A stretch of 64,000 bases of DNA from Schizochytrium sp. TIO01 (taxonomy: Eukaryota; Protista; Bigyra: Labyrinthulomycetes): positions 3,510,747 through 3,574,746 of the forward strand of contig SMSO01000037.1 of NCBI GenBank assembly GCA_004764695.1. The letters are read 5' to 3'. The first letter of the stretch is position 1. Each line of letters begins with the position of its first letter. A program made the position numbers and the translations under genes. This document shows, piece after piece, positions 1 to 64,000 of this stretch. The notes beneath the pieces are model-generated. The model did not search any database, had not been told where the DNA came from, and was given only the letters and a program-made list of their open reading frames with translations.

Positions 1-2
1 TG

Positions 3-398
3 GAAGAATTTCTTGAGGCTGCCAAAACCCAGGACTTTATCTTTCAGGCTCCACCTGTGCGAATCTTTTTCAACCTTCGCGCATTGAAGATTGCACCTCT
101 TGCTCCTGAAGAACTTGAGGATTTGCGGCCCGCGATGGAAGCTCTTGATGCTTTTCAGCGCGAACGCAAAAAGTGGTCTCAGGAAATTTATGAGCTTTTT
201 ATCAACATTGTGGATATTGAACCTCGTCTGGAGGCAACCGCTGATGCCGACACTGTCTTCAACAGTATTGAGCACTCAATTGCGCGCTTGACATATGAAC
301 AAAAAAGTGAAGTGTTTCGGACAGGTCAGCGTTATATGTCTATTCTTGACTCTGTGAATGCGCATATTGAGCGTCTCCTTGCTGCGCTCCCTCCGTAA
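3..398 (+). CDS. 3' end of an uncharacterised protein, truncated by the window edge
   Basis: The frame of ORF 57..398 is open from position 3 (EEFLEAAKTQDFIFQAPPVRIFF...). Composition is protein-like and helical, the stop is TAA at 396-398, and an AT-rich 3' region follows. No family recognised. Confidence 0.7.
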   Translation, partial: EEFLEAAKTQDFIFQAPPVRIFFNLRALKIAPLAPEELEDLRPAMEALDAFQRERKKWSQEIYELFINIVDIEPRLEATADADTVFNSIEHSIARLTYEQKSEVFRTGQRYMSILDSVNAHIERLLAALPP

Positions 399-1006
399 AG
401 CAGCTGTGTGCTAACCCTACCTTTCTTTTTTGATCAGGAATGATTAGCCTAATGAACATCGCAGATCGGAGTATTGAAAGAAGAGAGGCTGCGAGTCGCA
501 CGAATTGTTCGTTTTCTTCCTGTTGTATCAAAAACTGTCATGGATCATACAAGACTCTGCTAACTGATCCTTAAGCTATTTGTTGATACTCAATCATTTG
601 ACTCTACTAACTCTCTCATCTCTCTTATGTTGTTTGTTTGTCTGAACCTTAATATTTTCTAAGAATAATTGTTGTTAATTTCTTCGTGATTAAAATTGAT
701 ATCACCACACTAGTTGTGAATTTAATAGTTCCAGAGGGATTCTTTTAAATGAGTTGAGCTGCAAATTGAGAGTGCCATAATAATAACGATTCATGAGAAT
801 TTATTCTCAGATAGAGATTCCAAGCTGACATGATGTCTTGAGTCCTCCGCATGTTTGTGTAAATGAACACTGTGCAGATACTGCGCTGCTTTGATAACAA
901 ACTTGCATACAACTTCGGCTCGGTCGCTTGGTCAGCTAATATTCTGATTTGGAAAAGGTATAGCAAAGACTCCTGCCATATGTTCTTTCTTTCTAGCTCG
1001 TGCAGC

Positions 1007-2209
1007 CTAGTCAAGGTCATCTTCAGCCAACATATCATCCATAGTCTCGGTATGATGCACGCTCTGTTGATTATTGCCGGACTCACTATCATCATCATCA
1101 TCATCATCATCATCATCGTCATCGTCGTCGTCATTGCCACCGAAATCAAGTCCACTCACGCTGATGAAACCTTCTAAAGGGTTCGGGTTCGCTTGACCAG
1201 GAGTAAGGCTTTCAAGGATTTCATTAATGGGTCTCGAGGGGCTTGTTCTCGAAAGAACAACAGTGTTTGGAGACTCACAGTGAGTACATATATGCCCTAG
1301 AAAGTGAAAAGGTACATCAGACTTCTTTCGACAGTCATCACAATGAATATTTGCAGTAACGTTTTGGAATTCAGGGGGCATCGGCTGCTGCGCTACTGCG
1401 TTGCGAATATAATTTGTTACTTCACGAAGACTCTCGTCATCAAGCATACTCACACGGCATGACGGGCACGTAAGGATGTCAGATCTCATTCTCTGTCTGT
1501 GGCATCCAGAGTGCAAAGCATGACCACACTTGAGCAGAACAACACTGGCAGTCGAGTCATAAAGTCTCTCATAGCAAACAACACACTCGCGGGATGAGTC
1601 GACGCACGTATGCTCTTCATAAACACTTGGTGGCAAACATAGCTTACATGCGTCACAATGAATGTAATCTTCACGTTTGCCAACTCGGCAAATTCCACAG
1701 CCTTCGCAATGGAAAATTGCTTTCGGGCCACCATCAATCCAAAGTCGGCAGGTCGTGCAACAATATGATGTACTTTCCCATGAGCATTCAGGGTTTTTAC
1801 ATTTATCCGCGATCTCTTGCGACAGCTTGCACTCTCGGCATACCATGATCTCAGTTGCAAAACGATCAATCTTGTGGTCTGCCACTTCATCATGGCATAA
1901 GCGGCATGGAAAGACTTTGCCGCAGCACTTGCTAACAATTGAGCAATGACGTTTGTAATGTGTACACTCTCCGAGACCTAAAGGGGTGCCCATCTTAAGC
2001 TCTACTCCGTTCACCTCCTCGGAAACTGTGGAAGGCTCACTGCTTGGCTTTCTCAGCGAAGTATAGACTTCCTGGATCCTCTTGGTACGCTCTTCGGGCG
2101 AGAGAGTCATATCCAGGGCGATGGCACGAATTCGTGATTTTACATCATCAGATCTATCCACAGAGCTCACGTCTGCGCTGTCTTGTGCCGCATTTCCGTC
2201 GCCGTTCAT
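1007..2209 (-). CDS. RCHY1: RING finger and CHY zinc finger E3 ubiquitin ligase (Pirh2/RCHY1-like)
   Basis: CHY finger CTHYKRHCSIVSKCCGKVFPCRLCHDE; CTCHY YCCTTCRLW...FHCEGCGICRVG; RING CVVCYE...LKCGHALHSGC...CPSC; C-terminal zinc ribbon IHCDDCRKKSDVPFHFLGHICTHCESPNT; acidic tail. The first ATG is at 2209, whereas the track's 2269 start is non-ATG. Confidence 0.92.
   Translation of the reverse strand: MNGDGNAAQDSADVSSVDRSDDVKSRIRAIALDMTLSPEERTKRIQEVYTSLRKPSSEPSTVSEEVNGVELKMGTPLGLGECTHYKRHCSIVSKCCGKVFPCRLCHDEVADHKIDRFATEIMVCRECKLSQEIADKCKNPECSWESTSYCCTTCRLWIDGGPKAIFHCEGCGICRVGKREDYIHCDACKLCLPPSVYEEHTCVDSSRECVVCYERLYDSTASVVLLKCGHALHSGCHRQRMRSDILTCPSCRVSMLDDESLREVTNYIRNAVAQQPMPPEFQNVTANIHCDDCRKKSDVPFHFLGHICTHCESPNTVVLSRTSPSRPINEILESLTPGQANPNPLEGFISVSGLDFGGNDDDDDDDDDDDDDDDSESGNNQQSVHHTETMDDMLAEDDLD
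1088..1132 (-). repeat. (GAT/GAC)n coding trinucleotide repeat giving a poly-Asp tract in the RCHY1-like tail
   Basis: The + strand reads atc atc...gtc gtc; the translation has a run of 15 D. Confidence 0.9.
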
Positions 2210-5200
2210 GGTCAACTCCAAAGCCACCCAACTCTTAAGCGAAACGAGGGGTGAAGTTTTGATCTGCAAGGCTTAGACCTGGCTTTTGTTCCACTGGAAG
2301 GGGGGTTCAAAGAGCTGGAGAGTACAAAGATGCTTGCGCAGCAAGTCTGCCGCTGCTCCCGCTCGAGTAAAGAGATCACTTGTGCAGCTAGGAGCAGAAT
2401 GAAAAAGAGAAAAGGGCTTCAATTTCATGACTTCTCCTTACGTCCCATTCCGTGCACGATATTATAAATGGGTTGCGCAGATGCTATCTACCGCTTGCTA
2501 TGGATAGTAAGCATGCGTTTTACCAAGAAAGCGAAAATTGCAGGTTGTGGGACGTTTGTAAAGAGAAATCTTTGCGTAGTTTTGGATCAATATCTGATAG
2601 CTGCCTTGTTTCGAGCTATACTTTTCTAAATTAAACAATTTGCTTTAAGATTTGAAGTCTTGACGTACCTGTTGGTGGTTCAGTTTAAAAAGAAGGTGCG
2701 TATGATACCTACCTGCGCGTAATTAAATTTCCATTTGTATATACTTGTTACGATCTCTAGTTGTTCGGGTTGCTGATGAAGCCAACCAACCAACCTGCCA
2801 CGGCAATAAATAAATACATAAACAGGTAGACCAGCAGACAAGCAAGCTCGAACGAGTAAAATAGTTGATTGAGATAAAATCATCTCTGCATCGAATGTCT
2901 CAGAGGACTCTACGACAAGCACCTGGGTGCTACACCTCCAGGATTTGCAACTTGTGCCATGCAAGAGTGCTACAACCTCGGCAACAAAAATGTTCTCATC
3001 TAGTGCGATTCCTATGTACCAATAGGCAGAGCTAGTAAGGTGAGTGTTTTCCTTTTCAACTGCTTTCTTAAATTTTGATAGATAAAATAGAGCTCCTAAG
3101 AAAGAAAGGCAGGGACACAATTTTGAGGAATGAGAGTCGCTTATTAAATTCATCAATGTAGCAGCCTCTGCCTGGAGCGCCTTGAGACATGATGAGACAC
3201 GCAAGGGGGGAAGATGCCATGAACAGGAACTTGGGTCGTCATGCTCCTCTTTCATTTTGTTTTAAATTTAAAGTGTACCTATCTTCTAGCTGCTTTCTTA
3301 TAAATTTAAAATTAAAAAAAAAAAAAAAAAAAAAAAGAGGAAGCGGAACTTAGAAGGGTCACAAGAATTAGGAAAATTCAAGATTTGTGATATGCATTTG
3401 TTCCCCACGATGAACATTTTCTCGACTCGGCCTTAGGCATAGAAATAGGAGCACCCCGGCGCTTTTTTAGAATGCTGAGTTTTCATGTTTGGGATGCCTC
3501 TTGCCCCAAAATTATCGCGGTACGCGCACTGGAAGTAGTTGGCGCAAATGCAGTTAGTTGCAAATTGCCCTGATTCTGTCATCCCTCGTCGGGAGTGACT
3601 GTGCTACTTCAAAAGAGTATTCAGGTCGCAATTCCAAGTTCGATTCAAAAAGTTAATTTTGTAAAAGTGAGAAAAAATGATTAAATTTCCGTTCTTGATC
3701 GAAGAAATTGTTGTCGTACGGCAGTGGTAACTGGCGAAGGCTAAAAAGAATACCTGCGTAGGTTTCCTGAATGCTTAGCCAATACGAAAATTGCTTCAGC
3801 CTGAAAGAATACTACCGTTGTGTGGATCTACACCTTGTATTCTTTAATTAATTACAACAAATAAGTAAATAATTAAATATATAGATATAAATATGAATAT
3901 AAATAAAGTTGAGACTTCGGTGGTAATTTCTAGATGTCTGCGCAATGTATCATCCTTGATACAAAATCTTAGGATCCAAATTTCAATTTCATTTTTTTTT
4001 CTCACCGTTGGTTTTTTGTGTAAACGTTTCTTTACTTTAAATTCTTTGCGGTTCTTTCAAAATGCTCGTAGATGAGCTCTTCTGCCAAGAGAATCCGCCG
4101 ACAGGAACTTCTCCTCGTGTCTTGAAAAAAATTATTTATCAAACTATGAACTGTCCTTAAACATACATTTGTGCCTACATCATGATGCTTACTATAAACT
4201 ATTACTTTCAACTCTGCAAAGGAGATTTTCTTTCCATGACATCGTTCGTTTCTGTCACCAGTAGCCCCAGCGTCCCTCGGATCATGCACAACGTGTCCAT
4301 CCCATCGTCAAATCTTCTTGTACATGATATTATCTAGTGCAATGCCGCAAGTACCGTACCGCCTTTTATTCTGAGGCCTTTCCTCCTAAAGAGCTGCTGC
4401 TTGCCTTATTCAAGTTCGCCTTGCTAACGCCCAATTTTCCCGTACAAGAGGCTACACATTTGGCGTTTCCATCTCAAATGAATATAGGTACTGCATTTTC
4501 GTATTTCCGTTGTGCATCGTGAAGCCTAGGCAGCCAAGCAACTACACACCCGAAGACAAACAAGCTCGCCTCTCGGTTTTGCAGGGGCTCTTCTTCGTCC
4601 TGCCACGCGGTGGCTTATCTGCATCCTCACCTGCATATGCTACTGCCAGGGTTCTTGCAGACACACACACACACACACCCCTTGGATCTCGCCACCCACT
4701 GGGACGATGCGCTCTGTACTGGGACTCGAAAGCGCAGGAGCTCCCGCTGGCCTTTAGGCCAAGTTTAGTTTAGCTATTACTTCCCAGTCCGCTCTGCGTG
4801 TGGCCAGTTGTCTGGTTGTCTGGCTAGCTGGCCGGTTGGCTGGCTACCAAGCGACAACGGATGCTCTTTCCAAAGCCCCTGAGCCGGATGCTGAGGCTTG
4901 CTTGGCTTCGAGCTCAGGGTCTCCGACATCGCACATCTGTTCCATTAAATACTCTATTTAATTTTTCACATTTTTTTAATTAAAAAAAATTAAAATTAAA
5001 TAGTGCACTGCAGCGTTGCTTCTTCTTATAAAATAAACAAGAAGCTTAAAAACCCCCAAAACCTTGGACACATAGCAGTACTAGCAGTAATACATAGCAC
5101 CTTCTACAAGAAGATTAGAGGAGAGGAGAGAAAAGAAAAGAAAATACATTTCTTTCTTCGGAGGCCTCTAAGAAGGGTAAGGCGAGGAACTCGGAGAGCG

Positions 5201-5251
5201 AGTTCAAAGCGCCGCGGTGCGCGTAGTATCCAGGATCCTACCGACGTACGC

Positions 5252-5330
5252 ATCTCTGCACAGGTCTGCTATCTCTGCGCAGGTCTTCTACCTCTGCACA
5301 CGTCTTCTATCTCTGCACACATCTGCACAG
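5252..5330. repeat. Degenerate 19-bp minisatellite (ATCTCTGCACAGGTCTTCT-like), ~4 copies
   Basis: atctctgcacaggtctgct / atctctgcgcaggtcttct / acctctgcacacgtcttct / atctctgcacacatctgca. Confidence 0.7.
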
Positions 5331-5959
5331 CTCTGCGTATCTCCACATCCCGAGTTATCTGCATTCCTCGAGGTCTCTCAGCCTCCTCATGTATTTATTA
5401 TCAAATATATGTATGTATATAGAGAGAGAGAGACAGGCGCCCAGGCACCAGCGCAGGCACGCAGGCACGCAGGCAGGCAGGCAGGAGCGCCAGATACCTC
5501 GCTAGCTCTCCGCGGCTGCACCCTGCCAGGCCTCGGCCCTCTGGCGAGCAGCCCTGCCCTGCCAGCGCCGGCGGCCTCCGCCTCCAACGCAACGCCTGCG
5601 AGCCCCTGCAGTCCCGCTGCAACGCTCTTTGATTTAAGATTTACTTCATCGTTTCTTTGCGCCGCAAGATCAATCAGCCTTCAGCTGCTCCAGCACTTCT
5701 AAAGTATTTGATAACTGCATCTTACCACCCGCCTACCGCTGTGATTCACCATGAATTCTTTGCTCTCGTTGCTGATCTTGAAAAGGCCTGCAAAAGCTTG
5801 GTTGAGTTGGACAAAGCGAAGGATGGACCGTGATTTGGGGTCAATCATTGTGGGTCTTCGAAGCGAGGGCGCGAAAGGAAGGGGAGCACCAAACCCAGCA
5901 CGAAGCAAAACCACTTTTTATTTAATTTTTAATTTTCGTAAGAAAACAAAGACAGATTC

Positions 5960-6133
<174 letters not shown>

Positions 6134-8852
6134 GCAGTCGGTACCGTACTCGGTACCACAGTACCGACCAGTCATTGCGAAATTGCCTCTATCAACCAAA
6201 GCCAAGAACCTCATCTTCTGTCCACAGCGTTTTACAACTACTCCCCTCCTCGCCCAAAGACTAGGTCCATTTGGAAACGAAGAAACTCACCAACCGCTCT
6301 CACTCCAGCGACGCCGCGCTTATATTTATCCTCGCACAGCCCTGCGTTGGCCTTCAACGACTCGAGTCTGCGCAATTTAGAGCTGCGCAATTTAGAGCGA
6401 CCAACCTCTTCAGCGTTTGCTGGTCTGGCAAGATGCCTGGGCGAGGCACTCCTACCGTAACGCCTACCTGGGTACTACCCGGCGGTCCAGCAAATGACGC
6501 AAAGACGATCGTGGTTCCTCTACCACTTATCTACTGAAAGCTAGGGGTGCGTGCACATGTCTACATCTATCTGTATCTGCGAATTAATCAATCAACCTCG
6601 CATTTCAAGATCGCTGCGCATCAATTGGCTCTGCAGAGGTCGGTCAGACTGACTGAGAGAATGGCTCTGAGGCGAAAGGGCGAACGAAGGTCTGCCTTCT
6701 TTTGCGAGAGGCTTTTCGCGGCGAAGGGAGAAGAAAACTGCGGCGATGAGGATGTTTTTTATAATTTGTTTATAGTGTATTTATTTGTTTTCTTCTGCTG
6801 CCGCGTAGAATAATTATCGCCGACAGAGAAAGCCCCAAAAGGCCCAAGAAGAAAAGAGCTCCTGCCTAAGAGTTATGACTAAGCGGTGCTACCAGGTGAT
6901 CAAATCATCTCATTCCTTTTTTCTTTAAATAAATAAATTAAAATATTGTTTAAAGGAAACGTTTTCTTTCATGCTATATTTTAGGATTATGAACGAACAT
7001 GAAAAGCTATTCTTGACAAAGGAAAGTATTGAAAGACCTCAGTTAGAGGTCCTGAGTTTCCGACGTAAGACACACGAAGATCATAAACCCGGCTGGAAAG
7101 GGGTGAGGTCCACAAAATACCGCCGCAGCTGCTGCCGTTTTGACACACCGGTGGAGCAGCCTGTGTCCTCCAGCACGCAAAACAGCTGCGTTCGATTCGC
7201 ACGAATTCGATGAGCAAATAAATAAGTAAACAAGTAAACAAGTAAACAAGTAATTCAATTAATTAGTGGCTTTCCAGAGGGAGCCTGATCCAGCTTTCGC
7301 TATGGAGGCGGGTATAAGCTAGAAGGCGCCTAGGAGTACCTAGCGGCATCGATCAGGTTGCAAAACGATAACGGCAGAGCAAGAGAACTGTGAAGGTTGG
7401 TTCACTCTTTGATTCATCGATTGATCCATTCATCCGTTTCAACAGAGAGAGCTCCGGGCCTCGCTTCGAGCGGCTGCAGAGCGAAATCCCGGGCCTCGAG
7501 ACGCTACTTTCGCAAGTCTAGGCAGCGATTGCATTCGATTCGAGTCTGCAGAAGCTTGCGCTTTGGTACCCGGTCTTTGCAAACCTATGCTCACGTGCTA
7601 GATCTTAGTTACAGCGGCAAAGGGACAACCCCCTTGTTTCCCCGCCTGAGAATTCCTCAAGTTCTTGTGCATTCATTCATTCATTCTCTGATGGTTTGAT
7701 TCGTCTGTGGTCTTCCGCGGAGATTGAGCCGGAATGGCCAACTTGAAGCAGACACTCCTTCACTCTTTCATGCAATTGCGAGGGCTCCAGCTCGTCGCAG
7801 GATAGATGCAACGGTCGGCCTAAGAGGGCATTTCTTCGAAGGTTTCGGGTGCAGTGTTCAAGATTTTGGGCGGTTCTTTCGTTCTTTCGTTCTTTCTCGT
7901 GCTTTGGACACTCTACCGATGCGCTAAGGAACGGATAGTTCCGGGAGGGCTGCTAGGACGCGCGTAGCTACTGCTACTGAGCGGCGGTCAGACTTGAGAA
8001 CGGAGAAATGAAGAAATGAAGAAATGAAGAAACCAATGAATCGATTGCGCATCGAGACGGATTGGTCGGTCAGGTGAAGGCGCGGAGAATACGTGCCGCT
8101 GGCTGCGAGGAGGTGCTTCATAGCCGTCGCTCGTAGCGCCGACCAGGCGTCCGAGGCGATCGGAGGCGCAAGATCCACGCGAGCGACAGCTTGGACCCCG
8201 AAGAACGAGCGATTGGTTGACTGATCGTTTGATGCCAATTGAAAGTTCTTCCTTCGACAAAGAACGACGAAAAGACTACATACGAAAGTAGTACTAGTTG
8301 GTGCGTAGGCGACTGCTAGCCCCTGCCTTCTGGGCAACAACGCCAAAGAAATCAAGAACTCAGGAATTTCAGATATGTGTCATTGCGCGTAACGGAGTGC
8401 TTTGCAGGCGGCGCATTCGAGGCATATGACAGCGGGTGGAAGCGGTTTGACACGCGTCTAAGCAGAGCTGGCGCTTTGCAACGGAGCGAGAGAAGAAGCT
8501 TTGCTGGAGTCCATTCCAAACCGATTTAGGAGTTAGCTTTATTTGTTTCATTTTATTTATTTAGTTATTTATTTATTTATTTGTTTATTTATTTGTTTCT
8601 CTCTCTTTCTAAAACATCCTGCGACTTCTCAATCTTTACCTTCATACCGATTTTCAAAAAGTGGTTTCGAGTTTTTTCGCTACCTTTACAGGTGTACTAC
8701 ATGTGAATGTATAATTTAAAAACTGTTTAAAACGATGTTTTATTTATTTAAATTGAAATTGAGAAAACGTTTTTTTATTTTTTGCGTACGAGCTTCCTTC
8801 CTTCTTCCTCGGACCTCTTTCGCTGGAAACTCCGGAGAGTAAGTAAGTAAGT

Positions 8853-8988
8853 GATGAATAATGAATGAATGAATGAATGAATGAATGAATGAATGAATGA
8901 ATAAATGAATGAATAAATGAATGAATGAAATGAATGAATGAATAAAGAAATGAATGAATGAATGAAATGAATGAGAATGAATGAATGA
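8853..8988. repeat. Imperfect (TGAA)n microsatellite
   Basis: Visible atgaatgaatga... run with interruptions. Confidence 0.9.
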
Positions 8989-10580
8989 AGAGGTAACGCA
9001 AATCAGCGCCAAAGATGGAGAAGAGAGAGAACTCGGAGCCGCCTTTCTTTCGAGGAGGGAGGGAACTCAGGGCATCTCAGAGACGGTCGAACTAGCTTTG
9101 AGAAGGGGCGTCGGGAAATGGGAAAAGCTGAAGAGTGCCGCGGATAATCAATCAGCGAGTGAGCTTGCGGGCGCTCGTAAGTGCAGCGTTGACAGCAGAG
9201 AAGAAAGAAAGAAGCCCACTTAGGGAGGGAACAAATTTTCGATGAATGAAAATTCTACTGAGCAAAGAATTTGAGAAAGAAAGAAAGAAAGAAAGAAAGA
9301 AAGGAAGAAGGAAGGAAGACAGAAAATACAAGCTGTTAGGGGTCATTACGCGTCGGCTAGCGGCAAGTGAAATTCGAATTTGAGGTTTGGAAAGAAGAAA
9401 GAGTCTTTGCAATTCCTTCTTTTCCAAGCTCGATGCTTTTAAATTTGAGCTTTCAATCAAAAACTGGTTGAAAAGAGCTTGGGATCTCATACCGTTCGGA
9501 AAGAAGACCCGTGGTTGGGAGGGAAAGAAGACGGCGAAGAGTTAAAGCTACAGTCACAAACGCTCATGGGTAACACATTCCCACCATTTTACAAAATAAT
9601 TAAGTTTTAACAAGAAAAGGCGAAGAAAAGAGCAAGAATTGGAGAGAATTTGAATAGTAGTAACAGACTAAAAAACAAAAATACGCAAAGAAAGGAAAAG
9701 AAAGGAAAAGAAAGGAAAAGGAAGAAAAGGAAGAAAAGGAAGGAGCAAAGCGGCTTTGCCTCGGCAGCGGAGACGGGCCTCGAGACCCACGACCGGCGCG
9801 AAGAAGCTGACCAGCCAGCAGCCGTGGGCCTCTTGTCGCGGACCTTGACCTCGACCAACCTCGAGACGCCGCGTCGAAGGACCCTCGGCAACAGCTCTCC
9901 AAGGCCCAGAGGGACCCAAAGCACGCAGACACGCAGGCTCGAAGCGGCGGCGTAGCCCACGATCGTTCCTTCGTCTCTTCTCTTTGTCTTTGTCTTTCTT
10001 TTTTCTCTTTCTTTTTTCTTTTTCTTTTTTCTTTTTCTGTTTGTCTTTCTTTAGTAGGAAGATCTCTACTGCTAGCACTACAAGTTTTCGTTCGTTCTAT
10101 CTTACCTTTTGTTCTCGCTCGAATAACAAGGAGGGCTTAGGAAGGGATAGGGGACTGCTAGTGAGGGAAGAAGGCCCTGTTTTGCTTCGTTTGCTTTGCA
10201 TTCATTCACTCAATTCCATTCGAAGATCATCGTCGTAGATCGTTGTGGATGAAGAGCAGGTGATTCGCGAGCTAGCTGGCTAGGAGGCAGCAGCAGAGCA
10301 GAACACGAGGGAGGTCGAAGGAGTGAGGGAGACGGAGGGCTCGGACGCGGCAAACCCGGATTTCCTCACGGCGGTGCGAAGGCATTGGAATAGCTTCACT
10401 CGTTTGCTTTCCAATTCAAATATCTCCTGGCTTAATATAGGATTTATATATATATATATATATATAGTTGTATACATTATTCATGTATACCTGTTGTTGT
10501 TAGATCATCATCATCATCGTAGGTACTTCGGTTCGTTCAATCCTCCGCCGAGTGCAAGAACGTGAGTGTTCAACCTCCGT

Positions 10581-10895
10581 TTGCTTGCTTGCTTGCTTGC
10601 TTGCTCGCTTGCTCGCTTGCTCGTTGTGGTTTGGTCGATTTGTGGAATTCATTCTTCTGGGCGCCCACCTGTGCAACTCACTCGTCTACCGCTTCGGAGA
10701 CTGTTTTTGGGCAAAGCAACTTGCTTGCTTACTCCTTTCTAAAGAGGCACAAACTGCGCTCGTGCACGGAGAGCGGAAACAAAATCGTCGGGAGAGAAAG
10801 CAGACACAAATCAATCAGTCAATCAAATCAATCACCCAATCAATCAATCAATCAATCAATCGATCAATCAAATCAATCAATCACCCAATCAACCA
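10581..10895. repeat. (GCTT)n and (CAAT)n simple repeats upstream of the UBR gene
   Basis: ttgcttgctt... at 10581-10622 and atcaatcaatc... at ~10809-10895. Confidence 0.8.
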
Positions 10896-11151
10896 AATCG
10901 TCGGGGAGCACGCACGGTTAGATAATAGAACATTGTACCTAGAAGTGGCGAGGCAGAGGGCTGGGCACCTAGTAGGAGTAGCGGCCCATCTTCTATTGAT
11001 TGATTTTGTTCACTACCTAGGTACAGACATCATCTATCTATCTACCTATTGTGGACTGATAGTGGCTGATTTATTTTCTTCTATCGCACTGGCACAATAA
11101 TTAGTATTAATAGAATAATAAGGAGAGAAGAGCAGACTGCCAAAGTCGAGT

Positions 11152-14100
11152 ATGGCGCGCGGAGAAACGCTGGAGGTGGGCGTGCAGCAGGCCGTGGAGA
11201 ACTCTGCAGCGGTGCCTTCACCCAACGCGACAAGTAGCAGCCTGAATAGTGGTGATAACGTAAATATCAACAGCGTTGGGATTGTCGGCAGCTTAAGCCC
11301 CATGGCAGCAGAGCAGGAGCGGATCTGCAGGCGAAGCCGTGTGCGGCATGCGTTGCTGGACGAGGAGCCTCCACTAGCTGTGCCTGAATTGCAATGGTGG
11401 CAAGAACCTGGACGAGGTCTTGAAGCTCTTTGCGACTCGATGATGGAAAGCCTCGAGGAAATCATCTACGATGACATCGACTTGGAGAATGAAAATGAAC
11501 TTTCGAGGACAATGCAACGCGCGTGCATGTGGTTTCAACACGTGGTATGCGCAGAAGCCATCGTCAAGAACCTCCCAGTCAACACCGGTTGGACCGAAAG
11601 TAGCTCGTTCTGTAATTCTCACATCCGGGCGGTCACGGCACGAGAACCACAGAGAGTTTGCTCAAGAGCATTTAGAGCAGGAGACATCGTCTGGAACTGC
11701 AAACAGTGTCAAATGGATTCCACATGCGTACTTTGCCAGGACTGTTTCCGAGACTCTGATCACGACGGCCATGACGTTTACTTCTACCACGTCATGACTG
11801 ATGCTGGAGGTTGCTGCGACTGTGGAGACCCTGGCGCATGGGACCCGCAAGGATTTTGCTCAAAACATGGCGAGTTCAATGTGCCAGAGCCAAAAGACTG
11901 GCTTCCGGCCAGCCTTGAAAGCGCAGTGCGGATCTTGCTGAAACGCGTTGTGAACCTTATGGCTCATTTCGCTTCCAATGGCCGAGCAGACCTGATCCTT
12001 GAACCTAAACTCGATGCACTCAAAGCTGGCGCCGTTTTCACAGCGTCACCCTACCGTGAGGAGCTTGCGCGAATTTCTGAATGTCTCACCTTTGCTGTTG
12101 CACCGCATGCACCATTAAGACCACGGGAACCACGTGAGGAAATGTCTGTGCCCGTCCTCATTAACAACTGGTTTCGTAATGTCGAAAAGGAGGTTGCCAA
12201 AGCAGCCACGTCTGGAGAATCGCCCACTATCGAACCTTTTGTCTTTGCAGCAGTTATGCGTGATAATGTGGGGTTTTGCCGTGACTTTGCTGAGCAAATG
12301 AACGATATGGCCTTCTTCAAAATGTCTGTACGTAACTCAGTGTCTCTTGCTTGCTCGGTAGCGATCGAGGTGATGTCCTCATGGATCCGAAACCTTTGTA
12401 GTGAGTCAGACTCATTTTCAAGGCTGACAGCACGCGCACTTACCGAGGCCACACCTGTTTCTACTGAAGAAGAAGCGGATGTAGCCAATACTGAGCTACA
12501 ATGCTCTCTTCGCCCGTTGAAAGACCTTATTGTATATGACCTTTCTCTTCCTGGCACCACGAGCAAGTCTCTTCGTGCTGTGTACATTCGCCTTCTGGTT
12601 GACAGTTTGTTCAAAAAGAGATTTGCCGTGGCTTTTGCTAAAATGTATCGTAGTTGCTGTGCCACGCGTGTCAATGAACTTCCTGTTCTCGAGCTCACGG
12701 ACACCGACATTATATTCGGTCTCTCTGTGCAGTTTCTAAACCGTCCTAAACATGTATTGGAGCTCGTTAGAGATTATGGGTTTCTTGAATCCATAATGTA
12801 TAGTTTAGAGAGCACTGTCAAGCATTGTCAACAGGAATCCCCTTCAGGTGGTAACCCCGAGCTTGACCTGCTCAGCCCTGTCCTCACACATCGGAAAACA
12901 AAATGCGTTGTTACTGATCTCACATACGTCCTCAATGCGCCCTCAATGTCATTACGGCTCCTCGCTGCGCAACCTCGCGCCCTCAGCACTTTGTTTGATC
13001 TTTTTGACCTATTGTACAGTCTGCATCCGCAAACTCGCGTGTGTGCACCTGACTTGCCCATTCGTGATGAGCGCTGGATTCCAGCTTTTAACCTTAGTCT
13101 CTCTGTGCACTCTCTGTTCGTTGACCTGACCCGCTACTTTACCTTTGGGCTTAAGAATACTAGTAGCAGCGTAACAAAGAATAGTGCAAATGATGCCTCA
13201 TCCATGAGTTTGCGCGACGTTCTAGAATCCCTGAACTTTCGAGGCAATATCCCTGAGTCCTCCACTCACGAAGTGGTCTCGTGTCAGATTGTGCAGGACT
13301 GTGCCGAACTCACAGCTCGAATTCTTGAAAGACATGCCCCAGCTGCACAGGTGATTGGGTTTACGGAAAATCTTCTCGGACGTCTACCGTATATTCCTTG
13401 CAATGTTTCCAAAGATCCAGTCACATTTCACTGTGCATTGCAACGTTTTTTCTCTCTGGTTTTTCATCAAGCGATTGCATCTACTTTGCAAGAAGATGGT
13501 TATAGTGCTCTTTTGGATCGTGCATCAGCAGGGTTCTGGCTTGGTCTCTTACGGCAACCCCTTACTGCAGTTATTCTATCTGCACAATCTGCTGCATCTA
13601 TGTGGCTCCGGAACGAGGATATGGCATCACAGTCAATGAATTATCAGGCTTTACCATTTGTTTCTGGCTTTTTTATGGACCTGCGTGTTTTGCAAGCTGC
13701 TGCTTTGGAGCTGCCAGGTACTACTTTTGTAAATTATCTCATCAATGGTTACAATATGGCTCGCTTTTTTAGCATAGATCGTGCGGAAGATCCGCCTGCA
13801 CCAGAGGAATACCAAGGTCAACTTGCTGAGCACTTGCTGGAGACGATTTGCCGTGTGGTTACTGAACTTCCATGCCCTACCCCTGCAGCACTTGAGCGTA
13901 TGGGTTACTCAAACGAAGATATCCTCTCTGCGTCCGATCTGCAGCTGCGTCGAGAAATTGTTCATCTCCTGGCAATCCGAAGCAGTAGTTTCAGTACAAT
14001 TAATGACACCTGTACACACTTGCGTCAAGTTGGCATGCAGACTGGTGCTCATCATCTGAAACGAGTACTCCATCAAGTAGCGCAGACAAGTGGGTATGGT

Positions 14101-17100
14101 GACGGACTTCGGCCTGTTGAATATCGTCTTAAACCGGAAAGTTGGCTTGAGTTTGATCCTCTTTTCCATCGTTTGTCTCGCCACGATAAGAGTCAGGCCC
14201 GCGAACATTCTCAAACTTTTCGTCCTAAAGAAGAAGTTGAAAAACCATGCTTTCCTGGCGACTCTAAACCCCGTGGAGAGCAAACCCGAAGAAAACCACT
14301 CCCCCCTGCTCCATGGCACACATTTATTCATCCTGCCTATGGCCAGGTGCGAACCAAGGTCCTCCTGTGTGACGCTACTTTTCTACTACTTCATCGCGCC
14401 ATGGTTCGTGCTGTTCTTGGCAAGGACGTGCAGTGTGGTGTTTTGTTTCTTGCGAACGCAATTCAGCTTCTGTCGCTTCAAGTACATCTGGTCCAAGAGC
14501 TCATTGAGTTCTCTAATGCCGAGGCCACACGTGCGGGCGACGGTAGCGGGGATTTTGATATGCGTTTGCAAGCTAGCGATGGAGCTGTCCACCCGCCTGT
14601 GTCAGCCAGCGTTGGTATTCCCGCTGGAGTCCATTCTGCAAATTCTACTCCAGGATCAGACAATGCCATGGACTCTGATAATGTGTCCCCTTCAGGGGCT
14701 TTCCAAATTGGCACAGAATTGCCATGGGCTCGTTCGTGCCTCAGCAAGGCTCGCGCTAGTATCCCTGCAGAGTTTTACAACGAGGCTTCATTAAGCCTCC
14801 CCCCAAGTGAAAACGGCAGCACACCTCTCCCCTCTCCCACAGCAGCATCTTCAGCGCGTCGCGCCCAACCAGATGTAACTTCTTACATTTGGTTGCCGAA
14901 TGAGTCTGACGAGATCAAGGCTGCCAAAGCAGCTGCATCTATGTTAGCTGCAAACATTTCTCGTAATGCCAGTGGCAACAGCAGCAGTGTCAGTGGCGTT
15001 GATGTCGAAGATGGTGGCGAACAACTTCCACCACCTGATATCGGAGCTTCTTATGCGGCAAAGATCTTGTGCAAAGTTGAAAACTCAAACTTTACTATCC
15101 TTGACTGCCTTCTTAAACTTTGGCATGACGATCTCGCGTTGGATGAGGTTACCCGAGATGGTGTCCGCTGGATTTTGACTCAATTGAATCAATTAGACCA
15201 GACCTGTCACAAACGCATCCGTGCAGAGTTTAAAAGCCGCAAGTCGGAATCCGTGTCCGAAAAAGAAAAGCAATCGCGAAAGCGCAAGGCACAGCGCTTA
15301 GCGCAGCTTGCTCAACGACAGGCTATGTCGGCAATGAAGCAATCCCAGGCGAAAGCTGCGGAGCTTTTCGCTGATGAATTTGCAGGTGGTGGGTCGGATG
15401 CTGGTATTGATGGTGATATTATCGGGGATGATAGGGCAGCTACAGGAGCCCTTTCGCGAGAAAAGAAACATCGGTCTGGCGAGCTTGATCTGGAGGATTT
15501 CGATGATGACGAGGAGGGTTTTGCAGGCGCCGAGGCGACCACGCGCGGGGGAGCCGCTGGAGCCAAACAACGTCAAGCTTGGTTAGGCCCAAATTGTGTT
15601 GCGTGCCACGAACGCAAAAGTTTGGATGAAGAAGCAACGTGCTATATTGGATTTTATCATCGTAATGATGTCCTTGTGACACAACGTGAGGAGACCACTG
15701 CACAAGGTTGGTGCGTTTCTTGGCCTGCCGGCCCACCGAACCGATCAATTTTGCAGTTGTGTGGGCATGCAATTCACGAACACTGCTTGACTAGCTTTCG
15801 CGCAGCTTCTGCTTCAGAATCTGCAAGAAATGGAGCTTTGTGGATAAACTCAAAGAGACACGAATTTCTGTGTCCGCTTTGTAAAACTTTGTCCAATTTT
15901 GTTGTACCTTGTGTCCCTGAAGATATTTTGCATGGTTCTGAGGGTCTAGCTTTGAACCCACCCCCGCCGGTACCTCTTTCTACCGCTGCAAGTTGGTTCA
16001 GCCAATTTGATGATGTGGATGAAGGTGATGTGGACAGCGTTGGCATGGAAGTGCAAGATTCTCTTGCAGATCGTGACCGTGATGAGTCTAGAAGCGACCT
16101 CATCCTTGCTGCCCCAATGTCACCTCGATCAGCGCCTGGCGGAACAACGACACGTCGTCGTGGCTTCAGTACCAACAGCTGGCATGGCGGATCTCCAATT
16201 CGCTCCCGCTCTAACTTGCCAGCTTTTGTTGTTAAGGATCGCCATGGCGCCTTAGACCCACTCATTCCTGCAATCTCTGCGATGTGTGATGCGCTGTCTC
16301 AGAATGAAATTGCTCAAAGCAGCCCAAGATCGCGCCGCATGAGTGAGATATTTGCAGCTCAGATGATTGCCTCAACGCCGACATCTGCTGCCGAGAAAAT
16401 GGCCCTCCTGGACCAACTTGTCGGCCACACTCCTCGCGACGAAAAGATTTTGGAAACCCCGGCTATTCAGAGGTTTACGTCCCTTTGCTTTTCTTTTGCA
16501 CTAACAGTCATATCTGAGCAGCGCGCACGTGCTGAGGGCGGCATAATGCCCCCGGGTCGTATTGAAAAGATGTCATATCTTTTTCGTGCTTGTCGAGCGG
16601 CATTGCTTGCTAACGCAGGAGCTGGATTGCACGCGTTGCAATCAGTTTTGCAAGAGTCAGTTTCGTCCACATCGCGTGAAATGCGTCATCACTGTGTTTT
16701 GAACCAAAGTCCTGAACTGATCCTGGTCCTGTCTTGCCTGTTTGACCCGTCCCCTCAGAGCTGCTGGACTGCTATCCATGCTTTGTATTGCCTCAAGCTG
16801 GCGCAGAGTCTATTGGAAGGTGAAGTTATTGATCGCCCTTCCTCGGAGGATATTCCCAGCCAAATTTCAAGCGCCAAGGGTGCATTGGAGCTTTCTCGTG
16901 TGATGCTAGGCAAGTTTGAACGTATGTCAGAGCTTACCTCTCCTCGTGCCGTGCAAACTAGTAAGTATTTGCAACAATTGAAGAGCGGCGCAAAGGCGGA
17001 TATTGAGCAAGAAAAGATCGATGCACACCTTACGATGCTAGCCACTTCGCATGTCATGGAGTTCTTACAGCTAGCGCAGGTTATGTTGGAGGTTGCCTCA

Positions 17101-17835
17101 GATAATCCAACAAAGGAGCCGCTTGAACTTATGCAATGGCCAAGTTCAGGTGTTGGAGCGGGCGCTTTGACACTCAATGGCGTAGAAATGCCAATGTCCG
17201 CTGAGGTTCTTGAATCGACTGAAATGATGCAACAGATCTCATCCTGGTTAGACCAGGTTCTGGCATGTGCACCCGGTTGGGCACCGCGTCCTCGAATGCA
17301 ACCGCCACCTATATCAAGCGCCTTGCGCCCGCTTTCTGTCCGCAAGCTCATCAATTTGCGTCACTCTTATACAGAGCAATACGTGGAAGTGAAGCAAGCA
17401 TTAGAGGAGCACGACCCGTCTCATGACAGAGCAATCTGTTTGGTTTGTGGCCATATGATGTTGGCTGGAAAGTCAAGCCGCGGTCTTCGCAATCGTCGGC
17501 AAGGTGCACGTGGAGAGTGTACTCGTCACACCGACGAAACTCATGATGGAGTTGGCGTGGTGCTTTTGTTTCGACGCTCAAGCACTGTCTTACTCATTCA
17601 TGGAGCACATGCGGCCTATTGGGGATCCCTGTATGTAGACAAAAATGGGGATGACCAGCAGGTTGTGCCGTCTCTCCCTATGTATCTTGACAAGAACCGT
17701 TTCGAAAAGGTCGAACAGCTATGGGCCGAGAACCGTATACCAGCTCAGGTTGCGTCTCTGCGTAACACTGGTCAGATTGTTAGTGGCTCAAGTCCTGGCT
17801 ATCAACAAGTAGTCATTCGTGCTGATTACTATTAA
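11152..17835 (+). CDS. UBR-box/RING E3 ubiquitin ligase (N-recognin; UBR1/2/3-PRT6 family), 2227 aa, intronless
   Basis: UBR box CSRAFRAGDIVWNCKQCQMDSTCVLCQDCF...HDGH...GGCCDCGDPGAW...FCSKH; winged-helix-like LRREIVHLLA...YRLKPESWLEFDPLFHR; basic KRKAQRLAQ..Q..AMSAM coiled segment; RING CVAC...CGHAIHEHC...EFLCPLCKTLSN; PRT6/UBR C-terminal AICLVCG...GECTRH...WGSLYVDKNG...MYLD. Confidence 0.93.
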   Translation: MARGETLEVGVQQAVENSAAVPSPNATSSSLNSGDNVNINSVGIVGSLSPMAAEQERICRRSRVRHALLDEEPPLAVPELQWWQEPGRGLEALCDSMMESLEEIIYDDIDLENENELSRTMQRACMWFQHVVCAEAIVKNLPVNTGWTESSSFCNSHIRAVTAREPQRVCSRAFRAGDIVWNCKQCQMDSTCVLCQDCFRDSDHDGHDVYFYHVMTDAGGCCDCGDPGAWDPQGFCSKHGEFNVPEPKDWLPASLESAVRILLKRVVNLMAHFASNGRADLILEPKLDALKAGAVFTASPYREELARISECLTFAVAPHAPLRPREPREEMSVPVLINNWFRNVEKEVAKAATSGESPTIEPFVFAAVMRDNVGFCRDFAEQMNDMAFFKMSVRNSVSLACSVAIEVMSSWIRNLCSESDSFSRLTARALTEATPVSTEEEADVANTELQCSLRPLKDLIVYDLSLPGTTSKSLRAVYIRLLVDSLFKKRFAVAFAKMYRSCCATRVNELPVLELTDTDIIFGLSVQFLNRPKHVLELVRDYGFLESIMYSLESTVKHCQQESPSGGNPELDLLSPVLTHRKTKCVVTDLTYVLNAPSMSLRLLAAQPRALSTLFDLFDLLYSLHPQTRVCAPDLPIRDERWIPAFNLSLSVHSLFVDLTRYFTFGLKNTSSSVTKNSANDASSMSLRDVLESLNFRGNIPESSTHEVVSCQIVQDCAELTARILERHAPAAQVIGFTENLLGRLPYIPCNVSKDPVTFHCALQRFFSLVFHQAIASTLQEDGYSALLDRASAGFWLGLLRQPLTAVILSAQSAASMWLRNEDMASQSMNYQALPFVSGFFMDLRVLQAAALELPGTTFVNYLINGYNMARFFSIDRAEDPPAPEEYQGQLAEHLLETICRVVTELPCPTPAALERMGYSNEDILSASDLQLRREIVHLLAIRSSSFSTINDTCTHLRQVGMQTGAHHLKRVLHQVAQTSGYGDGLRPVEYRLKPESWLEFDPLFHRLSRHDKSQAREHSQTFRPKEEVEKPCFPGDSKPRGEQTRRKPLPPAPWHTFIHPAYGQVRTKVLLCDATFLLLHRAMVRAVLGKDVQCGVLFLANAIQLLSLQVHLVQELIEFSNAEATRAGDGSGDFDMRLQASDGAVHPPVSASVGIPAGVHSANSTPGSDNAMDSDNVSPSGAFQIGTELPWARSCLSKARASIPAEFYNEASLSLPPSENGSTPLPSPTAASSARRAQPDVTSYIWLPNESDEIKAAKAAASMLAANISRNASGNSSSVSGVDVEDGGEQLPPPDIGASYAAKILCKVENSNFTILDCLLKLWHDDLALDEVTRDGVRWILTQLNQLDQTCHKRIRAEFKSRKSESVSEKEKQSRKRKAQRLAQLAQRQAMSAMKQSQAKAAELFADEFAGGGSDAGIDGDIIGDDRAATGALSREKKHRSGELDLEDFDDDEEGFAGAEATTRGGAAGAKQRQAWLGPNCVACHERKSLDEEATCYIGFYHRNDVLVTQREETTAQGWCVSWPAGPPNRSILQLCGHAIHEHCLTSFRAASASESARNGALWINSKRHEFLCPLCKTLSNFVVPCVPEDILHGSEGLALNPPPPVPLSTAASWFSQFDDVDEGDVDSVGMEVQDSLADRDRDESRSDLILAAPMSPRSAPGGTTTRRRGFSTNSWHGGSPIRSRSNLPAFVVKDRHGALDPLIPAISAMCDALSQNEIAQSSPRSRRMSEIFAAQMIASTPTSAAEKMALLDQLVGHTPRDEKILETPAIQRFTSLCFSFALTVISEQRARAEGGIMPPGRIEKMSYLFRACRAALLANAGAGLHALQSVLQESVSSTSREMRHHCVLNQSPELILVLSCLFDPSPQSCWTAIHALYCLKLAQSLLEGEVIDRPSSEDIPSQISSAKGALELSRVMLGKFERMSELTSPRAVQTSKYLQQLKSGAKADIEQEKIDAHLTMLATSHVMEFLQLAQVMLEVASDNPTKEPLELMQWPSSGVGAGALTLNGVEMPMSAEVLESTEMMQQISSWLDQVLACAPGWAPRPRMQPPPISSALRPLSVRKLINLRHSYTEQYVEVKQALEEHDPSHDRAICLVCGHMMLAGKSSRGLRNRRQGARGECTRHTDETHDGVGVVLLFRRSSTVLLIHGAHAAYWGSLYVDKNGDDQQVVPSLPMYLDKNRFEKVEQLWAENRIPAQVASLRNTGQIVSGSSPGYQQVVIRADYY

Positions 17836-18283
17836 TTAGAACCTTCAAGCAAGTATTTTGTAAGCAAATTGGTTCAAACTTTGACCCAAGCTTTTTTTAA
17901 AACCTTACTTGAATTCTTTTTTAATTAAATTAGGATATGGATATTTCCTTCCCAATCAAGTCTTGCACAATTGTGCTTTCCTTTGTTTTGAACGTTCGAC
18001 TTCACTCGAAAGCCGTGGGCCCTCTTGTAGTCACTCGAGCATACATAGCTCAAGTAGCAGAACTTAAAATTTGTTCTAACAAAAATTAGTTTAGACTCTT
18101 TCTTAAGAAAATAAAACTAGGAAAACAGAATGCTTTGTATCAAATTGCAAACTCTTTCAAAGATTACTGTGGAATGACAAAATAAAGAAGTGATGGTTTT
18201 AGGTCAAAGAGTCAAAAAGACATGGCATGGTCGTTTTGCAGGCCCGTCACGTTACATTGCAGGAGATGGGGGTACCCTACTAC

Positions 18284-21200
18284 TTAGGTGCTGCTGCCGC
18301 AAAGGTCACCAGAAAGAGTGTACTGATAAGAAATCGTAAAACCTTGGGCAGAAACACAAGAGGTAGCCAAGTTGCAACCATTGTTGGGTTGCTGATCACA
18401 CTGACGGAAACGAATGCGGTTAGTAAAGAGAACAGGGTATTCGCTGTAGGGAACCGTAATTGATCCATCACATGGAAGTTGCAAGGCAGGCACGAAGAAT
18501 ACCTCCACCCAATCGCTAATTGTTTCGTTGTAGTACTCTACGAAGATTCCTTGTTCACACACATCGGTTGATAATCCATAGTCCGGGTCAGAAGCACAAA
18601 CATTTGAGCTGTCACGTGCGCCAGTGCCATACATCTCGATGTACGTTACAATTCCAAAAGTTTCTTCGTAAATATCGTGAGAACATTGGCTTAGCCAGCG
18701 ATTGAGGGTGTATGTTCCGCGGTTGGAGCTAATTGCAGTACAGTACTGTTCTGTCCAACGCTCTCCGACCTTCTCCATATTCTGGCCCTGGCCCCAAATT
18801 TTGTCAATGCATTTCTTTGTAGAGTTGTCGGCCGTGTTAAAGACATTGGCCGTAAGACACCACTCTTCAATTGCGGAAAGAATCGCACTATCAGACATGA
18901 TTGTTGAAGGGCGCACTAGAGCCTTAGCCAAGGTGAGAGCCTTGCCCCACTTTTGCCAAGTACATTGATAAAAGATTCCGTTAGAGCTGGTATCGGTGAC
19001 AGTAGCGTTCTTAAAGTCGATGACATTTGTAGGACAGAATCCAGTTGCGTCACTTTCCGTAGCGCGAATCTCATCTGTATCAATGATGTGATCAATATTC
19101 AGGCGATAGCCAGTGATTCCAGCAGCAGCACTACCTGTAGCGATCATCTTGACACAAGTCACCTCCATGTAAATCGAAGAATCGTACATGAATGACCAAC
19201 GACGTGTGGAGCCACGACTTGTTGGGTTTTGGTCCACAGAGCTATATGTAATGTTGGTGAAGGCGTTGGAAATATCTCCAGTCCAACCGGATCCGGCACT
19301 TCCAAAGCATTCGCTAGGGTCTAGCGTATAATCATCGCCGTTTACAGTGAAAGTTGCAGAGGTGATGACAGCACGTTCACCAAGTACAGCATTGACAGAG
19401 AAGTCACCGTCGGGTGTAGTATATATTTCCATCGTAGCCGGTCCTGAAACAGGGTTGGATTGGCAAGGGGACCCAATAGCGCCGATGTTTGCTTGCGTGG
19501 TTTGATCAATTAACTCAGCACGGGTTTCGTTGTAATAGCATGGGTTGCCGTCCTGATCGAGCTGCGCCTCACATGCATCTTTTTGAATCGGACATACATT
19601 ATCAAGACCAGTGTTCGCACGTCCATCACAAATGATCCAAACACTCACGTTAAAGTAGTTGGTTGTGAATGAAATCATCTCGGGATCACCATATACGTTG
19701 CAATCTGGGCAGCAAGAGGTGATAACATCTTCAGAGTCATCATAGTCAATAATGATCTCAAGAGTAGCGCTATAATTTTGGAGTTGTTCACAGTCCACAA
19801 CCTCCTGAGAATCGCTAGCATCACAGTATGGCCGGGTGGTTTCCTGAGACCGACAGTAGCCCTCGTCGGTCAACTCTGGTAAAACTTCCTCTTCAAATGG
19901 ACAGCACGTTTCGCACGTGCCGAGTTCCATAATCTCTCCTTCGATCGAGCAAACCTGGGGCTCGCGACCAGCAGAATAGGTGCAGTTATAGCAAGTTTCA
20001 CCCACACTACCAATGGGGGCACCAGTAGTAGGTGCCACGGTAGGCCTATTCCCCTCATCAGTTGGGGCTTGTGTGGGATTGGGAGTTGGCAACATGGTCG
20101 GTACATCGGTAGGTGCTCCAGTTGGTGCTCCAGTGGGAGCTCCAGTTGGTGCTCCAGTGGGAGCTCCAGTTGGTGCTTCAGTTGGTGCTCCAGTTGGTGC
20201 TCCAGTGGGAGCTCCAGTGGGAGCTTCAGTCGGTGCTCCAGTGGGAGCTCCAGTGGGTGCTTCAGTTGGTGCTTCAGTCGGTGCTTCAGTGGGAGCTGCA
20301 GTCGGTGCTTCCGTAGGCGCTTCAGTCGGTGCTTCCGTAGGCGCTTCAGTCGGTGCTTCCGTAGGCGCTTCAGTCGGTGCTTCCGTAGGCGCTTCAGTCG
20401 GTGCTTCCGTAGGCGCTTCAGTGGGAGCTGCAGTCGGTGTTTCAGTGGGAGCTGCAGTCGGTGCTTCAGTAGGAGCTGCAGTCGGTGCTTCCGTAGGTGT
20501 TGCAGTTGGCGCTGCAGTCGGTGAGTCGGTCGGTGCTGCAGTCGGCTCAGGAGTTGGGCAAAAGTCCATGTTATATTCAAAGTTTACGACAAAGCCATTT
20601 GTTGGAAGACATTCGTTCGCAGCGACACATTGAGTCTGGACAGATTCACACTGAATCAACCGGATAGGGCGCACCATAAGATCGGGGTAATCAGAACCAC
20701 TGATATTGAGAACCCCATCGCAAGGGGGGTAGGCAGCGGGGATAAAAAATGCGTCTTCGTACTCCTCCGTATCAGGGTTCAGCGACTGCACTTGGGCACC
20801 TACTTCACACTCGTATGATTTGGTAGTGTTGTACTCTGCAGCATCGGCAATGCATTCTGTTGCAACGTTATTGGAGGACACAAGTGAAAACGAAGGGCGG
20901 TCAGTGACATATTGAAACCAAGAGTAATCTTCAATGTCACCAAGGCATCTCATGTATCCAGCCTCATCATAGCTTGTTTTATCCTCGTTCATGTTATCAA
21001 TTTGGCAAACAATATCTGCCCAGTTGTAGCTGGTTTCTGTGCAGTTTTCGTCATCCATAATGCGTGAAACACAGGCATCAACCGTGTCAATAGCTGGGGT
21101 TACTCCTGTAAGATCGTTGAGAGCGCACCATGAGCGGATGTTGTCGGCCAGATTGTCATCGACGCAAGTAGAGTCAATGAGAGCCTTGCAAGCCTCGATG

Positions 21201-22348
21201 CAACCACCAACCTCTTTTCGGAGGCATCGATCATCTTGAATGATTGACAGGGTGCCCGTGCCTCTAGAATCTTCAGTAATTTCACCAGAACTGCAAAATC
21301 CGCTGCTATCTGTAGCATCGTCGTCGTCACCAGGAGTGGGGACCTTGAGGGAAATGTCAAGACGAGAAAGGTAGTCGGAGGTGGCTTGGCACAGGATTGT
21401 AGTGAATACATTAGCATCGTCGTTTTCGATATTCCAGCGAACACGAGTGTCAGACTCTTGGGTTACAGTCCATGTATCAGGGATGCCAGAAGAGCCGGAT
21501 GAGCTCCATGCAGACGCAGAAACATCGGAAAGGCAGTCTGCCGAGGTCAGTGTATAGATTGTTCCATCAGACTGAGTGACGTCCATCGAGATGATGACTC
21601 CACGTTCTCCAAGTGTCAAGTTGAGGATTTGGCCATTACCATCGTACATCACCATGGTAGGGAACATTGTACCTTCCCAGATTGGAGTAGCTTGGCAAGG
21701 GCTTCCGTTTTGCGTGTGGTCGTACCACCAAGGCTGCGGGTCATCAGTATTAGGCTGACGTGTACGCCTGACAAATTCACATGAGTTTCCCCAGGGATCG
21801 AGCTGATTCCCACATCGCACAGGGCCATGGGTACAGTCACTGGCACGCCGGTCATCACAGATAAGCCATTTGTCCCGTGTTCCATCGAATGCTGTACAGC
21901 GAGGATCGCCCCAGCATACGCAGGTAGAGCAGCAAAGTTCGTCAGAGGAGACGTTTTCGTACGTGAAGGCAAAGTCAAGTTTGAGATATGCGTTTTCCGG
22001 CTCGCAGCCCGTAGCATTTGAGTCACAGTATGCGTTGGTAATCTCAACCATCCGACAGCTGTCATCGCTTTGCAGCACACGGGAGGTATCGGGGGAAGCG
22101 AGCTTGTTATCTTTCACGCCCATAAGCATACGGCGCACATCTGTACTTGCCACAAGATTCGGGCAGCAAGATTCCAGTGTCGCAGGTCCAGCAAGTGACG
22201 AAGACTCGCCTAGGGCGGCGGTGGGGTCCAGACACGCAAAATTGCTCAGCTCTAGCTGCTGCGTAGTGCTTGTGCAACCGATGCTTTGAGCCGAAACTTT
22301 AGCCACGAGGACGGCCAGCACAACAACAGCGCTAGTGGGGGCCTTCAT
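18284..22348 (-). CDS. Paralogue A: secreted Cys-rich two-module (VWD-like GDP) protein with long PTxA linker, 1354 aa
   Basis: Signal peptide MKAPTSAVVVLAVLVAKVSA-Q; CVCWGDPRCTAFDG and CNVYGDPEM motifs; ~188-aa PTEA/PTAA/PTGA repeat linker; no TM or GPI tail; clear homology to four other ORFs in the window. Confidence 0.92.
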   Translation of the reverse strand: MKAPTSAVVVLAVLVAKVSAQSIGCTSTTQQLELSNFACLDPTAALGESSSLAGPATLESCCPNLVASTDVRRMLMGVKDNKLASPDTSRVLQSDDSCRMVEITNAYCDSNATGCEPENAYLKLDFAFTYENVSSDELCCSTCVCWGDPRCTAFDGTRDKWLICDDRRASDCTHGPVRCGNQLDPWGNSCEFVRRTRQPNTDDPQPWWYDHTQNGSPCQATPIWEGTMFPTMVMYDGNGQILNLTLGERGVIISMDVTQSDGTIYTLTSADCLSDVSASAWSSSGSSGIPDTWTVTQESDTRVRWNIENDDANVFTTILCQATSDYLSRLDISLKVPTPGDDDDATDSSGFCSSGEITEDSRGTGTLSIIQDDRCLRKEVGGCIEACKALIDSTCVDDNLADNIRSWCALNDLTGVTPAIDTVDACVSRIMDDENCTETSYNWADIVCQIDNMNEDKTSYDEAGYMRCLGDIEDYSWFQYVTDRPSFSLVSSNNVATECIADAAEYNTTKSYECEVGAQVQSLNPDTEEYEDAFFIPAAYPPCDGVLNISGSDYPDLMVRPIRLIQCESVQTQCVAANECLPTNGFVVNFEYNMDFCPTPEPTAAPTDSPTAAPTATPTEAPTAAPTEAPTAAPTETPTAAPTEAPTEAPTEAPTEAPTEAPTEAPTEAPTEAPTEAPTEAPTAAPTEAPTEAPTEAPTGAPTGAPTEAPTGAPTGAPTGAPTEAPTGAPTGAPTGAPTGAPTGAPTDVPTMLPTPNPTQAPTDEGNRPTVAPTTGAPIGSVGETCYNCTYSAGREPQVCSIEGEIMELGTCETCCPFEEEVLPELTDEGYCRSQETTRPYCDASDSQEVVDCEQLQNYSATLEIIIDYDDSEDVITSCCPDCNVYGDPEMISFTTNYFNVSVWIICDGRANTGLDNVCPIQKDACEAQLDQDGNPCYYNETRAELIDQTTQANIGAIGSPCQSNPVSGPATMEIYTTPDGDFSVNAVLGERAVITSATFTVNGDDYTLDPSECFGSAGSGWTGDISNAFTNITYSSVDQNPTSRGSTRRWSFMYDSSIYMEVTCVKMIATGSAAAGITGYRLNIDHIIDTDEIRATESDATGFCPTNVIDFKNATVTDTSSNGIFYQCTWQKWGKALTLAKALVRPSTIMSDSAILSAIEEWCLTANVFNTADNSTKKCIDKIWGQGQNMEKVGERWTEQYCTAISSNRGTYTLNRWLSQCSHDIYEETFGIVTYIEMYGTGARDSSNVCASDPDYGLSTDVCEQGIFVEYYNETISDWVEVFFVPALQLPCDGSITVPYSEYPVLFTNRIRFRQCDQQPNNGCNLATSCVSAQGFTISYQYTLSGDLCGSST
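19994..20557 (-). repeat. Coding 12-bp-unit tandem repeat (PTxA) of paralogue A
   Basis: 12-bp units, with an exact 24-bp dimer gtaggcgcttcagtcggtgcttcc repeated ~4x at ~20312-20420. Confidence 0.95.
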
Positions 22349-24150
22349 TGTTCAAGGCAACTGCTTTGATTGCCCGTGATTCAAGGTCCTTCTTGATGAA
22401 CCCTCTCCTGTTGTTATTACAACGTAGGAGTTATTCGAGATTTGATGTTGCCGCGGGGTGCACCAGGTTCAGGTGCCCTCGCCGTGGTTCGTCGGTAGCT
22501 GTGCTGGTCCAGAGCTCCTTTGCTGAGCCCTGGCTACACAATTTCAGGTTTGCTTTGCTTCTTCAGGATGCACGGACCCCGATGCATAATTTTAACCAAT
22601 CAAGCGCGCCTCGATTCTTGAAGAGGGCGGCCAAGATACTCTTTAAGCTGGGATGAGTTAGGATGAGAGAAAAGTGGGAACATCACTTTTTTTTAATTCA
22701 GACCATATTTTCTTACTTCCCGGGCTGTTAATGAAAATCAAGTGAACAAACAAACAAACAAACAAACAAGAAAAGCAAGTAATCATACACAAGTATTTTC
22801 AAGCTCAAAGCAAATCCTTTGCAAGAAAGTCCAAAGCATATCACAAACCAGACCGTACTTCTGTGCCCAAGGTTTGAAACAGCTATAGGCGCCTTCGTCA
22901 GCACTCCACACGACAATATATACCCCATAATTAGTGCATTCCCGTCTATTTCTATTCCAGTTTCCGGCGGCCTTCCATTTTCATTTTATTTTCATTTTTA
23001 TTAAATTAATTATTTTTTTTGCATTCAGTCACGAGACTGCCACTGTCGCCAGAGAGCCCTTGCGAGAACTGTTAACCCGCAGCCAGATTCATCACCTTGT
23101 CTGTTATCGCCACCTCCTCTACTTTAGCCTGCGGTGACAGTACGAGACACGGTTCTGCTGGTTTTAAAACAAGAAAAAGCGCCAAAAGAGCAAAAACCAA
23201 AAAAACATGGCTCTCCAGTTTGTCTGTTGTAGTTCTGCTGTTCCAAGTGAGAGGATCTAACTCGCCTTCTCTGCGGACCGTGACAACGCGAAAGCGAGCG
23301 CTGAGAAGAGAGGTCCATGCACAGCTTTCTTTTACGGCCCGTGATGTCCACACGGGTGTTCTGAGCGGCCGTCGCACCGCAGAAGCCCTGAGATGCGGAG
23401 AAAGTGCAATTGCGTGAATGCATGAACAAACACGTTCTCTGCGAAAGCCACTTTTCCTCAAATCTAGAACGGCGTTCTCTTCGCGTGGAGAAGAGAACGG
23501 CGGCGAAGAGGAAGGAAGGAATTCAAACCATCAGTCGATCGATTCGAAAAGAGCGAAGGCGCACGCCCGCCTTTAGGCGGCCCTAGCGCACTCCTAGCGA
23601 GTGCGTGCCAGGAATGGTCGATCGATTACGCACTTTTGCACGAGGCAGGAAAAAGCGCGAAGAAAGTGGAGAAAAGTAGAAATCACACTCCGCATTCTCT
23701 GATGTGCACTTGAGAGGGCGCCTTCGAGAAAGCAGTGGCGCCACCGATTGAGCGATGGCTTGCGCGAATGAAGTGCCGTCGATCGAACGTCGCCGCGTCC
23801 ATCCACAGGTTGACAGGCAACTGAAGAGCGAGCGTGCCACGGGAAAGGATCAAGGAATGAACTTGCATGAACTTGAATGAACTTGAGCTTGAGTGTCTCA
23901 TATGAATGATGAAACATGGTTCGGACTACGCGGTGTCCTGTATCTCGGCACACCGCCGTGACTGGAGTTTGTTTGTTATGGAATAAATGTCGCAGAAGAA
24001 GTACTTCCAAGTTTGACTTCGGTATTTGGTTTGCTTTTCCATTATGCAAGTTCTTTCTTTATTCTGCTGTGCGAGTAGAAAAGAACAAAGGGCAGCTTGA
24101 AAATAAAGTGAGCGCCGAATCAAGATCCACGAAGGTTTTTATTTATTTAT

Positions 24151-24382
<232 letters not shown>

Positions 24383-24560
24383 TTATTTATTGCATTCAAA
24401 TAAATTGAAGATGGATGCACAAAGAAGAACCAAGACAGAAAAGCGGCACGAATATGTTGCGGTATGGGAGGACGTATGTACAAACCTGCCACTCTGCAGG
24501 GAAAGAAGAAGACACTCCAATGAAGTGAGTGTTTGGGGAGACATGCTATGCATTCATTCA

Positions 24561-24815
24561 TTGATACATTCATTGATATTTCATTCATTCATTGATATAT
24601 TCATTGATATTTCATTCATTCATTGATATATTCATTGATATTTCATTCATTTATTGATACATTCATTGATATTTCATTCATTCATTGATATATTCATTGA
24701 TATTTCATTCATTTATTGATACATTCATTGATATTTCATTCATTCATTGATATATTCATTGATATTTCATTCATTTATTGATACATTCATTGATATTTCA
24801 TTCATTCATTGATAC
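24561..24815. repeat. 31-bp minisatellite with 62-bp higher-order periodicity
   Basis: Unit TTGATA[C/T]ATTCATTGATATTTCATTCATT[C/T]A, ~8 copies, with variants alternating. Confidence 0.85.
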
Positions 24816-25761
24816 ATACATACATTCATTCATTCATTCATTCATTCACTGACTCATTCCTTGGCTGATCTATCTTATCCATTGGTGCCGCTGTTTGTTC
24901 ACTTCCTCCCTCTGCTTCCTTCCTTGCTTCCTCACTTCCGCACTTCCTTACAAGACTCCTCCGGCATGCAGGCTGCCTGGAAGAGAGAGCAGAGGCGAAG
25001 AAGGCGCGCAAACCATCGAAGCTTTCCATGAATCGATCGATCACTGATGCATTGCAACAGCGGGTCTGACAAAGTTGGAATGTGCGTGATCCCTTGATTC
25101 CTGAAGGACTGGCAGCCAGCTAGAGGAAAGCCTAGGGCCACGCTTGGCGTGCGTTGTTCAGACTCCCTCCTCTCACGTGGGAAGTAGAGCGACGCCTCCT
25201 TCTTGCTGCCGTAGGACCTGCCTACGCAGTGCTAGTGCTGTAGGATAGATGCATTAAAACATTCATTTTGATGAATCATGCTCAGAAAAGTGCCATGCGG
25301 GTTTCAGAGAGTGCGAGGGAGAATGAACGCAAAAGAGCGGAAGAGGCAGAACTCTTCTTAGGAGGTAATGAACGAATGAATGAATGAATGAGCCAAGGCG
25401 AAAGAAAGTCTTTTCGCTGGTTCTGCAGCAAGCTGTGAAAGCAAGCCAAAGCAGTCGCTCAATTCAAGCAGCGATTCTGCTTTTTAAAGGCGTATTCTCT
25501 TTTCTACGTGGGGTCTGCTTCACAGGCAGTTGTGACAGGCACTTTGAATGAATGCAATGAGTGGGGCGCTGTTCTGGTCGAAAGAGGCTTTAGCCCAAAG
25601 TTTCGAGAAAGTATATTCATTCTAAAGGGACTCTCCCGAAGGCACTCCGGTTTATGAGGGTTTCATTGAGGAAGCGGTATTCCCTGTAGTCTCCGAATCA
25701 TCCCTTTGCACCAGCACTTCCACGAATGGCGTCCTGTGGGTACCAAGATAGACGTCATGTA

Positions 25762-25932
25762 TAAACAAACAAACAAACAAACAAACAAACAAACAAACAA
25801 ACAAACAAACAAACAAACAAACAAACAAACAAACAAACAAACAAACAAACAAACAAACAAACAAACAAACAAACAAACAAACAAACAAACAAACAAACAA
25901 ACAAACAAACAAACAAACAAACAAACAAATAA

Positions 25933-25966
<34 letters not shown>
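25762..25966. repeat. (AAAC)n followed by (TA)n microsatellites
   Basis: Perfect aaac run to ~25929, then a (ta)n run to ~25966. Confidence 0.97.
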
Positions 25967-25970
<4 letters not shown>

Positions 25971-28900
25971 AGTTAAAAAAGTCTCGGATTGATGACTTTC
26001 TGGTCTCAAGCAGCGCTGAGCTAGTGGCTTTTCCTGCTCTCGCACAAGGACGGCACAAGGACGGCGCAAGGACAGGCCCAGTTTACCATTTACGGCAGCT
26101 CAAGGGCTTGAGATGCAAAGATGCATCATCCTATTTCTGCAAGCAGGTCGGCCAACTAATGAGCGTCCGAGAGGCCGGGGGGGGAGGCCACGCCGCGGCG
26201 TTCATGGGCGCTGTAGTAGGGTAACTAGCTAGCTAGCTATAGCTAATAAGTCCGAGCTGTGTGAATGAGCGATGCGTCTCGGAGAGCCATCTTTGATTCT
26301 TTGATGGCGCGTGTTATGACTATTTAGCATCGCAGTCTGAGGGCTGAAAAGGAGCGGATCTGTAACATCGCTCGGGATCGATCGAGTGGGCCAACGTGAA
26401 CTTGAGGAAAGAGCTCTTGGTTGTTGTAAACGCGGCGCAAGACGCGACAAATTCCGGCGCCGTGATTGAGGAGGTTTGGGAAAGCTTGCCCACTCCACTG
26501 TCGCATCCACACATCGCGACGCAAAACCGATCGACGCTGCCGTCCTTATCAGTGAATCACGCCGCGGCGGCAGTGGGTGCAACATTCATCTGCAGCGCAA
26601 GCTTAAAGATCTCTTGAGAATTGATTTGTGTATATCGGATAATAATCCAATCTTGGTTTGATTATGCATGCATAGGCGGATAGAGAGAGAGAGACATGTC
26701 TTGCAGGTTAAGTCTTTTCGATTTGGAAATCCACGAAGAAGGTACTTGTTGTAGACAATATGATAAATGTACGCTCCATGATTGGCACTCGACAGGTAAT
26801 CAATCACCCTTTTGCCAGAGACTGAGGAGGATCAGGCGGAAGCGCGAAGCTTCGACGCAGACGGAAAAGAGTATTGCGCAGGTCAGCGTCACGACAATAC
26901 TCTTTGGTCGCCCTTTTCAGGGCCCTCATTCTTTCTTAATTCAAAGTTCTAGGTTATCGTGGTCCCTGGTCGATTGAGAAGCAACTGCAGAGAAAGAAAT
27001 GATCCTCCGTGAGAGTGAAAGCTTTCTCTGGTTCTCTTCTTGATATAGAATGTAAGATGTAAGGGCCAATGCACTCATTGTGCAACTTATATAGAAATAG
27101 CCCAGCGGGCTAGCTTTTATTCAGAATAAAGCTCCATCATCATGATCATATGTATTTTTCAAGAATCATGTTAAATTAAAAGGATCTCTGATGCGAAAAT
27201 AATAAAAAGAAGAAGAAGAAAAAGAAGAAGAAGAAGAAGAAGCTGAAATAGCAGGTATTTACGCAATAGTGCTTACCTAAGTAAGTACCTATCTACATAT
27301 CTTGGACAAGAATAAGAATAAGAAGGTTTAGAGGGGAGCAGACTCAAGCGCATCCCGGCCAACGTAAACTCGAAAATGCCTCTGAGCTGCAACGTTTACT
27401 CTAGCTAGGCGTGAAGCATGGCCCAGGCAATACTTATTTCATACTTCTAAAAGGGAAAGGGACCACGGCATATTGCTGGCCACTGCCTGCCTGCCTGCCA
27501 CCCGGCTTGGCATGGCCATCATGACTACGACTTGGCAACCTTCACAAAGAGCGTGGCCACATACGAAATTTTAAGCCTGAGAAGGCCAGACTCTGGTTAT
27601 CGCTCTTTGCGGCGCTGGATTCTTTCTGCCGCTACCCTAGCTACTATCTCTATAGGAGCACAAAGGAGACAGAGAAAATGGTGGCAAGATGGCAGACCCT
27701 TAACAGTAGCGATTGAAAGGTTTAGCTCTCGTGACCTTTTTTGCAACAATTCAGGCTAAAGGGCTCGACAACACGACAGCAAACCGCAATGGTGCCAGAA
27801 CATCAGGAAAATTCGGTGTCACTCTTTGGAGTATCGCTGCGACGATCTTTTCATTGGGGGAGAACTCAGATCAAAACATGATTTTTGTTCTTGCTTGTCG
27901 CGTTCGAGGATAGGAGTGCTTCTGCTTTGGCTTGAGTTTCTTGTCGTTTCTTTCTGAATACTAAGAATGCAAAAACTTGTCTCTCAGAGACAAGACAAGA
28001 CAAGTAAAAGTGATTTAGCGGAAGGTATATGCAGACCAGGGGAGCTTGGGCTGGATCATGTAGACGATGCGCTGCATGGACAAAATCCATAGGTCTTCCC
28101 TCCGAGATCGTTGTAGAACATAGTATTTGAAGTACCTAGTCTTTTGAAAATGACACGCATAAATGAAGTGTTTTGAGAACCAATGTAAGCAGAACTTGCA
28201 TGTCCTCTTTCTTTTTTGTTGCGCCCAGAAAGAGAATTATTGGCAAGCCTCCCTGGGTGCAACTATGCTAATTTTTTGAATTACCAGATTGTGCTCGTTT
28301 GTTGTCTCGTACAACTATATAGCAGACAGTACAACTCCTTTTATTTGAAGCGATACCTCCCAAAAAGCAGTCTGCATTGCGCTTGTCTATGGGGTAATAA
28401 ACATGTTCAACGTGAAGAGATGTCAAATATTTGCGAAAACAAATCTTGGAAAGGACGAACAAAGAACAAAGAACAAAGAACAATACTGCGCTCAGATCTT
28501 AAGATAGAGACAAGAACATCCGGATTTTTACAAAAGATTTACAATAAAACAATGCGTAGGTGAGGTTTTTGGCTGTTCATTTTACAAATAACAAAAGCAG
28601 TTGGAATCATTAAATGCCCATACTTAGATGAGTCTGGTCAGTTAGAAGTCGACTAACAAAGCAAAAGCTAAAAGCCTTGAAGAAGGCCGAGGTGGGCTTA
28701 CTTATGAACGTTGGCTTTACAGGTTAGTAATCTGCTGTCTTTGAAGTTGAGAAGATTGATTCATATCATAATTATGCTACGAGATAATATTGGGTTTCAC
28801 TATTCTCATCAGAAGCGAATCAGGTAAGGTGAACTTATCTCCTTGACCATCAATCAAGACTCGCCATACTTATTCTATCCAAGTGAATGTATATTCCAGC

Positions 28901-30786
28901 TTCTGATACTTTTTCTTTTCCTTTTTGACGCCGTGTGTTATGACTACACCTCTGTCTGTGTGTAGCTCTCTTCTAATGTCTGTCCTCGAAAAGTTAGTAT
29001 TTGCAATGACACGCCACGAACTCTAGCAATGACATGTCCACACGATCCTTCGATTTGAGATCTCAACAGTCCTCTACCTGCTTGTCTATGCTCTTAAGTT
29101 AAAAAAACAAACAAAAAAACAATGGAAGGCTTCCTATCAGCGTATAGGTTTCTGTTCTTCTGTGATCTTACAGTAAATATTATACACTGGTACCAGGTTC
29201 GAGAAGCTAAACAAAAGCATGAGCTTAGTCTGTGATTAAGCGTATCCCATATTGACTCCAGGGAATATTCAGATAATTATTGAGAAAAAAGGCAAGGCAT
29301 GAAAAAATCATTTGTAATGATTAACGTCTCGATGTGTGAAATCTAATGTTACGTCTTCAAGAGTCTAGTATTTGCCATGAATCTCTTGGTTTTGGCAAAC
29401 TTTGCTTTGCTCCAACTCCTATGAACATTGTATTGCCTAGCTTAAGTATCCAAGCTGCAAGGAGGGGTCTCGTGCCTGCCATATTGGTTTCCTCAAACTT
29501 TGCTACTATGCAGGCCTCAGCACCGACTGCATCGGACAAAAGGGATATCAACTTCGATTTGAATAAGCTTTCTGAGGGGTCAAAACAGAGCAGATTAATG
29601 ACAAGTTTGAAATGTGGACGTTTCACAGGTCATGGTCACTTGCCAGCCCCACTGTTTGGAATCTAAACATCTTCTCAACCCTATCCAACACTCTAGCTAC
29701 CGATTTGCTCGCCACCGCTACTTTTTCTCGTTCCTTCTTAGTGTGCCGTAACTGCTATTCTGAGGCAAAGAGTCACATCTACTCAATCTCTGTAATGCCT
29801 TGGATTTGTGCCGAAGCCTGCGATCTCGTCCTAGTTGCCTATCCAGTTAATTTTAATGAAATAGTTTAGCTAATGTAGAATATTTTAAATCATACTCTTG
29901 GCTTTACATTCCATCATGCCACGCGGGGAACACCTCCTTTCATTCGCACTGAGAAGTAAAGTCGCGTAGGACCGGCTCAGTAGTATGATAGGGGACTGCA
30001 TGTGAAGCCTCGCAGTTGAATATTTTCATCCTTCTTTCAGATAGACCTATCTCTACATTTTTTTAACCTACATCGAAAGCAGCTCCTAGTATATGACAGT
30101 GGAATAAAGGTCATCCTCGAGCCTATTTTGAACAATGGGCGACATTCAACTATCCTTAAGGACACCAAGAAGGTGTTACTATTTAACCCATCATCCTCAT
30201 CATATGTAACACAAAGTTTTTACCGAAGTCATTTTCAATGGTCATATTCAAGAGCCAATTAAGCAGAATCTGTGAGACGAAGTTTATCTAGATGTAATGG
30301 AGTGCTTCATCATGATCTCAAAGTTCTCAACAATGTTATGAAACTCGACATTTTGGAGAACTCTTTTTGTACTCAATTCTGAGATATTGTAAAAACCACA
30401 GTTGCTTCTATTGTTTGAATGATGTTACGCTCTTCAAGAATGTACCTGCAAATTCAAATGCTAGTTTCGTTGCCCTCCCAACAAAGGCCTTAGTAGATGA
30501 AGCCAGACACAGAAAACTTTGCTGGGTATTAAACTTGTCGAAACAACGGATCACTCCCATACGTACTTTTAACATCATAAATGTTGCACCTTAAAACATA
30601 GTTTGATGTACATTATGATGAGTAGTTACCATTTTATTTTACTTAAGAGAAATGTGGTACAGGGTGAAAATTGAAAAACATTATACTTGCGTGAATCTGA
30701 TTAGCTGATCAAGGGTACTATAGTAGTAATGAATTAACACATTCAAATAATAATAGTAGGATCGTATTCTTGGCAATCTGTTAGTG

Positions 30787-31206
30787 CTGAAAATGATTCT
30801 GGTCAGCGTGAGGTTGACTATAAAGATGAAAGGACGGGTCTTGATAAAGCTTTTAAGAAGGTTGGTTTAAGAGTGTTAGCGAGCTGCTGTCGTGGAAAAT
30901 GAATTCCAGGGCAGATGGACTTATGTGGTAAAGAAGGAGGTTAAGACATTCTTGAAAGGTGTTAGAGATAATCGATGGGGTTAGGTTAGTTCAACCTCTA
31001 CAACCATCGATCCAAGTTACACCATGCTTGGATGTAGGTAATGTGTACTCACACTTCTGGTCCTTGCCTCCGGCAGTCACATGATTCTGGCTGCCTACTC
31101 TTGCTCTATTGTAGGCCCTATGTCTACTAGGGTTTCATAAACGGACGCCAAGAACCCTAGCAATGTCTTGTCCACTAGTTCCTTCGATCGGAGATCTCAA
31201 CAGTTA
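30787..31206. repeat. Dispersed ~400-bp repeat, copy 1 (probable TE relic or structured element)
   Basis: Aligns by eye with 50640-51040; a 3' fragment also occurs at ~29008-29070. Confidence 0.85.
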
Positions 31207-32217
31207 GGGACACGCGTAAGCAATTATTTACCATAAAAAGACTGCAAAAGTAAAAAAACACCAAATGAAAATCCTAGCATTTTGAAGACCTACGCGTTAT
31301 ATGCGTCACGTTGAATAATGTGGGTACTGCTGCTTTGTTGTGTACCTCTTTTTCTACTGCCAATCACATCTAAAGCATCTTGATTTATCCTAAGGTATAC
31401 ATGAACTATGCAGGCCCGCTTGTGTATTCTTATACTAGCTAAAGGGACATTAGTGAGCGAAGTGTCTTTCACAGACCCTGTAAAAAATAATAAAATTTGC
31501 ACACCGTACTTACGGACGAGAAAAGATAATTTAAACTTTAATTTTATTGCTGGCGTATTTCAACTAATGCTTTGCTGTCTACTCTCTAGAGACTGCCAAG
31601 AGTCTGGTGAACCCCATCCTGGTCTTCTATTTTCTCTTGTTAGTGGCTTGGTATTGAATAAACTTATACATTATTTTATCTTCTTAATATAGATAGTTGA
31701 CCAAGGATTAATCCGAATAGAATTCTATCAGTAATTATTGTGCAAATTGTCAAAATCCTGAGTGATGGTTAAGCCCATACACGAAAACTTCACCATTTAA
31801 AACCAACACAAGGCATGCAACATTTAGCTTATCAATTTAAATAACGTGACTATAAATAATTCCTGAATCTTTAACCTAAACGTCTTGATATCTATAGAGC
31901 CTAAATCAATATAAATTCAAAGTATGTCCCATCATTCAAACATTTTTACTAAACCTTTACAATCTACTTCTACTTAGTCAAAATTATTTTTCCAGATTTG
32001 CAGACTCTAGTACTTCAAGGTTGTATGTCTCAATATCTTCAAGAATAAGGTTGACATTAAAACGTAACATTGTGCCACTTCAAGGAACCTATCATGAAAG
32101 GTTAATAGTAATAATGCTGCCACCAAGACAAAACAGGAGAAAAGGAATCTAGCTTTCAGCCAATAATCCAATAGTCAAGATATTTGTTTAAACGGAAGAA
32201 AGGGGAAACATTCTGAT

Positions 32218-35200
32218 TTAAGATGATGAACTACAAATCTCGCCACTGTAAGAATATTGATAGGAGACACTAAAACCTTGTGCAGACATGCAAGAGTATG
32301 CAAGCGAGCAGCCATTGTTTGCCTGCTGGTCACACTGCCGGAAACGAATCTTATTTTGGAAGAGGTTTGGATAGTCGCTGTACGACAGGGAAATAATGCC
32401 ATCGCAAGGAAGCTGAAGAGCCGGCACAAAAAACTCCTCAACCCACTCACCTAGGTCCTCATCATAATATTCAACAAAAATTCCCTGCTCACAAACGCTC
32501 GACGTAGTATTGTAAGACGGATCTGAAGAGCAGGTGTTATCCGTGTCACGCTCACCAGTTCCGTACATCTCAACATAAGTTGTAATACCAAACGTCTCTT
32601 GGTAAATGTCAGAGGTACATTGGCTTAGCCAGCGGTTAAGAGACCATGTTCCTCGGTTAGAGCTAATCGCAGTGCAGTACTGGGTTGTCCAACGCTTGCC
32701 AATGTTTGTCATACTGTTGCCATTGTTCCAAATCTTATCATAGCATGCTGTGGCCGGGTCAGACGCAGTGTTAAAGACGTTTGCAGTAGTACACCACGAC
32801 TCGATTGCTGCACTGATTTCAGCATCACTGCTGATGGTTGCTGCAGACACTAGTGCCTTTGCCAAGGTAAGAGCCATACTCCATTGCTGCCACGTGCAAG
32901 TGTAGAAAACACTGTCGGAGCCTGTCTTGGTGTGGTTAGACTGCATATAGTCAATTTTATCAGTAGGACAAAATCCAGTTGCCAACTCGCTGCCAGAACG
33001 TGTTTCATCGGTATCAATGATGTGATCGAGATCCAAGCGGTATCCAGTAATTCCTTCAGCATCACCACCCTGAGCAATCATTTTAAGACAGGTGATCTGA
33101 ACGTAGATAGACTCTTCAAACATAAAACTCCAGTTGCGAGTGGCACCGCGGGCAGTGGGATTTTGATCATCACTATCGTATGTGACGTTATTAAGAACGC
33201 CAGTAATATTTTGATCCCATCCCGAGCCAGCATCACCGAAACATTGACTTGCTGTAAGTGTGTAGTTGGTGCCATTCACGGTGAAGATCGCAGCGTTGAT
33301 GACAGCACGTTCGCCGAGGATTGTGTTAATGGCGAAGTCCCCACTAGGAGTTGTGTAAACCTCCATAACAGCCGGATTTGAATCCGGGTTTGCTTGGCAA
33401 GGAGATCCAATCGCACCAATGTTAGCCTGAGAACTTCCAGAGATAAGATCTGCTCGGGTTTGATTGTAGTAGCAAGCGTTTCCATCCTGGTCAACCTCTG
33501 AGGTACAGGTATCCTCTTCAATTGGACAGGTAGTGTCATCGTCTGTTTTAGTGCGTCCATCACAGATAATCCAAGCGGTAATGTTGAACGTAGTTGTCTG
33601 GAAAGAGATCATTTCAGGATCACCGTATACGCTGCAGTCGGAACAGCATGAGTTGGGCATCTCTTCTGCACTAGCATAGGTAATGTTGATGTCAAGTGTA
33701 CCTTCGTTATCAGCTAGGGAACTGCAGAGAGCACTCTCTGAGGAAGAGCTCATGTTGCAGTAGGGGCGAGTGGTTTCTTGGCTACGGCAATATCCATACT
33801 CGGTGAGCTCAGGCAAGGAGCTAGACTCGTCTTGACAGCATGTTTCACATTCACCAAGTTCCATATAAACATTGTCCGTGGAGCAAATTTGAGGAGCCGT
33901 ACCCTGGCTTACAAGGCAATCGTAGCATGAACTTTCAATCGTAGTCGATGGGCTTTCCGTGCCTGTAGAATCTGCGTTACTAGTCGAAGGGGCACCTGTT
34001 CCTTCTCCTGAAGGTTCAGGTGCTGCCGAAGGAGCTAATACTGGGCCAGCGGGAGCGGGAGTGGGTGCTTCCGTGGGAGCAGAGGTCGGTGCTTCAGTGG
34101 GAGCAGAGGTTGGTGCTTCGGTGGGGGCAGAGGTTGGTGCTTCGGTGGGGGCAGAGGTTGGTGCTTCGGTGGGGGCAGAGGTCGGTGTCTCAGTGGGAGC
34201 AGAGGTCGGTGTCTCAGTGGGAGCAGAGGTCGGTGTCTCAGTAGGAGCAGAGGTCGGTGTCTCAGTAGGGGTTTGGGTTGGAGATTCAGTAGGAAGCATT
34301 GTAGGAGTCAGGGTTGGCTGCGGCGTGGGGCAGAATTGCATGTTGTAATTGAAAGAAACCTCAAACCCATTTGTGGGCAAGCACGAATTAACGGTAGCAC
34401 ATTGAGCTTGGATGGACTCACATTGCACAAGACGGATAGGCCTGGTTACAATATTGGGATAATCCGCACCACTGATGTTAAGCAAGTCATTGCAAGGTGG
34501 ATAGTCAGCAGGAATAAAAAATTCATCCTCCCAAGACTCTGCGTCTGAGTTGTATGACTGTACTTGAACACCAACAGCGCAGTCGTAAGATTTAGAGGTA
34601 TTGTACTCTGCTGCGTTGGAGATGCATTCTGTCGGGGCAGTATCGGATGAGACAATAGTATAGGAGGGTCGGTCAAGAACATATTGGAACCAGGTGAAGT
34701 CTTCAATCTCTTGCAAACACTTTTGGTAGCCGCTCTCGTCATAGCTGGTTTTGGCAGAGTTTAGGTTGTCGACTTGACAAACGATATCTGCCCAGTTATA
34801 ACTAGTTTCCGTGCAGTTCTCTTCATCAATGATACGTGAAACACACTCTTCAGTTGTGTTGATGGCAGGGGAAACTCCAGAGAGATCATTCATTTCACAC
34901 CAGTAGCGAACGTTACTCTCGAGGTTGCTTTCGAGACATGTAGCATCAACCAGGGCTTTGCATGCCTCTACACAACCACCTAGCTCACTACGAAGGCAAA
35001 TGTCATCTTGCTCAATCGAAAGCGTTCCTGTTCCTTTTGAATCCTCGGAAATGGAACCAGTGCTGCAAAAGCCGTCACCGTTTGCAGGAGTAGATGCATC
35101 ACCAGCAGTCGGAACCTTGAGAGTTATATCAAGGCGAGACCGATAATCAGAAGTCGCCTGACACATGATACTAGTATACACAGTTGCATCATCATTTTGA

Positions 35201-36132
35201 ATGGTCCAATGTACACGAGTGTCAGACTCAACAACTACGGACCACGTATCAGGAATACTGGACGAGTCAGTTGAGGTCCATGCATCGGAAGTGGTATCTG
35301 AGAGACAGTTCGCAGAAGTCAAACTGTAGCTAGCACCTGTGGACTGGGTGACAGTCATAGAGGAAATGATACCACGCTCACCAAGTGTGAGATTGATAGA
35401 TTGATCGTCACCATCATACATGATCATTGATGGAAACTTAGAGCCTTCCCAAATCGAGGTCGACTGGCACGGGCTGCCGCTTTGGTCCCAGTCATACCAC
35501 CATGGTTCATCATCATCGCTGTCGGGCACACGCGTGTTTCTGACGTATTCACATTTGTTGCCCCAAGGGTCCTTTTGCTTCTTGCAACGAACAGGGCCGT
35601 GTAAGCAGTTACTTGCCCGACGATCATCACAAATGATCCAGTTATCACGAGATCCATCGAAAGCTGTACAGCGAGGATCACCCCAGCAAACACAAGTCGA
35701 GCAGCAGAGCTCTTCTGATGTCACAGTTTCGTACGAAAAAGAGAACTCGAGTTCAAGGTTGGCCTCAGAAGCGCTGCAGCCAGTGCTAGTGCTGTTACAA
35801 TAAGCATTGGACACCTCGACTATGCGGCATGTATCTGCGGATTGCAGACTGCGACCTCCTAAAAGGAGCGCTCTTGAGTCTTCAACACCAAAAAGACGAC
35901 GAGAGTCAGTTGTTGCAACCAGATTGGGACAGCAAGTTTCCACGGTTACAGGACCAATTGATGCAGCAGAAGCAGAGAGGACAGCTCCCGTGTCTTGACA
36001 TGCAAACGTGCTGAGTTCTAATTGTTGAGAAGAAGCAGTGCAGCCATCGCTTTGTCCCGATGCTTGAGTAGCGATAGCAACGAGAACGAGGGCTACAGAA
36101 GCAAAAATGTGCTGTTGCACAATAGGATTCAT
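32218..36132 (-). CDS. Paralogue B: secreted Cys-rich two-module protein, ~1304 aa
   Basis: ATG at 36132 (MNPIVQQHIFASVALVLVAIATQASG-Q); same Cys and GDP motifs as A; ~134-aa PTET/PTSA/PTEA linker. Confidence 0.92.
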   Translation of the reverse strand: MNPIVQQHIFASVALVLVAIATQASGQSDGCTASSQQLELSTFACQDTGAVLSASAASIGPVTVETCCPNLVATTDSRRLFGVEDSRALLLGGRSLQSADTCRIVEVSNAYCNSTSTGCSASEANLELEFSFSYETVTSEELCCSTCVCWGDPRCTAFDGSRDNWIICDDRRASNCLHGPVRCKKQKDPWGNKCEYVRNTRVPDSDDDEPWWYDWDQSGSPCQSTSIWEGSKFPSMIMYDGDDQSINLTLGERGIISSMTVTQSTGASYSLTSANCLSDTTSDAWTSTDSSSIPDTWSVVVESDTRVHWTIQNDDATVYTSIMCQATSDYRSRLDITLKVPTAGDASTPANGDGFCSTGSISEDSKGTGTLSIEQDDICLRSELGGCVEACKALVDATCLESNLESNVRYWCEMNDLSGVSPAINTTEECVSRIIDEENCTETSYNWADIVCQVDNLNSAKTSYDESGYQKCLQEIEDFTWFQYVLDRPSYTIVSSDTAPTECISNAAEYNTSKSYDCAVGVQVQSYNSDAESWEDEFFIPADYPPCNDLLNISGADYPNIVTRPIRLVQCESIQAQCATVNSCLPTNGFEVSFNYNMQFCPTPQPTLTPTMLPTESPTQTPTETPTSAPTETPTSAPTETPTSAPTETPTSAPTEAPTSAPTEAPTSAPTEAPTSAPTEAPTSAPTEAPTPAPAGPVLAPSAAPEPSGEGTGAPSTSNADSTGTESPSTTIESSCYDCLVSQGTAPQICSTDNVYMELGECETCCQDESSSLPELTEYGYCRSQETTRPYCNMSSSSESALCSSLADNEGTLDINITYASAEEMPNSCCSDCSVYGDPEMISFQTTTFNITAWIICDGRTKTDDDTTCPIEEDTCTSEVDQDGNACYYNQTRADLISGSSQANIGAIGSPCQANPDSNPAVMEVYTTPSGDFAINTILGERAVINAAIFTVNGTNYTLTASQCFGDAGSGWDQNITGVLNNVTYDSDDQNPTARGATRNWSFMFEESIYVQITCLKMIAQGGDAEGITGYRLDLDHIIDTDETRSGSELATGFCPTDKIDYMQSNHTKTGSDSVFYTCTWQQWSMALTLAKALVSAATISSDAEISAAIESWCTTANVFNTASDPATACYDKIWNNGNSMTNIGKRWTTQYCTAISSNRGTWSLNRWLSQCTSDIYQETFGITTYVEMYGTGERDTDNTCSSDPSYNTTSSVCEQGIFVEYYDEDLGEWVEEFFVPALQLPCDGIISLSYSDYPNLFQNKIRFRQCDQQANNGCSLAYSCMSAQGFSVSYQYSYSGEICSSSS

Positions 36133-39100
36133 GACTTGTACGCCACTAGCTGATAAATGTGACGCCAAAGCACAAAGACAATTGATTTCTCTTCACAAGG
36201 CACGTCTTGCGAAGAGACTAAGGTTTGTTGTCGTTCGCTGGCGCTGGCGACGCTACCTTAGTTGTGGTTTTGCTGACCAAAGGCTGCAATTCTTTTAGAT
36301 TGTGAGGGCTTCGCAGTGAGCGTTGAGAGTGAAGAAGTAATTTGTATTTCAGAGGGAACCTGAGGAGAAAATTTTAGAGCGAAAATACTGTCTTGCACAC
36401 TCTCTTTTAGACTATGGTTCCGTCCAATCGGCACGGTCTGGCACCTTTCTCTGACCTTTATGAGTCTTTTCGGCAGATTGACCGTAAACTACCACCTTTT
36501 TATTTTATTTTATTTTTAAAGTTTCACCTTCCTTATCTCCGTAGTGGGTCCTAGTCACTGTTGACATTCAGAGCATTTCTTGCACAAGTTTGCTCACGCT
36601 TGAGCTGCGTGATCGCGACCAAGAGCAACGTTAGGTGGAATCATCTTTCTTCTCCTTCTTGAAAATAAAAACAAATCATCGAAGGAAGGATGGCTCGATT
36701 GATAGATTGTGTGGCTATTCCCCTCTGTTGATAAGACTTAAATGGCATGGCTGTAAGAGTATTCAGCAACTGTATCGAAAAATCCTTAAAAGAAACAAGG
36801 GCATTTCAAGACCCGAACATCTTTGAAAGAGGTAAACTATTATAGACAATGCAATCTTAAATGGGATACTTTAGCCCTTTGTGTAATTACACTTTGATAG
36901 CATGTCAAGACAGGCACCTTCAAGCGCGAGTCGCGGATTATTAAATCGCCAGGCAAAACATAAACTATTAAACAGCATGTGAAGAGCATCAATCCTTTTC
37001 TATTTTAAAGTATTAAATATATGCATATACTTAAAAGCTTAAAGCAAAACTTGAATAAAGAAAATTACAAATTACAAATTTGTTTTGTAATGTGTGCGGT
37101 TCTAGTATAAGAGATGGCCCAACGTGCGACCTTCAATATCGCTGATACCTTATATACTTTTCTAATGCGATGATGTTGATGACTGGGCAAAAATTGTCAC
37201 GTATTTGAGTAAAACGCGGTCGTATAAACGTCGTGGGAGTAAAAGATCTTCCCTGAAAACCAAGCTGCTTTCGCGTTTATATATCAATGAAGGAGCTCAT
37301 CACCACCTTCTATGAGAGGTATATTATATACAATGATACAATTTTAATTTATCATATGTCTTTGCTATCTTAGCATGAGTTTAACCCTCTATTGTTAACT
37401 CCAGAACTCATACAAATGCGGGAACATATGTAGAGTACTTATTAGGTTGCTAGAGTTTTGTTTGTTGAATAATATCCTCTTTAAATTTCTCTCTGCTCTT
37501 CTTTAACAAGGATGGATTGGAAAATTTAATATATAGAGCTGCTAATTTTGTATTTCTTAAAAATCTTAAAGGGGAAGTTGCGACTTTCCGTATCCCAGCT
37601 CAGTCGAAGCATTATGCAAGTTTTTTATTGCTTGTATATCTTTCCCTGTAGAAGTAAAACCTGAGCTTTCTTCTGTATCTGACGCATATGCTAGCTAAAA
37701 CTTCTTGTGTCCTCATTTAGAAAAGGAAGAGAGATCCTAGACTACAAAGGATTTTTGAAGGGAATCCATAATTAGTTTGTCATGTTAAACATTAAGGTAT
37801 CTTCACGTCGTTTTTCGCTTAAAGACGTCAACGAAGCCTCATCTGAATCCATTTCTTAAAATAAACTATCAAAAAATATCATTGAGTGGCACGCCGACGC
37901 CTCGGATTGAATCAGAAGCCAATCATTCGGCTTATGAAGAAAACAAACTTTATTTTTCATGAAGTAATTGATGCTCTCGTCACCTAAATTCTTTAGAACG
38001 TTTAACGACCTGGCCGTGTACTTCAACCTCCAAGAACCACATGATAGCTATTAAATTTAGACCACGGAGCATCAAAGCATTGGCAAATATACATCTATTG
38101 ACAATCTTTGAAGATCCTTAGCAAACCTCGCACAGCAAGCACTGAGTCTCATTGGCTACTTAATGCCTTTCGATGACTTTGTATCGTATAGTTTTAAATA
38201 GTATTTTATGCCAATATTGTCTTTAGGAACGTCTTGTTCCATGAGAAATTTTAGTAGACCAGGAGAAACCTTCGACGAACAAGTGTGGGTGGGAGTAGTG
38301 GTGGAAGCAAGATGGAGGCCCTTTTTTTTTTTTCTGAGGCTGATGGCAAACCCATTACTTCAACTTGAATCCTTGTGTACGGTACGTAGCTTATTTTGTC
38401 ACAGACTCTGTGTGAGGTCATAGTCATAGAGGTTTCTGCACTATCCAAATCTCTTTGCTGGCTAGAAGAATTCTCTAGCATTTACCTGGATGACTACACT
38501 CATTCTAATATTTCTCTTCTTGGAAGTTAGAAGGCACTTTATAAGTAACACTTTCCTATTTGTCTCTCAGGACACCCGGAGGTCACACTGTAGAGTCGGA
38601 GTAAGACTAACAACTCTAAGGCAGTAGTAGTGTAGTGGTGCACTCTCATGTGGATAAGCTATTCTTATATGTCGGTAAAGAAAGTCAAAAGAATCGCAGA
38701 TGTATGGATATTGATTTTAGTAGTAATAGCCAAATAAGCTATATGCGAGTTGTAAGAAATTGAAAATGGATGGTAGAAATTAGCTCCTGCTTGCTACTTG
38801 AGTGTATAATTATAAAAACAAAGTGGTTAGACGGGTTTGCCCTATTTTCTTCCCAGGTAAGGAATACGCTAATCACGCTCGAAGTGCTACTACTAGTCAT
38901 TAATCGATTGCATGTGCCAAAGATATCCCTATTCCCATCAAGGTGCTCAATTTCCCCTAATTTTTTATTCTCACTAGATAGAGGTTACTTCTATCTCCTC
39001 TCCTTTTACTTAGGTAAAAACTCAAGGCAAGGTATTTATACCTAATGTTAATTTTCTTCGGTGTAATGCATAAATCGAATGGTTTTACGGAAATTATTCC

Positions 39101-40442
39101 GTTTCATCTCCATGGTGCAATTATAGCAGTAGAATTTTCATAAGTAAGATAGCAGCTATAAGTCTGAATAACTCCGGAATGAGGCAATTTATAAAAGATG
39201 TCATGAGAGAAACACGGTACTTATCTATATATATTCTTAAAAACGAAGCAGAGCTTGCAGTATAATAGAGAATGGTTCTAGAGATGCCACCGTTTAGAGC
39301 ATCTACAAGGAAACAATTGCGTGCCTTGCTATCACTACAAGTATTGCCGGTTGTTGCAACACGCCATGGTAGCGCAGCACAAAGCAAATACTATCTAAGT
39401 TATGCTAGGGACTACCATGCGAAACTTTTCCTCGATTTGTTTCATTTAAACTATGGGATTAGCAAGCCACAGCACTTTATCAAGTTGTGTTTAAATTTAC
39501 TAAGGTTGTAGATGCGTGTTATATTGATGAATTGATTCTTCAATTTAAGCACTTTTATTTCAAGTAGCTGAACAAAGGCTTTTAAATTAAAGTGCAAATA
39601 TTCTATTCTACAAAAATATAACTTAAAGTCTCGCACTTATTTGAGGTCGGGTTGCGTTGGATAGTTCGATTCTGAGGATCTTGACCGATGCAGTTTGTGA
39701 GGTCAACGTTATCTCTGAACATTTTTCCAGCCCGCAATTTCATATATCCTTGGTGATTTCAGCGAATATATAATTTTCATCGAGAATTATTAATAAAATT
39801 ATATTATATAGAGAGAGTTTGAGGACAAGTATGGTCCTTCATAGTAGTTTTGTTAATCAAAATTAGGCGTTAGATAACACCATTGATTCATAATTGTCAA
39901 GTATATCTGTATAAAGTAATTGACGGCTAATGTAAATTTGTATGTATATATCTTAAAATAAAGTGAGAGTAGTCTATATGTAGTCTACATATTTGGAAAC
40001 CTTTTTCATTTCTTTTCTTTGAAAATATATAATTGGAGGAAAGGGAAAAAGAAAAGGAAAAAGTAAAGTAAGAGACAAAAAATTAATATATAGGGGGAAT
40101 TTAGGAAGATTCAAAATAATTAGGTTAGTATGAATTTAGCCAATTCATTGGACAAGGGAAAGTTTAACATACCACCATCCTATACTTTAGAAGGTCACCT
40201 CCGTTTAAAAAGCTAGCCTAATGCGCCTTGTTTGAGGCAAAACCAAAATGGAGAATCTGAAGAATGAGCAGTCACGCATTAATCTTCACTTTAAAAGAAT
40301 AAAATTCGCAGAAAGTCTCAATGCTAATGCTTATTGATGTTGTGAAAAGGAAACATAGACTATATAAAAGCTAAGTAGCAGGAGATCATGGGGGACATGA
40401 AAGTCTTGCAAGTGCAGAGAGATAATCACAAGTAGGTGGCGT

Positions 40443-43400
40443 TTATGAGCTTGTGCCACAAATGTCTCCTGTGTGGCTAAACTTGTATGACACCTCAAAG
40501 CCTTGAGCGGACATACAAGAATATGCAAGGGAACAGCCGTTGTTGGCTTGCTGATCACATTGACGAAAACGGATCTTGTTCTGAAAAAGGTTCGGGTAAT
40601 CAGAATACGAAAGTGAGATGAGACCATTGCAAGGAAGGCTGAGAGATGGTACGAAGAATTCCTCCACCCAAGAGCCTGAGGTTTTATCGTAGTACTCCAC
40701 AAAAATGCCCTCTGTACAAATATTATCTGAAGTAGTGTACGATGGATCACTCATGCATGTGTTATCGGTATCTACCTCACCCGTACCATACATTGCCACG
40801 TAGGTAGTTATACCAAACGTTTCCTGGTATATATCCGAAGTACATTGGCTGTTCCAGCGCTTTAGAGTCCAAGTTCCACGTTTGGAGCTAATTGCAGTGC
40901 AATATTGCTCTGTCCAGCGCTCGCCAACCTTCACCATGCTCGTACCAGAGCCCCAAATTTTACTAAAACAGGCTGCGGAAGCATCGTTAGATGTAGTAAA
41001 GACATTTGCAGTCTTGCACCAAGTCTGTACGGCACTTTTAATTTCAGCAGTACTGTCGATCGTCGCCGGGGCAACAAGGGCCTTGGCAAGAGTGAGAGCC
41101 ATACTCCATTGCTGCCAAGTGCAGTCGTAAAAAACACTGTCTGCGCCCACTTTTGTTGGTGTTGCCTGCTGGAAATTAATCACATCAGTGGGGCAGAAAC
41201 CAGTCGCATTAGACGTATCCCCAGTTGCACGGTTCTCGTCCACATCAATGATATGGTCTAAATCCAATCGATACCCAGTTATGCCTTCTGCATCACCACC
41301 CTGCGCAATCATTTTCAAGCACGTAATTTCTACATAGATAGTCTCATCATACACGAAAGACCAGCTACGTGTAGCTCCACGAACGGTTGGATTTTGATCC
41401 TCATTATCAAAGGTTACGTTTTGAAGGACGTTAACTATGGAAGCATCCCAGCCAGACCCAGCACCACCAAAACAATCGCTAGCGGTCAATGTGTAATTAT
41501 TTCCTCCTACAGTAAATACAGCAGCATTGACTACCGCACGTTCACCAAGGATAGTATTAATAGCAAAATCGCCACCAGGAATAGTGTAAACCTCCATCAC
41601 TGCGGGCCCTGACGCAGGATTTGCCTGGCACGGGGAACCGATAGCACCAATGTTCGCCTGAGAGCTGGAGGAAATCAATTCAGCTCGAGTCTTGTTATAG
41701 TAACAAGCATTGCCATTGTGGTCTACCTCTGAGATGCAGGTGTCCTCTTCTATGGGACAAGCTTCATCGTCTTCAGTCTGAACTCGTCCATCGCAAATGA
41801 TCCATGCACTTATATTGAAAGACGTTGTTTTGAAGGAAATAAGCTCTGGATCACCATAAACACTGCAGTCAGGACAGCACGAGAGTGGAACATCCTCCGC
41901 ACTAGCGTATGTGATGTTGATTTCCAAGGTTCCCTCATGGTTATCCAACTGTTCGCACCATTGTGCTTGATTTGAGTCCGTCATGTTGCAGTACGCGCGT
42001 TCAGTCTCCTGCGTTCGGCAGTACCCGTATTCTGTTAGTTCAGGCAATGTAGTTGCATCAGACTGACAACAAGTCTCACATTGACCAAGATACATGTAGA
42101 CATCATCAGTTGTACAAATTTCAGGTTGACGACCGGATCCAACACTACATTCATAGCAAGACGAGGCTTCTTCGGTTGTTACTGGAGAGCCAGTTCGAGG
42201 ATAATCACTCTCTGGTGTTGGAGTCAACGTGGGTGTGCTAGTTGGCGCTGCTGAAGGTACTTTCGTAGGAGCAAGAGTAGGTGCGTCTGTAGGAACCAAC
42301 GTTGGAGAACTTGTTGGGGTCAGAGTAGGGCTTTGTGTGGGCTTAGAAGTAGGGCAGAATTTCATAGTGTACTCAAACGAAACTTCGAAACCATTTGTTG
42401 GCAAGCACGAATTCTCAATGGCGCACTGAGATTGCAAAGATTCGCACTGTACTAAGCGAATAGGCCTTGTCATTATGTTTGGAAAATCGGCTCCACTAAT
42501 ATTGAGAACGTCATCACACGGTGGAGAGTCAACAGGAATAAAAAACTCATCATCATAATCACCTGTCTCAGGGTTTAGAGACTGCACTTGAACACCTACA
42601 GCGCAATCATATGGCTTGCTTTTGCTATATTCTGTAACATCAGAGATACACTCAGTTGGCGCAGAACCAGAAGAAACAACTGAATACGATGGCCGGTCTT
42701 GCACGTACTGAAACCATGTAAAATCTTCAATATCAGCTAGACATTGCAAATACCCGCTTTCATCATAGCCAGACTTGTCTGAATTCATGTTATCAATTTG
42801 GCATACAATATCAGCCCAGTTGTAACTCGTCTCAGTACAATTTTCTTCATCAATAATTCGAGAAACACAATCTTCAGTAGAGTTAATCGCAGGCAAGACA
42901 CCTGCGTAATCATTCATGTCACACCAGTACCTAACGTGTGTCTCGAGATTAGATTCCAGGCACGTGGCATCCACTAGAGCCTTACATGCTTCAATGCAGC
43001 CTCCGAGTTCTTCGCGAAGGCACTCATCGTCTTGCTCAACAGACAAAGTTCCTGTGCCCTTGGCATCTTCCGAAATTGTACCAGTGTTACAGAATCCGTC
43101 CCCAGAACTAGAAAGAGGGGCGTCACCTGCGGTGGGGACCTTGATATTGACATCAAGCCGCGAGCGATAATCTGACGTTGCTTGACATAGAATGCTTGTA
43201 AATGCAGATGCATCATCATTTTGAATGCTCCAACGGGTGCGGGAATCTGACTCAACAGTAACAGTCCAAGTGCTTGGAATGCTTGATGAGCTGGAAGAAG
43301 TCCATGCAGAGGCAGAACTGTCAGCTAGGCAGTCAGTAGATGTAATTGCAAAGGTTTCGCCACTCGTTTGAGTCACATTTAAAGCAGACACAATTCCGCG

Positions 43401-44146
43401 CTCCCCAAGTGTCAAGGTGATAACTTGATCGCTTCCTTCATACATAATCATTGTAGGAAATTTTGTGCCTTCCCAAATTGAGGTGGATTGACATGGGCTG
43501 CCGCTTTGATCCCAGCTGTACCACCATGGTTTGTCGTCTTCACTGTTAGGTACACGCGTATTCCGGACATACTCACATTTGTTCCCCCAAGGATCTTTCT
43601 GATTCTCACAGCGAACTGGACCATGGAGACAGTTGCTTGCACGGCGATCATCACAAATGATCCAGTTAGCACGCGAGCCATCAAAAGATGTGCACCGCGG
43701 GTCGCCCCAGCATACACATGCTGAGCAACACAGCTCTTCAGAAGCGACGGCCTCGTACGCGAACGAGAAATCAAGTTTGAGAACAGCATCATCTGGATTG
43801 CATCCTGTACTAGATTCGTCACAATAAGCATCAGAAATTTGCACAGTACGACAAAGATCGCTGGACTGCAATTTTCGGGCTTCCGACATTGACAATTTGC
43901 TAATGTTCATAAGCGAGTCAAGCAGACGGCGGGAGTCCGAGCCTGCATTGATGTTTGGGCAGCATGTTTCACAGATGCAGGCCCGACTGTGGAGGTGGAA
44001 GCGCTCAAGGGTTCATTTTCTTCAGAACATGCGAAGCTTTCTAGTGTGAGCTGCGTTGAAGAAAGCGTGCAACCATCACTTTGGGCGGCTGACCTTGAAG
44101 CGATTGCTAATAACAGCACTGCTGCGATTGCAGCAGTGGCTTTCAT
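40443..44146 (-). CDS. Paralogue C: secreted Cys-rich two-module protein, split by a 1-nt deletion near 43970 (assembly error or pseudogene)
   Basis: ORF 43907..44146 supplies the signal peptide up to ...VGPAS. Restoring one G (GTGAA to GTGGAA) gives VETCCPNINAGSDSRRLLDSL, in frame with ORF 40443..43910 and matching VETCCPN in B. Confidence 0.85.
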
Positions 44147-47135
44147 TGTATTACGCCAATATAGATATAATAACCTTAGATGCCAATCAAGAACGAGCGT
44201 TGTTTGTTAAGTTTCTAGCTAGAGGTTTTCATTCAAGCAAAGCTCTAGCAAGTTACGAGTTTGGTGCCTGCCAAGCTTTGAGTTTGAGTTTGAGCCATGT
44301 TGCACATTCCACAACTTGTTTTACCTTCTATTTCATTGGTAGATAAAATCGTGATTCTGGGCTACCTCATTTGTTTAAAAAGAAAAGAAAAGAAGAAGAA
44401 AAAGGACGATAAGACTACTGTTACAAGGTTATCGAGAGTGTGTAATTATATTTAAATAAAGAACGAAGGGAAAAAGGTTTAATACACGATATAACATGGG
44501 AGATAGGCTATCAGCATAATAATGGAAACTTCTTTTCTGTGTTCGTTTTAAAGCCACAGCACGCGCGTTGCACCATGCAAGCTGCTGTAGGAAAATAAGC
44601 TTTTGAAAGAGGAATGCTGTAAATTTCAGTGTATGCTAATGGCTCGGACTTGTGATATTTTCTTTCTCAGAATACATATAAATATCATTTTAATTTAATA
44701 AAATTAACAAAATTAATATATCGTATTATTGCACTATACCATGCTCTTACTTCTTGAAATTGAAGTATCGCTCTTTTCCAGCGAGAGCTTAGGTTGTGTG
44801 CTGAACTTCAAGCACCAGAGCGTTGGCGTTGTGACGCTTCTGGCAAAGCGCCAATCCTGGTTTTTCAGAAGTAGTGTCTAGTCCAGATCTCCTCACAGAC
44901 TGGGTGCAGTTTTCCGACGGCTGTGTAGCACGTGGTGAAATTCTCCAATTAGTTACTGACCCGAACGACTTCATATTCTGAATGGAGCTTGCCTGGTCCT
45001 GTGTAAATGCCAAGTTGCCAACATACTAACTTTGGGTCGGCACCTGAATCTACGCAGGTGTATTAGCAAACTGACAAAACTATTGGATGGAACATGCTCA
45101 CCTTACTTTCTTAACTGAATCAGTTGTTTGAATTCGGCAGAGCTAATAGCGATTATAGTGAGCACAGTAGTAGCTCAAAAGAGCGATATTATTGTGAATT
45201 TTCATTAGGTTTTTCACTAACCAAAATTGTCAGTGGCCTTCACATACACCCGGTCGCGAAAGGGCTCTAAAAGAGACTCTTTAGCCTCATCGGAGCTAGT
45301 ATCATCCAAGTCAATAGAGGAATATAGCATACAAAACTCTAGTGTGAAGCGTCCGAGTCTCCGATGCAAAATAGTTGAACTTACTCCATTGTCTTGGCAA
45401 TGGCTGATGTTAAAGTGGTTGAAGCTTCAGTTAAAAAAAAAAAAAGTTTCCCGTATTTAATGTCAAAACAGCCTGTTAGCCTGAGCTCGCATGCAGAGGA
45501 ACCACTTCTTAGACAAACTCATATTGTTTCTTACAAATTGATACACGTGAACCATTAAGTATATATGCATTTGCTGCGTTCATGTCTTAAAGCAATGAAT
45601 GCACTATATTATTTATATATTTTTTTAAAAAATAAACTAAAACAATCGCAGCTACCTACAGTCTACTTTAAATGCTACTACTAGTGTATTAAATCATCAA
45701 TAAGGTATATGATGCAGCACGGTTGTGTCCTCACATATAGAATTTGATTAATTCAAATAAACTTAAAAATTAATAAAGGCAGGGCAAGACAAGGCCAGAC
45801 TGACTTGAAGCGATGTTCACTCACGCACCTAGCTCACCACCGCAATTTAGTCTATAAAAAAACAAAGAAGGTGAAGATGAAAGAGACCAAGGATACACGT
45901 GCATTGCAAAATCACTTTTATTAGTAGCTGACCGTATTGACCGTAATGGTGTATTGATATCCTTTGCGTCGATATCTTGGTCTGCGTTTTACTTTTTTTC
46001 TTCTTTGTTTAGTTTAAGTTTTGTTTGTTCGTTTGTTTTTTTCTTTGAAAGTAATACCTAGCTTAATTTTTAAGTTTTAGAAATTAAAACTTCTATTATT
46101 TATTAAAAAAAAATTATTATTATCAATTAAAAAGTTAGGTACCCAGTTGGTAATGATACTCGATACTCCCTCCAAGTTCTCCCCGTATTACAGAACCCTA
46201 AAAAAGAGGAACATAGCAAATTAAACAAGTTTGATTTATTTGATTCAATTAATTGTGCGATACCTCTACTAGTTAGACCATTTTACTTATGTTAATGAGT
46301 GGTAGCGAGCTATACGTTTTGACCCTGGAAATGTATAACTAAAACTTAATGTGTTTAATTTTTACATCAATTTTGTTTTAATTTAAAATAAATTAAAGAA
46401 GAGTTTAAAGACAAGGGGGGGCTCTGCTATATAGAAATTTAGACATGCGGAGCCAATCTCTGGTACCTAGTTCTCTAAGTAGCTAAGATCCGAGTCAAGG
46501 ATTAGATGTAGGCAACTCCTTCTGGCTCTTGAGCAAGGATAAAGAATTTGTCAAGACCAGATCCCAAACCAATGTGGGCACTAGCGCCAGTTTCGTGCAG
46601 CGTCACTTTAGCCGAACTTCAACATATGCCCTCAACTTCATCAAACCACACCGGGTGATTACTCTTGTATCGATAAACATGAAATACCATAGATCACATT
46701 TACATGTCCTACTAAGTGAATTTTTACATGAATACAACATCTGTTTTTGTGGAAAGGCTGAAGAAAAGGCTTACTTTTATTTATTTATTTATATAGGGGG
46801 GGGCGGTGCTTCATGGAATTCCATCTCCTACATTAAACAAGTAAGTATAACAAAGGTCATGCAGGTATTTAATTCTAGAAGACAAAGGAAGAAGTTTTAC
46901 ATATTTTCTGCTGATTATGAAATAAATGAAAATGAGAAAGCACTTAAAATTGGAAATGGGAAAAGGATGCTATAGAGTCATTCAAATCAAGCTCAAATTT
47001 CAAAAGCAGCCTTGATCTTCTAGGTAAGATAAAGAAAGCCACAATAAACGTCTTGTTTCATTCCTTAATTCTTATTAGCTGCAATAAGTCTGGATATTTA
47101 GACTCGGTCCTTAATACCTTCCCATCACCAATAAA

Positions 47136-47138
<3 letters not shown>

Positions 47139-47189
<51 letters not shown>
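47139..47189. repeat. (TA)n microsatellite
   Basis: Perfect dinucleotide run. Confidence 0.95.
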
Positions 47190-47193
<4 letters not shown>

Positions 47194-50135
47194 AAATTGA
47201 GGCACTTTTAAATTTCTTCTGTGAAGATTACTATAACAAATCAAAATGTGCTAGAAGAAAAAGAGTAGGAAGGTAAAGCACACCATTCATTTATAGGCTT
47301 AACGGAAGGCTTCTTGTAACCATAATTCATATTGTTTTGTTATGTCCAAAGTAGGTAGGTATGAAAAACCTCTTCCTGGACATAACTCCAGATAAAGCAT
47401 TTGTCGCAAGATATTGATTCTATGAGTTGGTATATGTTTCTACTTCAGTTTGGCCCGAGTCGAAGGGTTTATAGACTGTGAGTTTGAGAGTAATACTATT
47501 AATGTAAAGGCGCATCGTTTAGTGCCAGTATGCAAAGCGCAATTTTTAAACGTTCTCAATAGTCAGAGACCAATCCTATCGATCTTCTAATGAACTTCAG
47601 AATTATACTTTAGGTTTACAATAATTCCCCCTTTTTAATTTTTAGAATTGAATTCAACATTTTTATCAGTGATAATTTGGCTCGAATTTAAACCTAAAGG
47701 ATTTCCTTCTGATTAGATGAGAGTTTGCTTTTATTTTTGTCTTTTCTGTTATTATAAGTATTAACGTATGCTTGTGATAAAACCTTGATGGAAACGAAAA
47801 AAGGTCCATAATATCAGCAGGCTTTCCGGCCAAAGAGTGTTCTGTTTCAGAAGTGGCCTTCAGCGTTGCTACGCCTGTTGCTGGAACACTTAAGGAGCTT
47901 TGAGTATGATTTCCAAGGAGAGTCAAGAGCCAAGATGGAGTTCCTTTCCACTTCTTTTGTCGCAGGGACCTCCCAGAGGTCGATGCCAAAAGATGATGCA
48001 ACTTGAATGGCAGGCAGCCAAGCTAAAAGCAGGCAGGCACTCTCTAAAAGTTGTTCATAACACAGTCAATGAGCCTATAGTCTGAACATCTGAAGAAATG
48101 GTGAGAGTTTTTTGACCATGATCACTGACGGATCGCCGATCTAGGCCCATTGCTTCTTAACTACTTGACCGTATCTAACTATAACGCTGAGGTTCTACTT
48201 CAAACTGAGTCGAACAGCAGTTGCAAAGGCCCAACTCAATATTTAGAGAGATATCTATTTATTTAGAAGGTATTTTAGAAAAGTAAAGCCCTGATACCAG
48301 CCAAGTCCAAAAAATAGTTTCAAATAATTTCTATTTTATTTTTTAATTATACGTATGGTCCTCTATATATAAGTTTATTTTCAAAGAATAAAAAAATAAA
48401 AAAAATAAAAATATATATACATATATACATATATATAGGAGTCAGATACTGGAAATTCCGGGTGGAGGGTTGACATTACAGATTGGAAGATAATAAGAAG
48501 AAACAAAGGGCGAGAAAGTCGCAACCTTCTTTGGAAATATGGAAGATAGCGGAGAGGAATAAAAGAGAAATCAATCCTAGTTCTCATTAATATAGAATTA
48601 GTGTCTTTTGTTTGCGCTACAGGCTTTGCGCGTTTTTATTCAGTACAGTATGTAGGTACAAGTTATTACTAGACAAGGGAAAGTATGGGCTTACCGTTTA
48701 TCCATTTCAAAACATTTTATTATTTCTATAATTCTGAGCGGAGAGGAATGAAGACATTCGTTCAACGAAATTTTGATACAGACTGGAAAACTGCCCTCAT
48801 GCTTCATGCAGACATCACGGTCAGAAACACTATTTGAAAAACCTTCTACTTTGGTATTTTGTTTTCAAAATAGAAGTATGTTACTATTGTGGCAAGGTTC
48901 GAGTTTGTACGCACCTCCACTCTGACCCATACTCTGCATGTAAGAAATTTTGAGAGAGCACGTTTGATGTCCCACATCTCGGATTGTGTCTCTTTGTAAT
49001 TACAGTGACACGGAGCTACAGCCAGTCAACCTTTCAATTTTTTTGATTTTGATTTTTTTTAGTCTTGTGAAAGCTCCTTTTTTATTTGTCTCTAACATCA
49101 TTAGCAGGTATAACTAGCCTTATTTATTTTTATCTACACCAACGACCTTAGGCTATCATGATCTATATTTTATCTTAAAGGAACTAAAAGGAAGCTTTCT
49201 TATCTAGCATTTTAACCCCTACTTAGTGTAAAACTCAATAGTGAACTACCTTGTGACGAGCAAGTTGACATGAGTTTGAATTTTTCTGTTCTCTCTTCTC
49301 TTCTTTCAAAAGAAAGCCTTAGATTTTTTATTATTTTAAATATTAGTATCAGTGGTAGAAATGAAGGTCAAAGAAGTAATTGTTTTGGTTTTGAAGAATG
49401 CTTGAGTCAAAGGATGCATAGAAGTTACCTCTGACTAGCTAGAGAGTGACGTCAAACGAAGACCTCCCGTAACCGTAAGAGAGCTTCGCGATATGAGTAA
49501 CAATGATGAGTAGTATACATTTATTCATATTGTTTGGGTTTCAAGCTTACTTGTTCTCTTCACTAAACTGAAGGTTTTATTGGATATATTCAATTATCTC
49601 CTAGCCGGATGTACCTACTTTATCAAAGAATGCGAAATCATTTCAAAGGAGTACTTGTAGGTCACTTTCCTTGTTCTCAGGCAGTTGCTTTTGCCAGCAA
49701 TGCTGATTATTGACTGACTGACTGACTGACTGACTGACCAACCTATTCTTCGCCGTCTTTTATTACGATCTCGATTCTCCATTGCTAACTCACTCACTCA
49801 CGCCGGCTCAAAACAGCAGCAAGGTGCTTTCTCGTAAAGATGTTGCTCTTATAATTCAGTTCAATTTAAGAAATATGTTCCTCCCAGGGAAGTTATAGTT
49901 TGAACTATGATTCTGTTGGGTAAATGAGAGAGATTTTTACTTGAGATTTTGGTATTGGAGGATTATTGCTAAGGTCTTGTCGGATTATATATAGAGGGCG
50001 TACTTTCTCAGTGCCTAGAACGCTTTTCTATTGGTTTTATAGGTTTAGAAGTTGTTCTTTCAGTCTTTCAAGGCATGCAGTAATGTAGCTCATATTGTTA
50101 TGAAGACACCCCTCCAGCTACCATTGCACTGCTAG

Positions 50136-50360
50136 ATGAGGGTGTTGACTGTTAAATCGCATATGTGCTTCCAGACTTGGGTTTGGACCATTAAAGACTT
50201 TTACTTGTCCTTCACTGCGTTTTGCGCAGACATTTTCGAATCGAAATCCGCCATATACGCACATTCAGATCAAGACAACGCGGTGTCGCTAATCGATTGG
50301 GGAATTGGTAACATATCGACAGATTTTAGTGCTGTATTACATACTGATGCATCCAATTAA
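50136..50360 (+). mobile_element. Possible degraded Ty3/gypsy RT-connection/RNase H fragment
   Basis: WVWT...F..F...SAIYAHSD...DFSAVLHTDASN resembles the gypsy pattern WT...AF..LK..L...P.LAHPD...F.LHTDAS. Short and degenerate. Confidence 0.3.
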
Positions 50361-50639
50361 AATTTGCTAATTTCGTGCATAGGTGTCAGAAGATCTGAGA
50401 AGCTTGATGGTGCATTGTGGTACGAATTTCCAAGATTGTTCGATTTAGAGTAATAAATGAGATCTGATTTGTAGCCTTTACTTGACTAAATGAAAGATTA
50501 AGTAATCAGTAGTCTAATTAATCCGAAGAAGCAAAACGAACTTTTATTAGTTGATAGGAAAACAGAAATTTATCTTAAATGCCGTTTCGGAGGCAATTAT
50601 CGTTTTTTCCATTATTTAGTTCCTTTACCTTTAGATAAT

Positions 50640-51040
50640 GCTGAAAGATGATTCTGGTCAGCTTGAGATTGACTGTAAAGATGAAGGCTTTAAGAAGTTT
50701 CATTTAAGAGCTAGCAAATTGCTGCCCTAGAGAATGAATTCCAGGACAGATGGATTTATGTAGTAATTAAGGAGGTTAAGACATTCTTGAAAGGTGTTAG
50801 AGATAATCGATGGGGTTAGGTTAGTTCAACCTCTACAACCATCGATCCAAGTTACACCATTCTTGGATGTAGGTAATGTGTATACACACTTCTGGTTCTT
50901 GACTCCGGCAACCACATGAATCTGGCTGTCTATTATTGCTCTATTGTAAAACCTATGTCTACTAGGGTTCACAAAGGGACGCCAAGAACTCTAGCAATGT
51001 CTTGTCCACTGGTTCCTTCGATTGGAAATCTCAGCAGTTA
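50640..51040. repeat. Dispersed ~400-bp repeat, copy 2
   Basis: Homologous to 30787-31206, same orientation. Confidence 0.85.
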
Positions 51041-51830
51041 ATAAGTAGTACTTAAAAGTTCACCCAAGGCGAGAGAGTATCAAAGCTGAACAAGTCACCA
51101 AGATTGAGTTTTGCAGCTGCAAATTGCCCTTTTTAATTTTTATATAAACATGATGTGAAACAATCAACACATACTTTATGTATTTATGAATCCGATGCTT
51201 AATTGTTTGTTACTGCAGAGAACGTGATAAAAGAAACTCCAGGTACATAGCATAATTTATAGACATCCATCGAAGTTGTTTAAGTTATGCAAGATTCTCT
51301 ACCAGACTTTGTATTATAATTCCGTTCTTACTGGGACCCGACATTGGCTTTCTGGGTTGCTGGGAGATGAACCTGGTCAGCTAGAAGTTGAAGATTAGCT
51401 TCATGTCTTGAAAAATACTTTCAGAATCCTCCATAAAACTTTGACTTTCAGAATTAGCGACCTACCGTCCTTAGAATTCAATTCTAAGGCAGACTGATTA
51501 GACTGATTCATAGGAAGAAAACTAGTGCAGCTTTGATTTATATTAGACACATTCAAGAGCTTAACTTTAATTTTAAATCAGATGTCGCCATTTTTATTAT
51601 GTTTAATGGGTATGCCCCTTTTTAGATCTTGACTACCATATATTCACAATCACAAATCTTATGGTCTAATTCCAATCCTATGTATATTCTAATTCTTTGA
51701 TAACTTATGGTGGTACGTCGAGAACTAGCAATCTAGGTTTCTTACAGTGAAGATATCATTAACAGTGATGTTTGGCTTTAGATAACTGCCTTCTGTACTT
51801 CCCCGAAATCTTGAAGATTAAAAAAACAAT

Positions 51831-54800
51831 TTAGCTGGAGCCACTTTCATCTTCACAAATACTTTCATCTTGGCTGAACCTATACATAATCGAAAACCCT
51901 TGGGCTGATTTACACGAGTATGCAAGAGAACAACCGTTGTTTGCAGGTTGATCGCATTGTCGAAAACGAATCATGTTTGTGAAAAGATTAGGGTGCTCGG
52001 TGTAGGTCACAGCGATAGTTCCATTGCATGGTAGGTTTAGCGCAGGAACAAAAAACTCTTCAGTCCAGTCTGATATCTCTGCATCAAAATACTCTACGAA
52101 AATACCTTCTTGACAAACATTGCTTGAGAGCTTATATGATGGATTTGAAGAACAAGTGTTGTCAGTGTCTTTTGCACCAGTTCCATAAGTCTCAACAAAA
52201 TTTACGATGCCAAAAGTTTCTTCCTTGATCTGACTGGTACATCGATTGCGCCACTGAGAAACAGAAATATCACCACGGTTGTTGCTTATTGCGTTGCAGT
52301 ATTGAACTGTCCAGCGAAAACCAATAGACTCGCTGTCCGCATTGGTCCCAGTAATTGCGGAGTAGCACTCAACTTCGGGGTTGGAGCTTGTTTGAAAAAC
52401 GTTAGCAGTTTCGCACCAGGTTTGGATAGCCTCATTTATCTGCGAAGCAGTGGTAGCAGTAGATACAAGAGCTTTAGCAAGAGTTAGAGCTTGACTCCAC
52501 TGTTGCCATGTACAAACATTGAAGACACTACCTTTCGAGGTATCGGTGACACTTGCATTCATATAATCAATAGCACTGGTGGGACAGAAACCCGTAGCAT
52601 TGTCAGATCCGGAACGTTCAAGATCGGAATCGATGATATGATCAATGTTCATGCGATAGCCAGTGATATCTTGTGCATCACCGCCCTGTGCTACCATTTT
52701 AATACATGTTATCTGTACATAGATGGTATTGTCGTAAACAAACGACCATGTTCGTTCTGCCCCACGTGGTGTGCTACGTACATCAGAGGCATCATACGTT
52801 ACATCTGTGAAGAAAGAGCTAGGGTCATTCGTCCAGCCCGAGCCAGCCTCACCAAAGCACTCTGAAGAGACTAGTGTAATATACTCCCCTGCAATAACAA
52901 AACGACTTTCGGTAATGACGGCACGTTCACCGAGTAAAATGAAAAACGAAAAGTCCCCATCAGGAATAGTATATAACTCCATGGTAGCTTCTCCAGAGTT
53001 GGGATTTGCCTGGCACGGTGATCCGACCGCCCCAATATTGGACTGATCTGTGAGAAGAGCCGCGCGGGTAGTGTTGTAGTAGCATCGATTTCCATCTTGA
53101 TCCAGCTCTTTGGTGCATTGTTCCTCTTCGATTGGGCAAGCATCGTCAGAGTCCTGAATGACGCGACCATCACAAATAATCCAAGCTGAGATATTCAAAG
53201 ATAATGTTGTGTCCGCAAATGAGGTCATTTCCGGATCGCCATATACAGCACAATCTCGACAGCAGGTTGTTGGAGCATCTTCAGCATCTGAATATTGAAT
53301 CTGTATTTCTAGTAAGCCACCACCTGTTTTCCAGCTGAGCACAGTATGCAGCTTCTTCGTTATTGCTCATGTTGCAGTATGGACGTGATGTTTCCTGGTA
53401 TCTGCAATAACCGTTCTCATTCAATACAGGCAATGTTTCATTCTCTGCTGGGACACAGCATGTCTCACAACTTCCAAGCTCATAGAATTGGTTTTCAGTG
53501 GCGCATATTTCGGGCCGTTGAGATCGAGGTTGCTGCAAGCATTCATAGCATCCACCTTCGGTGCCAATCGGTGATTCTGTAGGGCTCGGGGTTGGTGGAG
53601 GGCAATATTCCATGGAATAGGTAGCTTTGACTTGGAATCCATTCGTTGGGAGGCAAGAGTTTTCCATTGCACACTCACTTTGAATTGATTCGCACTGCTC
53701 AAATCTAATTGGGCGTGTCATAAGATTGGGAAAGTCTACCCCACTAATATTAAGAAAATTATCACATGGGGGTAGTCCACGGGGATGAAAAACTCGTCTT
53801 CCCAAACACTGGTGAGGTTATTGAATGATTGTACTTGAACCCCTACAGCACACATATAAGGCTTGCTTCTATTATACTCTTGTACGTCAGCGATGCATTC
53901 CGCCGGTATCACATCTAGAGAAGGAATACTATAAGCAGGGCGATCGGCGACATACTGAAACCACGTGTTATCTGCAATGTTAGTGAGACACATCTGGTAT
54001 CCCGACTCGCTGTAGCCTGTTTTATCAGCATTCATATTGTCAATCTGACAAATGATATCTGCCCATTGAAAGCTGGTTTCATTACAGTTCTCCTCAGAGA
54101 AGATGCGCGAAACGCATTCACCTATGGAGTTAATTGCGGGAGTGACACCAGTGAAATCATTAAATGTACACCAGACATTTACGTTTTCTTCAAGATTTGC
54201 ATCCTCGCAAGAGGCATCCACAAGTGCTTTGCAAGCTTCGATGCAGCTACCTAGTTCCCTGCGTAGACACAGGTCATCTTGTGTAATATTCAGAGTGCCC
54301 GTTCCTTTCGAATTCTCTTGGATGTTTCCAGTGATACAAAACCCCTCGCCGGAAAGGTTCCCGGCTCCTCCATTCGGGATTTTAAGATCGACATCTAGTC
54401 GCGTGCGATAGTCAGATGTTGCTAGACATAGAATTGAAGTAGACGTAGTTCCATCTAGGTTTTGAATATTCCAACGGATTCGAGTAGACGATTCCAATAC
54501 AACTGCCCATTTGTCAGGAATGTTTGAAAAATCCGAAGATATCCAGGCCGATGCAGAGAAGTCAGACAAACAGGTTGCAGATGAGAGAGTATAATTGACA
54601 CCATTTTGAACAATAGTCACACCTGTGATTATGCCGCGTTCACCAAGTGTTAAAGTGGTAACCTGCCCATACCCATCATACATTACCATCGTTGGGAGAT
54701 CAGTGCCCTCCCAAATTGACTTAGACTGACAGGGACTGCCACTCTCATCCCAATTGTACCACCAGGGTTGCGTGGCATTACTGTCAGGTACTCGAGTTCT

Positions 54801-55379
54801 ACGTACGTACTCACATTGATTTCCCCATGGATCTTTCTGATTGTGGCATCTCACAGGACCGTGCTGGCAGTCACCAGCGCGTCGGTCGTCACAAATAACC
54901 CAATTATCACGGGAGCCGTCGAATGCAGTGCAACGAGGATCTCCCCAGCAGACACAAGATGAACAGCATAAATCGTCAGAGGTCAGGCGTTCATATAGAA
55001 AGTTGAACTCCAGTTCAAGGTTTGCGTACTGTACCTCACAGCCAGAATCTTGACCGACGTCACAATATGCATTCGTAATCTCTGTGATTCGGCACGTTTC
55101 AGCTGACTGTAGTGTGCGAAATGAGGTTTCATGGTTGTTTGAACCCCAGAGCAAGCGCCAGCTTTCACCTGCCGCAACATTAGGACAGCAGGTCTCAAAT
55201 ATAACAGGGCCAACTGCACTTGAAGATGGAAGTGTCGATCCAAGTCCATTTTCGCATGCGAGGTAATCTAGCGTAAGCTGGTTTGTTGTTGCGTTACAGC
55301 CTTCGACTTGTGCTTGCACAGTCATGACCTGAAGCGCAATGGACAATACTACAAATCCTATCACAACCATTGTTGACAT
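51831..55379 (-). CDS. Paralogue D: secreted Cys-rich two-module protein, split by two 1-nt indels (assembly errors or pseudogene)
   Basis: ORFs 53736..55379, 53281..53805 and 51831..53342 are consecutive pieces colinear with E. G5 at 53768-53772 needs G6 to give DYPPCDN, and T4 at 53327-53330 needs T3 to give QLETGGGLL (ELETSNGLL in E). Confidence 0.85.
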
Positions 55380-57425
55380 TGCTGCGTTTCAATTCGATAT
55401 AAGCCAAGTTAACACTCTGACCCTTCAACTGTATTTGAAACAGTGGGGAAATCGAACGCGGTGAGTATGTTCGACTCTACAAGTCTGTTGAATGCATGCC
55501 ACGATTCCTTCGCTTGAGATTCCGGTTTTGGTGCCATCAATTTTGCAATTTTGGATCATAAATAGCATCAGATTTACTGTAATTTTACTGGTGAATTAGG
55601 ATAAAGACTATTGTATACTTCATCTCGTTTCCCCGTCCATCTCTCGTACCCAACCCGTGATTGACATGTTCTTTGTTTGGCTAAGCTTATCACTACATAC
55701 AGACGCGAAACACTTTCGATCTTTGTAAGAGCGTATTAGTAAGTCTAGGGTAGGTATCAAGAGTGTATTGTTTAGTTATAAAGAGTCAATAGTTACTGCA
55801 CGCGGTTGGGGGGCGGGTCTTTCATCGAGTATGTTTGTTCTATCTAATTTCTCCCCTTTAAAAATTATATGAACAAAAAATTTTCAATAGCTAAATCATT
55901 CTGATTTACTTCAGTCATCTAAATTAAAGTAGTACCTAAGCCCATATTATATATTTCTGCAAACAGCACGTTACTAACTTTTAGCCAAAGCATCATCGTA
56001 TGAATTATAGAATGCGTTGTCTGGATACACATAAACTTCGTATCGCGACCGTTATTCCATGCCTTGTTTCTGCTTCCTAACTAAGCATAATTTCTCCAGG
56101 CTTGGCTGCGTATTTGGGCGCTCTTTCCTCAATAAAATCAAAGCTAAGATGAAGGAAATAGCATGAGTGGATACTAAAATTGGATCTCCATAAGGGCAGG
56201 TCTCATATGCTTAATCACGGGAATTGAAGAAACAATATGTTATCAAGTTAGCTGCTGATGTTACTGAAAACACTAAAGTTGAGCGACCGAAATCTGCGAA
56301 GAGTAGCAAGGAGGTCGTAGAAAGATCTTTTGAAGAGGCACGAAAGCCTTCGTGCACAACGACATTTTTATAATCACTAAGGATCCAATCGCCCGCACCG
56401 TTCATAGGCTTTCCTTTCGCATCCTTTTACTCAGCTTTAAACATGGGATTTAATGACTCTGAGGCAACCGGCAACCCACTCCTGCCAATCTTTTAACAAG
56501 CCAGAACAATGAATCATTACGATCCACTCCTAACTGTCAATCTCAGTACCAACTGACAGCTGCCACATCCTGTTTAAACTCAGATCTTGAGAGTTTCGCG
56601 TCATCTTCTCTAACATTGCCATTAAAAAAAATAAAATAAAAATAACTAAATAATAATAATAAATTTAAGTTACTATTATCAATTTACGCTACAACCTAGG
56701 TCGTGAGTGGGCATGGCCATCAAAGAGTTCTAGTATGTTAAGCCTGGGGCCTTCGTAGAATTCCTCTATACTACTGTTAAAAGATACTAAAAAACTATAT
56801 AAAACATAAAAGAGAAGAGAGGAGGAGGAGGAGAGGAAGAAGAATATTAAATTTAACAAAACTCAGCAAGGATAACGACAGAAAGAATGAAAAGAGTTTC
56901 CCAATTTTTTCATCATTCCATAAGTTCTATCATGAAGAAAGTGCTGAAGGTCAGAGCTTAATGATGCATCCAATTTGCCTATCAAAGCATTTGAGAAGAA
57001 AAAATCCTTAGAGTGGGTTTCTCCAAGAAAAATACAAAAGACAAATTCAACAACAAAGATAAGAACATATTCAAATTTACACTTATTATTTGTTATTCAT
57101 ACCAAATAACTGCATTGCTTTAGAGCGTGCATGTGCAATTGAAAAAAGAAAATCGTTAAATTGCGTTTTCGAATTCGTTTTTGATGGGATGATAACCTAC
57201 AAAAGAAGACACATGCGTGGCAGTGATAAGATTCATCCAATCGAGTTTCCAGGGCAATAAATAATACACAAAGAATCGCATTCAGAATCTTGATCTTTGT
57301 TAAGTCAACGCGGAAAAGAATTTCCTTCATTATAATTCCAAAAATATTTTTATGAACGAATTATGGGTTCTCATAATCGAAGGCCATGAGCCAGGCATAA
57401 CTACAAAGTCTTCTGGACTGCATCT

Positions 57426-60400
57426 TTAGCTTGAGCCACCGCTGCCAGAGCAGACACTTGAATCTTGGCTATATTTGTAAGAGACAGAGTAGCCCTGGGC
57501 AGACTGGCAGGAGAATGCCAAGGAGCATCCATTGTTGGCTTGCTGATCACACTGGCGGAAACGAATGTTATTGGTGAAAAGGTTCGGGTGATCGCTGTAG
57601 GAAGCAGAAACAACTCCGCTGCATGGCATGTTCAGAGCAGGAATAAAGAATTCTTCAACCCATTCGGAAGTGTCATCGTCATAATACTCGACAAAAATAC
57701 CCTGCTCACAAACATTGTCAGAGACGGAGTACGTGGGGTTAGAAGAGCAGGTGTTGTCAGTATCCATAGCACCAGTACCGTAGGTCTCAACGTAGTTCAC
57801 AATGCCGAAGGTCTCCTCCTCAATCTGGCTTGTACAGCGGTTTCGCCACTGAGTAGCAGTCAAATCGCCACGGTTGCTGTTAATAGCATTGCAGTATTGG
57901 ATAGCCCAGCGGGAACCAATCTTAGAGTAATCACTGGATTTACCAACGATCGTTGAGTAACATTCAGAGGCAGGGTCACTGTATGTCTGGAAAACATTGG
58001 CAGTATCACACCAAGTCTGAACTGCTTCCTTGATCTGAGCGGTCGTTGAAGCAGTGGACACGAGGGCCTTGGCAAGAGTCAATGCTTGACTCCATTGCTG
58101 CCATGTGCAAACATTGAACACACTTCCATCAGATGTATCGGTAACAGTTGCGTTCATGTAATCGACAACATCGGTAGGGCAGTAACCAGTAGCACTAGAG
58201 TCTTCAGTTCTGTCAAGATCAGTGTCAATGATGTGGTCAATGTTCATGCGGTATCCAGTAATACCCTGAGCATCACCGCCCTGAGCGATCATCTTGATGC
58301 AAGTAATCTGAACATAAATACTTTCGTCATAAAGAAAAGACCAAGTACGCTCAGCACCGCGAGTAGTACTGCGAACGTCCTCGCTATCGTATGTCACATT
58401 AGTGAAGACAGAGGTCGGGTCGGATGTCCAGCCAGAACCGGCATCATTGAAGCAATCGGAAGAGACCAAAGTATAGACGTCACCAGAGACAGTGAAACGA
58501 GCTTCTGTAACAACGGCGCGCTCACCGAGAAGAATGTTGATAGAAAAGTCACCACTGGGAATAGTGTAAAGCTCCATAGTGGCATCGCCAGAGGCCGGGT
58601 TGGCCTGGCAAGGAGAGCCGATAGCGCCGATGTTAGATTGGTCGGTAAGAAGGTTGGCACGAGTGGTGTTGTAGTAGCAAGCGTTTCCGTCATGATCAAG
58701 TTCCTGGGTGCACTGGTCTTCTTCGATTGGGCAAGCATCGCCGTTGGTCTTAATGGTACGTCCATCGCAAATGATCCAAGCAGAAATGTTGAGAGTAAGG
58801 GACGTATCAGCAAAAGAAGTCATTTCAGGATCACCATAAACAGCGCAGTCCTTGCAGCAGTTGGTAGGAGTTTCTTCAGCATCGAAGTAGTCAATCTGGA
58901 TTTCAAGCAGACCATTGCTTGTTTCAAGCTCGTTGCAGTAAGCAGCCTCCTCACTGTTACTCATGTTACAGTATGGGCGGGTAGTTTCCTGGGAACGACA
59001 GTATCCATACTCAGTAAGAGGAGGAGTAGTCTCCTCACTTGCAGCCTCGCAGCAGGTATCACAGGTGCCGAGCTCTTGGTAGGTACTTTCAGTAACACAG
59101 ATCTGGGGCTGCTGAGATTCAGTCGATTCAACGCATTCGTAGCAAGTCTCACCACGGATAATAACAGTCGGGCTAGGGGTGGGGGTCAAGGTCACATCAG
59201 GGCAAAATTCCATCGTGTAAGTGGCCTCCACCTCGAAGCCATTAGTGGGCAAACAAGAGTTCTCGACTGCACATTGGGCCTGAATAGACTCACACTGGAT
59301 GAAGCGAATCGGGCGGGTCATGAGATCCGGATAATCAGAGCCACTGATGTTAAGCAGATCATTGCAGGGAGGGTATTCAACCGGAATGAAAAACTCGTCA
59401 ACCCAAGAATCAGAAGAAGAATCATAGGACTGAACCTGAACACCCACAGCGCAGTCTGAGGACTTGGTGGTGTTATACTCAGTCACGTCAGAAATGCACT
59501 CTGTTGGTGCACTGTCGGAGGAAACAACAGTGTATGTGGGACGATCCATGACGTACTGAAACCAAGTGTTGTCCTCAATGTCACCGAGACACTTCTGATA
59601 GCCTGACTCATCATAGCTAGTCTTATCAGAGTTCATGTTGTCAATTTGACAAACAATATCAGCCCAGTTGTAAGCAGTCTCATTGCAGTTCTCCTCCATC
59701 ACGATGCGAGACACACATTCCTCGGTAGAGTTGATGGTAGGAGTAACACCAGTGTAGTCATTCATCTGGCACCAGTAGCGGACATTCTCCTCAAGGTTTT
59801 CCTCAAGGCAGGTAGTATCAACGAGGGCTTTGCACGCCTCAACGCAACTGCCAACCTCGCTGCGGAGACACATGTCATCCTGAGAAATAGAAAGAGTACC
59901 AGTACCCTTTGAGTCTTCAGAAATGGAGCCTGTGGCACAGAATCCTTCGCTGTCAGGGTTGGTAGAGTCGCCTGCAGTAGGAATCTGAAGATTAATGTCG
60001 AGACGGCTGCGGTAATCTGAGGTGGCCTGGCAAAGAATGGTAGTGTAGACAGTGGCAGCATCGTTCTGGATGTTCCAGCGCACTCGAGTGTCTGACTCAA
60101 CAGTTACTGTCCATGTGTCAGGGATGCTGGATGAATCAGAGGAAGTCCATGAAGACGCACTGCTCTTCGAAAGGCAGTCTTCTGAAGTGAGAGTGTAGAT
60201 AGCACCAGAAGCCTCGGTTACAGCAACAGAGGCAATGATACCACGTTCACCAAGGGTAAGATTGAGAACCTGGTCCTGACCATCGTACATAACCATTGTA
60301 GGGAACATAGTGCCTTCCCAAATAGCAGTGGACTGACAAGGACTGCCGCTCTGCTCCCAGCTGTACCACCAGGGTTGGGCATCATCGCTATCAGGTACAC

Positions 60401-60980
60401 GGGTCCGACGAACATACTCACAACGGTTACCCCAGGGATCACGGTGCTTATGGCAGCGAGTAGGACCATGTTGACAGTTGCTTGCGCGGCGGTCATCACA
60501 GATAATCCAGTTGTCGCGGGAACCGTCAAAAGCAGTACAGCGAGGATCACCCCAGCAGTCACACTTGGCACAGCAGAGCTCATCAGAGGTAACTGTTTCG
60601 TATGAAAAGGTGAAGGCAAGTTCTAAGTTGGCATTTTCGGCTTCGCATCCAGAATCACTGTCAAGATCACAGTAGGCATTTGTGGTTTCCACGATACGGC
60701 AAGTATCAGCAGACTGAAGTGAGCGTCCTCCAGATAAGGCCTTGGAGTTGAGACCGAGAAGACGGCGAGCTTCGGTGTCGGCTACAAGATTAGGGCAGCA
60801 AGAATCTACTGAAGCAGGGCCCACAACTGATGCCTCAGCTGCAGATGCGACTGTAGAATCGGAGCATGCCTGGGATTCAAGAGTGAGTGCAGTGGTCGAG
60901 CTAACACAACCACTGCTCTGGGCGTTTGCCGAGGCCACAGAGGCCAAGAGCAAAACAACCACAGAAGACACGAGATTCAT
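57426..60980 (-). CDS. Paralogue E: secreted Cys-rich two-module protein with minimal linker, 1184 aa
   Basis: Signal peptide MNLVSSVVVLLLASVASANA-Q; CDCWGDPRCTAFDG and CAVYGDPEM motifs; 19-aa PT linker; intact ORF. Confidence 0.93.
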   Translation of the reverse strand: MNLVSSVVVLLLASVASANAQSSGCVSSTTALTLESQACSDSTVASAAEASVVGPASVDSCCPNLVADTEARRLLGLNSKALSGGRSLQSADTCRIVETTNAYCDLDSDSGCEAENANLELAFTFSYETVTSDELCCAKCDCWGDPRCTAFDGSRDNWIICDDRRASNCQHGPTRCHKHRDPWGNRCEYVRRTRVPDSDDAQPWWYSWEQSGSPCQSTAIWEGTMFPTMVMYDGQDQVLNLTLGERGIIASVAVTEASGAIYTLTSEDCLSKSSASSWTSSDSSSIPDTWTVTVESDTRVRWNIQNDAATVYTTILCQATSDYRSRLDINLQIPTAGDSTNPDSEGFCATGSISEDSKGTGTLSISQDDMCLRSEVGSCVEACKALVDTTCLEENLEENVRYWCQMNDYTGVTPTINSTEECVSRIVMEENCNETAYNWADIVCQIDNMNSDKTSYDESGYQKCLGDIEDNTWFQYVMDRPTYTVVSSDSAPTECISDVTEYNTTKSSDCAVGVQVQSYDSSSDSWVDEFFIPVEYPPCNDLLNISGSDYPDLMTRPIRFIQCESIQAQCAVENSCLPTNGFEVEATYTMEFCPDVTLTPTPSPTVIIRGETCYECVESTESQQPQICVTESTYQELGTCDTCCEAASEETTPPLTEYGYCRSQETTRPYCNMSNSEEAAYCNELETSNGLLEIQIDYFDAEETPTNCCKDCAVYGDPEMTSFADTSLTLNISAWIICDGRTIKTNGDACPIEEDQCTQELDHDGNACYYNTTRANLLTDQSNIGAIGSPCQANPASGDATMELYTIPSGDFSINILLGERAVVTEARFTVSGDVYTLVSSDCFNDAGSGWTSDPTSVFTNVTYDSEDVRSTTRGAERTWSFLYDESIYVQITCIKMIAQGGDAQGITGYRMNIDHIIDTDLDRTEDSSATGYCPTDVVDYMNATVTDTSDGSVFNVCTWQQWSQALTLAKALVSTASTTAQIKEAVQTWCDTANVFQTYSDPASECYSTIVGKSSDYSKIGSRWAIQYCNAINSNRGDLTATQWRNRCTSQIEEETFGIVNYVETYGTGAMDTDNTCSSNPTYSVSDNVCEQGIFVEYYDDDTSEWVEEFFIPALNMPCSGVVSASYSDHPNLFTNNIRFRQCDQQANNGCSLAFSCQSAQGYSVSYKYSQDSSVCSGSGGSS

Positions 60981-63900
60981 GGTAAAGCGTTAAAGCCTAA
61001 CCAGATTTGTTTCGATGTCGCGCAGAAGTCGCGCGACGTTCACTGCTTCGAATCGAAACAGCGAAACTAGTTCAGGTTTTGCTGAAGCAATGCCGTAGTT
61101 GATTTTTGCATGCCATGCATGCATGAAATCCCCGTGATTCAATGGCTGCCAAAAAGGTGCATAAAAGTGAATTGAAAATACTTTTTTAAATAACTTTTTT
61201 TTCTTTTTAATAATAAATCTAAGTTTGTTTTATATTTTTAGTAAAAATAGGCGGTCTGCAAAGAAGAAGAGTGGGATATTTTAAAATATATTAAATATGA
61301 TGCAATATACAAAAGCGTTCGTGGCCACTGGAAAGAATACTTCAGTCTTAAAAGTGCATAGATATTTGAGGTCTCGTATTGACATCAACATGATTCGGAT
61401 AAGTATGCATAAATATCTATATATACATTTAAATAAAAATAATGTTTAGAAAATGCACAGTATAAGTTTAGATTCACTCGCTAAGAGTTTTACTTCAAAA
61501 GAAAATACAGTACGTGAGCTGAAGTACTTTGGCTAAACAACGCTAGCTAATTTGGTGGCTGTGTCATATAGCCAAAACAGCTCGACAAGCAATGAGTGGT
61601 GATCTTAGTCATGATTTAAAATAAAGATGTGCAAGCTTGCCCTCGCACATACATACTAGTCACATATACTCTTTCACCTAGAAAGGCTAAACACCTTAAT
61701 TATTTATGATATTAACGTGGGAATTGAGACTTAGTCTGGCTTCTTTACACAACCTTGAACAATATAAAGATACAGTAAAAGTAATGTATTGTATAAGTGA
61801 TATCTGGCAGTCTAAGAGTCAGAAACACTTTTTTCTTCAAGTTTTAATCCAAGTAGATGGACCAACAGGAGAAGCACTCGTGCTGTAGGAGGGGGTGCTG
61901 TGGTCTTCAAAAAAAAAAAAATCCAAAGAAGAGCATGTAAAAAACCTTCATAAGACCGACGGCAAATACCTTTAAACTCCTAGCTGCAAGACTAAAAGCA
62001 GCCAAGGCATCGCTTAGGTGAAAAGAGTGCGGTTGGTTTTTACTATGGTAGTCTTGCTTAATCAGCACTATCAGTAAGAATATCTTCTCCTTTTTTTTTA
62101 GGAGGAAAGAAAAAAGTGAGAAAGAAAAGCGAGTGTTGGTAATCATAGAAAGCTGCTTATGGAAAACTATATACAGATTAAAATAACATTATGCTAAGCC
62201 AAGCCCAATCTTTCAAATATAATGTTAAAAGTGCCATGCTTTTCTATGGGCCTTCTTTACTGTTCTGGAAGTGTCTGAATAAATGCCCAGCAGCCTGAAA
62301 TATGAGTGGTGTGCGTGAAAGGTGCAGCGGTAATGTCGCAACGGCATGAGGAAGTAAATAGCGTTGCCGTCCCGCTACCTCATTCACTAATCAAGCAAGA
62401 AAAAGAAAAGTATACTAGTACATGTTGCTGCGAAGCTCATGAATATTCTCTCTTTCCTGCATTTTTTTCTGCGTGCGCTCGCTCATGGATGATATTATTG
62501 GTAGCTTGTTCACTTTTTGCTAACACCATGGGCTCGTGCAACGGTCGTTCTTATCGAAAGGAATTTTTTTGAGCGACTAATGTTTCCTCTTACAGGTACG
62601 TGCAACATTGTTTCATTTTAAACCAGTGTGAACCCCAGATAGACATCACTTTGCATCTCAATGAGCGATATTCGTTTGTCACTGCTCTATCCAGTAGAGC
62701 ACGATCAAGCCTGTTATTTGTTCTTCAATGGTCAAATTTTGCATGTCCCGGCCTCCCACTCGCTAACTCCGAAAGGTTAGCTTAGGAGTTAAAATGCTTC
62801 CACCTGATGATTCGCCCAGATAGATATCATTGACTTCAAAGAAGGTTTTCCAGGTCTTGCAAGCGCAAGGATGCTCTCTTTGAAGTGTCGGTAGAGTAGC
62901 CAGCTACAAGCTTTTTGAAAGAGAGTGGTCTCCATCTTGTTATGTTAAATCAAGATGGTGCCCCAGAAGAAAATCTGAGCGACTCGATGGTTGCTGGCCT
63001 TGAAAAGTGCGAGCCACCAAAGATGGCTGCCCCACTTTGGAAAAGGTCTCCTCTCTATCCCGCGCAGGCCGTACTCCTATTCGACTTTTGTTACTTTTGG
63101 TCAGAGTCTTCTTTAGATGTTTTATTTTAATTTATTAAAAGCTCAAACATATATGTTTTCAACATAAAAGTTTTTCTAGCATAAAGACTACAATGTTCCT
63201 ACTCACGAAAAAGTTAGTGATTCCTATGTTGGCTGGAATCTTTAGTTTCAAACAGTAGCCCATAAGTATTACTAAAGCACTAAGAGCACTTCATACCTTT
63301 TTCAGGAATAAATTGAAGCACACAGAGATACACTAACCTGACGGAGCTGTTAGAATGATCATATTAATACTTCTACTTCAACATTGCGAGGCGTCGCAAA
63401 TTTAGAGAATGAACTCTAATATGTCTCAATGCAGGCGTTCTAATTTTTACCCGATGCTGCATACTACAATTTTAATATATATACATATATCTAAATTTCT
63501 ATTTTAAAAGTGTAAGTCTTTTTATTTAATTAGAGACATTCTATAAAAAAAGAAGCCTGGCTGGCTGTTGGAGGTCGCTTTAGCAAACGAGCAATAGGCA
63601 AGCTTCCGTGTTGGAAGCTTTTAGTGGCTAAGACAGAGCCGAAACAAAACTGCGAGAAAAGTGTGTATGTCAACGAGCCTGAGTGCTTTTCAACAGCAAC
63701 AAGATCACTTTACCTTGAACCGATATACTTTGTACGGCCGCCCCCTGTCGCTGTTGCTGAGAGTTATCGTACAGACCAATGATGCTAGGAGAAGCACTTT
63801 CCTCGAATTAGCGAGCGTTTTTCACTCAGATCGATTCAATAAAATGAAATAGGCTTCTCTTTGGTTCGGTTCGATAGAGTTTTGGACCAATTCTTACCTT

Positions 63901-64000
63901 TACAAACATATGTATTCGCAATGCCAGTGCAATACAATGCTTTTTGTGTGTCTTTTGTTTTTTCCCTTAGACTTTCACCTACCATTCAACTAACCATCAC

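Follow-up and report, generated by a model that had tools for sequence, protein, structure and literature searches.

Animal mucins contain the extracellular VWD/GDP(H) module, which has also been described in the adhesives of diatoms as a 'diatom-specific' domain. Among the adhesives of diatoms are VWD-bearing, PTS-rich and tandemly expanded proteins (PMC7335047; bioRxiv 10.1101/2023.03.06.531300). The walls of thraustochytrids are built of Golgi-made scales of sulfated polysaccharide, and a glycoprotein mucus is secreted (PMC11642839; PMC3775781). Hardly any protein component of the walls, scales, mucus or ectoplasmic-net matrix of labyrinthulomycetes has been identified (PMC11642839, PMC12221091). 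Our literature search found no paper tying von Willebrand domains to thraustochytrid proteins. The tandem array described here lies in a 64,000-nucleotide stretch of the Schizochytrium sp. TIO01 genome (hereafter the window), and its products seem to carry the module in a new domain arrangement.

The preliminary description of this DNA claimed five co-oriented minus-strand genes, and an ORF check found five intronless paralogues (A‒E) on that strand at those positions (Table 1), separated by gaps of 9.9, 4.3, 7.7 and 2.0 kb. The count of five proved too low, since an intact sixth copy, F (1389 aa, L031:2787-6956), lies outside the window, 2.8 kb past its end. Pairwise amino acid identities among A‒E are 57‒76% over full-length alignments, which excludes chance likeness of the five copies. 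A plus-strand ORF of 457 aa (58086-59459) was rejected as a gene because it is antisense to E.

At least 30 genes of the same family are present in this genome, in tandem arrays on at least four contigs, and the many paralogous copies are 25‒75% identical. Among the array copies, dN is 0.17‒0.39 with saturated dS, and dN/dS is 0.09‒0.12 where it could be computed; these copies are under purifying selection. Recent segmental duplication is ruled out by the saturated dS together with DNA identities of 62‒77%. The suggestion that the system was expanded locally stands for the tandem copies, but the array is one of several in a large family, and its duplicates are old. Full-length relatives were found in thraustochytrids, including a Hondaea homologue at 54% identity, and MMETSP transcripts are among the relatives of the array proteins, in agreement with the labyrinthulomycete origin first proposed. 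Every named database relative is labelled 'hypothetical protein', and neither a characterised full-length relative nor a match to a known enzyme family was found; a protein homologue search with the whole-module profile A1 returned one paralogue-like match and nothing else. Transcription is demonstrated for E only, by a complete and identical MMETSP transcript ORF (P0001). In six runs guessed to be RNA, 51‒65% of the sampled words from the D‒E stretch, which is 65% coding, were present, and we treat this as a lead only. No term in the supplements of an A. limacinum settlement proteome could be assigned to the array genes.

Table 1 Features of the array, in positions of the window
Feature	Position	Strand	Description
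Gene A	18284..22348	-	Intact, 1354 aa; signal peptide, then modules 1 and 2 joined by a PT(E/A)A linker of 187 aa
Gene A Pro/Thr-rich linker	19994..20554	-	Tandem repeats of 12 nt; matches the Pfam PT repeat (E 1.2e-22)
Gene B	32218..36132	-	1304 aa, intact, 133-aa PT linker; ORF 32218-36168, real ATG 36132
Gene C	40443..44146	-	Main ORF 40443-43910, 1155 aa; signal-peptide ATG 44146
A-run at gene C frame shift	43967..43969	-	One base shorter than in intact allele P0133
Gene D	51831..55379	-	Three frames in the assembly: 53736-55379, 53281-53805, 51831-53342
C-run at first frame change of gene D	53768..53772	-	One base shorter than in intact allele P0002
GGAAAAC at second frame change of gene D	53326..53332	-	One extra G (about 53331-53332) relative to P0002; original frame restored
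Gene E	57426..60980	-	1184 aa, intact
Gene E signal peptide	60918..60980	-	MNLVSSVVVLLLASVASANAQ; recognised by reading the sequence, without a predictor
Gene E module 1	59199..60917	-	573 aa; sequence used for the structure model
VWD-fold domain, E module 1 (predicted)	59913..60581	-	Module residues about 113-335
G-D-P, E module 1	60543..60551	-	Module residues 123-125; inside CCxxCxCxGDPxCxxFDG
Cys-rich helical domain, E module 1 (predicted)	59544..59888	-	Module residues 344-458
Gene E inter-module linker	59145..59198	-	18 aa
Gene E module 2	57429..59168	-	580 aa; G-D-P at 58827-58835

The translations agree with the secreted-type features, Cys scaffold, acidic composition and lack of a TM segment or GPI anchor that had been claimed. 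A‒E all begin with signal-like hydrophobic peptides, share a conserved Cys scaffold and finish in short C-x-G/S-rich C-termini, and the chain ends 3‒8 residues past the last module Cys. A, B and E each contain 68 Cys (36 in module 1 and 32 in the remainder), with a pI of about 4.05, 14‒15% D+E and 20‒24% S+T, and no long hydrophobic run fit for a TM segment or GPI signal was found in these three proteins. A GPI- or TM-anchored surface protein is ruled out, since the C-terminus is not hydrophobic. NxS/T sites number 10‒17 per protein. With an even number of Cys in each module, none is evidently left unpaired to form bonds between molecules. Each protein is made up of two modules, homologous to each other and about 570 aa long (modules 1 and 2 of E are 28% identical, E 6e-37), and the Pro/Thr linker ranges from 16 to 222 aa across copies.

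Sequence profiles did not recognise these modules. PF00094 (Pfam VWD) gave no match at E ≤ 1 in the five window proteins, 18 relatives and the remote GDPH-bearing sequences, and in the window proteins and 19 relatives Pfam identified the PT repeat alone, plus an Ice_binding domain in one remote relative. C8, TIL, CTCK, VWC and CUB, as well as lipid-transfer N-terminal domains, had no Pfam match in the window proteins, and the CG[LI]C motif is absent from A, B, E and F. Searched against the PDB as profiles, neither the A1 alignment nor a VWD-focused alignment (A3) had a match at E ≤ 10. A six-frame scan of the genome with PF00094 also found no match, and it is uninformative because the controls were likewise unmatched. 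With residues 310-532 of the remote relative P0114 as the query, only P0114 itself was retrieved, with no bridge to named diatom proteins. Two queries of the ESM Atlas returned VWD-bearing clusters only (scores 0.78‒0.85), the nearest of which include diatom VWD clusters (0.81‒0.84); both results are leads rather than evidence.

The likeness to VWD domains, which the preliminary description had read from the motif, is thus without a sequence-profile match, yet a confident structure model has the VWD fold. For E module 1 as modelled with AF2 (pLDDT 83.5, pTM 0.78), all 18 Foldseek matches at E ≤ 1e-3 are D assemblies of MUC2, MUC5AC, MUC5B, VWF and FCGBP or Cypridina luciferase. The top 28 VIA-align entries are all VWD proteins (Z 9.4‒13.9), the best with Z 13.9 and an rmsd of 2.6 over 147 aligned residues, and the next entry has Z 6.2. 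When 48,161 chains were searched independently of Foldseek, VWD-fold proteins again took all of the first 19 places (Z 9.3‒13.4), among them the vitellogenin VWD domain and RGMB. Overall, the best VWD matches reach Z 13.4‒13.9 with an rmsd of 2.6‒2.8 over 144‒148 aligned residues, and after the VWD proteins Z drops sharply to about 6‒7.5. As modelled, the module contains a clear VWD fold. A Foldseek search against viral structures gave no match.

A separate model of the C-terminal half (pLDDT 81.7) had no Foldseek match at E ≤ 1e-3, its best VIA alignment reached Z 4.1, and the predicted Cys-rich helical domain of 115 aa matches no known PDB fold. At least 12 CUB domains align with the module model at Z 5.8‒7.5 (rmsd 2.7‒3.6, about 100‒113 aligned residues), which is the 'middling' range of the tool. 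These alignments cover whole CUB domains and span model residues of about 1‒571, drawing on both module ends. Strands from the two ends of the model appear to build a CUB-like sandwich that holds the VWD and helical domains as insertions. A homodimer prediction for residues 75-573 of E module 1 scored 0.00, with the partner's own fold uncertain, and speaks neither for nor against self-association.

In the motif CCxxCxCxGDPxCxxFxG, the G, D, P and F residues are invariant in 62 modules at a mean column identity of 23%. The residue after GDP is Arg in module 1 and Glu in module 2 of the window genes, and the two-module genes of the family differ at this place (R, L, E, F and others). In 9 of 22 single-module relatives the position is occupied by His, as it is in the remote relatives P0105, P0110, P0114 and P0116, and the literal CxCxGDPHC motif occurs among the remote relatives. 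The structural alignments with RGMB (7ndg_F and 7ne0_D, from residue 169) begin exactly at the GDP Pro (model residue 125), and so does the alignment with FCGBP (8qci_B, from residue 4081). The deposited C-terminal fragment of RGMB, whose first residue is 169, arises by autocleavage between Asp and Pro of GDPH. Judged from the superposed model, the invariant G-D-P appears to lie at this autocleavage site. Since the His of GDPH is replaced by Arg or Glu in the window genes, autocleavage of their products is uncertain.

We consider that the array probably encodes matrix, wall or adhesive glycoproteins of the thraustochytrid, in the form of secreted, acidic, disulfide-bonded dumbbells. Two globular modules of about 570 aa would be held apart by a Pro/Thr-rich rod, a linker that is presumably O-glycosylated and extended, and the protein may serve as a building block of cell-wall scales, of the mucus or ectoplasmic-net matrix, or of a substrate adhesive. 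By analogy with mucins, VWF and FCGBP, the VWD modules may self-assemble. The Gly-Asp-Pro sequence may undergo Asp-Pro autocleavage as at GDPH sites, in which case the flanking disulfides would hold the fragments together. We infer secretion, glycosylation, assembly and cleavage of the array proteins, together with an extracellular structural or adhesive role. Several observations are counted against a matrix role: the unmatched PF00094 and PDB profiles; the missing hallmarks of polymerising D assemblies (C8/TIL/E, the CGLC motif and the cystine knot); the lack of an obvious free Cys and the replaced GDPH His; and the occurrence of VWD folds in non-matrix proteins such as a luciferase enzyme, lipid and pigment carriers and RGM ligands. 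A more elaborate proposal, which we regard as doubtful, is that the proteins are components of scales, net or mucus in which the VWD and helical domains within the CUB-like shell replace the metazoan D assembly. On this view, Asp-Pro would be cleaved late in the secretory pathway, where it is acidic, leaving a reactive C-terminal Asp that would bond covalently with sulfated galactan or with adjacent proteins, and the spacing would depend on how long the PT rod is. The GDPH domain, described as 'diatom-specific', would in that case be a cross-linking module of extracellular material that arose anciently in stramenopiles or even earlier.

The array proteins might instead be soluble and secreted, either binding or carrying a small or hydrophobic ligand (lipid, carotenoid or sterol) or acting as enzymes on the VWD scaffold; precedents are the vitellogenin VWD region, an insect green pigment protein and Cypridina luciferase with its two VWD domains. 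The module model matches Cypridina luciferase (Z 11.1‒13.0), the honey-bee vitellogenin VWD domain (Z 10.2) and the Tettigonia pigment protein (Z 10.1) in the mucin-like range, the layout with two VWD domains is superficially luciferase-like, and thraustochytrids are rich in lipids and carotenoids. However, the array proteins have no sequence similarity to luciferase, vitellogenin or the pigment protein, and neither lipid-transfer N-terminal domains nor a nameable catalytic motif is present. Mucin-like PT linkers reaching 222 aa, together with a tandem family of at least 30 genes, suit a structural or adhesive role better, and a carrier or enzyme is quite unlikely. Alternatively, the many divergent paralogues at 25‒75% identity may represent specificities rather than bulk material, if the proteins were secreted or cell-surface recognition molecules, whether RGM-like ligands, zoospore or gamete factors, self/non-self factors, or binders of prey, bacteria or viruses. 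Such recognition functions would fit the match to the RGMB VWD-like domain (Z 10.1), whose alignment starts at the GDP Pro, and the response of Seminavis VWD/GDPH genes to bacteria and sex pheromone (PMC7335047, PMC8027222). On the other hand, strong purifying selection and saturated dS point to old, conserved paralogues and not to an arms race, a membrane anchor is absent, and there is no link to any receptor; we consider recognition unlikely.

The array might also be decaying, with C and D as pseudogenes of a family being lost in this lineage. In this assembly, the signal peptide and first 58 aa of C are out of frame with its main ORF, D changes frame twice, and the terminal branches of D are the longest in both module trees (0.24‒0.35 versus 0.07‒0.19 for most copies). 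However, both genes are intact in other public assemblies, C as a 1234-aa allele (P0133) and D as a 1179-aa allele (P0002) that is identical to the last piece of D at 499 of 499 residues. Each of the three disruptions amounts to one base in a short run (A3, C5 and GG), just as long-read consensus errors would produce. C and D retain all invariant Cys residues and motifs, and A, B, E and F are intact, making decay of the array highly improbable.

The conserved family of at least 30 genes, with its transcribed member E, provides concrete candidates for wall, mucus or adhesive matrix proteins, which are open to tagging, knock-out and wall-proteome searches in the genetically tractable A. limacinum. 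It seems to extend the VWD/GDP(H) module to heterotrophic stramenopiles in a form missed by sequence profiles, and bears both on the independent building of polymeric extracellular matrices by eukaryotes and on annotation.

The CUB+TED region of C5, A2M and CD109 aligns weakly with the whole module (Z 5.8‒6.4, in the 'middling' range). In complement C3/C4/C5, alpha-2-macroglobulin and CD109, a thioester domain is inserted into a CUB domain, whereas the predicted insert of the array module is a VWD domain and a helical bundle; the module has no thioester motif and no sequence similarity to these proteins. Cypridina (Vargula) luciferase is likewise secreted and Cys-rich with two VWD domains, but this ostracod enzyme has about 550 aa in total and is devoid of the helical and CUB-like parts, the linker and any sequence similarity. 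The repulsive guidance molecules RGMA, RGMB and RGMC have a VWD-like domain, and in its alignment with the module model the GDP Pro corresponds to residue 169, the first of the RGMB fragment. The RGMs, however, are small signalling ligands of animals that are GPI-anchored and have just one, partial VWD domain; they are without the PT linker, the duplication or sequence similarity to the array family.

The gel-forming mucins (MUC2, MUC5AC and MUC5B), VWF and FCGBP have the VWD beta-sandwich in common with the modelled module (Z 12‒13.9, rmsd 2.6‒2.8, about 145 aligned residues). Like the array proteins, they have a Cys-rich G-D-P...F-D-G start at the first strands of the domain, and are secreted and disulfide-rich with Pro/Thr/Ser mucin-like stretches. 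In the D assembly of mucins and VWF, VWD is followed by C8-TIL-E, whereas in the array module it seems to be followed by the 115-aa Cys-rich helical domain. The array proteins also differ in having no CGLC motif, cystine-knot/VWC dimerisation domain or long central mucin domain, in not conserving the GDPH His, and in apparently carrying VWD inside a CUB-like sandwich.

The GDPH adhesive trail proteins of diatoms (Amphora coffeaeformis Ac629; Lachnit et al. 2019), compared here by their description in PMC7335047 and bioRxiv 10.1101/2023.03.06.531300, are likewise secreted, modular stramenopile proteins. Many diatom GDPH proteins match the Pfam vWD profile (PMC7335047), whereas the array family does not, and the two-module dumbbell, helical domain and CUB-like shell proposed here are not described for diatoms. 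Thraustochytrids do not glide on a raphe. [quoted passage not shown] As far as these accounts describe the diatom proteins, both groups have a signal peptide, PTS-rich regions, a G-D-P(-H) sequence in a VWD-related domain and tandem expansion. The remote relative P0114 combines the GDPHC motif with an Ice_binding/CAA-type domain (PF11999, E 3.7e-47), a combination that the same accounts describe for diatom trail proteins.

ORF listing and translation confirmed the five long ORFs or ORF groups that the preliminary description had placed on the minus strand of the window, and their translations are clear paralogues (genes A to E). Each protein is built of two halves of ~570 residues, hereafter modules 1 and 2, which are homologous as judged from gene E (28% identity, E 6e-37). 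A Pro/Thr-rich linker joins them, of 187 residues in A, 133 in B, 64 in C, 16 in D, 18 in E and 222 in F. The latter is a sixth copy, which lies just past the window (C36:3510747-3574746) and came to light when the genome to which the window belongs (64 Mb, 37 contigs) was searched in six frames. The linker DNA of gene A is a 12-nt tandem repeat and matches the Pfam PT repeat. As read from the translations, the N-terminus of every array copy is signal-like and its C-terminal tail short and C-x-G/S-rich; sequence analysis of the translations found no long hydrophobic stretch. The proteins are acidic (pI about 4.05; D+E 14-15%, K+R 4-5%), with 20-24% S+T and 10-17 NxS/T sequons. The array genes form an intronless, conserved and tandemly arrayed family.

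Features of the array, its surroundings, its relatives in the same genome and the model of E module 1 (positions without a prefix are those of the window; prefixes denote contigs of the own genome)
Feature	Position	Strand	Remarks
Gene A	18284-22348	-	1354 aa, uninterrupted ORF
Gene B	32218-36132, counted from ATG	-	1304 aa, uninterrupted ORF
Gene C, main ORF	40443-43910	-	without N-terminus
Gene C, signal peptide and first 58 residues	ATG at 44146	-	other frame than main ORF
Gene C, frame change	43967-43969	-	A-run
Gene D	53736-55379, 53281-53805, 51831-53342	-	three frames
Gene D, frame change	53768-53772	-	C-run
Gene D, frame change	about 53331-53332	-	extra G
Gene E	57426-60980	-	1184 aa, uninterrupted ORF
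Gene F	L031:2787-6956		just beyond window; intact, 1389 aa, longest linker
Variable peptide, E	about 60711-60782		residues 46-69 of E module 1
Variable peptide, A	22070-22135		equivalent of that in E
CHY/RING ORF	1007-2269	-	420 aa
UBR1/PRT6-type ORF	11152-17835	+	2227 aa, intronless
Microsatellites	24076-24860, about 25700-26010		A-B spacer
5S rRNA gene	29906-30024	+	complete
Dispersed repeat, about 332 bp	30872-31206, 50707-51040		partial copy 28997-29072
Family tandem array	C4:216-234 kb
Family tandem array	C32:1.79-1.89 Mb		about ten genes
Family tandem array	C32:2.24-2.26 Mb
Family tandem array	C32:199-226 kb
Family singletons	C13, C31, C35, elsewhere on C36
Model, N-terminal strands	start of E module 1
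Model, disordered loop	residues 46-69
Model, beta-rich region	residues about 113-335
Model, six-helix Cys-rich region	residues 344-458
Model, C-terminal strands	residues 463-569

Outside the array, the own-genome search gave 43 matches, which belong to at least 30 further genes. In a maximum likelihood tree of 62 modules (quick search), the first modules all fall into a single clade (SH-aLRT 98) and the second modules all into another (SH-aLRT 99), the internal topology is mirrored between the two, and single-module proteins fall outside both. The internal duplication is thus older than the expansion of the family. The six genes of the array, which covers about 53 kb of contig C36, form one clade, sister to the array on contig C4. 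DNA identity between the six copies is only about 62-77%, dN ranges from 0.17 to 0.39 with dS saturated, and dN/dS is 0.09-0.12 where computable; the copies are old duplicates under purifying selection.

In this assembly genes C and D are broken by three frame changes, all of them one-base differences within short base runs; both genes are intact in other public assemblies. P0133, an intact allele of C (1234 aa, Logan), reads straight through and matches 58/58 residues of the upstream frame, and P0002, an intact allele of D (1179 aa, Logan), matches the three pieces of that gene at 97.6%, 95.5% and 100% (499/499). In the module alignment, C and D keep every invariant residue of the family. Long-read consensus errors or strain polymorphism, rather than pseudogenes, seem the most economical reading of these sequences, and it is very improbable that the array is decaying.

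Between the genes the DNA is rich in AT and in microsatellites. The stretch from 22.4 to 32.2 kb of the window yielded no convincing ORFs. Spurious ones of 170-236 aa arise there from microsatellites, which comprise an 8-nt unit in >40 copies, a 31-nt unit, an ACAA-type repeat and (TA)n. The 5S rRNA gene (Rfam RF00001, 63 bits, E 6.3e-11) stands alone in this 9.9-kb A-B spacer; no tRNA was found in window positions 1-56600. Copies of the dispersed repeat, 89% identical to each other, lie about 1 kb downstream of B and D. A genome search for it gave 273 first-look candidates, of which the 40 scored are 84-90% identical and lie on many contigs, and the repeat has the appearance of a SINE- or MITE-type element. 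Directly adjoining gene A is an ORF for a UBR1/PRT6-type N-recognin E3 ligase, with zf-UBR (E 2.5e-19), UBR1 winged-helix and PRT6_C (E 6.4e-24) domains. The CHY zinc finger, RING and zinc-ribbon_6 of the 420-aa ORF have the domain layout of a Pirh2/RCHY1-type E3 ligase.

No Pfam family besides the PT repeat matched, and sequence searches of the PDB with module profiles gave no match. For E module 1 (573 aa), an AlphaFold2 model built on the 62-sequence alignment is confident (pLDDT 83.5, pTM 0.78). Its sole long segment with pLDDT below 50 is the loop between the N-terminal strands, which coincides with a variable, RxL-bracketed peptide. With this model, Foldseek gave 18 significant matches, all of them D assemblies of MUC2, MUC5AC, MUC5B, VWF and FCGBP, plus Cypridina luciferase. 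On re-alignment, the best 28 entries were all VWD proteins (Z up to 13.9, rmsd 2.6 Å, 147 residues), and the next entry falls to Z 6.2. A Foldseek-independent search of 48,161 chains likewise placed VWD-fold proteins in all of the top 19 ranks (Z 9.3-13.4), including honey-bee vitellogenin, an insect pigment protein and RGMB. Since VWD proteins alone hold the top ranks in both structure searches, the presence of a VWD fold in the predicted module is well supported, and the guess made earlier from the CxxxGDP...FDG motif is borne out by the model.

G-D-P is invariant in 62 of 62 modules, at a mean column identity of only 23%. In the array its Pro stands after CDCWGD in module 1 and after CAVYGD in module 2, and the residue that follows the Pro is R in module 1 and E in module 2; His occupies this position in 9 of the 22 single-module relatives. 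The alignments to the RGMB chain (from residue 169) and the FCGBP chain (from 4081) begin exactly at model Pro125. We take both chains to be fragments released by GD/PH autocleavage; if so, the invariant GDP of the model would lie at a structurally equivalent, cleavage-equivalent position.

Modelled alone, the region after the VWD reached pLDDT 81.7, gave no Foldseek match at E<=1e-3 and scored a best Z of only 4.1 among 48,161 chains; no C8-TIL-E can be recognised in it. The two ends of the module, about 110 residues each, jointly have the look of a CUB jelly roll, and CUB domains, at least 12 of them, reach Z 5.8-7.5 and span model residues about 1-571. With the CUB+TED region of C5, A2M and CD109 the module as a whole gives a weak alignment. 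These alignments suggest a CUB-like shell carrying an inserted VWD and a helical domain, which we consider a lead, with Z values that are only middling.

A word-indexed protein search returned only eight full-length relatives. Exact matches to gene E come from an MMETSP transcriptome and from JGI, and the gene is transcribed. The others include close alleles, relatives at 42-46%, and a 'hypothetical protein' of Hondaea fermentalgiana at 54%. An exhaustive HMMER search, run against 1.84 billion cluster representatives, yielded 113 proteins at E<=1e-3, 41 of them at E<=1e-30, including many single-module proteins of 500-650 aa. The named sources of these relatives are thraustochytrid (Hondaea, MMETSP) and the others are anonymous; the weak tail holds a hypothetical protein of Batrachochytrium salamandrivorans together with metagenomic proteins in which the motif reads CxCxGDPHC literally; among the latter, P0114 also contains an Ice_binding (PF11999) domain. 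Two 'mini' relatives, P0116 (426 aa, NCBI/Logan/ENA) and P0105 (B. salamandrivorans KAH9260806.1), have a VWD-like domain in which GDPH is literally present. Inspection by eye suggests that in P0116 this domain runs straight into a C-terminal stretch similar to the C-terminal beta part of the module, and that the helical domain is lacking. These mini relatives give a hint of a later insertion of the helical domain and of a family range wider than the stramenopiles.

Judged from their sequences, the array proteins have the features of secreted glycoproteins. They would travel through the ER and Golgi, acquire about 34 disulfides and N-glycans, and carry O-glycans on the PT rod. Exported as dumbbells, they may self-associate through their VWD-containing heads, possibly after Asp/Pro cleavage, and so supply protein to wall scales, mucus or the net matrix, or help the cells to adhere. 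We infer this course by analogy with mucins, VWF, FCGBP and diatom VWD/GDPH adhesives (PMC7335047; bioRxiv 10.1101/2023.03.06.531300; PMC8027222), and from thraustochytrid biology, in which Golgi-made scales of sulfated polysaccharide (PMC11642839) and a glycoprotein mucus (PMC3775781) are described. The Cys count is exactly 68 in all six full-length sequences (module 1 of A, B and E holds 36 of these, the remainder of the protein 32), a sequence scan of A, B, E and F found no CGLC motif, and a Pfam search found neither cystine knot nor VWC. Even Cys counts and the absence of mucin-type polymerisation motifs disfavour a simple mucin-like disulfide polymer. The proteins could also serve in recognition, as ligands, which we regard as unlikely beside the structural or adhesive role, and a function as ligand carrier or enzyme seems slightly less likely still.

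A secreted Cys-rich VWD family alone is not very surprising; the present one is a useful lead, open to testing, on the cell biology of labyrinthulomycetes and on how VWD/GDPH modules evolved. The literature searched gave no link between VWD domains and thraustochytrid proteins, and a recent settlement proteome of A. limacinum lists no proteins of this kind as candidates. By its predicted fold the module groups with the VWD proteins, whereas it fails sequence-profile membership of Pfam VWD, and, unlike a D assembly, it is without the rest of the assembly beyond the VWD. Bridging protein searches from the module family gave no link to the diatom GDPH proteins. By analogy, the module would work most like these diatom adhesives, to which it may be related. 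We read the family as VWD-based, presumably extracellular proteins whose module architecture, as modelled, is new.
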